64,000 nucleotides of DNA from a virus. The notes under the pieces are model-generated. The model did not search any database and was not told where the DNA came from. It saw nothing but the letters and a program-made list of their open reading frames with translations. Positions 1-64,000 of the stretch are shown here, piece after piece. The stretch is taken from IMG/VR virus record IMGVR_UViG_3300030419_003589, positions 1 to 64,000 of that record. One strand, written 5' to 3'. The position numbers and the translations under genes were made by a program. Numbering within the stretch: the stretch's first letter is position 1; every line of letters begins with the position of its first letter.

Positions 1-933
1 GCTATAGCACATGCTTATATTGGCAATGATGCTATTGACGGAGACAATATAGCCGACGATTCTATTAATAGCGAACACTACGTAGACGGATCTATTGATA
101 CTGCACACATCGGTGATGATCAAGTTACTGCTGACAAGCTAGCAAATACTTCTGTTACTGCCGGATCGTACACGAGTGCAGATATTACTGTTGACGCACA
201 GGGAAGAATTACAGCCGCCTCTAACGGGAGTGGCGGTGGTGGCGTTTCGGGCGATACCTTTGCGACAGACTTAAAAATAGGTAGAGACTCTCAAAACCTA
301 GTTGACTTTGCCACGACAGACAATAAAATTATATTAAGGGCGAACAACGTTGACCAAGTTAGCTTAATTGACAACGTGTTTGGTCCAGAAGCTGATAGCG
401 ATGTAGATCTTGGTACTAGTGCAAAAAGATGGAAAGATGCTTATGTTGACAGCTTAACTACTACTGGCGATGTTACCTGCGGAGGCGAAGTCAACACAGC
501 TAAGGTTTCCTACACAGATGGTGATGATGCTATAACTATTGCCGATGGTGGAGCTGTCACGTTTGCTCAGTCAATAAATCAAGCCCATGAAGCAGGATCA
601 TTGTCTAGTAATGTTCTATCTTTTGATTGTTCAAAGTCTAATTATTTTGAAGCAACAGTTAACGCTCAAGTAAATAGCATAACATTCACTGACGCTACTG
701 CTGGACAAAGAATAATCTTACTTATTACCAATAGCACAAGCTCTGCTCACCTTAGTGATTCCAACGGTTGGGACACCATAACAATTAATACGAATAGTGG
801 TGCAGATATATTATGGGCGGGAGGGATTGAACCCACCCTAACCGCTAGCGGCAAGGATATGTATGGTATTGTGTTTACTAGCACGGTAACTACAGCTTAC
901 GGATTCATCATTGGGCAGGACATTAAGGCGTAA
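1..933 (+). CDS. Tail fibre / receptor-binding-like virion protein, 5' truncated by the window edge (the ORF track start at 376 is internal)
   Basis: Frame 1 is open from base 1 (AIAHAYIGNDAIDGDNIADDSINSEHYVDGSIDTAHIGDDQVTADK...) through to the stop at 931-933. It has 10-residue acidic repeats, ITVDAQGRITAAS, DLGTSAKRWKDAY and a C-terminal beta-rich domain typical of phage fibres. Confidence 0.75.
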   Translation, partial: AIAHAYIGNDAIDGDNIADDSINSEHYVDGSIDTAHIGDDQVTADKLANTSVTAGSYTSADITVDAQGRITAASNGSGGGGVSGDTFATDLKIGRDSQNLVDFATTDNKIILRANNVDQVSLIDNVFGPEADSDVDLGTSAKRWKDAYVDSLTTTGDVTCGGEVNTAKVSYTDGDDAITIADGGAVTFAQSINQAHEAGSLSSNVLSFDCSKSNYFEATVNAQVNSITFTDATAGQRIILLITNSTSSAHLSDSNGWDTITINTNSGADILWAGGIEPTLTASGKDMYGIVFTSTVTTAYGFIIGQDIKA

Positions 934-1331
934 TGGCTAATTTAAGAAATCACATAGAAATTCACGACTTAGACACCGAGAACGCGAATTGTACTGGGTC
1001 TGGTCCCAGCTACGACGTGGAATATGATGCGTCCGACGAACCGGATAACGCAAAAGTTGGGCACTATGTTTATGTTGAAAAAAGAGGGGCTGGAGATGGA
1101 GCCAGCAGCACTGTCCTCTCCACTTACGTTTACGTTATTACCGCCGTTCAAGCGGGAGGGCTGGAGGGTGGCGGCCTAACTTTAACAATGAAATACCTTT
1201 ACGACACCGCTGGAACTGGTGACGATTCCCCCTGCGATTTACCCAGAGGGGATGGTAGCTCCGGTAGCCCCAATCCAGCCAATCACAAAGTGGTGATGAT
1301 ACTAGGACCAGCATTTTCAATGTTTATGTAA
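933..1331 (+). CDS. Hypothetical protein, probably virion-associated
   Basis: 132 aa, TAATG overlap with the fibre gene, G/S/D-rich beta-type sequence. No family recognised. Confidence 0.55.
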   Translation: MANLRNHIEIHDLDTENANCTGSGPSYDVEYDASDEPDNAKVGHYVYVEKRGAGDGASSTVLSTYVYVITAVQAGGLEGGGLTLTMKYLYDTAGTGDDSPCDLPRGDGSSGSPNPANHKVVMILGPAFSMFM

Positions 1332-1332
1332 T

Positions 1333-2394
1333 ATGTCGGAATTAAAATTCAACCCAGAACAAATTATCAAAGAGTGCCAATGCCCTAGGTCAGGGTTCTG
1401 TGCTTTCTTTGGACAGGAAATGACGTATCAACCACCAAACTGGCAGTGGTGCCAAAATGCCACTCCGGAGGAAAGAATGTGGTATAAAGAACAGGTAGAT
1501 AAAAAACACGATAGATACTCTTATAAGTTGAGTGGAAAATTTATAACCATCAGTAATATGATCCATGCGATCAAGACTAAACTACTACCTAAATTGGCAA
1601 CCCTCAACCTAAAGGGGATTGCGGGAGTTCCTAGATCTGGAGTTTTCCCCGCCAGCTTAATCGCCATGTGGCTAGGTATCCCCATATATGCTTTTAACAA
1701 AGAAGGCGATCTTTTCCCCCTCTCCGCATTGCATGACTTTGGTGGATTCAGGATGCAGAATCATAAAGACGGGGACGGCAATATACTCATCCTCGACGAT
1801 ACGCTCTATGGCGGCATCGCTATAAGAAACGTGAAAGAAACAATAGGGGATAGGGACGATGTTTTATATGGCGTGGTTTATGTGCATTCCCAACGCCCTA
1901 ACGATGTAGATGTATTTGCGGAAACACTAGATCCGCCACACCTCTTAGAGTGGAACTTCTTTAATAGTGCATATGTAAAAAATTCTTTCTTAGACCTCGA
2001 TGGAATCCTATGTCCCAATGTTCCCTACGAGTGTTCGTTAGACGAGGAAAGTTATATTGACTATATCACAAACGCAGAGCCACTTTATTACAGAAAGCCC
2101 TCTACATATAAGTGCAAGGGAATTATAACGGCCAGACTTGAAAAATATAGAGACATAACTGAACAATGGCTGGAAAAACACAATATAAAATATGGCGAAT
2201 TAATAATGTTTCCCACAGAGAGGGAAAAAGAGAGAGACGCCAATCATGTTGTTGAAGCTGCAACCTTCAAGGCTCAGGTCATTAGTCGATATCCTCCCTG
2301 CTATTATATTGAGAGCGAGATACCGGAGGCTAGAATTATAAGAGAAAAGGCTCTCACAACAGTTATTTGTCCACAGGAAGGAAAGTTTGCATAA
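1333..2394 (+). CDS. Type I phosphoribosyltransferase-like domain fused to a HAD-superfamily domain, with a Cys-rich N-terminus
   Basis: GIAGVPRSG and ILILDDTLYGG (PRPP-binding loop); FLDLDGILC (HAD motif I), IITARLEKYRDITEQWL and YIES; N-terminal CQCPRSGFC...WC. Confidence 0.7.
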   Translation: MSELKFNPEQIIKECQCPRSGFCAFFGQEMTYQPPNWQWCQNATPEERMWYKEQVDKKHDRYSYKLSGKFITISNMIHAIKTKLLPKLATLNLKGIAGVPRSGVFPASLIAMWLGIPIYAFNKEGDLFPLSALHDFGGFRMQNHKDGDGNILILDDTLYGGIAIRNVKETIGDRDDVLYGVVYVHSQRPNDVDVFAETLDPPHLLEWNFFNSAYVKNSFLDLDGILCPNVPYECSLDEESYIDYITNAEPLYYRKPSTYKCKGIITARLEKYRDITEQWLEKHNIKYGELIMFPTEREKERDANHVVEAATFKAQVISRYPPCYYIESEIPEARIIREKALTTVICPQEGKFA

Positions 2395-2954
2395 TGGAAC
2401 TAATTAAAGAGTACGAGACGATACAAGAGATGTATCTAGATGTCCCCAAAAACGGTGTAGGGGTAGAGGTTGGTGTCTGCAAGGGGATGAACGCAATAAG
2501 CCTATGGCATATAACAAAGCCTATAAAGTTGTACCTTTGCGACACTTGGAAGGAACGTCACCCTAACTTAGGCCTAATTGAAGAACCTAGACTGTGGGAA
2601 GACAACCACGAAGAACTTGTCAACGCTCTTTTTTCAAGAGAAATAAATGCTGGAAAAGTAGAGCTTGTTAGAAAATGGGGGGCTACCTTCTTATCAGATC
2701 TAGAGTGCGATTCTTTAGACTGGGTTTACATAGATGCTTGCCACGACTATAAACCAGTAGCGATGGAGATCGACCAAGCGTTACTGAAAGTCAAAAAGGG
2801 CGGTCTAATAATGGGACATGACTATGTAACTAACTGTCAAGTTTGGAGAGCTGGAGTTATCAGAGCTGTTAATGAAAGAATTCAAAGTGGCGACATGAAG
2901 ATGGTAGGTATTACGATAGAAAAGTTCCCAAGCTACATGTGCGAGGTCTTATGA
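2394..2954 (+). CDS. Class I SAM-dependent methyltransferase (Methyltransf_24-like)
   Basis: VGVEVGVCKG, DWVYIDACHDY, VKKGGLIMGHDY. Start refined to the ATG at 2394, which overlaps the upstream TAA. Confidence 0.85.
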   Translation: MELIKEYETIQEMYLDVPKNGVGVEVGVCKGMNAISLWHITKPIKLYLCDTWKERHPNLGLIEEPRLWEDNHEELVNALFSREINAGKVELVRKWGATFLSDLECDSLDWVYIDACHDYKPVAMEIDQALLKVKKGGLIMGHDYVTNCQVWRAGVIRAVNERIQSGDMKMVGITIEKFPSYMCEVL

Positions 2955-3484
2955 TATATCTGCCAAAACGGGCGGTGTTTATACACATACCAAGAACTGG
3001 CGGCAATTCGATCAAAAATGCTATAGCGAGTAGTTGCGTAGGACATGGGATAGCGTGCCTAATTAGCACAACTCCTAACTTTATAAAAGAATTTGAAATG
3101 ATCCAAGGTCATCAGACGGCTTATAATTTAAAACCATACATAAAAGAATGGGACGATATTTACCGATTTGCAGTTCACAGACCACAAAAAGATAGATTTG
3201 AAAGCATGTTTAGACTCATAGAAAACGTTAGAGACAAGGGGAGCTGTACACATCCAAATATTCATGAAGAAATTAAAGAAGTGGTGTGCAGAGATGACTA
3301 CAGAGAGTGGATTTTAGAAAACTGGAATGACCACACAACGGAATTTTTTACAAAAGGAAAGCACGGCGAGGATCTTGGGGTTGAGCTATACAACTTTGAT
3401 GAATTAAATATCCAATGGGACATGATATGTGATAAGTGCCAAATCCCAAGATGCACCCTACCTAAATTGTGCGAAAGTTTTTAG
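2951..3484 (+). CDS. Sulfotransferase (Sulfotransfer_2-like), copy 1
   Basis: FIHIPRTGGNSI (5'-phosphosulfate-binding loop) and RFAVHRPQKDRFES (3'-phosphate-binding region). Start refined to the ATGA overlap at 2951. Confidence 0.75.
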   Translation: MIYLPKRAVFIHIPRTGGNSIKNAIASSCVGHGIACLISTTPNFIKEFEMIQGHQTAYNLKPYIKEWDDIYRFAVHRPQKDRFESMFRLIENVRDKGSCTHPNIHEEIKEVVCRDDYREWILENWNDHTTEFFTKGKHGEDLGVELYNFDELNIQWDMICDKCQIPRCTLPKLCESF

Positions 3485-3486
3485 AC

Positions 3487-4020
3487 ATGTTATACCTACC
3501 CAAGAGAGCCGCCTTTATTCACATACCAAGAACTGGTGGTCACTCAGTAAAATCCGCCATTAGTAATGTTTGCCTGAGACACAATATACCGGTTGTCGCC
3601 AGCACTATTCCCGGCTGGATAAAACAATACGATAGAGTTGAGATACATCAAAGAGGGGTTAATCTTAAAGGCTACATAAGAGAATGGAAAGACATTTATA
3701 GATTCACTATTCACAGACCTGTGGAAGATAGAATTGCGAGCGTTATAAAATGGGTAGAGCACCTAAGAAGTACAGATTTTCATAAAGATCCTAATACGGC
3801 AGAAGAAATGAAGAAATTTATTGGGCGAGATGATTATGTAGAGAATATAATAGAGACTTGGACCCCCTACACCACCCAGTTTTTTACAGAAGGGGATTAT
3901 GGTGAAGATCTTGGGGTAGAAGTTTATAAATTTGAAGAGTTAAAAGACAGATGGTACGAAATATGCGACAAATGCCAGATACCAAGATGCGAGTTACCAC
4001 ACCTTAACACCAATGAGTAA
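3487..4020 (+). CDS. Sulfotransferase (Sulfotransfer_2-like), copy 2, tandem paralogue
   Basis: FIHIPRTGGHSV and RFTIHRPVEDRIAS. Colinear with copy 1 (both start M-x-YLPKRA and end ICDKCQIPRC-x-LP). Confidence 0.75.
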   Translation: MLYLPKRAAFIHIPRTGGHSVKSAISNVCLRHNIPVVASTIPGWIKQYDRVEIHQRGVNLKGYIREWKDIYRFTIHRPVEDRIASVIKWVEHLRSTDFHKDPNTAEEMKKFIGRDDYVENIIETWTPYTTQFFTEGDYGEDLGVEVYKFEELKDRWYEICDKCQIPRCELPHLNTNE

Positions 4021-4043
4021 AACACTATATATTTGCTAAAACC

Positions 4044-4052
4044 GTGTATAAT
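4044..4052 (+). promoter_or_regulatory. Putative phage late-promoter motif GTGTATAAT
   Basis: Lies in an AT-rich intergenic gap upstream of the AGGAGA RBS of ORF 4095. The same motif occurs at 50366 and a variant at 14105. Confidence 0.55.
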
Positions 4053-4094
4053 ATGTAAACCTTAGTTTTTTTTATTAATCAGGAGAGACGACAC

Positions 4095-4394
4095 ATGGCA
4101 GTTTTTTCAGTAGAAATAGCGGACGAGGATGTTTCAAGAGTTCTGTCTGCTATTGCGGCTAACTACAAGAGACCAGCACAGGTAGTAAATCCGGATTTTG
4201 ATGCTACTCAGCCCGTTGACGAGGCTACTAATCCAGAGTTTGTTGATAACCCAGAGACAGTACCGCAATTTGCCAATAGAATAGTAAGACAGTTTTTGGC
4301 TGAACACGTCGCTTCATACGAGGCTGATGTAGCTAGAAAAGCCGCTGTTGAAGCTCTTAACACCTCAGTAACAATTAGCGATCCGGCAGTATAA
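4095..4394 (+). CDS. Small hypothetical protein, probably virion-associated
   Basis: 99 aa, strong RBS (AGGAGA), first gene after the putative promoter. Confidence 0.6.
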   Translation: MAVFSVEIADEDVSRVLSAIAANYKRPAQVVNPDFDATQPVDEATNPEFVDNPETVPQFANRIVRQFLAEHVASYEADVARKAAVEALNTSVTISDPAV

Positions 4395-4531
4395 TGTTTG
4401 GAATGTACCCCTTTTCTTATTTACCAATCGCATCTTCTGACGAGATGCTATTTAAAAGTAATGGGGAAATTATATCCTTAACGCTATCGGTGCAGAACGT
4501 TGTAAACGTTAGCTTGAGCATACAAAAATGA
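4394..4531 (+). CDS. Small protein not in the ORF track (45 aa, MFGMYPFSYLPIASSDEMLFKSNGEIISLTLSVQNVVNVSLSIQK)
   Basis: Starts at a TAATG overlap with the upstream stop and ends in an ATGA overlap with the next ORF. Confidence 0.65.
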   Translation: MFGMYPFSYLPIASSDEMLFKSNGEIISLTLSVQNVVNVSLSIQK

Positions 4532-4650
4532 CGGTAGAAGTAAACTTAAACATACAGCGATCCACGGCGGCCACCCTAAATATTGAAGGTGCGCTTTTTG
4601 AAGTGGGACTAAATATTCAACTAAGTTTACCAATTACTCTAATAAGGTAA
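4528..4650 (+). CDS. Small protein not in the ORF track (40 aa, MTVEVNLNIQRSTAATLNIEGALFEVGLNIQLSLPITLIR)
   Basis: ATGA overlap at 4528-4531; stop 4 nt before ORF 4655; repeated LNI beta-strand pattern. Confidence 0.6.
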   Translation: MTVEVNLNIQRSTAATLNIEGALFEVGLNIQLSLPITLIR

Positions 4651-4654
4651 CAAA

Positions 4655-4969
4655 ATGGCTAGTGAAATTCATAAGGACGACGTTGGCACAAGATTCTTGA
4701 TAACCGTCAAGGACGATGGTAGTCTCGTTAACATATCTGGGGTCTCAGGAGCATCTGTACACCAGATAAGTTTTAGAAAGCCAAGCGACACTGTTATAGA
4801 GAGAAATGCTACACTTCAAGACTACGGTATTTCAGGTGTTATGTATTACGATACAGTGGATGGAGATTTAGATGAAGCCGGGGTATACAAACTTCAAGCT
4901 AAGGTTGTTGTCCCGAGTGGTACATACTATACAGATATTTACACTTTTAAGGTTAATAGCAATATATAG
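4655..4969 (+). CDS. BppU N-terminal-like (Ig-like baseplate upper) domain protein
   Basis: HKDDVGTRFLITVKDDG...ISFRKPSDTVIERNATL...YYDTVDGDLDEAGVYKLQAKV resembles BppU_N-type domains. Confidence 0.55.
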   Translation: MASEIHKDDVGTRFLITVKDDGSLVNISGVSGASVHQISFRKPSDTVIERNATLQDYGISGVMYYDTVDGDLDEAGVYKLQAKVVVPSGTYYTDIYTFKVNSNI

Positions 4970-4976
4970 GTGATTT

Positions 4977-5495
4977 ATGTCTTGGCAAGGTACAATGTCT
5001 ACAGTCGTACGCCACTTGGTGAACGACGTTGATGCAACGGCTTATACTTTTACGCCGTCTAGAATAGAAACAACTATTTTGGTCGCAGCCCAGTTGTTGG
5101 TTATGAATGTCGATTTTAACAACGACTATACCATAAACGTGGAAGCGATCACCTTATCTCCAGATCCAACAGATACATCAACAAAAGATGACGCTTTTAT
5201 AACTTTGGCTTGCTTGCGAGCTGCGTGTATAATATTGGGTAGTGAGATAAGAAAAGAGTCTGGAAATGCTATATCAATTAAGGATGGCCCATCTGCGATT
5301 GATCTTAGAGGTGTTACTCAGACCTTAACTGTCTTATACAAAGATTTATGTGAAAAATATGAGAAATCATTATTAGAATATAGAGCTGGCAATGGTGTTG
5401 TCGGACAGTCAATACTTGGTCCTTACAGTCCCGGTTCACATGGAATAGCTAGGAACTACGCGGATCACAGATCAGGTGGATATTTTGACCATTAA
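4977..5495 (+). CDS. Putative head-tail connector/adaptor protein
   Basis: 172 aa, predicted helical, with SIKDGPSAIDL and a C-terminal helix LYKDLCEKY. Position in the morphogenesis operon. Confidence 0.4.
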   Translation: MSWQGTMSTVVRHLVNDVDATAYTFTPSRIETTILVAAQLLVMNVDFNNDYTINVEAITLSPDPTDTSTKDDAFITLACLRAACIILGSEIRKESGNAISIKDGPSAIDLRGVTQTLTVLYKDLCEKYEKSLLEYRAGNGVVGQSILGPYSPGSHGIARNYADHRSGGYFDH

Positions 5496-5508
5496 AGGAG
5501 ATTTTTAA

Positions 5509-6510
5509 ATGGCTACGATGAAAAGCTCTGGCGACCTAATAGCCAGCATCAATTTAGATATGGCAGATAACAATGCTGGATTAATTTCAGCAGAAGATGT
5601 TCGTCACAACATGGCGGACACGGCTTTTTCTATAAACAGAATAGTCGCCAGTGGCGACACAGAGGTAGAGTTTCCGTTCTTTCATAATGTCAAGATTGCC
5701 GCGACCGGCAGGACGACAAACGACATTGATGGTAAGCTAATTATAGAGTCTGGAATTAGATTTCCAAATGCTCCAAACGGCGATACGACAATGTTACAAC
5801 TCGTACCATATCCCGGACCTTGGGCTATCGACCATAATCAGTTAGACAATCTTCCCAATGGACACCCCCACACTCAATACTATCATATAAATGGTGTGGA
5901 TCAGGCCAATAATGTACTCAATGGGCATGTTCCCGTTGGTCACGCTAACTGGATAAATGCCTCTGGCTATGCTTCTATTGGATTTAGGTTTGTCCCAGTA
6001 ATGGGTCACGAACAAGAAATCTATACATCTGGAACTCTAAGGTTTGGAGACGGCTCTAGTATACCAAACGGCAAGGTTGGAGCAAAAGCTTGGTGTAATT
6101 TCAACGCCAGCGGTAATCTAGACGGTAACCTTAATTTGCCATACATAAGGTCTTGGCACAATATTAGCGGTATAGAAAGGCTCGCTCCCGGAAAGCTAAA
6201 GATTACTTTCCCCTCGGGTCTTTTCTCTGATAATGACTATGTTGCGATTGGTCATGCAAATGGAACAGTAGCCTCTGGTAGCAAAGAAGATATGGCGGTT
6301 AACACTGTCGGCACAGTTCTTAGAGAAGGAAATGATGGAGCTGACGATGTAGACAACCCAAGAACCTGTACTTATGTCATTAGGAACATGGCTGGACAAT
6401 ATGTAGATGCTGAAATATGCGACCTTGTAGTCTATGGATATGAACCCGGAGAAGTTTCCGGCGTTGTCCCCACAATGACAGTATCCGCTTCTTATAGTGA
6501 AAACGAATAA
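5509..6510 (+). CDS. Tail fibre-like virion protein
   Basis: DHNQLDNLPNGHPHTQY fibre motif and a KAWCNFNASG...IRSWHNISGIERLAPGKLKITF C-terminal domain typical of phage fibres. Confidence 0.6.
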   Translation: MATMKSSGDLIASINLDMADNNAGLISAEDVRHNMADTAFSINRIVASGDTEVEFPFFHNVKIAATGRTTNDIDGKLIIESGIRFPNAPNGDTTMLQLVPYPGPWAIDHNQLDNLPNGHPHTQYYHINGVDQANNVLNGHVPVGHANWINASGYASIGFRFVPVMGHEQEIYTSGTLRFGDGSSIPNGKVGAKAWCNFNASGNLDGNLNLPYIRSWHNISGIERLAPGKLKITFPSGLFSDNDYVAIGHANGTVASGSKEDMAVNTVGTVLREGNDGADDVDNPRTCTYVIRNMAGQYVDAEICDLVVYGYEPGEVSGVVPTMTVSASYSENE

Positions 6511-6531
6511 TTCTAAAAATAAGGGCTTAAA

Positions 6532-9500
6532 ATGCACTCCGATATAGTCATACTATCAGACAGAATTAAAGAACTTTCTCACACTGCGGGACAGGGAGCT
6601 TTGACCCTCGATGGTGAGTTGGCTGGCTTTAGCCCTTTTAGCGACTTTTATGAGTATGGGGATGTCGTATATTATGCGGCAACTGATGGTACTAGATACG
6701 AGGTAGGCTCTGGGGAATACAGACAAAACGGCTCCAATAACGAGCTAACAAGATTTCCCTTAAGAAGTTCCAATCTAAATTCTGGCCCTTACTACCTGAA
6801 CGGCAAGAGCGCTGATGGAGCAACTCGTGGACAAGAGGGTTATTTTTATCCCCTATTTCTCACTAAATCATCAGCTTTAGCAGTTGCTGGTGCTACCAGT
6901 GCTCACACCCATGCCTTTTCTGGGTATCCCGGTGTTACTTTTTATATGCCCAACAATCACGCTGCCCACGCACAAGGGTCGGCAGCAAGTGCAACTGGTG
7001 TTGATTATGCCGCCTCCGGACTCCCTGTTAACTTCCCAGATGCTGGCATAAAAGAAGTATATGTAACTTATCCCGGCAAGTATTCTGTATTTACTGGCTA
7101 TGGCATAAGTGGATATAGAGAACCAAAGATGAGCGGTGTTGCCTTCTGGGGTAGCGAACAACTCTTAAACTACGATAGCGACATGTTATGGTCTGATGCA
7201 CGAGCTAACCTTGGTATATCTCAGACAAATCCACAGTTTGCTATTGACATTGGGGGCGATAGAGCTTATTCTCAGATTAGAGCTTCTGGCTTCTTTGGTG
7301 GAGGTTCTGGTATTTATTTCTCTGGAGGTCAAGCTTTACCTCAAGATGCCACCAAAACAGCTTCAGGCGGAAGGCAGCTAGAGCCGTTCTTTAGAAATAA
7401 GCTAGACGGAACAACTGGCACAGACGCCGTATTCTACCTGAGTGGCATTGTAAATGAAAGCATATGTTTCCTTCCACAAGAGAAGGGTACTATTTTCTCT
7501 GGCCCTGCAAGCGGATGTGAAACAGCAGGCTGTAGCCCAGCTACTCCAACATTTAGATTCTTGACACTAGAAGATATCCCCGACCTCTCTTCGCTGTATG
7601 TCGTCCAATCTAAAACTATGGACGAAAATCCAAATACCCTAACTCAAAATGGAGCTATTGCCCTATACCAAGAGAGCGGCATTATCACTTACGATGATGG
7701 GTTTGTATTCTTAAAGTCTGCCAACAGGCTAGGCATCGGAACCAACGCTCCAAATTACGCTTTAGATGTAATGGGCGGTAACCTCGGCGTTAGCGGTGAC
7801 ATTATTACGTCTGGCGACATCTATACTACGTGGAATGGAAGCGTACGCTCCAGTGGAGACCTCGCTGTAAGAAATAATGCTTATGTTGGAGGCTCTGTTA
7901 CTGTTAGCGGCGACCTGTTTGTCAAAGGCACCACTACATATATTGACAGTACAAATGTAACAATACACGATAAACAGTTGGAGTTAGCCTCTTTAAGTGG
8001 TAATGCAATCCATGACGACATGGATTCTCTCATTGACGATGGTGGTATTCTAGTAAGATCTTCTGGTAACGGATCGGCAGACACTGGCGATAAGAAATGG
8101 ACTTGGAAAAATGCCTCCAACACATGGGCTGCCACAACGTCTAACGGTGAAAATTTAGGCATCACAAGTAGTGGTATCATCTTTAACGGCGGCATGGGTA
8201 CTGTTAGCGGAGCTTATCTAGCAGGTAGCGGTCTTACACTGCTTAATAACAAATTGACTTTTGCTATTGGAAACATGTTTAAGGTCGGGGCTGTTGCTTC
8301 AGGCCATGACGGTAATGATGGTAATTACATAACTAATCAGATTCATCAGGCTGATGAGATTGGTTTTAGCGGAATACATGGCGTTGCAGTAAACGTAAGC
8401 GGTGAACCCTCCAATCTAGCAGCGGGAGGCTTTGTTAGTGGTATAACATTAACAGTCGATCCAAGCGGTCTTTCTGGCCTACTTTACAATGAGATTACCC
8501 ACAGTGGGGCTGCGGTCTCTGGTCTTGCGAACACAGCGATTACAGCGGTTTCTGGAACTTTAAAGTATACGATTGACAACGGAGCTGGTTATGCTGGTTG
8601 GAAGGTCAAACAAGAAGACACGGAAACTCTTGACACTATCGCCACCACTGAGGCTGTATTATTTTCTGGTGTAAGTGGTGTTAATGTAGATTACGTACCC
8701 GGAACAAACACTTTGCTCTTCGACGCTGTTGCTCTTTCTGGCAACCTACAGTATAATATCGACGCCTCGGGAGCTGCGGTTTCTGGTTTTGCCAAGAACC
8801 AAATTAATTCTTCAGGTAACTTCCTAAGAGATTCTCTCAATGCTTCGGGAATGAACATCTCCGGAATGTTTAACCACACTGTAAATAACCTTACCTTATC
8901 CAACATCACCGCTGCCACTGTAATTACTTCCGCAGAGGGTGTTGGTAGCAATGATAACGAAACTACTTTCCCAACGACTGCTGCCGTAAAAGCCTATGCC
9001 GATAGCGTGGCAGGTAGCTCACCTAGTTATGCTGGCTGGAGAATACATGAAGCAGACACAACGGCAACTTACGACACTATTGGTTCTAATGAGGTCGTAT
9101 TATTCTCTGGTGTAAGCGGTGTCCATGTAGACTACATAGCTTCAGCAAACACCGTACTGTTTGACGCAGTGGGAATCTCGGGTAACCTACAGTATAATAT
9201 TGATGCTTCTGGAGCTGCGGTTTCTGGCTTCGCCCTGAACTATACTGACGCTTCTGGCAACTATCTAAGAGATCAGATCCAACTTTCCGGAGTTGCGGTC
9301 TCTGGCTTCGCACTGAACTATACTGACGCTTCGGGTAACTTCCTGCTAAACAGTATTAACGCTTCGGGAGCTGCGGTCTCTGGCCTTGCAAACACGGCGA
9401 TTACAGCGGTTTCTGGAACCTTAAAGTATAGTATGGACCAAATAACGCCATCCACAGCTGGTTCTGGCCTTATAAAGGTCGCACTTACTGACGGCTCAGA

Positions 9501-11700
9501 AGTGATAAATATGAATGTAGACGGCAGTGGTCAAATTAGCCATCTACTATTCAAAGATGATAAAATTAGAATTGGTCAAAATGCCGCAGCTGGAACATTC
9601 AATTATAGCCTAGGTAGTGGAGCTATAGCAATTGGAGATAGAGCTGGACTCAACTCTAGACTTTCTCACCACACAGTGTTCCTAGGTAGTGGTGCTGGTG
9701 TAAACTCTTCTGGTAATAATTACAACATACTTATAGGTAATTCAGCCGGAGCTTCTTCTTCAGGTAATCATTTTGTTACTGCTATTGGTCATCGGGCTGC
9801 TAGATACACAAATCTCGTTACTCAGAGTACTAACTTTATTGGTAGAGAAGCTGGTGGCTGGGCGAGCGGATGCGACAACTCTAACATAATAGGTATGTTC
9901 GCAGGCTATAAAATTCAGAATGTTGACAACGCAAATCTCATTGGTAATAGAGCTGGCTACGAGGCAGCCAGCATGTCTGGCTTTAATTGCATAGGCCTCC
10001 TAGCTGGAGCTGATGCTATAGGGGGAACAGATAGCAACCTTATTGGTACTAATGCTGGTTCTGGAACCTACGCTAGTGGGAACCTTGACGGATTCTATTC
10101 CTCCAACATGATAGGCAACGATGCCGGAAAAGGAGCCGTGTGCCAACCCGGATCTGGTTATGTTAACTTCATAGGCCACAAGGCTGGTGCGCATTCGTGG
10201 AGGTCAGATTTCTGTGACTTTATTGGATACGAAGCAGGTTACGCCGCCTCATCAGGCCAAGACGCGCTAGACGCCAGTACGTGGTCAGCAGGGGCAACTG
10301 AAGTAATTGCTATAGGTAAAAAGGCCTTCCGAGAATCCGCAAGAATAACACAACTTATTGCTATAGGAACTAGTGCTGGTAGACAAATCCCATCTGGATC
10401 AAATGGAAATATATTGATCGGAAAAGGTGCTGGCGCGTATGTATCAGGCTACTTGCATGAACACAACGTTTATGTAGGTACAAATGCAGCCTCTGGCATT
10501 ACGTGGGGTGAGTACAATGTTGGCCTAGGCTATAAGGCTATGGAGAACTCCATCCAAAAAACGAACGGCGTGAGTAGCCTCGGTCAAAATGTCGCCATTG
10601 GATATGAGCCGATGGTTGACTCTAGCGGGGTAGGGATATCAGTTGCTATGGGCTATAAGGCTATGCATGGCGCTAGTGGATACCTAAACTTGGGTAATTA
10701 CACCACCAAAAACATTGCGATTGGATATCACGCGGCAAAAGACGCAGGACTGGGGACCGATAACGTATTTGCTGGTAGCCACGCGGGGCAGGGTTCTGTG
10801 AAATCATCCTACGAAGTATCCATTGGCCGATTCGCGGGGTATGAAACAGATCATGAGTATGGAACTGAGCGTTCATACAATGTCAACATTGGAGACCACG
10901 CGGGATACCATAGCAAAACCCTCAAACAAAACGTCAATTTAGGTCACTGGGCTGGAGCCGATTCGTCCGGAACGCTCTCGTACAATAATGTTGCGATAGG
11001 CCCATATGCGATGTATGGTTCGAGTGGCGACCTCAACGCTTTAGCTATTGGCTACTATGCAGGTAGGCAACACAACGGTGCTCAAGGTAATGATGGATAT
11101 GGTAATATTCAGATTGGCTACAAGGCGGGGTATGAAGGTAGAGGTGGACACAACATCCTTCTCGGAAGCGATGCCGGTAAAGATCAATACCTATCCAACG
11201 CCATTGTTATCAAGCACAACAGTAACAGTTCCAACAGTGATTGGATTAATGCTACCTCCCCAGAAGATTCAACCCTATCACTGGGTACTTCAATATTCTC
11301 GGCTTACGAAAATGCTAATACACAAATAGGTAAAGAGCCATCATCAGTAAGTGACTTTAGTTCATATATTTTAAGAGTGGCTACCCATAGCGATAGCAAA
11401 GTTGTTCTCAAGACGACCAGAAATGGAGGTAGTCATACCACCGGTGACCAAATTCAATCCTCGTTGGACTCCAGCGATAAAGCAAATACGATTGTAAATG
11501 CTTATGGATTTTTGCAGATTCCTATAGCCACTTCTTCCACCGGTAGTGGAGCAACTAGACGATTATTCCTCGCAGACGGAACTGCAATTGAAGAGGTAGA
11601 AGGTACGGTTGTTGTTTGGAAGGGTGGAACTGAGTACAGACTTGCAATTTACGTAGGAAGTTCGTGGCGTAAACTCGCCAATAACCTTAGCGCATGGTAA
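6532..11700 (+). CDS. Long tail fibre / adhesin (1722 aa)
   Basis: N-terminal DRIKELSHTAGQGALTLDG...YEVGSGEY...VNFPDAGIKEVYVTYP fibre anchor; RLGIGTNAPNYALDV; central S/G/A repeats; C-terminal half of N-x-x-IG-x-x-AG beta-roll repeats. Confidence 0.8.
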   Translation: MHSDIVILSDRIKELSHTAGQGALTLDGELAGFSPFSDFYEYGDVVYYAATDGTRYEVGSGEYRQNGSNNELTRFPLRSSNLNSGPYYLNGKSADGATRGQEGYFYPLFLTKSSALAVAGATSAHTHAFSGYPGVTFYMPNNHAAHAQGSAASATGVDYAASGLPVNFPDAGIKEVYVTYPGKYSVFTGYGISGYREPKMSGVAFWGSEQLLNYDSDMLWSDARANLGISQTNPQFAIDIGGDRAYSQIRASGFFGGGSGIYFSGGQALPQDATKTASGGRQLEPFFRNKLDGTTGTDAVFYLSGIVNESICFLPQEKGTIFSGPASGCETAGCSPATPTFRFLTLEDIPDLSSLYVVQSKTMDENPNTLTQNGAIALYQESGIITYDDGFVFLKSANRLGIGTNAPNYALDVMGGNLGVSGDIITSGDIYTTWNGSVRSSGDLAVRNNAYVGGSVTVSGDLFVKGTTTYIDSTNVTIHDKQLELASLSGNAIHDDMDSLIDDGGILVRSSGNGSADTGDKKWTWKNASNTWAATTSNGENLGITSSGIIFNGGMGTVSGAYLAGSGLTLLNNKLTFAIGNMFKVGAVASGHDGNDGNYITNQIHQADEIGFSGIHGVAVNVSGEPSNLAAGGFVSGITLTVDPSGLSGLLYNEITHSGAAVSGLANTAITAVSGTLKYTIDNGAGYAGWKVKQEDTETLDTIATTEAVLFSGVSGVNVDYVPGTNTLLFDAVALSGNLQYNIDASGAAVSGFAKNQINSSGNFLRDSLNASGMNISGMFNHTVNNLTLSNITAATVITSAEGVGSNDNETTFPTTAAVKAYADSVAGSSPSYAGWRIHEADTTATYDTIGSNEVVLFSGVSGVHVDYIASANTVLFDAVGISGNLQYNIDASGAAVSGFALNYTDASGNYLRDQIQLSGVAVSGFALNYTDASGNFLLNSINASGAAVSGLANTAITAVSGTLKYSMDQITPSTAGSGLIKVALTDGSEVINMNVDGSGQISHLLFKDDKIRIGQNAAAGTFNYSLGSGAIAIGDRAGLNSRLSHHTVFLGSGAGVNSSGNNYNILIGNSAGASSSGNHFVTAIGHRAARYTNLVTQSTNFIGREAGGWASGCDNSNIIGMFAGYKIQNVDNANLIGNRAGYEAASMSGFNCIGLLAGADAIGGTDSNLIGTNAGSGTYASGNLDGFYSSNMIGNDAGKGAVCQPGSGYVNFIGHKAGAHSWRSDFCDFIGYEAGYAASSGQDALDASTWSAGATEVIAIGKKAFRESARITQLIAIGTSAGRQIPSGSNGNILIGKGAGAYVSGYLHEHNVYVGTNAASGITWGEYNVGLGYKAMENSIQKTNGVSSLGQNVAIGYEPMVDSSGVGISVAMGYKAMHGASGYLNLGNYTTKNIAIGYHAAKDAGLGTDNVFAGSHAGQGSVKSSYEVSIGRFAGYETDHEYGTERSYNVNIGDHAGYHSKTLKQNVNLGHWAGADSSGTLSYNNVAIGPYAMYGSSGDLNALAIGYYAGRQHNGAQGNDGYGNIQIGYKAGYEGRGGHNILLGSDAGKDQYLSNAIVIKHNSNSSNSDWINATSPEDSTLSLGTSIFSAYENANTQIGKEPSSVSDFSSYILRVATHSDSKVVLKTTRNGGSHTTGDQIQSSLDSSDKANTIVNAYGFLQIPIATSSTGSGATRRLFLADGTAIEEVEGTVVVWKGGTEYRLAIYVGSSWRKLANNLSAW
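8504..9430 (+). repeat. Internal nucleotide-level duplications in the fibre stalk
   Basis: About 8511-8578 matches about 9369-9430 (GCTGCGGTCTCTGG..TTAAAGTATA). About 8590-8830 matches about 9030-9270. A tandem AVSGFALNYTDASGN unit occurs twice (about 9215-9340). Confidence 0.85.
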
Positions 11701-11757
11701 TAAGCAGCAGATTTATATTTAAGCCCCCAATCTTTATAATTATAACGGAGAGAAAAA

Positions 11758-11985
11758 ATGGCTGACGAGATAGTAAGAGCAGTTAAACCAGATAATGCCA
11801 TATTTAATGGTAGTATCATTGTATCTATCGGAGAAAGAGCGCATCTAGATGAGAACGGCGTACCCGCTAGTGGACACCGAATCCATCCAGAAGTTAATCA
11901 GTTCGTTTCTTCCGGTACTTTGTTTTCTCGCTACAATACTAGATTTGATGACGTGAGATACTATACTGGCGACTCTGCCTCATAA
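11758..11985 (+). CDS. Small hypothetical virion protein
   Basis: 75 aa, GGAGAG RBS, in operon. Confidence 0.55.
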   Translation: MADEIVRAVKPDNAIFNGSIIVSIGERAHLDENGVPASGHRIHPEVNQFVSSGTLFSRYNTRFDDVRYYTGDSAS

Positions 11986-11997
11986 AGGATGTAGAAC

Positions 11998-12477
11998 ATG
12001 CCAGTCAATATCCCAGAAAGCGTTTTCACTAAGTACTACGATGTGGTGGACTCTACGTTCAACATATTCGGAGTTACATGTCAATTAGTATACATAGAGA
12101 AAGTAGAAGAGATTTCTAACTCATATAACAACATACCCAGCAACCACTCTGTTAATGCCCATAGGCGTCCACAGGACAACTACAAGAGGCAGAATAAAGT
12201 GTTTAGAGATGTTGAAAAAACAGAAGATATAAAACTTAAAGTCTACTGGGACAGCAAAAGCTGGACTAAAACAGCCGGAATTGTAGTTCCAGAAAATGCC
12301 ATCCAAACGATATTCTATGCTACAGATCTACCAAAGATTGTTAGAGCTAAAGAATTGATCGTACATAAGGATATAAAAGATTATAAAGAGATGAGATTTA
12401 AGATGTCTGGCGAGCCATTTCCAATGGGGCTGAGGCAGAATAGATACTTTGGCTGTTTTTGGGAGAGAACGGTTTGA
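11998..12477 (+). CDS. Putative head-closure / stopper-type neck protein
   Basis: 159 aa, beta-rich (FGVTCQLVY, KLKVYWD, GEPFPMGL...YFGCFWER). Position before the tail genes. Confidence 0.45.
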   Translation: MPVNIPESVFTKYYDVVDSTFNIFGVTCQLVYIEKVEEISNSYNNIPSNHSVNAHRRPQDNYKRQNKVFRDVEKTEDIKLKVYWDSKSWTKTAGIVVPENAIQTIFYATDLPKIVRAKELIVHKDIKDYKEMRFKMSGEPFPMGLRQNRYFGCFWERTV

Positions 12478-13106
12478 CACTATCTATAGATATATTAAAC
12501 ACCGATGTCGAAATAACTAAACACATATATAGTATATTACGCAAGGAAATAAATAAGAGAATAGTAAAAAACAGCAAGAGAGTTCAGAGAACGCTAAAAT
12601 CAATGATAAGGGGCTGGATAGAGCAGTCTCCAGAGGTTGCCAGTCTTTTATCTCAGGGTGTTCCGGGAAGCCTCAATGCCTTATTTGGCCTTCCTCCGGG
12701 GTCTGCCAGAGGAGCCGTTGAAGCAATAATTAACTCAGTAGAAAACGCCTTAGAAGTTAGAGTTGGCGATGTTTCTACTAACCTGACAGGTGAAGTGGTT
12801 TTTAACTTTCAAGAGGAGTCATTAACTAATCTAATAGCTCTACCAGAAGGACATCAAATCACTGAACTTGGAACAGACTTACACTGGTTAGACTGGTTAC
12901 TTAAAAAAGGTGATACAACTATAATAAAGGGATTTTTCTATGAACCATCTAACGCGGGACGCTCAGGTGGCGGAACGATGAAGATGGGAGGGATGTTTAG
13001 AGTTCCTCCTGCATTCGCTGGTGTTGACGGTAACAACTTCATCACCAAGGCTTTCATAGGCAAAGAAAGACAAATCTCTAGTGCTTTAAATCAAATATTG
13101 GTATAG
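12474..13106 (+). CDS. Putative neck / tail-completion protein
   Basis: Likely TTG start overlapping the upstream TGA, with GGAGAG 6 nt upstream (the track start is 12459). G-rich C-terminus FRVPPAFAG...NNFITKA. Assignment is mainly from synteny. Confidence 0.4.
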   Translation: MTLSIDILNTDVEITKHIYSILRKEINKRIVKNSKRVQRTLKSMIRGWIEQSPEVASLLSQGVPGSLNALFGLPPGSARGAVEAIINSVENALEVRVGDVSTNLTGEVVFNFQEESLTNLIALPEGHQITELGTDLHWLDWLLKKGDTTIIKGFFYEPSNAGRSGGGTMKMGGMFRVPPAFAGVDGNNFITKAFIGKERQISSALNQILV

Positions 13107-13110
13107 GATC

Positions 13111-14097
13111 ATGGCATTTACTTATTCACCACTAAAAGGTTTTACCACTGTACATCAGTCTACGACAAACAATGACATACAGGATAACCTTGTTGAGTAC
13201 TTTGATTGGGGCTTATTAGAAAAGAACAACTATTTCAATAGCGCTCTGGGAGAACTTTCTCCAGAGTCTATGGACTATAGCAGGTTAAGGGTATCGAAAA
13301 GCGATAACTTTACCTCCGGACAGGCTTGGGAAGGATTTAGAAAAAATTGGGTTTGGCAGAGTGGTATTTCAGGAGTAGATGGACATCATAACCCCCTAGT
13401 TGGGGATAATAACACAAAACCCGGATTATCCGGAGTTTGGGTAGATGACACCTTTTACCCCTCTAATACGACAGGAGATTATGCCCATCATATTGACTAC
13501 TTTAATGGAAGGGTTGTGTTTGACAGTGCGATTCCTACGGGATCAAAGGTTCAGGCGGAGCATAGCTACAAGTATATAAACGTTATTTACGCAAACAATT
13601 TACCTTGGATACAGGAGTTGCAGGCTAAAAGCCTAGCGATGGCCGCAAATTTCCTGACCAACGACAAGGGCGACGTAAACGTACCACAGGAAGCCAAGAT
13701 GCAATTACCGCTAATAGCGGTGGAAGTTGTCCCCACTAGAACATTTCAGGGGTACCAACTTGGCGGCGGACAGTGGATACGTCAAGATGTCGTTTTTCAC
13801 TGCATTGCTGAGGACGAAGTAACTAGAAATAAGCTTATAGATATAGTTTCATTACAAAATGATAAAACAATATGCCTATTTGACAGTAATAGAATCAATT
13901 CAGACAGCAAATTTCCTATAGATTATAGGGGAACTCCAGTTTCAGGCGCTTTAAGGTATCCAGACCTAGTAGAGGCCTATTATGGGGGTAAATTAAGGAT
14001 AACAAAATCAACTGTGCAGCAAATGCAGATGATAGATTCCAATATATTTGGAGGGGTGGTCAGGATGACCGCAGACTTAATAAAATCAAATATTTAA
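13111..14097 (+). CDS. Putative tail terminator protein with an inserted domain
   Basis: C-terminal LPLIAVEVVP...QLGGGQWIRQDVVFHCIAEDEVTRNKLIDIV pattern; IDYFNGRVVFDSA insert; directly before the major tail gene. Confidence 0.5.
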   Translation: MAFTYSPLKGFTTVHQSTTNNDIQDNLVEYFDWGLLEKNNYFNSALGELSPESMDYSRLRVSKSDNFTSGQAWEGFRKNWVWQSGISGVDGHHNPLVGDNNTKPGLSGVWVDDTFYPSNTTGDYAHHIDYFNGRVVFDSAIPTGSKVQAEHSYKYINVIYANNLPWIQELQAKSLAMAANFLTNDKGDVNVPQEAKMQLPLIAVEVVPTRTFQGYQLGGGQWIRQDVVFHCIAEDEVTRNKLIDIVSLQNDKTICLFDSNRINSDSKFPIDYRGTPVSGALRYPDLVEAYYGGKLRITKSTVQQMQMIDSNIFGGVVRMTADLIKSNI

Positions 14098-14104
14098 GTT
14101 TTTC

Positions 14105-14114
14105 GTGTATAAAT
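14105..14114 (+). promoter_or_regulatory. Putative late-promoter variant GTGTATAAAT
   Basis: Intergenic, about 40 nt upstream of the major tail gene, which has a GAGGAG RBS. Confidence 0.5.
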
Positions 14115-14151
14115 TAGTAGAAAATCTTTTTTCCATTAGAGGAGAGAAACA

Positions 14152-15342
14152 ATGTCATTAAATGATAGAATTTTTTATGCAACGCAGGCTGTTGGTATAC
14201 AACGGCACGCAGACGGAGGCAACGTTGGGGCTGCTCAGGTTGTCCACGGTCTTCAGAGCGTTGGTATGACCACAAACTTTAACTTGGAACAGGCTTTTGA
14301 GCTTGGCCAAATTGAAATTTATGAAAACATAGAAGGTACTCCGGATGTCGAAGTTACCTTAGAGAAAGTTCTCGATGGATATCCGCTCATATATCATATG
14401 GCCACATCCGGTGAGATTACTGGGATGGCCTCTGGTCTTGTTGGACGCTCTAAGTCTAGATGCGACCTGCGACTAGGTATTTTCCCTGACGGTGAAAATA
14501 ATGTAAAGGCTGGTGGCGCCTCTGCTGAAGCTGAAGTTTACTGCTCTGGTATGTATGTAAGCTCTATATCGTACACTATTCCTACTGATGGCAGCATGAC
14601 AGAATCCGTCACTCTGGTTGGTAACAATAAGCAATGGCTTACTTCCTCTCAGAAATTGACCACTACTTCTGTAGCCGCTTTTGACGGTCAAGACTTCCCA
14701 GCAGCACTTACTTCTGGTGTTCACACGGGTGCTCAAACCGCATCTGGTGGTGTCCAGCAGCGAGAGGATGTTTTGCTGTCTGGTTGTATGCTTCCCGCAA
14801 GTATTAAGGGCGTTCTTGGTTCTGGCTATGGAAACGCTTGGGACCATAGTAAAAACGTACCTCGTGTTCACCTTCAAAGCTTTAGCGTTAGTACCGACTT
14901 CTCTCGTGAAGACATTTTGGAGCTTGGTAGAAAAACCCCATATGCTCGCCCAGCTACCTTCCCAATTGAGGTTACATGCGAGATTGAAGCTGTTACAACG
15001 TCTGGTGACTTTGTAAATGCTTATGAGTTTGGTGATGCTTCACTTGATGGCACCACCGCTTCTGGTAATAACACCCAACAAGAGAATATATTTGTTGTGA
15101 CCAGAGCTGGTTACGCTTGGGACTTGGGTAACGGAAATAGACTTGCAAGTGTTAGTTATGGTGGAGGAGATGCGACTGGAGGTAACGCAACATGTACTTA
15201 CAGTTACACAAACTTTAACGAGCTTGATGTTCAAGATTACTCGCAGAATGGCTTTGTTGGATTTGGCGCTCTTAATGAAATTTCAGCCGGTGCTGATGCA
15301 TTAGCCACATTCCCAACAGGCAAGTTCTTTAAGACCGCATAG
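14152..15342 (+). CDS. Major tail (tube) protein
   Basis: 396 aa; VHGLQSVGMTTNFNLEQAFELGQIEIYENIEGTPDVEVTLEK tube-like strands, repeated later as LQSFSVSTDFSREDILELG. Strong GGT/GCT/ACT codon bias. Precedes the chaperones and TMP. Confidence 0.7.
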   Translation: MSLNDRIFYATQAVGIQRHADGGNVGAAQVVHGLQSVGMTTNFNLEQAFELGQIEIYENIEGTPDVEVTLEKVLDGYPLIYHMATSGEITGMASGLVGRSKSRCDLRLGIFPDGENNVKAGGASAEAEVYCSGMYVSSISYTIPTDGSMTESVTLVGNNKQWLTSSQKLTTTSVAAFDGQDFPAALTSGVHTGAQTASGGVQQREDVLLSGCMLPASIKGVLGSGYGNAWDHSKNVPRVHLQSFSVSTDFSREDILELGRKTPYARPATFPIEVTCEIEAVTTSGDFVNAYEFGDASLDGTTASGNNTQQENIFVVTRAGYAWDLGNGNRLASVSYGGGDATGGNATCTYSYTNFNELDVQDYSQNGFVGFGALNEISAGADALATFPTGKFFKTA

Positions 15343-15355
15343 TAGAATTCTACTA
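15340..15355. repeat. Perfect 16-bp palindrome TAGTAGAATTCTACTA over the major tail stop codon
   Basis: The sequence equals its own reverse complement. Confidence 0.9.
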
Positions 15356-15363
15356 AGGATCAT

Positions 15364-15460
15364 CCTCATAACCTGCGATAGCCCACGTTTAGGACGGGCG
15401 AGTGGGTTATAGGAGCTAGGAAAGGAAATACTATGATATACACATGCTCCCGCCATGAGG
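15364..15460 (+). promoter_or_regulatory. Candidate structured cis-regulatory RNA leader
   Basis: Complementary pairs: CCTCAT 15364-69 with ATGAGG 15455-60; ATAACC 15368-73 with GGTTAT 15405-10; GCC..CGT/ACGGGC hairpin 15381-99; GGAGC 15412-16 with GCTCC 15446-50. Confidence 0.45.
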
Positions 15461-15468
15461 TTTCTTGA
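15433..15468 (+). CDS. Putative 11-aa leader peptide (MIYTCSRHEVS)
   Basis: AGGAAAGGA 6 nt upstream of the ATG; its TGA overlaps the ATG of the next gene (TGATG). Confidence 0.45.
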   Translation: MIYTCSRHEVS

Positions 15469-16514
15469 TGAAGCAGCATGAGCGGGAGTATTTTGTTTCT
15501 AGACTAAGATCTGGGATGTATCTTGTTGAATATGACAACTTTAGGCTAAAGGTTGTCGCACCCACCATTGAAGACGAGTTTTACATAAACAAAGCTTTTA
15601 TGGAAGCCTTTGAAGAAGCGTATCATCAGGAGTTAATGACACAAGATGATATGCAAGAATGGATGTATGAAAAAGGATTATGGACAGAAGAAGACGACAC
15701 AAAGCTAAAACAATTTAATGACAATATAGAAAAACTTAAAATCCAGATATTTGAAAATAGGTACAAGGAAGAACTACGCGAGCAAGCGAGAAAGTATCTT
15801 AGGGTAACTGAGGAAGCGATTAGAAAACAGCAGCAGAAAAAAGATTCACTATTTGAGAACACATGCGAAGGAACCGCTTTTACAAGAAAATGCATAGAGC
15901 AAATTAAAAGATGCACTTTTCTAGGAAGTGAACTTTGTGACTTTTCCGTGGTTGATGCCAATAAAGTTTTTTCTCTTGTGACGGGAAGCTACCTAATAGA
16001 GTCTGATGTTAGGGAGTTGGCCAGAAGTGAACCTTGGAGATCAATATGGCTAATGAAGGAAGATACCGGTCAAACACTATTTACAAATTGCCCAGAGAGA
16101 GAACTAACGTACGACCAAAGAAATATTTGTGTCTGGTCTAGAATGTACGATAATGTACAAGAATCAACAGAGTGCCCGGACGATGAAGTAATTAATGACG
16201 ATGATATGCTAGACGGCTGGTTCATCATTCAAAGAAAGAAACAAGAAAAGGAGAAGCTGGAGTCAACAGTGGACAGCATGACCAACAACTCGAAGATAGC
16301 AAACTCGCAAGAAGTGTTTATCATGACGGATAATCAGCAACAGGCCGATATGATAAACTCCGCAAACAGCCTGCATGGACAATTGCTCAAGAAGCAAAGG
16401 CTGGCACAAGTAAGAGCTGCCGGAGGTGAGTTGAAAGATCAGCAGCTTCAGGACAAGCAGCTGGAGTTAAGGACGATTTCTAATGAACAGTATAAACAAA
16501 AATTTAGGAGATAG
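15468..16514 (+). CDS. Putative tail assembly chaperone A
   Basis: Acidic, helical, between the tail tube gene and TMP, SG-poor. Paralogous to 16884..17738. Confidence 0.5.
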   Translation: MKQHEREYFVSRLRSGMYLVEYDNFRLKVVAPTIEDEFYINKAFMEAFEEAYHQELMTQDDMQEWMYEKGLWTEEDDTKLKQFNDNIEKLKIQIFENRYKEELREQARKYLRVTEEAIRKQQQKKDSLFENTCEGTAFTRKCIEQIKRCTFLGSELCDFSVVDANKVFSLVTGSYLIESDVRELARSEPWRSIWLMKEDTGQTLFTNCPERELTYDQRNICVWSRMYDNVQESTECPDDEVINDDDMLDGWFIIQRKKQEKEKLESTVDSMTNNSKIANSQEVFIMTDNQQQADMINSANSLHGQLLKKQRLAQVRAAGGELKDQQLQDKQLELRTISNEQYKQKFRR

Positions 16515-16516
16515 AG

Positions 16517-16882
16517 ATGGAAGACTTCGATAAACTAATAAGGGACCAAAAGGAGTACAAGCACCAAAGAGAAGAAAAATACAGACACGACTCAAAATAC
16601 AGGCTAGCAAAAATACTAAAGAAAAAAGTTGAAACCACTATGATTGGGGCTTTAAGCTCAATAGAGGAGCATTTTTCTTTTTTATGGACAAGTAGTAACG
16701 GAGACGAACTATCTCCAGAGCAAAAGATAATGTTTGATACTTTTCAGAAGGTTCGCTCTGAAATATTAGACAAAGGTAATACTCAGTCTAGGAATATAGA
16801 CGCTGAGTTGAGCCAGTATGACATTAAGTGGTTAAGATATTCTGTAAACATACCAGTACAAAATAAAACTAAGGAGGACTAG
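16517..16882 (+). CDS. Hypothetical protein in the tail assembly block
   Basis: 121 aa, helical, AGGAGA RBS. Confidence 0.55.
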   Translation: MEDFDKLIRDQKEYKHQREEKYRHDSKYRLAKILKKKVETTMIGALSSIEEHFSFLWTSSNGDELSPEQKIMFDTFQKVRSEILDKGNTQSRNIDAELSQYDIKWLRYSVNIPVQNKTKED

Positions 16883-16883
16883 G

Positions 16884-17738
16884 ATGACAAATCAAGAACA
16901 AGAAGTAACAATTAATGGACAAAAAGTAACCATATACGTTACAAAGCCGTCAAACGAGGTCATTTCTAATGCAGACATGTATAGAGCTAAGATCTGGAAC
17001 AAATGCATTAGAGATGGAATTATTACCAAAAAAGAACTAAAAGCACTAATGGAGGAAAGAGGCATATGGGACAAGACAAAAAGCGATAAAGAGGATGAGA
17101 TCGGCAAAGAAATAAGCACTTTGGAGAAAAATCTCTATAGGGGAAAAAGCGGTAAAAAACCTAAAGTTTCTGAGGGAAAAGAACTCGCCGTTCAAATGCG
17201 TGACCTGAGAAGGGACTTGAGAGAATTAATAGCAGAAAGATTGGCCCTAGAAGAGAACACTGCTGAATCACTAGCTGATAATGGTAGATTTGATTACTTC
17301 GTAGCCAACTGTACGTTTTTCAAGGATTCTGACAAAAGAGTGTATAATAGTGTGGAAGATTACAGCTCTAAAAGCTCTGATGAAATAGCTTTTGCTGCTG
17401 CCTCTATGCTTGGTAACATACTCTACAACCTAGATTCAGATTTTGAGAAGAATTTACCTGAAAATAGATGGCTAAGGACGTTTGAGCTAACAGACGAGGA
17501 AGGAAACTTCGTCAACCATGAGGGTCAAACGGTCGATGCTAAAGGGAATACAATCAATGACTTAGGGCACTATCTAGACGCAGATGGTAACAGAGTTGAT
17601 GTTGATGGAAATCCATTAGATGATGACGGAAACTACATATTAGTAGATTACGAAAATGACCTCGCTGCACCAAAGAAAAAGCGCAGAACGAGGAAGAAAG
17701 CACCTGTAAACACTGAGACTGAAACCACGGAGAGCTAG
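16884..17738 (+). CDS. Putative tail assembly chaperone B, with a C-terminal 7x7-residue repeat and basic tail
   Basis: Immediately precedes the TMP. GIW..., EENTAESLA...ANCTF align with chaperone A. Confidence 0.5.
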   Translation: MTNQEQEVTINGQKVTIYVTKPSNEVISNADMYRAKIWNKCIRDGIITKKELKALMEERGIWDKTKSDKEDEIGKEISTLEKNLYRGKSGKKPKVSEGKELAVQMRDLRRDLRELIAERLALEENTAESLADNGRFDYFVANCTFFKDSDKRVYNSVEDYSSKSSDEIAFAAASMLGNILYNLDSDFEKNLPENRWLRTFELTDEEGNFVNHEGQTVDAKGNTINDLGHYLDADGNRVDVDGNPLDDDGNYILVDYENDLAAPKKKRRTRKKAPVNTETETTES

Positions 17739-17773
17739 CGGAAAGTGTAGTCAAATTATTTTAGAGAGATGAA

Positions 17774-20700
17774 ATGTCTAAATTCGTACTGACTGCACAG
17801 CTAAAACTACAGGCACCAACTAATACTAGACAAGTTATAAACCAAATGCGGGGACAGCTCCAAGGGCTGAACGTCCCCGTTCAGGTTACTGGTGCCAGTT
17901 CAGCTACAAAGCAGATAAATAAAGTTACAGCCGCTACCAAACAGGCAGCAGGCGCAGCTGATAGTATGGGTAGATCTTTTGGTCTAGCCCTGAAGAGATT
18001 TGCTGCGTTTACTGTTGCTAGTAGGGCTGTTAGTTTAGTTACCAATACGCTAGCCAATGCGGTCGATGAAGCTATAGACTTCCAGAGAGAGCTTGTTAAG
18101 ATCTCTCAGGTTACCGGAAAAAGCATGAGGGAGCTTAAGGGTCTCAATAAGGAGATCACGAACCTTTCTAAAAGCTTAGGTACCTCCTCTAAAGAATTGC
18201 TTGGAGCCACAAGAATCTTGGCACAAGCCGGTATTCAGGCAAATGACTTAAAAATAGCTCTAGATGCCTTAGCGAAGACCACTCTTGCCCCCACCTTTGA
18301 AGATATCAATAAAACCGCTGAAGGTGCTGTTGCTATCTTGGCCCAGTTTGGTCAGGGCGTTGGTAAACTTAAAGAGCAACTTGGTGCTATCAATGCTGTC
18401 GCTGGACAGTTTGCTGTTGAATCCGGTGACCTTATTGGTGCTATTCGTCGTACTGGTGGTGTATTTAAAGCTGCCGGTGGTGACCTCAATGAGTTCTTAG
18501 GTCTCTTTACATCTATTCGTGCTACGACTCGTGAAAGCGCAGAGTCTATCGCTACTGGTTTGCGTACTATTCTTACGCGTATTCAAAGACCAGCTACCAT
18601 TCAATACCTAAAGGAATTAGGTGTTACTCTTACAGATGTCAATGGTAGATTTGTTGGCCCATTTGAGGCTGTAAAAAGACTCAGCAAAGCTCTTGCTGAT
18701 GTCCCTGCTGGTGATCTTAAATTTGTTCAGATAGCAGAACAGCTTGGTGGTTTCCGTCAGATTGGTAAAGTTATTCCTCTTTTGCAAGAGTTTGAAACTG
18801 CTGAAAGAGCTAGACAGGCTGCCGTTGCTGGTGCTGGTAGCTTAGATAAGGATGCTGCCAGTGCGCAACAGGCTTTAGCCGTTCAAATACAAAAGACCAA
18901 AGAAGAGTTTCTTGGCTTCGTCCGTAGTCTCACTGAGACCTCGTCTTTCCAAATAATGGTGAAGACCACTCTTAACTTGGCGAATGCTTTCCTTCAAGTT
19001 GCCGAAGCATTAAAACCATTGATTCCTTTGATTGGCGCTTTTGCCGCATTCAAGTTCGCTGGAGGTTTAGCCTCGTTTGGTAAGGGTGCTGCTAGCGCGT
19101 TTAGAGGCGTACAAGGTAAAGCTGAAGGCGGTAGGGTAATGGCTTTCGCCAGAGGCGGAATAGTTCCGGGTACTGGCAACAGAGATACCGTACCCGCAAT
19201 GCTTCAGCCGGGAGAATTTGTAATACGCAAGAGCAGCGTTAAAAAGCTTGGTGCTGAACGACTTGCAGGCATGAACAAATATGCCGCTGGTGGACAGGTA
19301 TCTGCCTTTGACTCTTCAAAGGGGTATGTAAAATATGAAGATGAAACCTTCTATAAAGGTAAAGGCAAGAAATTCAACACGGCCCCAGTCAGAGGTTCTG
19401 GAGCCACCAGATTCAATGAAGACGACTCGTTCTCAGTAGACCTACAAAAAAGACAAATTAATCTTAACCAGTATAAAAAGAGAATAGAGGCAGACAAAGG
19501 TCTGACAGCAAAATTCAAGAAATACCAAAAGCTAGCCGGTGAGAGAAAACACCAAGCAAGAGGCTTGGCATTTGAAGGCTTGCTGGATTCCCTCGGTATA
19601 GCGAAAACCGCCGGTGGTAGCTCAAGAATGGATGCTATGGATGGCAACAAACTGGTAGAAATCAAGAGTTATGAGAAACAATCAGCAGCGAAGTTAGAAA
19701 AGAATATTGGTGATAAGATGATCGGGGCGGCTCTCAGCCCCATGAGTAGTATCGACAGAAAAGTTGTGCCCAAGCTGACCGAAGCTAGACTAACTGACGC
19801 GGCCAATAAATTTGATTTAGGTCAAGCATGGTTATACCAAGACATAACACCTACTGAGTTAACTGCTGCCTCGAAGAAAGCAGTGGGTAAAAATAAGAAA
19901 TTAGCTAAAGCCCTCGATAAAAAGGGTAGACTCAGAATTGGCAAATTTGCTGCTGGCGGTATTGTTGGCACCACGAAGGTCGGTGCCGCTATTTTAGATC
20001 CAGATGAGCCAGAAAAGAGCAAGCTAGATCTTGGAAATATTAGTCAAGCAGACGTTAAGAACAATAGAAAATTAAAAGCAGATAGGTTAGCACAAAAGAA
20101 CCTCAGTCAATTCTTCAATGGTAGAAAATACTCGCTTACTAGGAAGGGGTTAAATCAGAAAACCTCTGATAGCTTTAAGAAGAACCTTCTCGATGGAATG
20201 GCTGTGGGGCTAGATCATGCTACGGCGGCACTTGGTGCAGACCTTGGTATAGGTGCTCAAAAATTAGACGACGCTTCTAAGCAAGAGTTTATTGGTTACA
20301 TGGCGAAGCGCGGAGCGCCAATGGGTAATGCGTTTGAGGCGGCGGTTTCTGTTTTAGATGGTAAGGGTAAATTTGTAGCAGATCAAGTCAGCGCTCCATT
20401 TGATTTTCCCGGAGGCATTAGTGGCGGCCTAGCTGACAACTTCTCTGGCCTCCCCGGATCTTGGGTTGACGCCAAGACTAGCTATAGAGAAGCGAGCAAG
20501 GCTAACTTTAGGACCAAAGTTGCGAATCAAATTGCCGATGAATTCTACGCTAGTGGCTTGGCCTCACCTAAAAAGAAAGCTGCCAAGGGAGGCTCTATAT
20601 CTGGCAAAGATACTGTCCCAGCACTTCTTACCCCCGGTGAATTTGTAGTTAATAAAAAATCCGCTCAGAGTATTGGCTACGCGAGTCTTAACCGAATGAA

Positions 20701-23700
20701 CAAAAAAGGCGTTGCTGGATTTAACGCCGGTGGCGCAGTTGGTGTTCAGAAGTTCGCAGCAGGCGGGGGTGTCGGCGGCGGTGGTATGGGCGGCTTGGCC
20801 AACCTCGCTATTGTCTCAGGAGTGGTATCTACTGCGTTAGGCAATTTGGGAGATAAGTCTGAGAAAGCTACCGACGCTCAGTTTAAGATGGGTGTTATTG
20901 GAGAAAAGGCTGGCCAACTCTTGATGGTACTTCCCCTAATAGCCATTGGGATGCTCAAGGCTGATAAAGCAATTAAAGCGTGGACAAATAAAACAAACGA
21001 AGCAACAAAGGCCGCTGAAAACAACGCCAAGTCAGCAGGGGGTGGCGGTGATGAAGATCAGGACGCAGCAGGTACTAAGGCGGGGGCTAAGGGGGCTAAA
21101 ACAGAAGCTGAAGAGCAGAAACCTTCCGCCGCAGGCAAAACAAAAGCCGCAGCAGCAGCTGATGCTGAGTTACAGAAAAACGCTAAGAAGGAAGCCAAAG
21201 CGGAGAAAAAAGTTGAAAACGCAACTCAGCAGAAAAAGAAATCTGAAGAAGCATTTAAAGCTGCACAAGCGGAGGAGAAAGCCGGGGAAAAGGCTGTTAC
21301 TGCTCAAAGGGATGAGGTCACTCAAAGGAATCTCACCGCTGATGAGAAAAAGAAAGATCTTAAGAAAGCCAAAGAAGTACAAGAAGACGCTCATAGTGTA
21401 AGAAGCCATGACAAGAAAAATGTTAAAAAAGCACAACAGGAAGAAAAAGCAGCGCATCAAGAAACCGAATCGCTTAGATCGCGTCAGGTAGCAGCCGATA
21501 AAGAGAGTTTGGCAGCGAAGGGGCAGCAGGCGGGGGCGAGAATCCGAGAGCAAGAAACCGCGCAAAAGGTGCAGCAAGATCAGGGCAAACTAAACCAAGA
21601 AAAGAATAATCTTTCGCAGAAAGAAGCGAGCACCGCGAAGAAGAATCAGAAGATAGACTCGCAGCTTGAGACGAACCAGAGAAGACAAGCCGCAGCAAAA
21701 GATCGGTTCATGTCAGATAAGAAGGAGGGCAAGGATGTTAGTGGTCAAGAAAAAACAATTCGCAAGCTTGAGGCCGAAGAAAAAAGATTAAAGAATGCAA
21801 GAGCTAAAAATACAAAGGCTACCCAAGATCAAAAGAAAAAGACGCTTGACGCAGCTAAAGCCCTAAGAAAATCAAAGGCAGACCAACGATCTGCAACTAA
21901 AGGCGTAAAATGGGCCAATGATCGTGCTCGTGACGCTGCTAAAACTCAAACTCAGCTTGGGCAAGCGTTTTCTAACAATAGTAAACGTATCAAAAAAGCT
22001 GAAATAAGTAGAGTCAGTGCCACCAGCAAGTTGGTTGTATCCAACCAAAATATGGTTAAAGCAGACCTAGCAGCACAAAGGGCTAAGAAGGCGAGTGAAA
22101 AAGCTACTAGAAAACAAAATGGAGCACAAAGGAGACTTGGTCAACTTCAAGAGAAGCAGAGAAGCTTATTTGACAGAGTAACGAACGCAGGGAAGCGGCT
22201 TGTTACATCTCACAGGATACTGGAGGGCAAACAGAAGAATCTAGCCAGAGCACAGAAACAGACCGGTCTTAGTGCTGCAATATCGGCCAACCACCAAATG
22301 AAAGCGAACGGAGGCCTTATCAGATCCAACCAGAGGCTTGTCCGAAGCAGAAGAACGCTGAATAAGAGCGCGAGAAGACTTGGCCGAAATATTGTCAGAG
22401 CCAGCGCTTGGACTAATAAGTGGGTGATGGGCATGGGGAATGCTAATCGCGTGACGGCGAAAACAACTTCATGGATAGGCCGAAAGTTCGTTAATGGCAT
22501 TAGACGTGCTGATATCGCAATGAGAAAACTCAGCAAAAATATCGACCGCACGAGAAGATCGGCGGATCGGGCCGGTCCGGGAATGATGAGGCGAATGGGC
22601 GGTGGAATGATGCGTATGGGTAGTGCGCTCGGTGGAATAGGCATGATGGCTGGTATGACCGCTCAAGCCATCTCTTCTGGACTTTCAGAAATAGCACAAA
22701 GAAGATCTGACCAAGCTGTCGGCAGTGGTAATGTCAGAGGGGCAGCAGGTAATGCTCGCGCCGCAGCTATGTCCGAAGGTATGGGACGCATGTTTACCTT
22801 GGGTGGCATTATGGAATTAGTGTCGGGCGGGTCAAAGAGGTTCATGGCGGGTGTAGCCCAAGATGTACAAAACAGAGGAGCGATGGCGGCGGGAGAAGCT
22901 GCACGAACGAGAAGCGAAGGTCTCTTTGAGGCCGTAGATGAGGGTAGAGCTACTCAAGACGATATTGGTACGCAGATTGGTCAAATTTCTCGACAGGCAA
23001 TTGCCGAAATTGATAGTGAAACAAAGAGTGGTTTCAAAGCTGACGAGAAAACGCGAAGACAAGCAATGGCCAACTTAAAAGAAAGTGAAAAGAAATACGT
23101 AGAAGGGCTTGGTAAAACAAAGGGCTCTTTGGAAGAGTTGATGGCGGGCATAGATAAGCTTGGAGGCGGAACCGCTTACTCTAGAGAGCAGCTTGTAAGA
23201 CTCGCCATGCAGAGTTTTAAGCTGGCAGAAGCACAAAGGGCGCTAGCAAAGGCGCAGTTTGATAATCTTAAAGTAATGTCTGCGTTTAACAGAGCGGGTC
23301 TAGCTGTTAATAAATTCCTTAACTCATTAAATACGGGATCATCCACTTTAGCTGATTCTATTGCTACCGTAGAGGCAGCTGCTACAAACATGGGCATGGG
23401 AGGAGAGGGAGCAAAAGCCCTAGAAGACATAAGACAACGAGTGCTTAATGCCGCAGCCGGTGGAGACGAAACAACCGCTCAAGGTAAGGCTATAAATCGC
23501 CAATTCGCTAGAGCCAACGTCGCCAACGAGTTCATGAGTTCCATACAGAGCAGGATAAGCAATCTTGATATTAACACCGGAAGTGAAGAGGCGGCAAAAC
23601 AAAGGTTAGAAACTGCTCTACTGGCCGGTGTCACAGACGCAGATGTTAGAGCTGCTATTCAGGGTCAGATCGCCTCAATGGGCGATATCAGAGGTAAGGA

Positions 23701-25204
23701 CGCTAGCGCGCTAATAACACAGATAACCGCTGGCCTAGGCCCACTAAGAGAGGGGGCTATGAAGGCGGCGACGGCGTTGCTGAAACATGAGCAAACCATT
23801 CTTAAGCTAACCCAACGAAGAAGACAGACTGAACTTCAATACATAGCGGTACAAAGACAGGTAATTGATGCGCAATTACAGTTTGCCAAAACGTTTGAGG
23901 AGTTTGGTGGTTCTAAACTAACTTCAGACCAAAAATTATCTGCCAATTTAGCCAAGTTTAATCTTGGGGCTAGAGACGCTGGTGTACGAGAGTTAAGAAC
24001 CGGCAGCGTAGCTGACATACAGAGTGTGGCAGCCAGTATTCAGACCAGAATGAATCAACAGCAGATTGACAGGCAAACCGGTCAGTTCAGAGACGTTGAA
24101 GGTCTTGACAAAGACAGAATTAAGGAAACCAATGCTAGTATTAAAGACTTGGTTGGATTTATCAACCAACAAATTCAGGCGACCAGAGAACAGATAGCTG
24201 TTATTGAAAAGAGAAATGCATTAGAGCAATCTTCTATTGACGCGCTACTCGCTGGTGACATAGCTGGATTTATAGATCAGCAGGGTGCAGCCGGAGCTGC
24301 GGCAGCATTGAGATCTGGTGACGCTGAAATGGCGTCGTTATTTAGCCCGCAGGCTATGGGGCAAGCTCTTAAACAATTAAGGGAAGAGGGGGCTGACTCC
24401 GCAACCCTGCAAAGAGCTGGCGAGATTGCCGCAAGTTCTGTTGGGCTAGATGATAGAGCTGGACAAGTTCTTACGGGCACAACACAAGAACTGAACGATC
24501 TAAGAAATCAAGGACAAGCACTTGCAGCCGTTGGGGGCCAAGTTTCCCAACTAATGGCAGAGAGCGCTAAAATGGAAGTAGCAAGCGCAGAAATGGCAAT
24601 CGAAAACGCCAACGTAGTATTTAAAGAGACAATGGAAAGAGCTGGCAGAACACAAGAAAGAGCAGATGCTGGCCTAGGACTTGCAAGAGGGGGAATGGTA
24701 TATGCAAGCAGAGGAATCTTTGTGCCAAGAGGTACCGATACCGTTCCAGCTATGTTAACTCCGGGAGAATTCGTCGTAAATAGAGCTGCGGTGCATCGTG
24801 GAAATAACTTGCAGATCCTGAGAGCTATGAATGGCAATGGTGCCACAGTTGGTGCTGGTCCAGCAGGAGCCGCTAATATGTCCGGAGGGGGACAGGTGGG
24901 ATACTATCAGTTTGGGGAATTAGTTAGAGGCATGGGAAGTATATTTGGTGAAAGCCTTCCAAACCTAAAAGCTATTTTTGATGGATTCTCCTCCGCTGTG
25001 GCGAACCTGTCCAATCTTGAACTTGGCGTTACGGTCACGAAGCCTATAGATGTAAACGTAAGACTCCTTAACGACAACATACTAAAAGTTATAGACGACA
25101 GAATTGCACAGGCAGTATTAGAAGGAGTTGCCGAAGAAGCTCCAAAATGGAAGACAAATCAGTCGGGTGGTACTCAAAGATCTGAAGCGATCATACCAAA
25201 ATAA
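17774..25204 (+). CDS. Tape measure protein (2476 aa) with inserted cargo modules
   Basis: TP901-type core (AVDEAIDFQRELVKISQVTG...INAVAGQFAVESGDL...ESAESIATGLRTILTRI); hydrophobic segments; Ala/Gln/Lys coiled-coil; three DTVPAxLxPGEFV boxes. Confidence 0.92.
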   Translation: MSKFVLTAQLKLQAPTNTRQVINQMRGQLQGLNVPVQVTGASSATKQINKVTAATKQAAGAADSMGRSFGLALKRFAAFTVASRAVSLVTNTLANAVDEAIDFQRELVKISQVTGKSMRELKGLNKEITNLSKSLGTSSKELLGATRILAQAGIQANDLKIALDALAKTTLAPTFEDINKTAEGAVAILAQFGQGVGKLKEQLGAINAVAGQFAVESGDLIGAIRRTGGVFKAAGGDLNEFLGLFTSIRATTRESAESIATGLRTILTRIQRPATIQYLKELGVTLTDVNGRFVGPFEAVKRLSKALADVPAGDLKFVQIAEQLGGFRQIGKVIPLLQEFETAERARQAAVAGAGSLDKDAASAQQALAVQIQKTKEEFLGFVRSLTETSSFQIMVKTTLNLANAFLQVAEALKPLIPLIGAFAAFKFAGGLASFGKGAASAFRGVQGKAEGGRVMAFARGGIVPGTGNRDTVPAMLQPGEFVIRKSSVKKLGAERLAGMNKYAAGGQVSAFDSSKGYVKYEDETFYKGKGKKFNTAPVRGSGATRFNEDDSFSVDLQKRQINLNQYKKRIEADKGLTAKFKKYQKLAGERKHQARGLAFEGLLDSLGIAKTAGGSSRMDAMDGNKLVEIKSYEKQSAAKLEKNIGDKMIGAALSPMSSIDRKVVPKLTEARLTDAANKFDLGQAWLYQDITPTELTAASKKAVGKNKKLAKALDKKGRLRIGKFAAGGIVGTTKVGAAILDPDEPEKSKLDLGNISQADVKNNRKLKADRLAQKNLSQFFNGRKYSLTRKGLNQKTSDSFKKNLLDGMAVGLDHATAALGADLGIGAQKLDDASKQEFIGYMAKRGAPMGNAFEAAVSVLDGKGKFVADQVSAPFDFPGGISGGLADNFSGLPGSWVDAKTSYREASKANFRTKVANQIADEFYASGLASPKKKAAKGGSISGKDTVPALLTPGEFVVNKKSAQSIGYASLNRMNKKGVAGFNAGGAVGVQKFAAGGGVGGGGMGGLANLAIVSGVVSTALGNLGDKSEKATDAQFKMGVIGEKAGQLLMVLPLIAIGMLKADKAIKAWTNKTNEATKAAENNAKSAGGGGDEDQDAAGTKAGAKGAKTEAEEQKPSAAGKTKAAAAADAELQKNAKKEAKAEKKVENATQQKKKSEEAFKAAQAEEKAGEKAVTAQRDEVTQRNLTADEKKKDLKKAKEVQEDAHSVRSHDKKNVKKAQQEEKAAHQETESLRSRQVAADKESLAAKGQQAGARIREQETAQKVQQDQGKLNQEKNNLSQKEASTAKKNQKIDSQLETNQRRQAAAKDRFMSDKKEGKDVSGQEKTIRKLEAEEKRLKNARAKNTKATQDQKKKTLDAAKALRKSKADQRSATKGVKWANDRARDAAKTQTQLGQAFSNNSKRIKKAEISRVSATSKLVVSNQNMVKADLAAQRAKKASEKATRKQNGAQRRLGQLQEKQRSLFDRVTNAGKRLVTSHRILEGKQKNLARAQKQTGLSAAISANHQMKANGGLIRSNQRLVRSRRTLNKSARRLGRNIVRASAWTNKWVMGMGNANRVTAKTTSWIGRKFVNGIRRADIAMRKLSKNIDRTRRSADRAGPGMMRRMGGGMMRMGSALGGIGMMAGMTAQAISSGLSEIAQRRSDQAVGSGNVRGAAGNARAAAMSEGMGRMFTLGGIMELVSGGSKRFMAGVAQDVQNRGAMAAGEAARTRSEGLFEAVDEGRATQDDIGTQIGQISRQAIAEIDSETKSGFKADEKTRRQAMANLKESEKKYVEGLGKTKGSLEELMAGIDKLGGGTAYSREQLVRLAMQSFKLAEAQRALAKAQFDNLKVMSAFNRAGLAVNKFLNSLNTGSSTLADSIATVEAAATNMGMGGEGAKALEDIRQRVLNAAAGGDETTAQGKAINRQFARANVANEFMSSIQSRISNLDINTGSEEAAKQRLETALLAGVTDADVRAAIQGQIASMGDIRGKDASALITQITAGLGPLREGAMKAATALLKHEQTILKLTQRRRQTELQYIAVQRQVIDAQLQFAKTFEEFGGSKLTSDQKLSANLAKFNLGARDAGVRELRTGSVADIQSVAASIQTRMNQQQIDRQTGQFRDVEGLDKDRIKETNASIKDLVGFINQQIQATREQIAVIEKRNALEQSSIDALLAGDIAGFIDQQGAAGAAAALRSGDAEMASLFSPQAMGQALKQLREEGADSATLQRAGEIAASSVGLDDRAGQVLTGTTQELNDLRNQGQALAAVGGQVSQLMAESAKMEVASAEMAIENANVVFKETMERAGRTQERADAGLGLARGGMVYASRGIFVPRGTDTVPAMLTPGEFVVNRAAVHRGNNLQILRAMNGNGATVGAGPAGAANMSGGGQVGYYQFGELVRGMGSIFGESLPNLKAIFDGFSSAVANLSNLELGVTVTKPIDVNVRLLNDNILKVIDDRIAQAVLEGVAEEAPKWKTNQSGGTQRSEAIIPK

Positions 25205-25224
25205 AAGGACTCTAAGGACAAGAA

Positions 25225-28200
25225 ATGTCTAAACCACACGTTAAAAACTTACAATGTTTATGCGTAAAGGACGCTTCGGCAAAAAGCGTCTCTGCGGCTG
25301 GCGGTGTGTTTAAAGCCAAGATTAGGGGAATCTCTAATTTTAGAAGCTCCAAGAGTTATGGCTATGGCAAAATATCATCAATAAAAACAATCTCTAATAA
25401 AGAGTTTAGGTATCGTGTAAAACCCCCTGCCGGTACTCAACTGGCGATTGATAGTGAGGGTCCGACATACAGAATATATGTTATACCTAATCAAGAATGG
25501 GAAATCACCCCTCCTAGAACTGGCGATAGTGTCACTCTAAAAGACTCCTTAAACAACAGCTATACATATACCGTACAAAAATATCACGGCGTATACACTG
25601 AATCAAATGGCGTTAAAGTAAGCGCACTCGACATTGACGGGTATCTTGGTAGCCCTAAGCCCGAAGACATATGCGGCTCAGAGGTTGGCTATACCTGTAT
25701 TGGAACCTTGGACTATACGGTTCACTCCAATCCCATCGCAAATTGGTGTCGTGGTCTTAATTCTACGCTTTCTAATCAAGGCTTTATTCATAAAAGCAAA
25801 CTCAGCGGAGGTGTTTACTTTAGGAACTTTGAAGGTCTTTCCGGCATTGGTGTAATTCATAGTGGGGTCTTGACCGCACAATATAGCCTAAGAGAGAAGC
25901 TAGAAAAAGAAGCCCATCTCAATCCAACATTCCTAGACAAATTAGCCGGTAATTTTAATGAGTTTGGCTGCTCACAAAAGCTCTATCCAAATAAAGACCT
26001 AGCTCTTGATAGCGGAAGAGATCGCTTCACAGGCCCATCAAGAGAGTCTGGAAATCTTTATACGTTTATAGATGACGGCGTAATAATTGGCAATGACTAT
26101 CATAAACACCTTGGTCAAGGCAGTGTTGTTTCTGATGATAGTGGCACTTGGATAACACCAAGTAGTATTCATACGGAAGGTCTATTCCAATATAAAAGTG
26201 AAGTAACAAACTTCCATATCAGACCTGACGACACTAGATTCAGGATGAGAGCCTCAGCTCCCATGAATAACTATGAATCTAAGATTGCCCCACTGTACAC
26301 AATTGAAAACATTACCTTCTCCGACCCATCCGGAAATGTAATGATTCGTTATGAGAGTATGGATATTCTCGGAGACGTAGATTACAGCAATCCAAAGACC
26401 TTTGTTAACTATGCAACGTACTCTTTTAAGCCAGTTTCCAACACATTCGATGAGTATGACTGGCAACGCAGAACAGAACCATACACACACAACATTACCG
26501 GATATCAACTATCTTTTGATGTCAGAGTAACACCTAGAGATGACGCATTTGACACAGGGTTTAGCGATGGCTTTGAAGAAGATTATGTCCTACATGACAC
26601 CTATCATCACGGTGATGACTATTTAGCTCTTGATGGATCTCCGTTATCAACTCAAGATCAAACCCTAATTAATCCCACCAAAGGGCTAAGAATTTCCGCT
26701 GTAGAAATTTGCAATAGCGGCGGGAACTGGTTGAGCACTTCTACTGGACCAAGACGAGAAGACTATTTTCAGCTATTTTTAGATGTCCCCGCCAACGGCA
26801 GAAGATTAGAGAAGAAGATTTTGCCCTCCTTCTTTGCTTTAGCTGATACACATAATAGCGGTATCTTCCCAGCAGTTAGTAGTATTTGGTACCACAAGAA
26901 TAAGCCAATGTGGGACGCAAGCGCTAGCCTACTTGGTAATAACTTAGATACATGTGGCTCTGAGCAGATCGTTAAAGCGCTGCAAACTGAGACTACCCTA
27001 GACTACGCAGAGCTTCATAGCACCGGCCCTCACTTTGATTCCGGTAAAATGATAATGAAGTTTGGTTATGGTCATGGGGCTATAAGCGAAATACAACAGG
27101 GTGCATTTGGATGTGCATTTGACCAGAGCACTTGTTCTGGTTGGTATCATCCTAGTGGAGCTTTTAATTCAGAGATTAAAAATCCCGCTGGATTTGATAA
27201 TAATTATTTGGTGGTGGAATCAATTACCTTAAAGGTTAAAGCTAAGAAAGCAACTGATTCCCGTGATTATGTTTTAGACGTAGTTGGCTGGAGTGACGAT
27301 AAGTTATTAAACGTAACAAAGGCTCCTAGCGGATTCCTGCAAGAACCTGCTCGTATTCATGTAAATTCAGATGTCATTACCAGCGAGGGCGTGCACCCAT
27401 CTATTTCTGGCTATTGGGATAATGACGATGATCTAGCCCTGTCTACCAGAAGTCTCTCTGAAAAGGAAAAATACCTAGAAACAAGCGGCAACTTAGGTGG
27501 AGATCATTATTCCCTAACAAGGTATCCAGTAGTTACCACCACCGAGTTTGCAGACTATGAGATACCATTAAAAATATACCAAGATGACGTAGAGGTTGGG
27601 CTCTCTAGAAATTATAATGTAAGTGCCATGTTAGAGCACTTGTATTTAGACATATATCCCTTGCCTAGCGGAGCGGCTATCGCCAGCGCCCACTTATTGG
27701 TTAGATATGCCCCGCAGGTGGCATTGCAACTTGGTGTGCAGGGTGGAGAATGTTACAATACAATAACAGACGAGAGATCTGAAGGTAAGTTATTCCCGAC
27801 AACTAGACAGTCTAATGATGCCATTCTAAATGCAGGCTCCGGATACGGGCCAATATCCACTATAAGCAATATCCCCCATACTTACAGTACCCCTTCTAGT
27901 ATAAGAACAAACTACGCAAGAAGATGGAAGGGTGCTAATGGTGTGTCTAGAGGGCCGTTTGATCCAGATATGTTTAGCTTCGGCTTTGAAAATCCACATG
28001 TAGACTCTCCGTTTATATCTGGACATTACACGTTTGATCATATAGCAGGAAGTCACTTTAAGCCTAGGGATATGGGCTTTGGTGATAACGGTATTGATGT
28101 AAATCTGTTTGGAGCAGTTTCTGAAGCATCAGACACGCATAAGAATGTCGGCTGGAGGTTCGCTAGTGGAAACTTGTTTACCAATGAGCTACCCGGATAT

Positions 28201-31200
28201 AGCGGGGATTATCAAACTTCTGACTGGACTGCGCTATCTGGTGGAATTGATATGGAAGTTACATTCCAAGGAAACCCCCTATATGGTAGATTGGCAGATG
28301 CCTTCGATAATATAGTTAGGGTCTCAGGTCAAGGTGGAGGAAAATACATTGACTTGTCACCTGACGATGGAATTATAGACACCTCTGGCGGCTTCTCTGT
28401 ATTCTTAAGATTCACGCCAGATGCTATTGTTTCTGGGGTAGGTTATGACCTGTTTAATTCCGGAGTCCTATTCTCCAAGTGGGAATTGGCCAATCATTTA
28501 GATTTTGCATTGGGTTATAAAGATGGATACTTGTGTGGGTATGCTAAAGATGACGCAGGCTCCCTTATAACCGTACAAGACGATGTTAAGTATAGCGGAT
28601 ATCAATACCCACTATCTGTAATACTTACTTATAATGACCATAATAGTAGCGGTCTTAAACTATATACTGACAATGAGGCATATGAAGGTAGCTGGACGAC
28701 ATTAAGAGCTAGCTCCGCCCCATTCCGAAAGGTTCACGTTCCTAATCATGGGGCAGATGAACCCTGCTTACAAGTTGGCTGGTCTAAAGGATCTGGTGTT
28801 GGCTTTAACATGCTAGTATCAGAGTTTGGCCTTTCTACTTATAGCTCCGGCATAGACACCATGTTTGGGTCTGGTACTAATATTGTACAAGTAAATCCTG
28901 ACCTTACCTATAAACAAGTTACAGCCCAGTCGTTCTTAGAGGGGCACAGATCTAAGTTCTTCCAGCCGGGAGAATCGCATACTCATGACAGCTATAAATT
29001 ACCAACCTATGTAGATGAAGATCCTCAAGACTGGTCTATTGGAGATTTCCGGTCTATGGCCTTTGGTCTTGGGTTCTCACGCTTAATGAAAAGAAGCGGT
29101 AGAGACTTAATCAACTTCCACCTGAGAGACAGTGGCATCCCCTATGAAAATAAGCTTACTATTCATCAGGAGACATGGCCTTCAACAGTAAGCAGTGGCG
29201 TTTGCTATCACACTCAGATAGAAAATGATTTCTTAAGATTCCATTTAAGTGACACATCCGACAACTTCCACTCTGTTCATAAGAGAATAACTAAAAGCTT
29301 GCCGATTGGCTACAACTTCAAAGAAAAGGCTTTGGTCGTTGAGACTGTACTTGAGCATAGGTTCAGTGGAGATATTCAATGGCCGGAATGTCGCCCCACA
29401 ACATTCCACCTGTGCTCAGAGCATAAACACTCACATCAAGATCACTACAGTGGCCCCAGACTTATTGTTAGCCTTTATACCAAGAAAAAAGAACCCTACT
29501 GGGTTCCAAATGAAGACAACTGGGGATTGGTAAATAGAGCGATACACTACGTACATCAAGCTAGTGGTATTATAAAATTTGATAGTAAGTTTGATTACCA
29601 CAATCTGATAGACGAGTCTGAAAAGTGGGCGTTGTTCCCAGCCGAACCAAGACTGACTGAATTTACCGAGAAGTACTACTCTCAAGACGTAGACGATATG
29701 TTCTTGCAGTACGATTTGGTTTACCCGTCTGGTGGACAGTTTGAGTCTAACATAGATGTTCATACCGCCCATGTAAGAATGGATGACGCACTCATCCAGT
29801 GTACACCTGATTCAGGTATTTTAAATTTAATATCTAGCGGTGCATATGTATCAGAAGTTCGTGATTTTAATCTTTTCACTGAGGGGTGGCAGCCTATAGA
29901 TAGTGGCGTACTTAACCTGAATACTCACGGCCCAGTATTAGTGCACGAATCTGGGTTTGAAATAAATATTAGCGGTGGTGACAGGAGAGATGCATACTTA
30001 CCATTCCGCACCGTCGCCGTTGCTGTTGCTAGTGGTGAACCTGAATTTAACTTACATACCGCCGGTTGCTGCAATGTGATCAGTGGGGCTTCTGGCACAT
30101 TTAATCTAGTTACAAACGGCTTAGGCCTATCTTCCGTACAAATGCCACTATCCGTCTCTAATGACGGGTTAGTACACACACCAAGTGGCGGTCAGCTCCC
30201 TCTGTACACCTACGCCCCATCTGGAAACAGCACTGGTTTCTTCCAGAAGTTGCAGCTAAGAATTGAGAACAATTTTGCTGGTGGAGCTGTTAGCTCTGGC
30301 ATTGAGATGCCAGTCTTTATATTGGGCTCTTCCCCATTAGTTGACAGATCTCCGGTTGTCACAATGCCTCTGGTTGTAGTTAATCAGCAATTTGTTTCTT
30401 CTGGATCTTTGAGCCTTGTCATTAAAGATGACGGCGTAACCAGTAGAGCAGATTCTTCTGGAGAGTCTGTTGATGCATCAGATCCTACAGCCACAGGTAG
30501 ACAAATTGGCGTAAATCTATACCTGCCGAACTACGGCGGTGTGGGCTCTACGTATCTAAGGTGGTTTAATCACAACTATGGAAGCGGAATAGAGCTAAGA
30601 GATAATGCTTTCGCTGCCATAGATGTTGGAAATGAGATAAGAGGTGTTGATCTAATTGGCTATGGAGCTTGCGACAGCGACAGCCCAAGAAAGGCCATTG
30701 ACCCAGCTATTGTCACCGATGAAACGACATGGAGACCAGAAACGTGTAATGAGGGCGGTATTTTTAGAGCCATTAACACCTACACCAATTCCGGGGCAAT
30801 AAACTTTGCCGGAGAAACCGGATACAGTGGTAATTACTACGGGTTTAGAAAATATACAGGATTAATTCCACACGCACCTTATTATGCAACTCTTAAAATA
30901 ACTACTGGTGATACAGACTCGATTAAAGTACCTAGAGATTTTGAAGAGTGGGAATATGGAATGTGTGGCCCAAATTGGAGAGGCGACCCAGCAGTAAGCG
31001 ATCAAGGCGACGGAGATTGCGACACCGACATCATATACTCTGGCGTTAAACTGATTGGTGATTATCCCTACATGAGTGGAGATTCATCAATAACGCCCAT
31101 TTCCGGAAGAAACATATCTGACACTTACGGTGAATCTGTAGCTGTTACCAATGATCTCATGGTTGTTAGCTCTCCGAAGATAGAGATTCCAGACGCTTCT

Positions 31201-34200
31201 GGCTATGCCATTCCAGACGCTGGAGCACTTTTCCTATATAGGAGAGAGGAAGATGTAGCTGGGGAAAAAGCCAAATGGACAATGCATGACAAGCTAATGC
31301 TCCCCTCTGGATTCAGACGTGATTATGTAGAAAAGGTTCATGAGAATCTTATGGTGTTTGACCAGTTTACTATTTCTGGAAGACAGTGGCAAATAGGTCA
31401 GGAAGGCAGACAGTTAGGAGCCTCTCTTGACGTAGCGACTAGCGGCGGGGGTGAAAGGGAAACCATTGTTGCTGGAGCACCTTTTGCAAAGTTTACCAGA
31501 AAGTTCCCACATATTGAAACGTCAGGTATTCCAACATGCATGATGGTATTTGTTGATAAATATAAATACTGGCCTGATGAGGTCCGAGAAATCATCAATG
31601 CAGGAAAGAGATGGGAGCATCTATATAAATATTGGTCTGCCCCTTGGAACGCCGGGACCGCCAATGAGTGGCAACCAAGTCTGGACGTAAAGGTTATAGT
31701 ATACCAACTGTCTAACCATGATGATAAAAAACCCGAAATCCCAGAGGAATTTGAGCACAGCTTCAAACATCACTATATTCCCAGAATGGATGACGAGGAG
31801 TTCTTGGAACTTACTGGTGTTAGAAATGCTTATAATGCCATGTACAGTGGCATCGTCGATGGGTTCAAGGAGATGTTCCCATATCCCACGACGACTGCAT
31901 TTAAGCCTCATAGTGGCATACCCCCAATTGTGGGCATATTTAAAGAAAATAGTCACAGCACATTCTTCGGCGGAGCCTTTCAGTTTGGCGGCATGAGCAA
32001 TGAGGATGTTGTAGATGACTTTATTGATTTCTATGAAGAATATAGCCATACGAGCGGAACAGCAAACCCAGAAGTTCCGGTGCCCGTATCTGGACATGTT
32101 AGAGTAGAGAAATACGCATCAGAAAAAATCGTATCGACTACTCGAACGCTTATAAATAACACGCTGGACTCTGGTTATCTGCTAACCACAAACTTCAAAA
32201 ATACGCCATATCCAGTTATGAGTGTTATCACTAGTGGTGTTGGTCAAAAATGGGCGAAGTCAAACGCCACAGAGTTCCAGATACCACCAGCCTCTGGCGG
32301 TAGGGTTTACATCTTTGAAAAAGAAAGTGGAGTATTTAATTGCGTTCAGTCAATTATACCTTATTCGTATAGAGACCATTGTTTCACAAGAGAGGACGGC
32401 GATCCTGACGGCGCATTCTGTGGTCCCAGTACCGAGCCTTTCCTCGGCTCTCTGGAATACAACGATAGATTCGGTCACTCTGTCGCTATAAGTAAGGATA
32501 CAAGCATCATTTCAGTAGGATCTCCTTGGACTTATGTTCCGTGTGAGATCTTTGAAAGACAAGACAAAGAAAACACCAGAATGTATAATCACGTCCGCGA
32601 CTGGCTTGTCTTTAGAAATCTTCAAATACCTTTGGCTAGATACGATGCATTAGCTTTGGAACATGGTACCGACTATGCTCAAAAACAGACCTATCACGAA
32701 CTTGATCCAACTAATAAGTTCTGGCTAAGAACAGATGGTAACTTCTGGGCAGACCCCGACGAAGATCCTGATAATCCGGGAGTTGGCGGCGGCCCGATTG
32801 AGTTGTACAAACCTATATATAACTATAAATATGCCGACATTGCCGGTACGGGAACTTGGAGCTTTATTCAGGGAGAATTCTGCGGAAGCTCCAGACTGGG
32901 CTATAGCACATCTGTAAGTGACGACGGAGATTCCGTTGCTTTTGGTGCCCCGACAGACTCAATGAACATGTTTGAAGATTCTAATGTTTGGTACAACTTA
33001 GATGGCACGAAGGGTAGCACTTGGGCTTCATATACTAACGCTGGAGCCGTTAGGATGTTTGAGTCAAAAGCATTTGTCCCTCATAGCTCAGTTGTTGAGT
33101 TCACTAGATTTGGAAACCTAGACAGATCTGTACATGTCGAACAGCGAGAAGCTGGCTACTACGATAGAATGGACGTTTATTTCAAACCTAAAAATCTTCC
33201 ATTCAAGAGAACTGAATTTTCAGACTTAGAAATACCTACAGATGCTGGACTCGCATTTATCATTACTCCAGAGATAGACGCTGCTAGCGACGAAATAATC
33301 GCAAATATAAAGAACTGGCTCGCCTTGGGAGACAGAACGCTCGTACTCGTAGGGAACGACCCCCTCTGGGAGGAAGATGGATTATATAGACAATCCAATG
33401 ATATATTAAATAAAGTACTGAAAAAACTTGGCTCCAGAATGAGGATCGAGGCTGCTGATACTGAGTACGAAGCGTTAGTTGGAGCTGGCAATCGTTTTCA
33501 GGAAGCGGACGGGTGTGTAAGTGAAGCGGACGTGTCCGCAGACAGGTATAATGTTACAAAATCAAAAGTTCCCCGAAATTCGCATATCGACTTCTACCCG
33601 TCCCCAGTTGTTCCGGGCAAAATGTTCGCCAAGGGCGTGGGAAAGATTGTTCAAGATCTATCCGACGTAGGTCTTACCGACTACTTTGTGCAATCCCCTT
33701 GTGACGAGTTAAATGAAGAGGTTTGTAACTTGCCACTCAAGGATCGGGGCGATATTAGAGCAGAGTGGTTTGCGCAGACTGTATCGGGGCCGAAATGTGA
33801 CGGCACAGTTAAGTACTGGCATAATTGGCCCTTCCACTATGCTAATAAGAACCAAGCCCAACAGTTTGGTTGTTTTTACCCAGAATCACCAAAGCCTCTA
33901 ATAAACAGGCCTCACGAAGACATCGTTCCCATTCTTACAGCAGCGGAATGGGTTGATTTCTGCTGGTATCGACCAGAGAAGAAAATTTGTAGAAAAGTTA
34001 ATGACTGTCATTTTGAAGAGTACACAATTCCAACTGGTTATAATGTCTGTCACTTTGAGCCGAACCAATTAGAGCGGATAGCTTTCTCCGCCTCCGGAAA
34101 TAACCTGAATAACATTATAGGTGAGAGTCTGCATGACTGGCGCATGGAACTTATTCCGGATGGATGGGACAAAGATGCAGGATTTATAGATCCTGAACCT

Positions 34201-37200
34201 GCTCAAGGAAGAGACTGCATATTGCAAGGTGTAGCAAACGTGGTTGAAGAAGTAACCATTGAACAGGAAGAAAAAGTACTATACGACAAATGTCCGATAC
34301 TTGTTGAAGAACCTTACTACTATAAAGACGCTGATGGCAACAAGATAGATGCGAACAACAGGGTGCTCATACTTGCCCATATGAATGGCGAAAGCGAAAG
34401 AGGCTTTACTGACACTCATGGTCCGAACAACCGGGGTGGAAATGACGATCAAAACATAATCTTCTACACAAACTTAGCAAAGAAAGATTGCCAGTCCCCC
34501 GGAGATATAGTACAGCTCGGCGGATGGACCGAGAGAACGTCCTTTGAAGAAGCCTATGAGTATTCAATTCTATCAAGGAAGTTATCATCTTTTGGTTTTA
34601 ACGTGACGGAGAATGCCGTTTATGGAGCAGGGGATGATATTGATGCAACGAAAGTAGTTGACACAGTTTGGGTAGCTAATCCGTACGGTTTACCAACCGA
34701 CACAGATATTGAAGTTCTAAAGAGATGGTTAAAAAATGGCAACAAAAAACTGATTGTTACCTATAATGGGGCATCTCAATTTGACGATCAAAGATTAGCA
34801 GCAAATGTCGCAACGCTTCTTGAAAAACTTGGCCTAGAAAGTAGACCTTGGAGCCTGCCATGTAAGGGAGACTATTTCCGCTATGTGCACCCCGGCTGGC
34901 AACATCCCGACCCCAACGATAGAGATATACACGTTATTAGGGGGTCGAATCTAGAGAAATGTTGTCCATATGATCCATATTACCAGAAAATAGACGCAAC
35001 GTCCGATATTTTTGACGGTTGCAAGACTGGGTATGGGTGGAACAGCAATTACAACGAGCAACACATGACACAGTGTGAGAAGGTCTCGTTTAAAGCTGAA
35101 CAACCTTCAGACTGGTCATTTGAAGGCGGTAATAATGATAAAGGCTGGTATGATTTTATTCCAATATCCGGAGGAAAGAATGCCAAGGAGCTATTGTGGT
35201 ATAACACCCCTGTGCTAGATGAATGCCCAGTGGTTGACGAGAAGCAGTACTGGTTCATGAATGGTTTAGCCAGTGGTGTATTTGATGTCGAACCGGGATC
35301 TGGTTATAGAATATTTATAGATTGGGTTTCTGAAAATAAAAACGAAATTCGTCCCATAGGCTGCAATATTGAACACGCAGCATCGCTAGGTGTAACTAGA
35401 GAAGAAGATGGAGCGGCAAATTGCCCCTGTTTCTGTAAGGTATGTCAGGACGAAAAACCTTGTGATTGCCACGATACGTCAAAAGAAATTCTTAATGACC
35501 TTCGACAGAACAAAGACACTGACGATTTCTTCACATGTACAACATGGACTCCATTCCGCACGCTCAAAGATAAAATCAGAGAATGGCCTTTGGGCGCAAC
35601 AGAAGTTGGGTTCCCACACCAAGCTTATGCTGATGTTAGGGCGGATAGCACTGGTAAGATCGCAATTGTATTTAATAGCCAGAAATTTAATTCGTCGAAC
35701 CAGCTAAAAGCACATGTTGAAGAGTACGGAGGTTTCCCAAAGACCCCTAGAATTGTATCTATCTCAGGCTGCCCTCTTCCGATATACACAGAAGAAGTGA
35801 ATGAGGAGATTAAGAAATATAGAAGGGTATGCGTTCAGAGAGAAGAATGTGAAATTATTCCCGAGGACAAGGGATGCATAGACGTATTTAGACCTATTAA
35901 ACACCTTAGTGAAGAATATTGCAACGTAGAAGCCCCACCGTGCGAGGAAGATGACGGCAACAACGATGGAGACGGCATGGGCGGAATGGACCCACCTGAA
36001 CAGGACGATCCAAAATGCTGTCCTCCAAGGGGTGAGACTTACATTGAAGACGGTCCAATCATAGCAGCCGAAGAGTTTGAACACTTCACCGCAGGATTAA
36101 ATGGATACCAAAGGTCGAAGATCATAGTGATTACAGACTCTACTTTGGTACAAGGCCAGTGCGAGCACTATAGAAACGATTCCGTTGGCGAGAATCAGAA
36201 TTTTCTTAGGAGTTTGTATCCAATTAGCCCCCATAAGAGAACTGGAGAAGAGTTAGGATTTAATTGGGATGTAGTATCTAGCGATAGGCAGTTCCAATTC
36301 GCTCAAAAGCTTCGCGCCCCAGAAAGAGGTAGCCCATCTAAATATAGAGTAGCCAGTGGAATACCAAAGACTGTATTTCCATACTTCGGACTTGATGCAC
36401 TGGTGGGAAGTAAATGTAGCGTAGAGCATTATATAGATAATGAGGATACATACCATCCAGCCGAGCAACTAAATCGTCCGATGGAACCGCTGCAACTTGG
36501 TGAGGAGATAAAGAAGTTTGGACGGGACGTTGCAACTGCCGAGTGGCATCAATTCCCTAAATTTAGCGGTGATTTCTTGGGGTGGGGAACGTATGACTTA
36601 GGTAGTCACAAACAGGACTTCTTAAAGGATGCTTCCCCCGGAGGAGGTATAAATGAACTGATGAAGGTATCTGATGGTACCGATTTCTTAGATCTTGATT
36701 ATTATACCTCTGGATGTCCGGGTGATCTATTTGGATGGTCAGTTGACTTAACAAACAATAAGTTAATAGTAGGTACCCCATTCAATGGTTTTGTCACAGA
36801 GAATGCTGCGAGCGGCATTAGTGGTATAGTACAGTGGCATGAAATTAAGAACGATCCCGGCCCACACAGGTCTGGCCTAAATTTAAGTCAAGAGGGCGGA
36901 GCTGGAGCCGCATTCTACTTTGAGAGGACTACTAGCGGATCAAATGTTGTTAGTGAAAATCTACCTTGGGAATTTAAACAGAAGATTAAACCTAGCAGTG
37001 TCAATGTCGGGCTTGACGGAGCTACCATAGCTTCCCTAACGACCGTTAAGGGTGATCATGATCTTGATGCCGACTTCTCCCTTACTCACGGCGGTAGAAC
37101 AGACAAGTTTGGATACTCTGTAGCAATTGATGCTGACATGGTTGCGATAGGCGCTCCTCATCACGACTACGAGACTCTCCATGAGCATATTTATAGCGGG

Positions 37201-38205
37201 GCCGTTGTCACCAACGACCTGAATACTGCGTTCCAAAGAAAGAGCTTTAGTGCCGAATTTGACATACCCTCACATAGATTTTATGACTTAGGAAGTTCTG
37301 GAGTAAGAGTTGATTACTTTGACACTGATAGTGGGGTCATGGTTTTGAATCACGGAGCTGTTTACAACTATAGACATAGCATAGTAGACTGGCAGGAAAG
37401 AACTAAAGAGTGGATCTTTGGAGAAAAGCTGGTTTCACATGGTCATCACGCTAGATCGGGAAGTTACTATGTCGGATCTAACCTGACCGCTAGCGGATGT
37501 GAAAACGATTCGTTTGGTCGTTCTGTTTCATTATTTAGATCAGAAAGAGGGGATAGCGATTACACCTTGGCTGTTGGCTCTCCATTCCATGATCATCCTA
37601 CAAGCGGAAACCATATAACAAGCGGAGTAACGGACGCCGGAGCAGCATATTTATATGACGCAATGTTAAGAGAGCAAATTCCAGCTCTACCTAACTCTGG
37701 AAGCTGGATTGATGTTAAAATATTTGGAGCAAGAACAGCAGATGGAATGAATATGTTAACGAATAGGGTTTACCAAAACACTGATGGTGAACCAATAACA
37801 TATCTCACATCAGGCTATGTTTACGCTAATCCACATGGAGACTTGTATATAGAAGCTTCTGGCTTTGACCCCTCTATCAAGGGGTTTGTAGCCCACAGAC
37901 CATTTGTAGAGTCTGTTATAGGAGACTTCGTTGGCGGAGAAGGTGTTACCGGCTCCTTGAACCTCATTACATCTGGAAAACCAGTAGATGTGAACGCATC
38001 TATGAACGTGATGTTATCTGGCGCTCCGTCCGCTAATGTGTATAATAATATGAACTTAAGGACTTTTGGCGTGTCTGGTTCCCCAAGCGGAGACATGGTA
38101 CTCTTTACTTTAGCTCCAAGTGGTGCTTCTAGTGGAACCCTCAATTTGAACGTAACTAGCACCCAAACTACGGAAAACCTAAATTTAAGACTTAGGGGTA
38201 AATAA
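25225..38205 (+). CDS. Giant virion / tail-tip adhesin (4326 aa) with a LamG-like domain, seven FG-GAP-like repeats and GATase-like inserts
   Basis: LamG-like region about 28300-28830 (FSVFLRFTPD..VLFSKW..LSVILTYND..LKLYTDN); FG-GAP blades such as FGHSVAISKD, FGWSVDL..IVGTPF and FGYSVAID..AIGAPHHD; directly after the TMP. Confidence 0.75.
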   Translation: MSKPHVKNLQCLCVKDASAKSVSAAGGVFKAKIRGISNFRSSKSYGYGKISSIKTISNKEFRYRVKPPAGTQLAIDSEGPTYRIYVIPNQEWEITPPRTGDSVTLKDSLNNSYTYTVQKYHGVYTESNGVKVSALDIDGYLGSPKPEDICGSEVGYTCIGTLDYTVHSNPIANWCRGLNSTLSNQGFIHKSKLSGGVYFRNFEGLSGIGVIHSGVLTAQYSLREKLEKEAHLNPTFLDKLAGNFNEFGCSQKLYPNKDLALDSGRDRFTGPSRESGNLYTFIDDGVIIGNDYHKHLGQGSVVSDDSGTWITPSSIHTEGLFQYKSEVTNFHIRPDDTRFRMRASAPMNNYESKIAPLYTIENITFSDPSGNVMIRYESMDILGDVDYSNPKTFVNYATYSFKPVSNTFDEYDWQRRTEPYTHNITGYQLSFDVRVTPRDDAFDTGFSDGFEEDYVLHDTYHHGDDYLALDGSPLSTQDQTLINPTKGLRISAVEICNSGGNWLSTSTGPRREDYFQLFLDVPANGRRLEKKILPSFFALADTHNSGIFPAVSSIWYHKNKPMWDASASLLGNNLDTCGSEQIVKALQTETTLDYAELHSTGPHFDSGKMIMKFGYGHGAISEIQQGAFGCAFDQSTCSGWYHPSGAFNSEIKNPAGFDNNYLVVESITLKVKAKKATDSRDYVLDVVGWSDDKLLNVTKAPSGFLQEPARIHVNSDVITSEGVHPSISGYWDNDDDLALSTRSLSEKEKYLETSGNLGGDHYSLTRYPVVTTTEFADYEIPLKIYQDDVEVGLSRNYNVSAMLEHLYLDIYPLPSGAAIASAHLLVRYAPQVALQLGVQGGECYNTITDERSEGKLFPTTRQSNDAILNAGSGYGPISTISNIPHTYSTPSSIRTNYARRWKGANGVSRGPFDPDMFSFGFENPHVDSPFISGHYTFDHIAGSHFKPRDMGFGDNGIDVNLFGAVSEASDTHKNVGWRFASGNLFTNELPGYSGDYQTSDWTALSGGIDMEVTFQGNPLYGRLADAFDNIVRVSGQGGGKYIDLSPDDGIIDTSGGFSVFLRFTPDAIVSGVGYDLFNSGVLFSKWELANHLDFALGYKDGYLCGYAKDDAGSLITVQDDVKYSGYQYPLSVILTYNDHNSSGLKLYTDNEAYEGSWTTLRASSAPFRKVHVPNHGADEPCLQVGWSKGSGVGFNMLVSEFGLSTYSSGIDTMFGSGTNIVQVNPDLTYKQVTAQSFLEGHRSKFFQPGESHTHDSYKLPTYVDEDPQDWSIGDFRSMAFGLGFSRLMKRSGRDLINFHLRDSGIPYENKLTIHQETWPSTVSSGVCYHTQIENDFLRFHLSDTSDNFHSVHKRITKSLPIGYNFKEKALVVETVLEHRFSGDIQWPECRPTTFHLCSEHKHSHQDHYSGPRLIVSLYTKKKEPYWVPNEDNWGLVNRAIHYVHQASGIIKFDSKFDYHNLIDESEKWALFPAEPRLTEFTEKYYSQDVDDMFLQYDLVYPSGGQFESNIDVHTAHVRMDDALIQCTPDSGILNLISSGAYVSEVRDFNLFTEGWQPIDSGVLNLNTHGPVLVHESGFEINISGGDRRDAYLPFRTVAVAVASGEPEFNLHTAGCCNVISGASGTFNLVTNGLGLSSVQMPLSVSNDGLVHTPSGGQLPLYTYAPSGNSTGFFQKLQLRIENNFAGGAVSSGIEMPVFILGSSPLVDRSPVVTMPLVVVNQQFVSSGSLSLVIKDDGVTSRADSSGESVDASDPTATGRQIGVNLYLPNYGGVGSTYLRWFNHNYGSGIELRDNAFAAIDVGNEIRGVDLIGYGACDSDSPRKAIDPAIVTDETTWRPETCNEGGIFRAINTYTNSGAINFAGETGYSGNYYGFRKYTGLIPHAPYYATLKITTGDTDSIKVPRDFEEWEYGMCGPNWRGDPAVSDQGDGDCDTDIIYSGVKLIGDYPYMSGDSSITPISGRNISDTYGESVAVTNDLMVVSSPKIEIPDASGYAIPDAGALFLYRREEDVAGEKAKWTMHDKLMLPSGFRRDYVEKVHENLMVFDQFTISGRQWQIGQEGRQLGASLDVATSGGGERETIVAGAPFAKFTRKFPHIETSGIPTCMMVFVDKYKYWPDEVREIINAGKRWEHLYKYWSAPWNAGTANEWQPSLDVKVIVYQLSNHDDKKPEIPEEFEHSFKHHYIPRMDDEEFLELTGVRNAYNAMYSGIVDGFKEMFPYPTTTAFKPHSGIPPIVGIFKENSHSTFFGGAFQFGGMSNEDVVDDFIDFYEEYSHTSGTANPEVPVPVSGHVRVEKYASEKIVSTTRTLINNTLDSGYLLTTNFKNTPYPVMSVITSGVGQKWAKSNATEFQIPPASGGRVYIFEKESGVFNCVQSIIPYSYRDHCFTREDGDPDGAFCGPSTEPFLGSLEYNDRFGHSVAISKDTSIISVGSPWTYVPCEIFERQDKENTRMYNHVRDWLVFRNLQIPLARYDALALEHGTDYAQKQTYHELDPTNKFWLRTDGNFWADPDEDPDNPGVGGGPIELYKPIYNYKYADIAGTGTWSFIQGEFCGSSRLGYSTSVSDDGDSVAFGAPTDSMNMFEDSNVWYNLDGTKGSTWASYTNAGAVRMFESKAFVPHSSVVEFTRFGNLDRSVHVEQREAGYYDRMDVYFKPKNLPFKRTEFSDLEIPTDAGLAFIITPEIDAASDEIIANIKNWLALGDRTLVLVGNDPLWEEDGLYRQSNDILNKVLKKLGSRMRIEAADTEYEALVGAGNRFQEADGCVSEADVSADRYNVTKSKVPRNSHIDFYPSPVVPGKMFAKGVGKIVQDLSDVGLTDYFVQSPCDELNEEVCNLPLKDRGDIRAEWFAQTVSGPKCDGTVKYWHNWPFHYANKNQAQQFGCFYPESPKPLINRPHEDIVPILTAAEWVDFCWYRPEKKICRKVNDCHFEEYTIPTGYNVCHFEPNQLERIAFSASGNNLNNIIGESLHDWRMELIPDGWDKDAGFIDPEPAQGRDCILQGVANVVEEVTIEQEEKVLYDKCPILVEEPYYYKDADGNKIDANNRVLILAHMNGESERGFTDTHGPNNRGGNDDQNIIFYTNLAKKDCQSPGDIVQLGGWTERTSFEEAYEYSILSRKLSSFGFNVTENAVYGAGDDIDATKVVDTVWVANPYGLPTDTDIEVLKRWLKNGNKKLIVTYNGASQFDDQRLAANVATLLEKLGLESRPWSLPCKGDYFRYVHPGWQHPDPNDRDIHVIRGSNLEKCCPYDPYYQKIDATSDIFDGCKTGYGWNSNYNEQHMTQCEKVSFKAEQPSDWSFEGGNNDKGWYDFIPISGGKNAKELLWYNTPVLDECPVVDEKQYWFMNGLASGVFDVEPGSGYRIFIDWVSENKNEIRPIGCNIEHAASLGVTREEDGAANCPCFCKVCQDEKPCDCHDTSKEILNDLRQNKDTDDFFTCTTWTPFRTLKDKIREWPLGATEVGFPHQAYADVRADSTGKIAIVFNSQKFNSSNQLKAHVEEYGGFPKTPRIVSISGCPLPIYTEEVNEEIKKYRRVCVQREECEIIPEDKGCIDVFRPIKHLSEEYCNVEAPPCEEDDGNNDGDGMGGMDPPEQDDPKCCPPRGETYIEDGPIIAAEEFEHFTAGLNGYQRSKIIVITDSTLVQGQCEHYRNDSVGENQNFLRSLYPISPHKRTGEELGFNWDVVSSDRQFQFAQKLRAPERGSPSKYRVASGIPKTVFPYFGLDALVGSKCSVEHYIDNEDTYHPAEQLNRPMEPLQLGEEIKKFGRDVATAEWHQFPKFSGDFLGWGTYDLGSHKQDFLKDASPGGGINELMKVSDGTDFLDLDYYTSGCPGDLFGWSVDLTNNKLIVGTPFNGFVTENAASGISGIVQWHEIKNDPGPHRSGLNLSQEGGAGAAFYFERTTSGSNVVSENLPWEFKQKIKPSSVNVGLDGATIASLTTVKGDHDLDADFSLTHGGRTDKFGYSVAIDADMVAIGAPHHDYETLHEHIYSGAVVTNDLNTAFQRKSFSAEFDIPSHRFYDLGSSGVRVDYFDTDSGVMVLNHGAVYNYRHSIVDWQERTKEWIFGEKLVSHGHHARSGSYYVGSNLTASGCENDSFGRSVSLFRSERGDSDYTLAVGSPFHDHPTSGNHITSGVTDAGAAYLYDAMLREQIPALPNSGSWIDVKIFGARTADGMNMLTNRVYQNTDGEPITYLTSGYVYANPHGDLYIEASGFDPSIKGFVAHRPFVESVIGDFVGGEGVTGSLNLITSGKPVDVNASMNVMLSGAPSANVYNNMNLRTFGVSGSPSGDMVLFTLAPSGASSGTLNLNVTSTQTTENLNLRLRGK

Positions 38206-40058
38206 TGCCTATTAGAATCAGATATCAGAATGACCCAGCTCAAGAGTGTACCATAAGACCTACTCCTCTGGTCAGTATTAACTCAAATGTACTGAAGAAT
38301 GGAGCGGGAGAAGCGTTTGGCGTCACCTATACAATAACTTTAAATGGTACATTGTTACCAGACGAGGGGTCTCCGTACGCACTGGATAGCACCTCGACAC
38401 AAGGCGGGGCTTTTGACAGTCCGTACCCATTTCATGACGCGGGAAGCTTTGGCGGGACTAATCCTGCCCCAACGCATGTTGGCCCCTATAAGGCGTTTGA
38501 CAGCAATAGGTCTCACACGGGGATAAGCAAACCCCCAAAACAGGTAGTCCCCACTAACGATCTTGCTACGGCGATATTATCCAAACAGAGGGCTATGAAA
38601 GCTCTATTCGCACAAGACGGTCAAAGATTTGAAATTACAGATATTAGAGAAGACTTACCCGCTGTAATATGTTACCCCAGAATAACTAGCGTTAATTTTA
38701 CTGAAGGCACATACATAACTAAAGCCGAGTATTCAATAACTATGGAGGCTGACATACTACTCCATAAAGAGCCCGCAGGGTTTAAACCAGACCTAGACGG
38801 AACACTTATCCCCATAGGCAGTGGCGATCAAGACAGGAAGTATCCCAAGACGACTCAGGCCGGAACTGAGAACAATCTTATAGTTGCTTTAAGCGGGGCG
38901 TTTATACAAAATTACGGAGAAACTTGGGCAATAGAAGTAGATGATAGTAGTCAAGGTGAAGTAATTGATCTAGAGAACGAGATCGTTGCTCCAAGGTCGT
39001 ATAGGATATCGCACTCCATAAATGCCACCGGAAAAACTCACTATGCGCATAAGAATACCGGTCTTCCAGACAAGATACCAGCGTGGGAGTCGGCCAGAAA
39101 ATTTGTAACAAACCGTCTTAATAGAGAGGCTACAGCGAACTACCCCAATAAATTTCCTACGGTTGGTGGCGTAGAAATCATTGGTAGCGGCACATTAGAC
39201 CTAATTAATAAATATGGCGGATATAATTTAGTAAGAACAGAGAATATAGATGAGGCCGGTGGATCATATTCCGTCACTGAGAATTGGTTCCTTTGTAGCG
39301 GCGTTGCCTATGAGAAGTTTGATCTAAGTGTCAGTTCTTCCAATAGCAGTCCTTTTGTTCAGGTTTCAATAAATGGAAGCATTAAAGGGCTTTCTTCGTT
39401 TAGTCCTAGCGGTACCATTAATGGTGGTTCAGATACCAGAGCGATAACAGGTGGCGGCTCTGGAGTAACAGCGTACAGTAATGCCCTAAGTAAATATAAT
39501 GAAATAACAAATTCAGGCTTCTTTGGTGTTGGCAGTCATGCTTATAAACGAGCAAACAACATGGTTGCAGTAGCGTTAAACTCACAGCCCGCCAGTGTAA
39601 ATATAGGCGCTAATAAATTTACCGGAGATTTAACTTATGCATTGGCATTTGACAATAGACCAACTAATATAATATCAGGAGCGTTATCAGAAGACATACA
39701 GGTTAATGATACTTACCCCGGAGATGTATTCGCGGTAATTCCGGTCCTAGGAAGAAAGACTGGCCCTGTATTGCAATATATTGGAGGCAGAACGGAGCAC
39801 AAGAGAGACGTTTCCGTGAGTTTAGTAATGGATTATACAAAGATACCCTACGGTTCCGGTAGAGACCCAATGATAATGAAGAAGCCTAGCGTTGTAGAGC
39901 CTACAGCAAGCCAATTAGCTACACTGCTGAAAGAGCTGAGTCCACAACAAGAGCCGGGGGTTAGGAAATGTTTTGTTGGAGCCCCATCAGAAAGCTGGAG
40001 CCCAAAGGCCGGAACGTATAGCTTTAATGTGTCGTTCACATATGAGTTGGATAAATAA
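38205..40058 (+). CDS. Tail protein (distal tail / hub-like)
   Basis: 617 aa, beta-rich, repeated Y-T/S-I-T-L/I-N-G strands, TAATG-coupled to the giant gene. Confidence 0.5.
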   Translation: MPIRIRYQNDPAQECTIRPTPLVSINSNVLKNGAGEAFGVTYTITLNGTLLPDEGSPYALDSTSTQGGAFDSPYPFHDAGSFGGTNPAPTHVGPYKAFDSNRSHTGISKPPKQVVPTNDLATAILSKQRAMKALFAQDGQRFEITDIREDLPAVICYPRITSVNFTEGTYITKAEYSITMEADILLHKEPAGFKPDLDGTLIPIGSGDQDRKYPKTTQAGTENNLIVALSGAFIQNYGETWAIEVDDSSQGEVIDLENEIVAPRSYRISHSINATGKTHYAHKNTGLPDKIPAWESARKFVTNRLNREATANYPNKFPTVGGVEIIGSGTLDLINKYGGYNLVRTENIDEAGGSYSVTENWFLCSGVAYEKFDLSVSSSNSSPFVQVSINGSIKGLSSFSPSGTINGGSDTRAITGGGSGVTAYSNALSKYNEITNSGFFGVGSHAYKRANNMVAVALNSQPASVNIGANKFTGDLTYALAFDNRPTNIISGALSEDIQVNDTYPGDVFAVIPVLGRKTGPVLQYIGGRTEHKRDVSVSLVMDYTKIPYGSGRDPMIMKKPSVVEPTASQLATLLKELSPQQEPGVRKCFVGAPSESWSPKAGTYSFNVSFTYELDK

Positions 40059-40060
40059 AC

Positions 40061-40642
40061 ATGCCAGATCCTAATGAAAACTGTGACAGCAGAGGTAAAG
40101 TCAGAGATGACAGATACGGGTTTCCTCATTATTTTTATTGTGACCCCGGCCTACCGCTAGACGAAGAATATTCAAAGGCGAATCCTTGGAATGGAGCGCC
40201 TTTTGGTGTAGGTGTTCAGCGTGACCAAACCCCTGTTATGCCTTCTGCGGAAGTACACTTCTTTGATTATTCACAACATCAAGAGAATATACAAAAAGTT
40301 GCGGGCGGACCGAGCGGAATAAATTTCCTTTTTCCCTCTCCATCTTCCGTTTCGGCAGTCGCAGAGTCCCAGTATAGCCCGGAGTGGTGGGCTGTATCTG
40401 GAATATATAAAACGTTTGGGGCCGATGTACAGGTAACAACCGATCCAGACCAAACAGGAATATTTCACTTTGATAATTTAAAAGGACAATTTAGCACTCT
40501 AGGAACTAAGGATGTTGCCGTTGACTTTAATATCTTTTTTCCATTTGTGCATCACGGAAACGCTACAGAGCCAACTTTAATGGCTATCCCCTACGTGTCG
40601 GATTATATTATAGCAACACCTTATTTTCCGTATCCAGTTTAA
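40061..40642 (+). CDS. Hypothetical tail-associated protein
   Basis: 193 aa, Pro/aromatic-rich, in operon. Confidence 0.5.
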   Translation: MPDPNENCDSRGKVRDDRYGFPHYFYCDPGLPLDEEYSKANPWNGAPFGVGVQRDQTPVMPSAEVHFFDYSQHQENIQKVAGGPSGINFLFPSPSSVSAVAESQYSPEWWAVSGIYKTFGADVQVTTDPDQTGIFHFDNLKGQFSTLGTKDVAVDFNIFFPFVHHGNATEPTLMAIPYVSDYIIATPYFPYPV

Positions 40643-40652
40643 GGAAGGAACT

Positions 40653-43600
40653 ATGTCTGAAAATTTATTAGGAATTGTTGCCCCAAGCGGGGAATATGCC
40701 GAAGGTTGGCCGTCGCAATTCGTATTGCCCCAAGGCATTAATGGCGACATGTCAGATGCCGGATGGAAAGAAGGGGCAGAGGGATTTCCTCAACAAACCT
40801 TCCTCGGCGCCTCCATTAGAAACTTTAATATAAATGCTGGTTTCGGAGATAGTACATCTACACTTTCTGTTGACTTAGTTAATGATGAGTTTAACCTATC
40901 CGATGAAACGTTAATGGGTAGCGGAGACGACCCCTACCACAATGGTGACTCAGACCAGTTCAGGCCGCCAGTCGTTGGTACGCCCGTTTTCTTCAAATTT
41001 GGTGGCAATCCAGCCTCTGTAGAGCAGGCTTGGAGAAAGACATTCGACGACCTGTACGGAATAGATACTATAGATGAACCGGTTGATTTCCCCACTATCA
41101 CCACTGCCGGTGAAATAAAAAGAATTCCCGCCCCTCATCACTATCTGAGAAAAATAGAAAACAAGGGAACACCTAATCAAGTAAATACATGGGTGAATAA
41201 AAGCGCCCTTTATGATCCGGAAACTCAATGGAGAGGTAAGGATCACCTCGTATTTGGAGGTATCCTGCAAAGCTATACTCAGAACAGAGGTCCGGGTGGT
41301 AATCCATTATATTCAGCACAGATTACAGACCCTAGAGAGATACTTTCAAACGCAGTGGTTCTTTTAAGTAACTATGCTGGAACTACGTTCAACAACAAAA
41401 ACCTACTTAATGTATTTGGGTTTTTGGAACATGACCCCAGTGAGCCCACAAAAAAGGCAATAGAGGGGCTTGCATTAAGTAAGAATGTTGTAACAAAAGT
41501 TATTAATCCGCTAACCGGTAATTTTATTTATACCGGAGATGATAACTATCATTTTGAAAAACCGGCCTTCAAGGGTACCTTTTTTACTGGGACTGGTCAC
41601 GTTCACTTTCCAGATACAATAGGTGAAACCTTTCCGATTACTGGCCAAGGCTTCGCCCGTAGAAGCGAAAGAGGAATGCCTTGGTATAGGATACGGGATG
41701 GGTTAAACGCTTTAATGGGTGTCAATGGATTCTTACCCACTGAGTATGTCGAGGCTGGCTATGGCGGAGCAATAGATTTTAGGGGCTATAAATATATAGT
41801 TGACTTTAGTGGTATTCCAAGTGAGCTTATACCTGACTCCTTCTTCTTTGACTTTGATCAAACAGACCTTCTTTCTTTATCTCAAGAGATCTGTGATATT
41901 ATCAGTCACGAATTATTTGTAACATTACTTCCAGTGATTGACCACCCAAGCTGTAAAGTTATTCATGACTTCAATACCAACATTATAAGATTCTTTCCGC
42001 AGTTCCGATCTCAGATGATTGCTGGTATAATTAGAGTAGATGCTATTGATAAAAGAAAGCCGCCCACTTATGGTGCGATAAAATCATATCTAGACTTTTT
42101 GCTTGCTAGAGGTGTTGAAGTAGAGAATCAAGATGTTGGTTACGAACTATCTAATGTCACAACTGATAAATTCGTTGTTGGTGGCCAAGAAACAAATATG
42201 TACTACTTCTCAGCAGCTAAAGATAGAAATGACATGGAGGTTAGAAAGCACAAAGACGGACAAACTAACAAGCTGGCATTGCTTGAGAGAGAGAAATGGT
42301 CTCTAGATACAATGCTAAAGCAACAGGTGTTGCCGTTCTACGGATTTCTTGGTCCAGAAAAGGCTGTTACTATCCCAAAGGGCTTTGGCTCTTATCAGCA
42401 AATCCTACTCGATGCGACCAACCTAAACGCTTTTGGTGTAGGCAACTATTATGTAGCTACCGAGATTGAGCTTAGAGCCGCCCTCGTTTCTTACCAACAG
42501 TGGAAAAATTTCTTATTGCAATATGATGAACAGTGGATGAGGAAGCTCGAAGGCCCGATAAAACACTTTGATCAGCATGTACCGGCTGACGTTGCCGCCG
42601 AGATTGCGGACGCTGGGATGAGTGACGATGTTACAGAAATGTTTAAAGCGTGTTTTGATGGTAAGTACGGAGTCTCTGTTCCAAGATGTGTGTGGAGATC
42701 GGATAAAAATTACCTTGGGAAGGACGGGTATCCGGCAAGCCCATGTGCTCCTCCGTTTGGTTATCCGCTTTATTATAAGAGGGCTGAAAAGATAGGTGTT
42801 GCCGAAGGGGGAATAGTCTCTGTCTTAAACGCGCAGACAACCCTAATGAGCAACTTAAATCAGCTAAAGGATAAACTAGATACAAATGAGCCATATTTTA
42901 ACACTATAAAAGAGGATGCCCTTGAGGAAGTAAAGAAGATTGAAAAAAGCATAAATGCGAAATGGCTTCAATTCAAGAGAGCATTCTCCAATGATCTGGC
43001 GGCACAAGCAGCCTTTTCCACCATAAATGTTAAACTGTATACGGCGTTAGCGGAGGCCAAGGCATATGTCAAGCAGATCGAAAAAGACTTAAAGCAGGCA
43101 GATGCAGACGACAAGCTTGTTATCGCACATATTAATGACACCATAAGTAATAACAAAAAACTTCTCAAGAACGCTTCCAGAATAGCCAAGAAGGGAGAGA
43201 AGAATGCCCAGAAGGTTTATAACTTTGTTAGGAAGGTGGCGGAAGAGAATTTAGGGAAAAAATTCTTGGTAAAAATCCCCAAGAAGGCAAATATGAACTT
43301 CGATCCAGAAGTCAAATACTGGCAAAAAGGTATTGTCGAAGATAACTCCGGAGATGAGGAAGAGGGTGAAGTTGAACAGCAAGAAAACATGGCCGTATCT
43401 AACGTTAAGAAGGGGCCATTTGGATTTAGGCCACTTCCCGTTACTGCCGGAGCTGCGTATCACATCAGTGGTGAGGCTTGGGAAACTATAATCAAGAATA
43501 TAGGAAAGCGAGTGAAAAATTCGGATGCGTTTGAACATTATTTAGATCCTGACCATAAGACAGGAAACGCTAGTTTTCCGAATGGATACACCAATGGGGC

Positions 43601-45719
43601 GTTGAAGTGCAATTACAATCCCTTCACTGAGGCATGGGAATATAATTATAAGCCAGAGCCTCAAGGGGGCTTTGTTGACTTCTCTCTGATTGGCATGAAA
43701 ACGGTTGGCATGGGTATTGGCTTTGAAGCTAGGCATAAGAGGGCGTTTCCTAAGTTTGTTACAAACGCGCTAGCTCCCCTAGACACCAAAAACTTAATGA
43801 TGTCAAGCAATAGAATGTCTTGCTATGTTAGGTTTGATAACAGTCACCTCTATGATTTTTCAAATTTATCTTCCGAGTCTTTCTCTCAGCAGAGTATAAA
43901 TGAATTTGGATTGATTATCCCCGACGCACTAGAGGAACTAGATAATGTTGATCCCGACAAGAGCATGACTATGGCGGAGGTTCAAGCTAGACAAGATGAA
44001 GATAAACTCTTGGATCGACAGCCCCCATCTGTTGCGTTTGTTAAGTGTGATGTAGACGAAGAATTCTATATGGCTCCAAGGGTCATGAATATTCCAACAC
44101 AAGTTTTTGCTAGAAGCTTCAAGGTTGTTGTTCCAACACCAAGAATGGAAATTATAAAAGTTGCCCCAGAGGACAATCCCGACACAGACGATGTCGATGA
44201 ATCGAAATGCTTAGTTCCAAGTGGTGTAACAAGAAAAGTAATTCCTGTCTTCAGTCCATCGGAACCAAAACGTAGTTCACAGAAAAAAACCGTTATGACT
44301 ACAGATTTTCTTAAGGTCAAATCGACGGATGGAGTACCCATTTATAATGATCGGTCGGATTGGGACCCGGACAGTCCGTTTGGTGGAGACATAATAAGCA
44401 TAGACAAAGAAACAATACATTTAGTTGATGGAAGAAGGGTTGCCCAAGATCCAGATAGCGTATACGCATTAATTACACTACCGGGAATGGTTACCCCCAC
44501 TTTAGATTTGCGGTACTGTGATGGCCCACAGTCTTGCTACCAGACAGCTAAAATGTATAATCTTCAAACTAGGGACGTGGTTAAAGGAGTACTTGGCTTT
44601 GAAGAGCCAGCAGAATTTACCAATGGCGTCCTAAAAGCAACCTGCGAGACGCTACAGGACTTTGAACTTGGGGAAATAAACGATGCTAGAGCAGCCCAGA
44701 AGCAAGCCCTGAAAAATGCTCATGTCGCATCTATGGACAGTTCGTTAGCATACAATGCTCCCTCTCCGGTTTATCCCGACATGGTGGCAATACCTTTAAT
44801 GTCAATGGAAAGATGCTATGGCCCTTGGTTATCTAATGCATCGCTTGACCCCGCAACACTAGCACCCGGAGTAACAAATATTGGTGGGAAAATCGAGTTT
44901 GTTAAAGACGAGAACTTGGCCCCTTGGAATTATGGGGGTTACCAATTGATGAATGAGGCGGGCTTTTTACAGGCACAGTTTTCAAATAGTCTTTTACTAT
45001 TTACGGAGCGGGGAGGGTTTGTTATACCTCAAGCTCCTACAGGAGTAGCAATAGCCAGAGCCTTAAAAACTGGTGGCCCTTTAGTAACCTCGATAAGCGT
45101 AGATATATCACAAAGTAAAATAAGCACAACCGTTAAAATGGATTTGTATACTTCAAGCTTTGGAAAACTACAAAAACAGAAAGAGGGAAATATAGCTCAA
45201 ATTGGTAGAGAAAGACAGAAGCTGGTTGATCAGAGGAATAACGCAATAAGAAGAGGTATGGGAAAAACACTCTCTAACAAAAACTTTTATGAGGCCGTAC
45301 TCAAAGGTGGTGGAGCAGACCTCCTTAAAGCGGCAAGTGCTTCAACTCAGCACTTCTCTGATTTTGAGAAGGGACAAGTTGAAGAAAATAATATATTCTT
45401 AGCTGCCAAAACATCATGGAATAATGGTGAGCCGGTAAATTTCAACGGCACGGTGGCCGGGGCAGCAGGAAACATGTTAAAACAAGGTAATAGCTACATT
45501 CAGACTAATCTTAATAACGTCGGTGAAATGATGGGGTTATCTCAGGATACGGTTGGAGCCTTAAAAACAGCGGGATTGACGAACATGGGATTCATTGGAG
45601 ACTTTATTAATTTGGTGGACATGACTACCCATAATGAAAACGAACCTAGGGTAGCACGCCCTCCGCAAAAAAGCGTTGACCAAAGACGTGGACCAGCCCC
45701 TCCCGATGTAGAGAATTAA
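40653..45719 (+). CDS. Large tail-tip / baseplate-hub-like protein (1688 aa)
   Basis: FLGASIRNFNINAGFGDSTSTLSVDLVND N-terminal hub-like strands, a central coiled-coil, and GGPLVTSISVDISQSKISTTVKMDLYT near the C-terminus. Confidence 0.55.
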   Translation: MSENLLGIVAPSGEYAEGWPSQFVLPQGINGDMSDAGWKEGAEGFPQQTFLGASIRNFNINAGFGDSTSTLSVDLVNDEFNLSDETLMGSGDDPYHNGDSDQFRPPVVGTPVFFKFGGNPASVEQAWRKTFDDLYGIDTIDEPVDFPTITTAGEIKRIPAPHHYLRKIENKGTPNQVNTWVNKSALYDPETQWRGKDHLVFGGILQSYTQNRGPGGNPLYSAQITDPREILSNAVVLLSNYAGTTFNNKNLLNVFGFLEHDPSEPTKKAIEGLALSKNVVTKVINPLTGNFIYTGDDNYHFEKPAFKGTFFTGTGHVHFPDTIGETFPITGQGFARRSERGMPWYRIRDGLNALMGVNGFLPTEYVEAGYGGAIDFRGYKYIVDFSGIPSELIPDSFFFDFDQTDLLSLSQEICDIISHELFVTLLPVIDHPSCKVIHDFNTNIIRFFPQFRSQMIAGIIRVDAIDKRKPPTYGAIKSYLDFLLARGVEVENQDVGYELSNVTTDKFVVGGQETNMYYFSAAKDRNDMEVRKHKDGQTNKLALLEREKWSLDTMLKQQVLPFYGFLGPEKAVTIPKGFGSYQQILLDATNLNAFGVGNYYVATEIELRAALVSYQQWKNFLLQYDEQWMRKLEGPIKHFDQHVPADVAAEIADAGMSDDVTEMFKACFDGKYGVSVPRCVWRSDKNYLGKDGYPASPCAPPFGYPLYYKRAEKIGVAEGGIVSVLNAQTTLMSNLNQLKDKLDTNEPYFNTIKEDALEEVKKIEKSINAKWLQFKRAFSNDLAAQAAFSTINVKLYTALAEAKAYVKQIEKDLKQADADDKLVIAHINDTISNNKKLLKNASRIAKKGEKNAQKVYNFVRKVAEENLGKKFLVKIPKKANMNFDPEVKYWQKGIVEDNSGDEEEGEVEQQENMAVSNVKKGPFGFRPLPVTAGAAYHISGEAWETIIKNIGKRVKNSDAFEHYLDPDHKTGNASFPNGYTNGALKCNYNPFTEAWEYNYKPEPQGGFVDFSLIGMKTVGMGIGFEARHKRAFPKFVTNALAPLDTKNLMMSSNRMSCYVRFDNSHLYDFSNLSSESFSQQSINEFGLIIPDALEELDNVDPDKSMTMAEVQARQDEDKLLDRQPPSVAFVKCDVDEEFYMAPRVMNIPTQVFARSFKVVVPTPRMEIIKVAPEDNPDTDDVDESKCLVPSGVTRKVIPVFSPSEPKRSSQKKTVMTTDFLKVKSTDGVPIYNDRSDWDPDSPFGGDIISIDKETIHLVDGRRVAQDPDSVYALITLPGMVTPTLDLRYCDGPQSCYQTAKMYNLQTRDVVKGVLGFEEPAEFTNGVLKATCETLQDFELGEINDARAAQKQALKNAHVASMDSSLAYNAPSPVYPDMVAIPLMSMERCYGPWLSNASLDPATLAPGVTNIGGKIEFVKDENLAPWNYGGYQLMNEAGFLQAQFSNSLLLFTERGGFVIPQAPTGVAIARALKTGGPLVTSISVDISQSKISTTVKMDLYTSSFGKLQKQKEGNIAQIGRERQKLVDQRNNAIRRGMGKTLSNKNFYEAVLKGGGADLLKAASASTQHFSDFEKGQVEENNIFLAAKTSWNNGEPVNFNGTVAGAAGNMLKQGNSYIQTNLNNVGEMMGLSQDTVGALKTAGLTNMGFIGDFINLVDMTTHNENEPRVARPPQKSVDQRRGPAPPDVEN

Positions 45720-45739
45720 AGGACTAGGAGAACAAAAAT

Positions 45740-48700
45740 ATGGATAATCTAGATAGATACAAAGCAGACTATCACGAGTTTACAAATAACAGTGAGTGGT
45801 TAAAGAAGTTTAACCTTTCTACGTACACCACTGGGGTTCTTTATCGCTGGTGGAATTCGTGCTGGATGGATCAGGGCGATCCGAACGCGAACGACGTTGC
45901 TTCAAGGGGCCACATTGGTCAGAGCGTGAGCGTTAGAGATCTTTATGCGTACGAGCTTGGCGTGGACGACTTCGCTAGTACGAACCAGCGGGATGCCATC
46001 GGCTCTGTGATGGCGCCCACCAACGACCCAAGCATGGCTGTATTTATGAATGGCAATAGGGCACGGCGCGGCCTGTTGCAAAGTGGTATACAGTTTGAGG
46101 CGTGGAGATTTGAAGATAATAACAAGGGTAGATTTGAATTAATAGAGAAGCTAGTAGACTGGACGTGGCAAGACCCCAGAGAAGAGGTTCTTTGGGGGCC
46201 ATTTGATTGGGACGACCTTCAGATAGATGAGTTCACTCAGAAAATAGTCGTCTCTCCGACAAAAGATGGAGAAGAGCCTACACTTGTAGATGCAGAGTAT
46301 GAGGGTTGTGACTACAACGCTGGTATACTTGGTTCTCCCTATCAAAGCCTTTCTGAAATAATAACGATGAACAATTGGGTCAGGCTCAAGGAAATCTCTA
46401 TGCCAAAGGTAGAGGATTGGCCCGAGAAGGATAAAGCCAGAAGAGAATTTATAGATGATATTAAGACCTCCAGAAGCGGCTGTCTTTCCATTATGTGCTC
46501 GATTGCTGTAGATGTAACTCCGGACAGACTTGAACTTTGCCCAATTACCGAGTACTTTACAACAAACCTATATTTGAGAGATACGATCAAACCTGAGAAC
46601 AAAGCTTTCTTTGCTCTTCCTGAACTCAAAAAGGTAGGTATCCCTAAAGATTCTACAGGTAGACCGTATGGCTCCAAAAAAGACGGAGACCTTTCAGAGC
46701 CAGACGAAACCAAAGAAGGGGACAAAGTAGTTGCTGATATTGATATGCACTTTAATGAGTACACGGGGACTTATCAAAGCGGCAGTAAAACTATCTTAGC
46801 AAAAATAACCAAAACCGTTGGCCCAGCAGATGGCGCTGAGGATTTAGAATCTTTGAAGGGCAGTGATAACGAGGAAACACTGGACGGATTAAACGATAAC
46901 TATCTCCAAATGGGAACCGGGGAAGCCATGCCAATTACTATGCAGAATGGCAACCCATATCAATGGACTCCTAATTATGCACTACCCGCCGACTGTAGAG
47001 AGGGTAATACGGACAAAGCCACAGTTATTGTATACAATCCAGACCCAGAGAAAAGCTTTTCTGTTGGCAAGACCGTGCTGCTACATGAGGTAGACGGCGT
47101 TTGGATGCCTGTTGAATTTGGCTCCGGTGAAGACACGACATTTACCCCACAGCCCATATTTAAAGGTAGATGGGAAATACAACAGTTCGCAACATGTATG
47201 GGCAATTTTTTCACAACGGCGCGGGCGCCGGAGCATCCGTGGAACAGTAATTGCAATACGGTAGATTATCCGTTTGGTAGACGCTCGCAACTTACACCCA
47301 TTCAGGCGGAGCAAAAGTTTCATAGAAAATATTATTACTCCAACGACTTGAATAATGGCGGGCCTGATGACCCCACTAAATATGCCGGAAAGTTCGGCGG
47401 CGCTGCCGACGATTGGGTATCTGAGGCGATCACCAATACAGCCGCGAGTTACTGTAGGCAGGTTACGGGGTTTGACTATTTAGAGCATACACTAGGAGGA
47501 ACTAGGTCGCCTACAAAACGGTCTATAGATAGAACCACGTTTGGTCGATTTGCCAACGGTGATATGCCTTCGGAGGCGGGCGGGTATAGCCCTGAGAATA
47601 CTGTTTATTTTGGGACGCTTTTCCCCGATGGATGGACCGCTACGGGTATGGACAACGAGGAAGAGAGTGGCCCTCAGACTCTTACGTATGAGGCGCGACC
47701 CTATCACATGAAAACTTGGGGCGTGGAGAATGAATTTTTCTACGACCAAGGAGACACTGACAATCCTGTTATTCCGGCAGCTAAGAACGTATTGCCTCAA
47801 ACTTTGCAGGCAGATTCTGATGCAACCGCCTACCAAGATGCTTGGAAGAAGATTATAGGCGAAGATGAACAGGGCAAGCTAAGGGACGATAAGAAAGTAG
47901 GCATGTTCTATAATTATGCAGATCATCAGTCTACGGTGTTGGAGCAAATGCCAGCAGATTATGCGTTACAATGCTCCCCAAGCGGAACGTATGGCAGACC
48001 CATTCTTAGTCTAAGAAAATTAATCGAACTCGACAACACCACTATACCCGCGAACCTGCAAGAGGCCGTGCAAAAGGGGTTTTACACTAAACTACTTGAT
48101 AAAACAGTTGCCGGTACGAGAACTTTAGATGATATAAAAAACCTACAAACTCTAGCTCGTAAAAATAGTTTTTATAGCTGGCTTTATCGAGAACCTCAAG
48201 ACGGTTTTCCTGAAGACGAGGCTGGAGAGACCACGGTTGAGTACCATAAAAGCGCAATGGACTGGAGGCCAGTCAGGGCGTCTAGAATACAGTTCAGACC
48301 ATTGATGTACGAACTATACGCTAATGATCATGGGAGGCAAATCCCGACAAGTTATTTTCCAACTCCATACTACAATAGAGATTATATATATAACTACTTG
48401 TCGTTTAAGATGGACGATGGACTTCCAGCTTGGAGTACGCAAAGTCGTTTACGCGAGGATAAATTGCGCGATGGTAAGCTGAATAGAATATACATGGAGA
48501 ATAATGACTCAATTGGTTCTCACCCAGTAGGTTTTGGCGGCTACGGCTTCAGTCCAAACGACGGCTGCGACACGGTCAGCAGACAATTTTACAGAGCTAA
48601 TGGGTTACCTTTCAATAATGATTTTCAACAGGCGGTACTCAACAAGTATCACCCTACCGAGAGGGTGCACTACGACCTGTACAGATGCAACTATGCGGGT

Positions 48701-50344
48701 GGAACTAGGGCAAGATGTAATCACCGTCGAATAAAAGATCAAGGAGGAGCCGGGGGCGTAGGTGTTATAGGGGCTGTCTGCACAGTTGGGGCGGTTCAAA
48801 GAGTATCTTTTACGACGATGAACAAACTTGGAATGCAGTCGTACTTTTTGAATAAACATTGGTATCCTTCTTGGGGGGGTAATAACTTTGACAGATTCGA
48901 TAAGTTTGGAACTACGGATCTATCCGTTCGTGTATATCAGGCACACGAGCGAGAGAACTTAATATATGACTCAAGGTTCTTTGCTGTTTACCATTTCAAC
49001 GACGGAACATCTCTTCCGAATGATTTCCTGAACCGGAAAGCGAATATAACACTCGTTTATAAAGACATTTACGAGGGTGGCATTGACACCATCGAGGCTG
49101 ACACTGATAATGACGCTCAAGCAGACTGCTTAGTAGGCGTGAAGAGAAGCAAGGTAGACACTCAGTTAGCATCATACGTGGAGTATGAGGACGATTGCAA
49201 GATTAAAGAAGAGTGGGTCATAGCTAAAGCTAAAGACCCTCCAGAACTTTATCATCCGACCAGATATCCATATCCGGCAGAGGCGACCACGCTCCCAGTT
49301 GGAGAGGGGGATCAGGTGTATAAAAACCAAATTTACCGCAGGGGCGATGATAAGTGGGGCAGGTTAATTCCTAAAGAGCATTGGATAATTGATCCAAGAA
49401 GAAGAGGAAAATGTTTGCCCTATAACCATTATAGAGAAGTTTGCCAACTACCGCATTTCTTCTTTGGCCAAGTTATTCTAAAGGGTCCGTTTGTAAAAAT
49501 TGGAAAGGTTTGGGCTAGATCTACTGAGATGGATAATTATGCATCCCTTACAGGTCAATTTGCTTCCGTGCCCGCTCTAGAGACAAAAGATGCGAATGGA
49601 GATCTTGTGCGTAACGATCAAGATATTAGGGACGTTGACCTAGTTTTGACACAACTTGGGCAGGATTATAAGATAGGAGACAGGTTTAAGGTAGAAGGGT
49701 TTGATAACAGTGAGGTCACGGTGATGTCTACCGGCACTCAAGGATGTGTAAACGGCCTGTTTATCAAATTGAAAACAGTTAATGGTAAAATTCCACACAC
49801 GGAATATGTAAAATATGGAACGGATGTTGACCCCAGCGTTCTGATAGACGCAGACTTAGAGTTTAAAGATGTTGTAGATTGTAAGGATTTCAGCGTAGAA
49901 AAAGTGGGGAAAATCACTAGAATTACCAATGGCGCTGCCAAACTTAAGCCCTATAATAAATTCTCTGTTAGCGGAAAGGGTTTTAGTGCATTCGTAACTG
50001 GGGCAACGGTCAGAAATCTATTAATGACAGACCATAAGCCCAAAATAGCCTCAATTAACGATTATTCACAGCTTTCTTTACCGTCCAATAAGGACGACGG
50101 GGGAACAGCGGGGCAAGACTTCCTATTTGGATTTATTCAGTCATCGAATGATTTCATTGCGATGGATGGGGGTGAAAGGATAGTTGACGTTGATGTTGAG
50201 ACAAATCCGTCACCAAGCGGGCTATACGACTGTTTTTTCCATTTTCATAACGATATTTCTCATACTATCTTAAATAATGACACAATTGGTGCTCTTGGGA
50301 ACGTAGGAGACCAGTATGTACAGCTAGAAATCAATCCTGTTTAA
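45740..50344 (+). CDS. Large tail-associated / receptor-binding-like protein (1534 aa)
   Basis: Long intact ORF at the end of the tail block with an AGGAG RBS. No family recognised confidently. Confidence 0.5.
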   Translation: MDNLDRYKADYHEFTNNSEWLKKFNLSTYTTGVLYRWWNSCWMDQGDPNANDVASRGHIGQSVSVRDLYAYELGVDDFASTNQRDAIGSVMAPTNDPSMAVFMNGNRARRGLLQSGIQFEAWRFEDNNKGRFELIEKLVDWTWQDPREEVLWGPFDWDDLQIDEFTQKIVVSPTKDGEEPTLVDAEYEGCDYNAGILGSPYQSLSEIITMNNWVRLKEISMPKVEDWPEKDKARREFIDDIKTSRSGCLSIMCSIAVDVTPDRLELCPITEYFTTNLYLRDTIKPENKAFFALPELKKVGIPKDSTGRPYGSKKDGDLSEPDETKEGDKVVADIDMHFNEYTGTYQSGSKTILAKITKTVGPADGAEDLESLKGSDNEETLDGLNDNYLQMGTGEAMPITMQNGNPYQWTPNYALPADCREGNTDKATVIVYNPDPEKSFSVGKTVLLHEVDGVWMPVEFGSGEDTTFTPQPIFKGRWEIQQFATCMGNFFTTARAPEHPWNSNCNTVDYPFGRRSQLTPIQAEQKFHRKYYYSNDLNNGGPDDPTKYAGKFGGAADDWVSEAITNTAASYCRQVTGFDYLEHTLGGTRSPTKRSIDRTTFGRFANGDMPSEAGGYSPENTVYFGTLFPDGWTATGMDNEEESGPQTLTYEARPYHMKTWGVENEFFYDQGDTDNPVIPAAKNVLPQTLQADSDATAYQDAWKKIIGEDEQGKLRDDKKVGMFYNYADHQSTVLEQMPADYALQCSPSGTYGRPILSLRKLIELDNTTIPANLQEAVQKGFYTKLLDKTVAGTRTLDDIKNLQTLARKNSFYSWLYREPQDGFPEDEAGETTVEYHKSAMDWRPVRASRIQFRPLMYELYANDHGRQIPTSYFPTPYYNRDYIYNYLSFKMDDGLPAWSTQSRLREDKLRDGKLNRIYMENNDSIGSHPVGFGGYGFSPNDGCDTVSRQFYRANGLPFNNDFQQAVLNKYHPTERVHYDLYRCNYAGGTRARCNHRRIKDQGGAGGVGVIGAVCTVGAVQRVSFTTMNKLGMQSYFLNKHWYPSWGGNNFDRFDKFGTTDLSVRVYQAHERENLIYDSRFFAVYHFNDGTSLPNDFLNRKANITLVYKDIYEGGIDTIEADTDNDAQADCLVGVKRSKVDTQLASYVEYEDDCKIKEEWVIAKAKDPPELYHPTRYPYPAEATTLPVGEGDQVYKNQIYRRGDDKWGRLIPKEHWIIDPRRRGKCLPYNHYREVCQLPHFFFGQVILKGPFVKIGKVWARSTEMDNYASLTGQFASVPALETKDANGDLVRNDQDIRDVDLVLTQLGQDYKIGDRFKVEGFDNSEVTVMSTGTQGCVNGLFIKLKTVNGKIPHTEYVKYGTDVDPSVLIDADLEFKDVVDCKDFSVEKVGKITRITNGAAKLKPYNKFSVSGKGFSAFVTGATVRNLLMTDHKPKIASINDYSQLSLPSNKDDGGTAGQDFLFGFIQSSNDFIAMDGGERIVDVDVETNPSPSGLYDCFFHFHNDISHTILNNDTIGALGNVGDQYVQLEINPV

Positions 50345-50365
50345 TTTAACGAAAATCTATTTTAT

Positions 50366-50374
50366 GTGTATAAT
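50366..50374 (+). promoter_or_regulatory. Putative late-promoter motif GTGTATAAT
   Basis: Intergenic, upstream of the AAGGAG RBS of ORF 50400; identical to the motif at 4044. Confidence 0.55.
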
Positions 50375-50399
50375 ATAACAACTAGAAGGAGAACTTTTT

Positions 50400-51185
50400 A
50401 TGGCTACCATTACATTTCACGCGAATGGTCACAAGACGCAGTATTCCACTGCGTTTAATACAGACCCCTCGCTTATAGAACACACCAAAGGCTCTGGAAT
50501 TGGGTTCTACGGGGCAGGTTTTGGCCTGTCAGTCCCTGTAGGTCAGTACCAAGAATCCAGCTATGTCACCAATGGTGATGGCACAACTAGTGGTGTAAAG
50601 CTTAATAATACGCAATTTCAGTCTGCCAGCGGGATAAAAGCCAATGGCGTTGCTGTGACAGCAGAAACTTCAGGTATTCCAAACTGGTACGCACCTTTAA
50701 ACATTAGGTTTGTACACGACGAAGCTGTCGCCACCCAGAATTGTAAGCTCAGAATCTTCGATAGAGCCAGTATCGCTCAACACGCTAGTGGTGTAACCAC
50801 GAAGGTACTAGAAGTTAGGCATCCTCACCCGACAGAAGTTCATGCTATTGGCCCTGCTAATGCTGCCGGAAGCGGATCTTTGGCTCATAGAGGTATTGAT
50901 AACTTTAGCTGGTTTGAATTTGACCCCGGAGATGGCGGCACTCCTCCTGATATGACCTTCACAGCCTCGCCGGGAATGAGCGGTCTAAATACGGTTGATG
51001 GAGACCCTCTACCTTCAGCGAACTACACGGGTGGTGGAGCTGATGGGTATTTAAACTGGAAAACCAAAGAGGGTGCAGCCCATAGATCTACTAGACATGA
51101 TTGGTATTTGGCACTTAGTGCATCTCCTCAGTCTATTGGTAGCAAGACGGACTATGGCTTATATTTTACTCTAGAGTATCTATAG
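50400..51185 (+). CDS. Virion structural protein (261 aa), SG-rich
   Basis: Has its own putative promoter and is followed by a terminator. G/S/T-rich beta sequence with about 7 SG. Confidence 0.55.
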   Translation: MATITFHANGHKTQYSTAFNTDPSLIEHTKGSGIGFYGAGFGLSVPVGQYQESSYVTNGDGTTSGVKLNNTQFQSASGIKANGVAVTAETSGIPNWYAPLNIRFVHDEAVATQNCKLRIFDRASIAQHASGVTTKVLEVRHPHPTEVHAIGPANAAGSGSLAHRGIDNFSWFEFDPGDGGTPPDMTFTASPGMSGLNTVDGDPLPSANYTGGGADGYLNWKTKEGAAHRSTRHDWYLALSASPQSIGSKTDYGLYFTLEYL

Positions 51186-51212
51186 ACTGAAGAATAGATT
51201 ATCGTTAGATTT

Positions 51213-51241
51213 AGGGGGTGGCTTTTGCTACCCCCTTTTTT
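51213..51241 (+). terminator. Rho-independent terminator of the structural operon
   Basis: AGGGGGTGGC-TTTT-GCTACCCCCT stem (one G.U pair in the + sense) followed by a T-run. Confidence 0.9.
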
Positions 51242-51253
51242 CTGTTTATAGGT

Positions 51254-51289
51254 AAATAAAAAAGTGAGGGGCGGCTTTCGCCACCCCTC
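51254..51289 (-). terminator. Rho-independent terminator of the minus-strand operon
   Basis: On the - strand: GAGGGGTGGC-GAAA-GCCGCCCCTC (G.U pair, GNRA loop) then ACTTTTTTATTT. Confidence 0.9.
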
Positions 51290-51301
51290 TTTTGAGCCTC
51301 C

Positions 51302-51634
51302 TTATTCGTTCTTTTCAGTTTTGGGATTCCACTTGACCCAACCTCTGTCGGGCAACCAGTTTTCGCCGTCTTTCCTCTTCGGAAATAAGCCACCTCCCTT
51401 CTTATGAGAACCAAAGGACAACCTTGCTCCGCAATCTCCGCAGCGAAGTTCATAATACAAGTTGTCATCGACATTTCGCACTACGAACCGGATATTATCG
51501 GAGCCGCATTTTCCACACTTTTCTTCCTCAAAGACTTCTTGAAATTTAGAAATCTGCTGGAAGATGTCTCTCTGTGAGTCGCCTTCTAGCTCTACGCTAA
51601 TACGACCACTCTTTGTTTTGTAATTAACCTTCAT
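51302..51634 (-). CDS. Zinc-ribbon protein
   Basis: CGKCG...CGDCG. Start refined to the ATG at 51634 (TAATG overlap). Confidence 0.7.
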   Translation of the reverse strand: MKVNYKTKSGRISVELEGDSQRDIFQQISKFQEVFEEEKCGKCGSDNIRFVVRNVDDNLYYELRCGDCGARLSFGSHKKGGGLFPKRKDGENWLPDRGWVKWNPKTEKNE

Positions 51635-52395
51635 TAATTTCTCCAATCGCTTAAATAAGCAGTTATAGAATCTGGAATTAGACTTTTATCTTGTTGAAAG
51701 TCGTTGAGTTTCTGGATAGCGGCACTTGCTTGACCTTTATCCACTTTGCGCTTGACGTTTACATCGAATACCTCCTTAAAGAAATCTGCAACGCTTAAAT
51801 CTAACTGCTTACACTTAACATCAATAAAATTGGCTTGTGGGTCAGTCATTCGCTGTGAGTCGTCATACTCACCCTCCGTTGCTACTTGTTTGGTTTGGCT
51901 AATACTGCGCACAATACTGGCAGTGTTCTTCTTGGTCATTTCTTCAGCGGCCACAGTCTTGAGTCTAAGGGCTTTTCTTAAAGCACGCCCTTCAGCTCTG
52001 GTTGCTGCTGTAGCGGTGTTAAACACGCAAAATGCGTCGTCTGTATTGCCCTCCCAACAGTCTGCTACGTCACTAAATAAAGAACCATCTTCAAATACTA
52101 CTTCCCACACAACGGTAGCCCTGCCAATTTCATCTCCACTCTGAGGGGGAAATATTTGGGTAGGCCTACTGCTTCTAATTCTCCCCAGCAGAAGTTCAGC
52201 TACTCTACGGAGTCCTGCACATAAGGGTCTACCTTCGTACAATTCTCTCTCGTCAAATAAACTTAAAACGTACTCGTTCCACTCTGGAGAAGTGGGATCT
52301 ATTCCATCTGTAGTCACAATCCTGTCCTTTACGCTAGTATCAACATTTTCTGGTGTTTCAAGAGCAACGCCCTCAAATAAATCATCATTAACCAT
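51634..52395 (-). CDS. Putative single-strand annealing protein (Rad52/Sak-like fold)
   Basis: ATVVWEVVFEDG..SDVADC..ATAATRAEGRALRKALRL..AAEEM core and a small helical C-terminal domain (MTDPQANFI). Confidence 0.55.
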   Translation of the reverse strand: MVNDDLFEGVALETPENVDTSVKDRIVTTDGIDPTSPEWNEYVLSLFDERELYEGRPLCAGLRRVAELLLGRIRSSRPTQIFPPQSGDEIGRATVVWEVVFEDGSLFSDVADCWEGNTDDAFCVFNTATAATRAEGRALRKALRLKTVAAEEMTKKNTASIVRSISQTKQVATEGEYDDSQRMTDPQANFIDVKCKQLDLSVADFFKEVFDVNVKRKVDKGQASAAIQKLNDFQQDKSLIPDSITAYLSDWRN

Positions 52396-53159
52396 TATTC
52401 AACCTCTATAAAGCGTTTTGATTTAGGCGGAAACTTGTTACTGATTTTATTTAGAAGTGCAATGACTTCCTCAGCAAGTTGTTCCCGCTTACTCAAAGAT
52501 TCCTGTCCCAGTGATTTTACGCGAATCACTGCATATCCTTTACTCAAAAGGGCTCCACTTTTTCTCAGGTCGGCGTTAATTTGCTTTTGAAGCTTGTCTT
52601 CGCCCCATATTGGGAGAAAGTGACTAGGCCCGTCTACTTCTATAATAGTCTTCAAATCCGGAATATACAAATCAATTTCTAGATTTTCTGCTGGTATTAT
52701 TACTTGATGCATTCTGACTGAGTATCCAGCGCCATGCAATCTTTCCTGCAAGAACTTTTCCAGCTTTGATCCTTCCTTGGCAGACCTCTGTATCGCCTGC
52801 ACCCTTTTTTGTTTCATACTTTCTTTTTGTGTTGCTGACATTCCATTCCATCTGTCTCTAGCCTGTTCAGATCTTTTCTTTCTCTCCTTATCGCTCATCT
52901 CTTCCCAATAGGAAGATAATCCAGAGCTGATCTTTACCTTCTCTGCCAGAGTTCTGGTTTTGCCCTTCGTCGGGTGATCTCTTCTTCCGCTTTTCAGCGC
53001 GTTTGACTGGGCTGAACTTTTCGACTTTAATTCGTGCCCATGCTTCTTCAGAGTCCTTCTTACTTTATTAGGGTACGTATCTAGCAACTCCGCTATTTGA
53101 TATGTACTCATATTCTGCTTGTTGTACATTTTTATAACTTTTTTCTCAAAATCGTTCAT
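52395..53159 (-). CDS. Homing-endonuclease-like protein (N-terminal HTH, NUMOD3-like basic helices, DUF559/Vsr-like PD-(D/E)xK domain)
   Basis: MSTYQIAELLDTYPNKVRRTL; KGKTRTLAEKVKIS; SKLEKFL..EIDLYIPDLKTIIEVDGPSHF. Confidence 0.7.
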   Translation of the reverse strand: MNDFEKKVIKMYNKQNMSTYQIAELLDTYPNKVRRTLKKHGHELKSKSSAQSNALKSGRRDHPTKGKTRTLAEKVKISSGLSSYWEEMSDKERKKRSEQARDRWNGMSATQKESMKQKRVQAIQRSAKEGSKLEKFLQERLHGAGYSVRMHQVIIPAENLEIDLYIPDLKTIIEVDGPSHFLPIWGEDKLQKQINADLRKSGALLSKGYAVIRVKSLGQESLSKREQLAEEVIALLNKISNKFPPKSKRFIEVE

Positions 53160-53593
53160 TATAGTACCTCTGAAAAACTTTTAACGGTAAAATCTTCTAG
53201 TAGTTTTGGCTTCTTTCCGGTTACACGATATACGTATTTTTGATCTTCGGCATTCTCTGTAATAATTTCAATCTTATTAGAGACATCTATCAGAGACATA
53301 ACGTCTACTTCATCTTCATTGTATAAATAGTACAACTCAAACTTATTGGTAGCCTCAAGTGCGTGACGGGTTGCATCCAGTGTAGTAGTCACCAGATTTC
53401 CGGTGAAGTACCATATATCTGTAGAATTAAACATGCCAAAGTCTGTCTTGATTGGATTGTAGTCTATGTTGTCGTAGAACAAAGATGCGTCATCAAGTTC
53501 TCCGTTTTTTAGACCGGCATTTAACGCAGAAAAGATCTTTTGGTTGCTGCCTTTTTCGGGACTCATAGACCCCACGTAAAACCCTAGGTTCAT
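53159..53593 (-). CDS. Hypothetical protein
   Basis: Start refined to MNLGFYV (ATGA overlap with the fcl stop, AAGGAG RBS). No family recognised. Confidence 0.6.
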   Translation of the reverse strand: MNLGFYVGSMSPEKGSNQKIFSALNAGLKNGELDDASLFYDNIDYNPIKTDFGMFNSTDIWYFTGNLVTTTLDATRHALEATNKFELYYLYNEDEVDVMSLIDVSNKIEIITENAEDQKYVYRVTGKKPKLLEDFTVKSFSEVL

Positions 53594-54537
53594 TTCTTTT
53601 GCTCCTTTAAGAACCACTCTATGGTTCGCTGAAGTCCTGTTTGTAAATCTGTTTTGGCTTTAAAGCCTAATTTTTCTTTTGCCTTACTCACGTCTAAACA
53701 GCGTCTTGGTTGACCATCGGGCTTAGACGTATCATAAAGTATATCCCCTTCAAATCCCATCTGCTCCGCTATTTCGGTAGCGAGGTTCCCAATGGTAATC
53801 TCACTCCCACTTCCAATGTTGATAGGCTCCGGACCAATGTCATTTTGAATAGCTAGAGCTATTGCTTCACAGCAGTCTGGGGCATATAAGAACTCTCTGG
53901 AAACCGTACCCGTCCCCCAAAGGGTAACCTCACGCTTATGATCCCTCATTGCATTATAAAACTTTAAAATAAGGGCTGGTATAACATGGCTACTAGTTAA
54001 ATTAAAATGATCGTATGGGCCATACATGTTTACAGGAATAAGGTTTACACCATTCATTCCGTACTGCTCATGATATGTACTCAAGAGCTTCATTAACGCT
54101 TTCTTTGCGATGCCATACGGGGCATTTGTTTCTTCTGGGTATCCATTCCACAGCTCTTCTTCTTTGAAGGGAACTGGTGTAAATTTAGGATACGCACAGA
54201 CTGTACCTAGTAGTATAAATTTTATGGGCTTATATTTATCGCTATACAATCTAGCCCGCTCTATCATATTAGCACCCATAACTAAGTTCTCATACATGAA
54301 CTTTCCGGGATTTTCTTGGTTTGCACCAATCCCGCCCACGCTTCCGGCGGCATGAACTATCACATCTGGTTGATAATATTCAATAGCCTTCCTGCACGCC
54401 TGTTGGCACCGTAAGTCGTACGGATCAGATCCGATTGATCTTATCAGTAGTTCTGTATGTTCAGAGAGAAATTTAGGTAGATGTTTGCCGATGTTCCTAC
54501 CTAAAAATCCCGTCCCCCCAGTAACTAATACTTTCAT
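53590..54537 (-). CDS. fcl: GDP-L-fucose synthase
   Basis: MKVLVTGGTGFLG, HAAGSVGGIGANQENPGKFMYENL, YGIAKK, NMYGPYDHF..SSHVIPALI, WGTGTVSREFLY, KPDGQPRRCLDVS. Start refined to 54537. Confidence 0.92.
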   Translation of the reverse strand: MKVLVTGGTGFLGRNIGKHLPKFLSEHTELLIRSIGSDPYDLRCQQACRKAIEYYQPDVIVHAAGSVGGIGANQENPGKFMYENLVMGANMIERARLYSDKYKPIKFILLGTVCAYPKFTPVPFKEEELWNGYPEETNAPYGIAKKALMKLLSTYHEQYGMNGVNLIPVNMYGPYDHFNLTSSHVIPALILKFYNAMRDHKREVTLWGTGTVSREFLYAPDCCEAIALAIQNDIGPEPINIGSGSEITIGNLATEIAEQMGFEGDILYDTSKPDGQPRRCLDVSKAKEKLGFKAKTDLQTGLQRTIEWFLKEQKK

Positions 54538-54553
54538 AGTAGATTTGTTTCCT

Positions 54554-54919
54554 TTAGATCCAAGTTGTTGTTTTTGGAGGAGTGTTATCATCTGAATCAA
54601 CTTCTGAATCGACTTCTGGAGTTGGCTCTGGAGTTGGCTCTGGGGCTGGAGAATATACTGATGGATTATCTACTCTATCTACAATATCTTTGAGGGATGA
54701 GAAGACTACAACATCTGAACCGAAACTGTACTCTTTGTATCTTCTAGCGTCTGCAAGGGGTAGCGCCCTGTAGTTGCCCACCACTTCTCGGAATTTGTTC
54801 TTACTTTCGCCCTTGTAGGCAATAACGTCCAAATCTCCAAGATGAAGATTGGCTTCCTCTGGGGTAACAACCAAGACAGCATTGTCTCCGGATAGGTATT
54901 TGTCTAGTTTTTCACTCAT
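54554..54919 (-). CDS. Hypothetical protein with a Pro/Thr/Glu-rich C-terminal tail
   Basis: PAPEPTPEPTPEVDSEVDSDD; short DNA tandem repeats at about 54590-54645. Confidence 0.6.
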   Translation of the reverse strand: MSEKLDKYLSGDNAVLVVTPEEANLHLGDLDVIAYKGESKNKFREVVGNYRALPLADARRYKEYSFGSDVVVFSSLKDIVDRVDNPSVYSPAPEPTPEPTPEVDSEVDSDDNTPPKTTTWI

Positions 54920-55308
54920 TCTTTGTTCTCCTTTATTATTTGTAAGAATTGATCGTAATCTTTTATATATTCTTTATCGTCATGCTCTTCGGAGCATAAG
55001 ACTAGAAGTATATCATTTCCAGTGAGGTATTTTTGGTATCCCCACGTCAGTGTGTCCATGAAAACAGCATCCCCCTCTTTTAATATGAACTCAGAAAAGG
55101 TAGAATTGCCTCTGTCGAGCGTGGCGTGGATTCTTCCCTTGACGCAAACAAGAAGTTGTTTATCTCTCAAGTGTGCGTGATGGCCACGAACGTCCCCTTT
55201 TGGAACATCAGTAACATAGAAAAATCTTTTAGGCTGAAAGTCCGAGAATTTGTTGAGCGCAAATAGGCTTCCATTCTCTCCTTTAAACGCCTTTAAACTT
55301 TTTAGCAT
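54916..55308 (-). CDS. FdtA/QdtA-family cupin, dTDP-4-keto-6-deoxyhexose 3,4-ketoisomerase
   Basis: KRFFYVTDVPKGDVRGHHAH..QLLVCVKG..LLVLCSEEHDDKEYIKDY. Confidence 0.85.
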   Translation of the reverse strand: MLKSLKAFKGENGSLFALNKFSDFQPKRFFYVTDVPKGDVRGHHAHLRDKQLLVCVKGRIHATLDRGNSTFSEFILKEGDAVFMDTLTWGYQKYLTGNDILLVLCSEEHDDKEYIKDYDQFLQIIKENKE

Positions 55309-56203
55309 AGTGTATTACTTTTTCAACCTCCTTAAAAGTAAGTTCCTCGTGGAACGGTAGGCTAGCGGTTGTTGTCGATGTTTTTTCAGATTTAGTCAAA
55401 TCAGCGTGTGTAACTTCATAAGGCCTGAAGGCCTTTCCGTGACAGTGCTCATAATGAATACCGCATCCAATTTCTTCTTCCAGCATCTTAGCCAAAAAAC
55501 TATGGTTGTGTTTGACTTCGATTCTGTAGAGATGTCTACTTTTATTATTATAGCCGAAAGCAGAGTTATATACAGAATTAATTTTCTCTAAAACCTCATT
55601 TTTCTCATCTAATTTTTTCAGGTTTTCGTTTGCTACATGGGCCTGAAAAGATGTCCAGTGCATCTTGTATCCTGCTTTGATATGCTTTCTGTTCCAGCTA
55701 TCCTTATCTAAAAAGGTGCCGTTCATTGTCATAAGTTTAAAGTAATCAATTTTATCCTTATTATTAGATACCACGATTCCTCCGTCGCAACCGCTTACAG
55801 GTTTTGTAGGGTAAAAACTAAATACCATAATTGCATCGTCTTTGCCCAAATCCGCGTATTGGTTTTTGGTAACTTCTTGGGCGGAATCAAATATATCGTC
55901 ATGTAAATGATAGCAGCTCCCCACCCATTTCTCATCATTATAGAATCTTATTTTATGCCCCGCGTTAGCCACCATGTTGGGTACAACTACAGGGATAGTA
56001 CTCGGAACTTGAATTACCTGAGATTCAAATCTTTTGAGAGCAAGATATAACAGACTTGAGGCACTGTTTGCGGTGCAGGCATACTTTGCCCCCACGTATT
56101 CAGCAAAGTTTTCCTCGAATTTCCCAACAATGCTTCCGTGGAGCAAATGTGAAAATTCTGAAGTGTCAATTCTATGGTTGGGGATATTAAATAATTGTAT
56201 CAT
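55283..56203 (-). CDS. DegT/DnrJ/EryC1/StrS-family PLP-dependent sugar aminotransferase
   Basis: FEENFAEYVGAKYA..NSASSLL, DSAQ, FSFYPTKPVSGCDGG (PLP lysine), GIHY, SLPFH. Confidence 0.9.
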   Translation of the reverse strand: MIQLFNIPNHRIDTSEFSHLLHGSIVGKFEENFAEYVGAKYACTANSASSLLYLALKRFESQVIQVPSTIPVVVPNMVANAGHKIRFYNDEKWVGSCYHLHDDIFDSAQEVTKNQYADLGKDDAIMVFSFYPTKPVSGCDGGIVVSNNKDKIDYFKLMTMNGTFLDKDSWNRKHIKAGYKMHWTSFQAHVANENLKKLDEKNEVLEKINSVYNSAFGYNNKSRHLYRIEVKHNHSFLAKMLEEEIGCGIHYEHCHGKAFRPYEVTHADLTKSEKTSTTTASLPFHEELTFKEVEKVIHYAKKFKGV

Positions 56204-56724
56204 TTTATTTTAAACTGAAACATTTTTCCACAGGAACCTACATGCTCTAACATGTCTCTAATAGACTGGTATTCCTCCCTTTCAAAGTCATGGACAAAGA
56301 TATGAGAGTTCTCGTGGCATAGTTCATTACAAATTTTAGCGCACTCAACTCTAGCTCTCCCGTCAATTATAACAACATCATAGGGAGCCCCCTTTAGGGC
56401 TGATTTAATGTATGTTTCAAACTCTTCGTAACTCCCGTCGTTACCTTCGCTACGCTGGTTCTCATGTGGCCCTTCTATGTAGTCTAGATCGGGTTCCGCC
56501 AGTATAAGCTCTACATTCTCTGGAAGCGCTGGTTTTAACTCATCGTACCAAGCCTTCTGGTGCTCTACGGAAACTACCGACTTGGCAATCTCAGACAATT
56601 TAACTGTAGATCTTCCTGAGCCATACTCTAGTACTCGGCTTTCTTTATTTATAAACCAATGAACAAACTCGTGTTCTGCCTGTTCTGTTATTGCCGACCC
56701 GTGCTCATATTTACTACTTAACAT
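56200..56724 (-). CDS. Class I SAM-dependent methyltransferase
   Basis: VLEYGSGRST, VVSVEHQKAW, DVVIIDGRAR, IFVHDF. Confidence 0.8.
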   Translation of the reverse strand: MLSSKYEHGSAITEQAEHEFVHWFINKESRVLEYGSGRSTVKLSEIAKSVVSVEHQKAWYDELKPALPENVELILAEPDLDYIEGPHENQRSEGNDGSYEEFETYIKSALKGAPYDVVIIDGRARVECAKICNELCHENSHIFVHDFEREEYQSIRDMLEHVGSCGKMFQFKIK

Positions 56725-56725
56725 A

Positions 56726-57487
56726 TTATTTTAGCTCCATATAACAAATCCAAGTATAGTCTAGTTTTTCTAGATAGAAGGTTTGATATTGCAGGACATT
56801 AAGTTCTGATAACAAAGGCTCTGGTGTACCGTAATCTTCCCCAGACCACTCATCTCCCCACCTTGTAATTTCAGCCTTAAATATTGGGTTCATCTCTTGA
56901 TATACCTTTAGATTTTCCATCAAGAATTTAAAATCATCTGGATTACTCTGGTGCTTAGTTCTTTGTCCGGCAACATCAATTATGTAATCCTTCTGACTTA
57001 GTATCTTCTTGGGCGTATAACAATCTCCTTGGGTGGCGGGATAGTTGTCTTCTAGTATAATCCTCTTGAAGCCGAGCTGTTTACATTTTTTGATTCTGGG
57101 TAGACAATTCTGATGGTCGTCAAAGAACACCAAGGTGTGTTCTGGATCTACTTTTGATTTCCAGTCTATATCCAAGAAATCCTCTGTTTCATAGTCAACT
57201 ACGTCAGATGTCCAAATCCTATATTGTGGGGCTGGGTCTATTGATATAACTTTGGTATCCGGACTGGCAATTTGGAGAAACCAAGTTCCTAATCCCTTCC
57301 AAACACCGCTTTCAATCAAGAACTTAGGCTTTATCTTTTTCACCATGTACCAAGCGGGGAACATGTGTGGGGATTTCATCCCTCCTGTATTATCGAAAAT
57401 TGGCCTATTTTCCCAAAGCTCCTTAAACTCATCTAAGTATTTGAGCATATCGTGTTTTTTAAATCTTATTTCTAACATGTCTATCAT
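56726..57487 (-). CDS. Methyltransferase-like protein
   Basis: FLIESGVWKGLGTWF, VISIDP, VFFDDHQN, IILEDNY. Confidence 0.6.
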   Translation of the reverse strand: MIDMLEIRFKKHDMLKYLDEFKELWENRPIFDNTGGMKSPHMFPAWYMVKKIKPKFLIESGVWKGLGTWFLQIASPDTKVISIDPAPQYRIWTSDVVDYETEDFLDIDWKSKVDPEHTLVFFDDHQNCLPRIKKCKQLGFKRIILEDNYPATQGDCYTPKKILSQKDYIIDVAGQRTKHQSNPDDFKFLMENLKVYQEMNPIFKAEITRWGDEWSGEDYGTPEPLLSELNVLQYQTFYLEKLDYTWICYMELK

Positions 57488-58167
57488 GATTTTTTTCCTT
57501 TTAGATAGAAGCCCGTTGGATAATTACCTTCTGAGTCAGCCAAGCTTGAAATACCGTTCCTCAAGACGGGGAACATTTCATAATTGTGAGACTCAGCTAC
57601 TTCGATGAAATCATTATAATTGTGATAATATTGAACTGTTTTTATCTCGCGATAAGCTTCGTATTCCACATAATAACTGGGCTCATTGGTAAATTGCATT
57701 CTTTGTAGGTATAAATTGTGTGGTTTTAAATTGAGTAAAAAACTTAATGCCTCGTCCCCATCAGGCATAACATCGAATACAGCACCTTCTAATATACATT
57801 CATATTTCTGTACAATCTCTTCAGTTAGTTGCCAGAGGTCTTGAACGAAGAATTTTTCAGGAGTTCCCCACTGCCTCTTTGCTATGTCAATTGCTTCTTC
57901 AGAGTAATCAGAACCATTGTACTCCACGCCGTTAATGTGACGTTCTATTACCTGTGACGCTGCTCCTACTCCACACCCAATTTCTAGAACGGTTTTGGGC
58001 CGAAAGTGTTCGAGCACGCTCTTCAACTCTAGCCAATGAGGGGGGTATGAAGCCTCGATTATCACAGCGCTTTGATTACTACCGAGTTGCTCAAGATTTA
58101 AAGACAATTGCTTCTCGAAAACCGCCTTGTTTTTCCAAGATTCTTTTAGTTCGTTAAAGTTTGCCAT
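57484..58167 (-). CDS. Class I SAM-dependent methyltransferase
   Basis: TVLEIGCGVG, YNGSDYSEEAIDIAK. Confidence 0.8.
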   Translation of the reverse strand: MANFNELKESWKNKAVFEKQLSLNLEQLGSNQSAVIIEASYPPHWLELKSVLEHFRPKTVLEIGCGVGAASQVIERHINGVEYNGSDYSEEAIDIAKRQWGTPEKFFVQDLWQLTEEIVQKYECILEGAVFDVMPDGDEALSFLLNLKPHNLYLQRMQFTNEPSYYVEYEAYREIKTVQYYHNYNDFIEVAESHNYEMFPVLRNGISSLADSEGNYPTGFYLKGKKS

Positions 58168-58969
58168 AAATTTCCTCCATCAGCGACTTTGCTCCGCCCT
58201 GAAAGTGCAAGGAGTTAAATTTTATATCTTTCTTTAGTCTATTATTGTAGACGAAGGCACTCCCATCTGTAACCTTGACTTTTTTAACACCATTTTCAAA
58301 CTCAAAGTCCTGATCAGACACATTAATATTATGGTCGTAAGTTGAGTCGTCTATGATCGCCATCATTTCGCCAACCCTTCCGGGGCCACCGCCAAACTCT
58401 GAATGGTAGTGGAAGTACTCTAGAAGCGTCATGTCGCATACGCCACCCGGAAGTTTATACCTACGCCTAACCTCAAGATGTGAGGCGATCTTATTGTAGT
58501 GGTACCCACCCTTGTCGGAGTAGATGCTCATCAGCATGTCGCAAAAGTTATTTATACCTTCTAGTGTCATAAATGATGTATGGCCCGAAGTCCTGTGGAC
58601 TAAAGACATCGTGTAGTCACTGAAATTTTTCCACCCCTCTGTGGCGCTCTGAAATAGCATAACATCCGAGTCTATGTACATCGCCGCTGGGATCTGGTGT
58701 TTCTCCATAAAATTTCTAAGCATAAACCATCTAGTATAACAAAACAGCTCATAATCTGGTGGAGTTGTGTTCAGATGCACGTATAGATTAGAGAACTCAT
58801 TCACACCCGCCATATCACCTTGTGGATTGACATATGTGAAATTTTCATTATCTATGGATGGGTCAGCAGAACCCAATAGATAAACCTGATTGTTTTTCAA
58901 GGCTTGATTGATACACGTATATAAATATGGCTGCAAGCCACTATGTATGAGTATTACTGGGACTACCAA
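58154..58969 (-). CDS. GT-A-fold glycosyltransferase-like protein
   Basis: ELFCYTRWF, YIDSDVML (DxD), CDMTLL, SLHFQG. Confidence 0.65.
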   Translation of the reverse strand: MVVPVILIHSGLQPYLYTCINQALKNNQVYLLGSADPSIDNENFTYVNPQGDMAGVNEFSNLYVHLNTTPPDYELFCYTRWFMLRNFMEKHQIPAAMYIDSDVMLFQSATEGWKNFSDYTMSLVHRTSGHTSFMTLEGINNFCDMLMSIYSDKGGYHYNKIASHLEVRRRYKLPGGVCDMTLLEYFHYHSEFGGGPGRVGEMMAIIDDSTYDHNINVSDQDFEFENGVKKVKVTDGSAFVYNNRLKKDIKFNSLHFQGGAKSLMEEIYGKL

Positions 58970-59805
58970 TATGTTCCCCCCTCGATGTCGTTAAAGTTAA
59001 CTGGTTTTGTCGAGTTATCTGGTCTACACCAATGATCGTTGTACATAGGGCCAATGTCTGGGTGCTGATCCCATCTTTTTCCCTTTATTCCGAACATAAT
59101 CTGCAAACCTCCTCCTATGTGAATAGCCTGCTTACCTTGAAACCTAGCATAATCTGCCAGTATTAACCCGTATGCTCCGCATCCTATAATGGCCACGTCG
59201 TAATCTATCTCGTCCATTTTGTTCGTCATGTGTTCTACGCCCGTGGCGAAGTTTAGATCTTCTCTGGACGCAGACAGTCCGCCGCCATTTGTTTGGATTG
59301 ACCTGATGGTTTTTAACTCAAATTCAGGCAGCACCTTTTTGTTATCAAATAGCAGCTCTCTTTTGCTATACTGGTTAGTAATATCCTCATCAAACGGATG
59401 TATGACTAACACCTTCTTACCGGCTAAGGCCTCGCTCCAAGGGTTCTCGAAATAGAATGGTTCCAAAAACCTAAGCTCAAAAAATTCGGCTTGGCTGGCA
59501 AATTTTTCTATGACAATGATCTCATCGTACGAATCCATAGACCCCAAGAAATCAACATTCCTTAACGAGTTTGAATAGCAGTCAAAGAAGAAGTCTAGTG
59601 TGCTGTCGTCACTGGGGGCAACGCCAGCGTTGTTGGCAGCGAAGAATCTGGTCGATTCGGAATAAGCCCCGCTTTGAATCTTGTCGGATAGAATCGTTCT
59701 TTCCACAGCCCCGATTTTAGAAGCCACGAAAGGCTCTCCAGAAAGTATCGCCTCTTTGATCTTATCGTTCCCTTGTACTGCCGGTAATGGCTCTGGTATA
59801 CTCAT
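58963..59805 (-). CDS. Putative GT-D-like (DUF1792-related) glycosyltransferase
   Basis: FVASKIGAVE, GKKVLVIHPF, YDVAIIGCGAYG, AIHIGGGLQIMFGIKGKRW. Family assignment is tentative. Confidence 0.45.
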   Translation of the reverse strand: MSIPEPLPAVQGNDKIKEAILSGEPFVASKIGAVERTILSDKIQSGAYSESTRFFAANNAGVAPSDDSTLDFFFDCYSNSLRNVDFLGSMDSYDEIIVIEKFASQAEFFELRFLEPFYFENPWSEALAGKKVLVIHPFDEDITNQYSKRELLFDNKKVLPEFELKTIRSIQTNGGGLSASREDLNFATGVEHMTNKMDEIDYDVAIIGCGAYGLILADYARFQGKQAIHIGGGLQIMFGIKGKRWDQHPDIGPMYNDHWCRPDNSTKPVNFNDIEGGTYW

Positions 59806-60683
59806 TTAAATTCTCCCAACTCCTTGTTTATTCTTTGATTTATCTTTTCTGGGTCTATAGACTCGGGGTGGCTTCCTGTGAATCGGCCCGTTCTACACTC
59901 TCCGCGAACGCGAGGCTTAAACTCATGAACGCCGTTAAACATGTTCTCTATCTCTATTCTAGTTGATTCGTCGCCTTTTACCCAAGGTAAATAGACATTT
60001 TCAAAATAATTATCTATACAATTTTGCTTTGATACGCTATCCTTATAGTAGCCGACTTTTCTGGCCACCTGTGTTGGGAATACGTATGAATAATGATACA
60101 TAAGCACGTTTGTCATGGCAAAGAAAGTATCGCTATTTATATGCTTACGCTCTATTTCAGATGGGTATTTTATTGTCGGAGGCCTATGGGTCAGCCAAGT
60201 TGATCCCGGCTCATACTTGAATATCCTCAAAAAGTTATCTCTTGCCAACTCAAAGCCTGTGAGATGATGATCTATACCCCCATAGAAAGAACAGCTCGTT
60301 ACGCCAACGCTGGTGGGCTGATGTTCCGAGAGGAAAGCTATGGTTCTCTCCAAGTCCTCTTTCTTATATAGTTCGTCCGAGTCTAGATTCCATAGGTAGT
60401 CTATATCGTCCCTTATGTGTTTCATGTATGCTTTACACTGCTCGTCTTTTTCGGAGTATTGTCCGTGTACAATGCTGATCTTATTATCTGGATCGGGAAA
60501 ATTATCTAGTATCTCGTTCGTCCTGTCGGTAGATGTGGTTCTGCCCTGCCGTTGCCAGTACTCAACTGGCCCCTCTGCTATTAAGATTTGTTCTGCATAG
60601 GGGTAAACCTGCTGTAGACATTCCTCTAAAACATAGTCGCCTTCAAAGACGATCATTCCAAAAGCTATTTTTAAATCAGACAA
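59802..60683 (-). CDS. GT2-like glycosyltransferase
   Basis: IAFGMIVFEGDYVLEECL, LWNLDSDE (DxD), HYSYV. Confidence 0.75.
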   Translation of the reverse strand: MSDLKIAFGMIVFEGDYVLEECLQQVYPYAEQILIAEGPVEYWQRQGRTTSTDRTNEILDNFPDPDNKISIVHGQYSEKDEQCKAYMKHIRDDIDYLWNLDSDELYKKEDLERTIAFLSEHQPTSVGVTSCSFYGGIDHHLTGFELARDNFLRIFKYEPGSTWLTHRPPTIKYPSEIERKHINSDTFFAMTNVLMYHYSYVFPTQVARKVGYYKDSVSKQNCIDNYFENVYLPWVKGDESTRIEIENMFNGVHEFKPRVRGECRTGRFTGSHPESIDPEKINQRINKELGEFK

Positions 60684-61575
60684 AGTTATGTAGCTCCTTC
60701 TTGCTGGGTTCCCAGTCTAAAGTTCTTCTAAGTTTTAAAGAATTGATGGAGTACCTGTAATCCTGCCCCATCCTATTCTCTATAAATTCTACGTGACTTT
60801 TCCAGTCACTGATCCCCTTCCATTCGCAAACCTTTTCTACAATCTCTAGATTTTTCATGTAGTTGTATGCCGAAACATTCCAAGTCTGATCCTCCTCCTC
60901 AGAGAAGCAGATTTTATATATAGCATCAGCATTATCTTTGACGTACAGCCAGTCTCTTACATAGCTCCCGTCGCCATGAATTGGGATTTTCTGACCAGTA
61001 TCTAAACTATGTAGGATCTTTGGTATGAGTTTTTCTGGATACTGTCTGGGGCCGTAGTTATTAGTGCTTCTTACGATTTGGTAATTTACCCCGAAGGTTC
61101 TGGCGTATGCTAGTATTAGCATTTCTGCGGCAGCTTTGGTCGCTGAATAAGGATTGCTTGGATGTAATATACTTTCTTCTGTTTTGTCTTCCTCGTTTAG
61201 GTTTACATCGCCATACACTTCATCTGTGCTTATATGAATAAATTTAGGCTTCTGATACACCTTAGCTCTAAGTAGGCTTAGGATGTTAAATACGCCCTCT
61301 ACGTTGGACTTCAGGAATACTTTGGGGGCTTCTATGGAATTGTCTACATGGGACTCTGCCGCAAAGTTGACAAGTACGTCACAGACTGGTATGTGTGTTA
61401 ATTCACATATATCTTCTTTTATATGTGTGTATTTTGGATTATCATCCCAAGGTAAAGTTTTATTCGATGCATAGGTCATCTTGTCTATGTCTATGACTTC
61501 ATGCCCCTCATCTAAAACTTTTTCAACAAAATGGCTGCCTATAAAGCCCCTACCACCTGTCACTGCAAAAATCAT
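60676..61575 (-). CDS. rfbB: dTDP-glucose 4,6-dehydratase
   Basis: VTGGRGFIGSHF, IDKMTYAS, NFAAESHVDNSI, HISTDEVYG, NPYSATKAAAE, NNYGPRQYPEKLIP, RDWLYVKDN. Confidence 0.92.
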   Translation of the reverse strand: MIFAVTGGRGFIGSHFVEKVLDEGHEVIDIDKMTYASNKTLPWDDNPKYTHIKEDICELTHIPVCDVLVNFAAESHVDNSIEAPKVFLKSNVEGVFNILSLLRAKVYQKPKFIHISTDEVYGDVNLNEEDKTEESILHPSNPYSATKAAAEMLILAYARTFGVNYQIVRSTNNYGPRQYPEKLIPKILHSLDTGQKIPIHGDGSYVRDWLYVKDNADAIYKICFSEEEDQTWNVSAYNYMKNLEIVEKVCEWKGISDWKSHVEFIENRMGQDYRYSINSLKLRRTLDWEPSKKELHNFV

Positions 61576-61577
61576 AA

Positions 61578-62447
61578 TTATCCCTCAAAATTGTATTTTT
61601 TATGAATGTGTTTTATCTCTTCAAAATAATCGTCATAGATTTTCTTCAGACCTGCATCCGAACGATACAAATCCTCTGGAGTAAAGCAATGGTGCATTGT
61701 TGATGGGTTGTAGCTATTTTCCTCTACAGAGTAAACGAATTGCGAAAAGTGGCTAAACACTAATTTTTGTTTTTTCCCATGAAAAGTTATACAGCCATCT
61801 TCTGCGTATGTGTCGAAGTAATATAAGTACCATTGCCAAGGAGCGCCATGCCCAATATTTCCGTCTATAAATAGTACGCTTTCTGGTAACGTAGAGAAAA
61901 CGTCTAGATATTTTTGATCTCCACATGTAGCCAGTTCGGGATGTTTTCTGTGTAGAACTGCATCATACCACCATCCTAGATATCTCTGTCCAATCTCTGT
62001 GTTTTTGAAGTGAACTACGCCCACGTTAAACCAGCCATTTCCGTTGGGAACGTCCGGCCTGTATTGCCTATGCCTGAATAACCCTATGTCTCTGGGGCCG
62101 ATCTCATCGAGCAGCCCGTTGATGCTTTGATGGAAGTAAATATCACTATCTATATAAGTTATGGGGGTGTCATTCTTTTCCATTAGGTAGTGCGAGAAGT
62201 ATGACGCTAAGGCGTAAGAATAATATTTCCTATCTTCTGCTTTCAGTTTCTCAAGGTCTGGGTCTTCAAATTCATCAAAGTAAACCTTAAGAGTATCGCT
62301 TTCGTAGCGACTAAGCTTGTCGTATGAATCCTCGTCAAAGCACAAGTAATGCAAAACAAAATCTTCACTCTTTTTTAGCAAAGACTCGTATAGGGCTAGT
62401 CCCTTCGGGAGGAAGTTATAATCTGAGAGAGCGCATAGATGGTTCAT
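61578..62447 (-). CDS. GT-A-fold glycosyltransferase
   Basis: ITYIDSDIYF, FNVGVVHF, GDQKYLD. Start refined to MNHL at 62447. Confidence 0.75.
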   Translation of the reverse strand: MNHLCALSDYNFLPKGLALYESLLKKSEDFVLHYLCFDEDSYDKLSRYESDTLKVYFDEFEDPDLEKLKAEDRKYYSYALASYFSHYLMEKNDTPITYIDSDIYFHQSINGLLDEIGPRDIGLFRHRQYRPDVPNGNGWFNVGVVHFKNTEIGQRYLGWWYDAVLHRKHPELATCGDQKYLDVFSTLPESVLFIDGNIGHGAPWQWYLYYFDTYAEDGCITFHGKKQKLVFSHFSQFVYSVEENSYNPSTMHHCFTPEDLYRSDAGLKKIYDDYFEEIKHIHKKYNFEG

Positions 62448-62449
62448 TT

Positions 62450-63067
62450 TTACCTCGTGCATAAACATTGGTATGGGCGATTACTATTCATGTTAATAGC
62501 CGTTTCTCGCTCCACATCGTAACACGTAAAGCCGTATTCTTCAAGCAGTATCTGTCTGATTTCTGGCCAATCTTCGTCGAAGTGATTCTCTAATAACATT
62601 GTCTGCACCTTATTGGCAGTGTCCTTCATTCCCTTTAGCACCTTCAACTCAGCGCCCTCAACATCTATTTTTATCATCTTAATGTTAGTCTCGTCTTTGA
62701 GGAGGGTGTCTAGTGTAATACTCTCGGCAATGCCTTCCTCTTCAAGCTTTTTAAACGATGTATCGTGATCAAGTATCGTGAATGTCTGATCTGTCACTCC
62801 CTTGTGGTACGTTATAGAACCATCCGAGTCTGATGCGGCAGCGGTTACAAACTCGATGTTTCCCTTATCCTGATATTTTTGTTTTAGATACTCCATATTG
62901 CTCGGTGAAAGCTCTACGCAATAAATTTTACCTGTAAATCCTAGATGGTACGTAAAGTAGCCCATATACACGCCATGACAGGCTCCAACGTCTACCACCG
63001 TATCCCCTGACCTTATTAGTCTAAACCTATCCATGACTTCCATGTTTTTATGGTCGTGTTGATCCAT
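62450..63067 (-). CDS. FkbM-family methyltransferase
   Basis: VVDVGACHGVY, VELSPSN, ITLDTLL, IKIDVEGAELKVLKG. Start refined to 63067. Confidence 0.88.
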   Translation of the reverse strand: MDQHDHKNMEVMDRFRLIRSGDTVVDVGACHGVYMGYFTYHLGFTGKIYCVELSPSNMEYLKQKYQDKGNIEFVTAAASDSDGSITYHKGVTDQTFTILDHDTSFKKLEEEGIAESITLDTLLKDETNIKMIKIDVEGAELKVLKGMKDTANKVQTMLLENHFDEDWPEIRQILLEEYGFTCYDVERETAINMNSNRPYQCLCTR

Positions 63068-63068
63068 G

Positions 63069-63797
63069 TTAATCCTCCGTAATCCTGTTGGCTGGGAACC
63101 CAAGCTCTTTCCTCTTGTTGAACACAAGGTGGTCTCTTCCAGAATAGTGAAGGGTCTTCCTTGCGGCTAGATCAACTTCTCCTTCGTTCTGCGTCCCCTC
63201 TACACTGTAATGTTCGTGAGTTATAATAACCTTGTCTACATACTTCTCTTTACCCATTCTTTTTACTACTTGAGTGAACTCATCATCGCAGTACAGGCTT
63301 TTGTAGTCTGGGTGATAGATATAACCAAAGCGTTCGTAAAGCTTGCGGCCAAGTATTGAAAAGGTTATCAATTCACCATGAGTATTCCCATCGTCGAAAT
63401 GTACGCAACCATCTAGGTCTGGAAAATGCTCCTGCATAGCGTCGGATATTTCTCTATCCCAATTATAGACTTGAGGCACCATGTCATCTGACGCACAAAT
63501 AATAATGTCAAAATCCCTATCGTTTATATTGGCGTTTATAGCACTAATCTTATCCGTGCCGTAGTCATAGTTTATAGCCCCGTCAACATTCATATTAGGA
63601 AATCTTGGGCGATTTTTGTTTAGTATGTAATTAATTCTTTCCTGAACATAAGGATCAGTCATGGTTTCATCTTCTGCATCACAGTTTATGTTAAAGAAGA
63701 CATTATTCCAAACACTGCAAGTCTCGACGTACCTGTTGAGAACTTGAAGAAACTTCTCCGGCCTTGCGAGAGTAGGAAATTGTATTAATAGTTTCAT
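63069..63797 (-). CDS. GT-A-fold glycosyltransferase
   Basis: LLIQFPTLARPEKF, DIIICASDDMVP, ITFSILGRKLYERFGYIY..YCDDE. Confidence 0.7.
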   Translation of the reverse strand: MKLLIQFPTLARPEKFLQVLNRYVETCSVWNNVFFNINCDAEDETMTDPYVQERINYILNKNRPRFPNMNVDGAINYDYGTDKISAINANINDRDFDIIICASDDMVPQVYNWDREISDAMQEHFPDLDGCVHFDDGNTHGELITFSILGRKLYERFGYIYHPDYKSLYCDDEFTQVVKRMGKEKYVDKVIITHEHYSVEGTQNEGEVDLAARKTLHYSGRDHLVFNKRKELGFPANRITED

Positions 63798-64000
63798 AGC
63801 GTTCCTTTTAGTTTCTCCAGTTTTAGTTTGGTCTCTGAATCCTTCAGAAACTTACAAAGCCTAGCTGCCCTAGCAATGCAAGTATGTCTTGACTTTATTT
63901 GTGCTTTTAGAGCTGCTGATAAGTCGTCGGTTTCCTCTTCCATGAATGTGGTAGCTAGAAATTGATCCAGCAGGGGTTGCTCTTCTTCATGTATTTTAAA
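63794..64000 (-). CDS. 3' end of a gene truncated by the window edge
   Basis: Open frame FKIHEEEQ...SRHTCIARAARLCKFL...KGTL* ending in an ATGA overlap with ORF 63797. HT-x-x-x-R weakly resembles glycosyltransferase C-termini. Confidence 0.55.
   Translation of the reverse strand, partial: FKIHEEEQPLLDQFLATTFMEEETDDLSAALKAQIKSRHTCIARAARLCKFLKDSETKLKLEKLKGTL

Follow-up and report, generated by a model that had tools for sequence, protein, structure and literature searches.

The outer tail and fiber proteins of an uncultured aquatic phage contain the dipeptide Ser-Gly (SG) two to three times as often as expected by chance, and this excess is real. It was analyzed in a window of 64,000 nt, positions 1 to 64,000 of IMG/VR record IMGVR_UViG_3300030419_003589, the whole of which spans 122 kb and is 73% complete. 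Expected numbers of SG and GS were derived from the composition of each protein and z scores from shuffling, and the family-wide survey of SG covered ~70 related loci, 120 fiber homologs, and 42 giant-protein homologs. The lineage consists of uncultured aquatic phages of the 170-kb class, for which no cultured relatives were found by DNA or protein search among 50,697 phage records.

Size, direction, and location of the Ser-Gly excess

Among all dipeptides, SG is the single outlier in two big proteins, a 1722-aa side fiber and a 4326-aa giant protein (z scores of 10 to 12), while GS stays at expectation in both and NG, TG, PG, and GG fall below it. The bias is therefore Ser-specific, with TG depleted, and directional, favoring SG and not GS. 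The hand counts of a preliminary description of this DNA turned out to be nearly exact (the computed numbers are 72 SG in the fiber, 98 in the giant protein, and 15 in the tape measure protein), and the comparison of observed with expected numbers that it had proposed as a check places SG above composition in both big proteins. SG pairs draw on every one of the six Ser and four Gly codons, indicating that the signal lies at the protein level; a DNA-level origin is ruled out by this codon usage and by the lack of a dominant hexamer.

The structural block (1 to 51.2 kb) contains 261 SG versus 119 expected, compared to 101 versus 97 in the remaining 71 kb of the record, and the ~100 non-virion proteins encoded in this genome are free of SG bias. 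The excess is found only in side fibers, the central fiber, and a few small tail proteins, and more weakly in the putative major tail protein. The tape measure, two tail proteins of 1500 to 1700 aa, the head/terminase block (observed/expected ratio [O/E] of 0.91 in the complete relative G017), and all non-virion genes lack it. The earlier claim that SG marks exposed virion proteins holds for the fibers, the central fiber, and the small tail proteins and fails for the head block and the two large tail proteins.

The side fiber and its neighbors

The window opens with the C-terminal end of an upstream fiber gene cut by the contig end (positions 1 to 933, plus strand; PHROG tail-fiber matches). 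This piece is not enriched (4 SG versus 3.1 expected) and aligns to the C-terminal third of a 1589-aa fiber of the relative G001, which has 48 SG versus 19 expected. An enzyme cassette lies within the fiber operon (1333 to 4020, plus strand) and is not SG-enriched. It encodes, all on the plus strand, a 353-aa protein with no family assigned, a methyltransferase (2367 to 2954; PF13578, E value of 2.5e-14), and two paralogous sulfotransferase-like proteins of 181 to 183 aa (2939 to 4020). The nearest named ESM-Atlas clusters of the two paralogs, listed previously as sulfotransferases, contain PF03567 (Sulfotransfer_2) in 68% and 44% of their members (score of 0.97); a Pfam search of both found no match. 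They are described here as sulfotransferase look-alikes, a call made by language-model search and motifs only.

Two smaller proteins encoded upstream of the side fiber are enriched. The 104-aa protein (4655 to 4969, plus strand) has 4 SG and 1 GS versus 0.9 expected (z of 3.6), with pooled O/E values of 2.06 for SG and 1.45 for GS over 30 homologs. The 333-aa fiber-associated protein (5509 to 6510, plus strand), with a PHROG tail-fiber C-terminal match, has 10 SG and 2 GS versus 2.4 expected (z of 5.4), and 8 of its 10 SG sites are retained in at least 60% of 26 homologs.

The 1722-aa side fiber (6532 to 11700, plus strand; PHROG virion-structural and tail-spike matches) contains 72 SG and 27 GS versus 26.2 expected (z of 10.1 and 0.1, respectively). 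Its SG O/E is 2.7 in aa 1 to 420, 3.2 in aa 421 to 620, 5.6 in aa 621 to 1000 (29 SG), and 1.7 in aa 1101 to 1560, the region of IGxxAG repeats, and the C-terminal 162 aa are SG-poor (0.46). An internal duplication of ~147 aa (SG positions 712 to 777 and 859 to 924) adds ~8 to 12 SG, and the excess persists without it. The string ASGAAVSG recurs in the fiber, and SG sites share the context (V/I)-x-(A/V)-S-G-(V/I/N/L)-(L/F/Y). Alignment of homologs revealed three invariant SG pairs in the N-terminal domain, S60-G61, S252-G253, and S259-G260. Foldseek with a model of this N-terminal region returned nothing significant, and a PDB sequence search with the fiber and the giant protein gave no match.

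The giant protein and the rest of the tail module

The 4326-aa protein (25225 to 38205, plus strand) is a central fiber or tail-tip protein. It has an FG-GAP Pfam match, and Foldseek matches of its AF2 model include ConA-like/laminin-G jelly rolls and the central fiber gp20 of mycobacteriophage Douge. It carries 98 SG and 33 GS versus 33.1 expected (z of 12.4), unevenly spread: the SG O/E is 2.8 to 4.2 in aa 190 to 2380 and 3.3 in aa 3701 to 4326, compared to 0 in aa 1 to 189 and 1.05 in aa 2381 to 3700. Internal repeats were rejected as the source of this count, as self-BLAST found nothing at 1e-3. An SG-x10-SG spacing recurs in 10 cases, whose flanks have no common pattern.

Upstream of it, the 328-aa tail protein (13111 to 14097, plus strand) has 5 SG and 1 GS versus 1.9 expected, with a family O/E of 2.26; the preliminary description had counted 6 SG. 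The 396-aa protein (14152 to 15342, plus strand) is a putative major tail (tube) protein by position only, and a PHROG search with it found no match. It has 9 SG and 2 GS versus 4.1 expected (z of 2.5; family O/E of 1.6 over 62 homologs), and its SG sites are distributed over aa 86 to 304, not C-terminal. The three proteins between it and the tape measure protein contain 1, 0, and 1 SG. The tape measure protein itself (17774 to 25204, plus strand; PHROG tape-measure matches), which serves as an internal control, shows no enrichment (15 SG and 14 GS versus 15.8 expected).

Downstream, the 617-aa protein (38205 to 40058, plus strand) has 9 SG and 10 GS versus 5.4 expected and shows no asymmetry. 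Two large tail-module proteins of 1688 and 1534 aa (40653 to 50344, plus strand), without a Pfam or PHROG family, have no SG excess (6 versus 7.9 and 8 versus 6.8 expected), and neither do their counterparts in G017. A weak Atlas lead connects these two proteins to baseplate-hub gpP/gp44-like proteins. The 261-aa protein (50400 to 51185, plus strand) has 7 SG and 4 GS versus 2.8 expected (z of 3.0).

Conservation and structural setting of SG sites

Among the 120 fiber homologs, the median O/E is 2.60 for SG and 0.92 for GS, and other residues before Gly are less frequent than expected (TG, 0.63; NG, 0.54; DG, 0.86). The 42 homologs of the giant protein with at least 2800 aa have a median SG O/E of 2.2. 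An alignment of 41 N-terminal regions from the giant-protein family has 12 columns conserved as SG, compared to 0 to 2 for each of 11 control dipeptides. With the conserved columns masked, 528 SG remain versus 318 expected (O/E of 1.66; controls, 0.7 to 0.95). Some SG sites are invariant across homologs, and half of the homologs' SGs occupy other columns, meaning that sites turn over while density is kept. Where SG is lost and the Gly retained, the Ser column holds Gly, Asp, Asn, or Thr instead. The SG excess, confined to outer tail proteins, is kept throughout the lineage with site turnover.

In the AF2 models, 18 of the 20 confidently modeled SG glycines of the giant protein and 6 of 7 in the fiber lie outside strands. 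About 90% of confidently modeled sites are therefore predicted to be in loops. A placement of SG just before strands was considered and dropped, since 30% of SG glycines and 32% of other glycines are so placed. About half of the SG sites have a hydrophobic residue directly after Gly. At up to 6 aa from SG, Asp plus Glu have a frequency of 0.072 versus a background of 0.082 in the fiber and 0.111 versus 0.133 in the 4326-aa protein, and SGxG is uncommon (3 of 72 and 7 of 98 sites, respectively).

Comparison outside the lineage

The pooled fibers and baseplate of T4 have an SG O/E of 1.01, which rules out the excess as a general trait of tail fibers. A general trait of beta-helix adhesins is ruled out by the passenger of Escherichia coli Ag43, with an O/E of 1.36 for SG and the same value for GS. 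The heptapeptide SGAAVSG is also present in the Ag43 beta-helix. An O/E of 1.1 to 1.3 was obtained for fibers with the IGxxAG module from phages of Pelagibacter, Roseobacter, and Synechococcus, so that these four cultured marine phages rule out a trait of the shared module. A proteome bias of the host phylum was likewise ruled out with a 400-kb sample of a Planctomycete genome (SG, 1.2; GS, 0.96), a genome of 63% GC and so not the host itself. The SG excess is lineage-specific. A literature search on Ser-Gly in phage fibers found nothing specific.

Sugar-synthesis genes

An island of sugar-nucleotide and glycosyltransferase genes occupies 53590 to 63797 on the minus strand and continues to ~71 kb outside the window. 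Its Pfam matches within the window are Epimerase/GDP_Man_Dehyd (twice), a DegT aminotransferase, GT2 (59802 to 60683), a GT-D-like protein (58963 to 59805), and methyltransferases, FkbM among them. Four GT1-family genes lie outside the window, three at 66.6 to 71.2 kb and one at 104.8 to 105.8 kb. The family matches show that glycosyltransferases and sugar-nucleotide enzymes are present, bearing out the earlier statement that this genome encodes glycan enzymes, and the island is a candidate source of any glycan. Related records encode GT2 in 23 of 25 cases and an epimerase in 24 of 25, and all five near-complete relatives have 3 to 4 GT1 genes. Because sugar genes are present in all relatives, there is no contrast between relatives, and the co-occurrence of SG and sugar genes within this single lineage equals one evolutionary event.

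The glycosyltransferases in the record are generic (GT2, GT4-type, and GT-D-like). A search of the 73%-complete record, which included GT9-like heptosyltransferases (PF01075), detected none of the Ser-glycosylating families GT9/BAHT, GT41, and Maf-type, and the GT14 xylosyltransferase family (PF02485, Branch) had no match at an E value of ≤0.01 in its 122 kb. The relative G001 has a GT2 gene immediately upstream of its SG-rich fiber; it is unlikely to be a dedicated enzyme, with no homolog in the complete and SG-rich G017. Phage glycosyltransferases also act on DNA or host surface glycans (PMC12619734). As for DNA hypermodification as the role of the island, a thymidylate-synthase-like hydroxymethylase was not found in the incomplete record.

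Possible explanations of the bias

We tentatively favor the reading that SG in the outer tail proteins is a serine acceptor motif for a phage-encoded modification, most plausibly O-glycosylation. SG in surface loops of side fibers, the central fiber, and small fiber-associated proteins, and more weakly of the tube, would be under selection across the lineage, the reason being that a trans-acting phage-encoded activity recognizes it. This activity would most plausibly be cytoplasmic O-glycosylation of the serine by soluble glycosyltransferases of the phage, with sugars from its 17-kb island, and would yield fibers bearing glycans rather than a particle coated all over in proteoglycan fashion. 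The serine modification, the responsible enzyme, and the identity of the glycan are all inferred. The bias extends across unrelated folds (the fiber, the small proteins, and, in the giant protein, the FG-GAP region and ConA-like jelly rolls) and is absent from the tape measure, the head/terminase block, and the non-virion proteins, so a shared trans-acting reader is simpler than many separate structural needs. Its restriction to this lineage, the density kept while sites move, the preference for Ser over Thr, Asn, and Asp before Gly, the predicted loop location, and the conserved sugar genes point the same way, as does the GT2 gene upstream of the G001 fiber. The methyltransferase and the two sulfotransferase-like genes within the fiber operon also speak for an acceptor. 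Against it, many SGs are invariant even in the virion-proximal aa 1 to 420 of the fiber, which looks structural; the flanks are hydrophobic, Ser is replaced by classic turn formers, the fiber C terminus is SG-poor, no known Ser-glycosylating family was found in the record, and G017 is SG-rich without the G001-type GT2.

The acceptor reading has partial precedents. In the TibA beta-helix, TibC adds heptose to serine but not to threonine, Ser-313 in N-S-G-G included, and the peptide around this site also contains A-A-V-S-G (PMC4358343). In such BAHT systems (TibC and Aah acting on TibA and AIDA-I), a soluble cytoplasmic enzyme modifies many Ser, not Thr, in the loops of an extracellular adhesin rich in beta structure; the sequence bias of the phage is Ser-specific, its modeled SGs are in loops, and the fiber repeat ASGAAVSG recalls the TibA peptide. 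Unlike these systems, the phage record has no GT9-type enzyme, and the candidate acceptors are tail proteins of several folds. Ag43, which belongs to the self-associating autotransporters together with AIDA-I and TibA (PMC3835316), lacks the SG excess of the phage fibers. Mycobacteriophage glycosyltransferases put O-linked glycans on virion proteins (Freeman et al. 2023, Cell Host Microbe, as cited in PMC12619734), and these reside on C-terminal extensions of capsid and tail tube subunits (PMC12619734). This phage similarly encodes glycosyltransferases and sugar-nucleotide enzymes, conserved in relatives, but its signal is a dispersed dipeptide that marks the side and central fibers, marks the tube weakly, and does not mark the head block.

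Nearly as likely is a structural motif with nothing attached. SG would then be how this lineage prefers to build loops and turns in its extracellular, beta-rich tail proteins, with the small, polar Ser hydrogen-bonding from its side chain to the backbone and the next residue being a left-handed glycine; conserved domains would inherit the pair, and new ones would reinvent it. The predicted loop location, the sequence context, the invariant pairs of the fiber N-terminal domain, the retained sites of the 333-aa protein, the replacement of lost Ser by Gly, Asp, Asn, or Thr, the heptapeptide shared with Ag43, and the lack of a protein-specific glycosyltransferase family in the record are all consistent with it, and glycine-ending tight turns (Asx/ST-turn plus Gly) show the same location and the same alternation of Ser with other residues. 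A fold-level need should be universal, however, whereas T4, Ag43, and out-group fibers have SG near GS, at ~1.0 to 1.4. General turn propensities favor NG and DG and do not single out Ser, yet both are below expectation in the 120 fibers; the bias also spans unrelated folds, persists at nonconserved columns, and shows no preference for positions before strands. Chemical stability is an improbable cause. NG and DG are labile, being hot spots of deamidation and isoaspartate formation, and long-lived extracellular tail proteins might avoid them and place SG in the same turns, as the low NG (0.54 in the fiber family; 0.81 in the structural block versus 1.09 in non-structural genes) and the exchange of Ser with Asn and Asp suggest. 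In the structural block, though, the NG and TG deficits add up to ~−38, much less than the SG surplus of +142; DG shows no depletion, no SG excess is seen in the head block of the complete relative, and other marine phage fibers lack the bias. Very improbable is the full model of the preliminary description, a proteoglycan-type sequon covering the whole virion with a sulfated, methylated, glycosaminoglycan-like shell. SG is the core motif of animal xylosyltransferase, and several methyltransferases and the two sulfotransferase-like genes would fit, even though the latter are look-alikes. The likeness to the animal sequon ends with the Ser-Gly core: acidic flanks, often with SGxG or repeated SG, and GT14 belong to the animal system, while the phage sites have hydrophobic flanks with acidic residues at or below background, SGxG is rare, and GT14 was not found in the record. 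The shell itself is contradicted by the unenriched head/terminase block, tape measure, and two large tail proteins.

Implications

In its widest form, which is possible but doubtful, the acceptor reading would describe ~170-kb aquatic siphophages, possibly infecting Planctomycetota, whose SG in surface loops forms a dispersed code by which their own cytoplasmic glycosyltransferases densely O-glycosylate the side fibers and the giant central fiber, with a glycan that may then be methylated or sulfated; the apparatus for host recognition would thereby carry a glycan decoration encoded by a sequon. If the serines are modified, SG would be a sequence-readable acceptor code for tail-fiber glycosylation, for which a literature search found no precedent. 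Glycosylated virion proteins would then be predictable from metagenomes, large phage sugar islands without export genes would have a purpose, and there would be a bearing on how phages tune adsorption, stability, or escape from recognition by hosts or grazers. Should the serines be unmodified, the phages would present a clean lineage-specific dipeptide preference, selected across unrelated folds and beyond current turn statistics. Either way, SG is a cheap marker of outer tail proteins in an otherwise unannotatable phage group.

Ser-Gly excess in the outer tail proteins

All ORFs of the window were translated, and SG and GS dipeptides in each protein were compared with the composition expectation and 300 shuffles. 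The hand counts of SG in the preliminary description were almost exact, and its claim that SG outnumbers GS is borne out in the 1722-aa side fiber (6532-11700), with 72 SG versus 27 GS (26.2 expected, z = 10.1), and in the 4326-aa central fiber/tail-tip protein (25225-38205; the giant protein), with 98 versus 33 (33.1 expected, z = 12.4). The 333-aa protein (5509-6510) has 10 SG and 2 GS (2.4 expected, z = 5.4), the 104-aa protein (4655-4969) 4 and 1 (0.9, z = 3.6), the 261-aa protein (50400-51185) 7 and 4 (2.8, z = 3.0), the 396-aa putative major tail (tube) protein, so named by position (14152-15342), 9 and 2 (4.1, z = 2.5), and the 328-aa protein (13111-14097) 5 and 1 (1.9, z = 2.4). The asymmetry is absent from the 617-aa protein (38205-40058; 9 SG, 10 GS, 5.4 expected, z = 1.6), and the tape measure (17774-25204) has 15 SG and 14 GS (15.8 expected, z ~0). 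Two proteins encoded downstream of the central fiber (40653-50344) show no SG excess, one of 1688 aa (6 SG, 2 GS, 7.9 expected, z < 0) and one of 1534 aa (8 SG, 7 GS, 6.8 expected, z ~0); neither has a Pfam or PHROG family, and for the former an Atlas search points weakly to baseplate-hub gpP/gp44-like proteins.

In the fiber and the giant protein, no other dipeptide with a usable expectation deviates nearly as strongly as SG; NG, TG, PG, and GG are depleted there. The pairs use all six Ser and all four Gly codons with no dominant hexamer, so the signal lies at the protein level. Across the whole record, an IMG/VR fragment of 122 kb that is 73% complete, the structural block has 261 SG versus 119 expected, and the ~100 remaining proteins have 101 versus 97.

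Distribution across the phage lineage

With the 396-aa protein as query, 69 related viral loci were retrieved (35 to 83% identity), and the large fiber upstream of its homologue is SG-rich in every such locus (observed/expected [O/E] 2 to 4, GS ~1), including fibers that match that of the window over the first 80 residues only. Median SG O/E is 2.60 (range, 1.79 to 3.91; GS, 0.92) for 120 fiber homologues from public metagenomes, many of them oceanic, and 2.2 (1.63 to 2.91; GS, 1.04) for 42 giant-protein homologues of at least 2800 aa; one relative (L038) has 87 SG in 1986 aa. The giant protein also has a collinear family of homologues 3,300 to 5,600 aa long. Pooled homologues of the 333-, 328-, and 396-aa proteins give 2.98, 2.26, and 1.6, and those of the three proteins preceding the tape measure give 0.6 to 1.1. 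In G017, a complete relative of 173 kb with terminal repeats, SG O/E is 1.91 in the tail/fiber block, 0.91 in the head/terminase block, and 1.15 in nonstructural genes. The SG excess is thus a trait of the lineage and not of this one genome. Ser-Gly had been proposed to mark exposed virion proteins; block by block, the homologues and G017 show that it marks outer tail proteins, not that whole class.

Nor is the excess a general trait of comparable proteins. SG O/E is 1.01 for pooled T4 gp7, 10, 12, and 34-37 and 1.36, the same as GS, for the Escherichia coli Ag43 passenger beta-helix, in which NG is enriched instead. The sole cultured phages matching the fiber, Pelagibacter phages HTVC111P and Kolga, Roseobacter phage CRP-1, and Synechococcus phage S-B05, have fibers with SG O/E of 1.1 to 1.3 and GS alike. 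They match at fiber aa 1101-1560 (9832-11211), a region of IGxxAG-type repeats with 24 to 30% identity to their tail fibers; one metagenomic homologue carries the YadA-head repeat family PF05658. In HTVC111P, a "putative glycosyl transferase" gene (L093:7344-8225) lies directly 3' of the tail fiber gene, whose product has no excess (1.23).

A 400-kb sample of a Planctomycete genome gives SG O/E of 1.2. Outside the window, a DUF1501 protein (79252-80535; L097:3253-4536, minus strand) shares 59 to 69% identity with Planctomycetota proteins (Pirellulaceae, Planctomycetaceae, Schlesneria, and Fuerstiella), which hints at this phylum as host; GC content is ~43% in the phage versus 63% in the one Planctomycete genome sampled.

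Site context, conservation, and predicted structure

The consensus around SG is (V/I)-x-(A/V)-S-G-(V/I/N/L)-(L/F/Y). SG O/E reaches 5.6 in fiber aa 621-1000, raised partly by an internal duplication, and falls to 0.46 in the C-terminal 162 aa; in the giant protein it is 2.8 to 4.2 in aa 190-2380 and 3701-4326, 0 in aa 1-189, and 1.05 in the Cys- and acid-rich aa 2381-3700. The duplication (~147 aa; aa 712-924, 8665-9306) repeats eight SG positions (712-777 and 859-924) and the heptapeptide SGAAVSG, which is also present in the Ag43 passenger; TibA contains AAVSG.

Conservation of SG sites is bimodal. Many pairs in the fiber N-terminal domain are invariant among 37 sequences. Over the first 1200 aligned residues of the giant protein, 11 of 34 window sites are shared by 60% or more of 40 homologues and the others by at most 42%, mostly <30%; 427 of the 859 SGs in giant-protein homologues sit at other columns than those of the window. 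The control analysis found 12 conserved SG columns and 0 to 2 for each of 11 control dipeptides, and masking conserved columns left a residual SG O/E of 1.66 versus 0.7 to 0.95 for controls; SG is thus conserved at some columns and keeps being regained at others. Where Gly is retained and Ser lost, the substitutes are Gly, Asp, Asn, and Thr.

In alignment-based AF2 models (mean pLDDT of 62 for fiber aa 1-620 and 65 for giant-protein aa 190-1389), SG glycines in confident regions are predicted outside strands in 18 of 20 cases (giant protein) and 6 of 7 (fiber), compared with ~60% of residues of all kinds. A preference for positions just before a strand was dropped, as SG glycines occur there no more often than other glycines. 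Foldseek neighbors of the giant protein are ConA-like/laminin-G jelly rolls and the mycobacteriophage Douge central fiber gp20, in agreement with its gene position after the tape measure.

Sugar and modification enzymes

Pfam matches in the window comprise two NAD-dependent epimerase/dehydratases, a DegT aminotransferase, a GT2, a GT-D-like protein, and an FkbM and further methyltransferases; four GT1-family genes lie outside it. Searches of the record for GT9/BAHT, GT41, Maf-type, and GT14 families found none. Since GT2, epimerase, and GT1 genes are present in virtually every related record, the contrast put forward in the preliminary description, relatives lacking transferases, does not occur in the reachable data. 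In relative G001, a 389-aa GT2-family gene (L201:5700-6869, minus strand) sits in the virion module and immediately precedes an SG-rich 1589-aa fiber whose C-terminal part is the counterpart of the first, truncated ORF of the window; the corresponding position falls just beyond the window's 5' end. This GT2 has homologues in some relatives (L033 and L037) and none in the complete, SG-rich G017.

The two "sulfotransferases" of the fiber operon, overlapping paralogous genes of 181 to 183 aa (2939-4020), have no Pfam match. An N-terminal HIPRTGG loop and an HRPxxDR..S segment are common to the pair. Both also contain loops that we take to resemble PAPS-binding motifs, and the nearest named ESM-Atlas clusters consist of small viral proteins, many with PF03567 (Sulfotransfer_2). 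A sulfotransferase identity is a lead, not an assignment.

Possible explanations of the Ser-Gly bias

Tentatively, we read Ser-Gly as an acceptor that a trans-acting activity would recognize in outer tail proteins. The bias crosses unrelated folds of one virion and spares internal, head, and nonvirion proteins; it is Ser-specific, is missing from comparable proteins elsewhere, and holds its density as sites shift, and a large sugar island (53590-63797, minus strand, on to ~71 kb) is present throughout the lineage. A purely structural motif is an almost equally probable alternative: many sites are invariant, virion-proximal ones included, flanks are hydrophobic, Ser substitutes follow a turn-former spectrum, the fiber C terminus is SG-poor, and protein-specific transferase families were not found in the record. 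Avoidance of NG and DG is an unlikely source of the bias. The sulfated, proteoglycan-like shell of the preliminary description is highly improbable, because the tests of sequon context (acidic residues near SG are at background or lower, and SGxG is rare), GT14 family, and head block all failed; the head/terminase value in G017 argues against a glycan coat over the whole virion.

Known systems work like the acceptor reading. Autotransporter heptosyltransferases modify serines and not threonines of TibA, one site lying in N-S-G-G (PMC4358343), and mycobacteriophages glycosylate their virions, according to PMC12619734, which cites Freeman et al. 2023. Literature searches turned up no account of a Ser-Gly bias in phage fibers. 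If the acceptor reading fails, the bias would be a compositional signature without explanation; if it holds, this lineage would provide a case of virion protein glycosylation, itself a known phenomenon.
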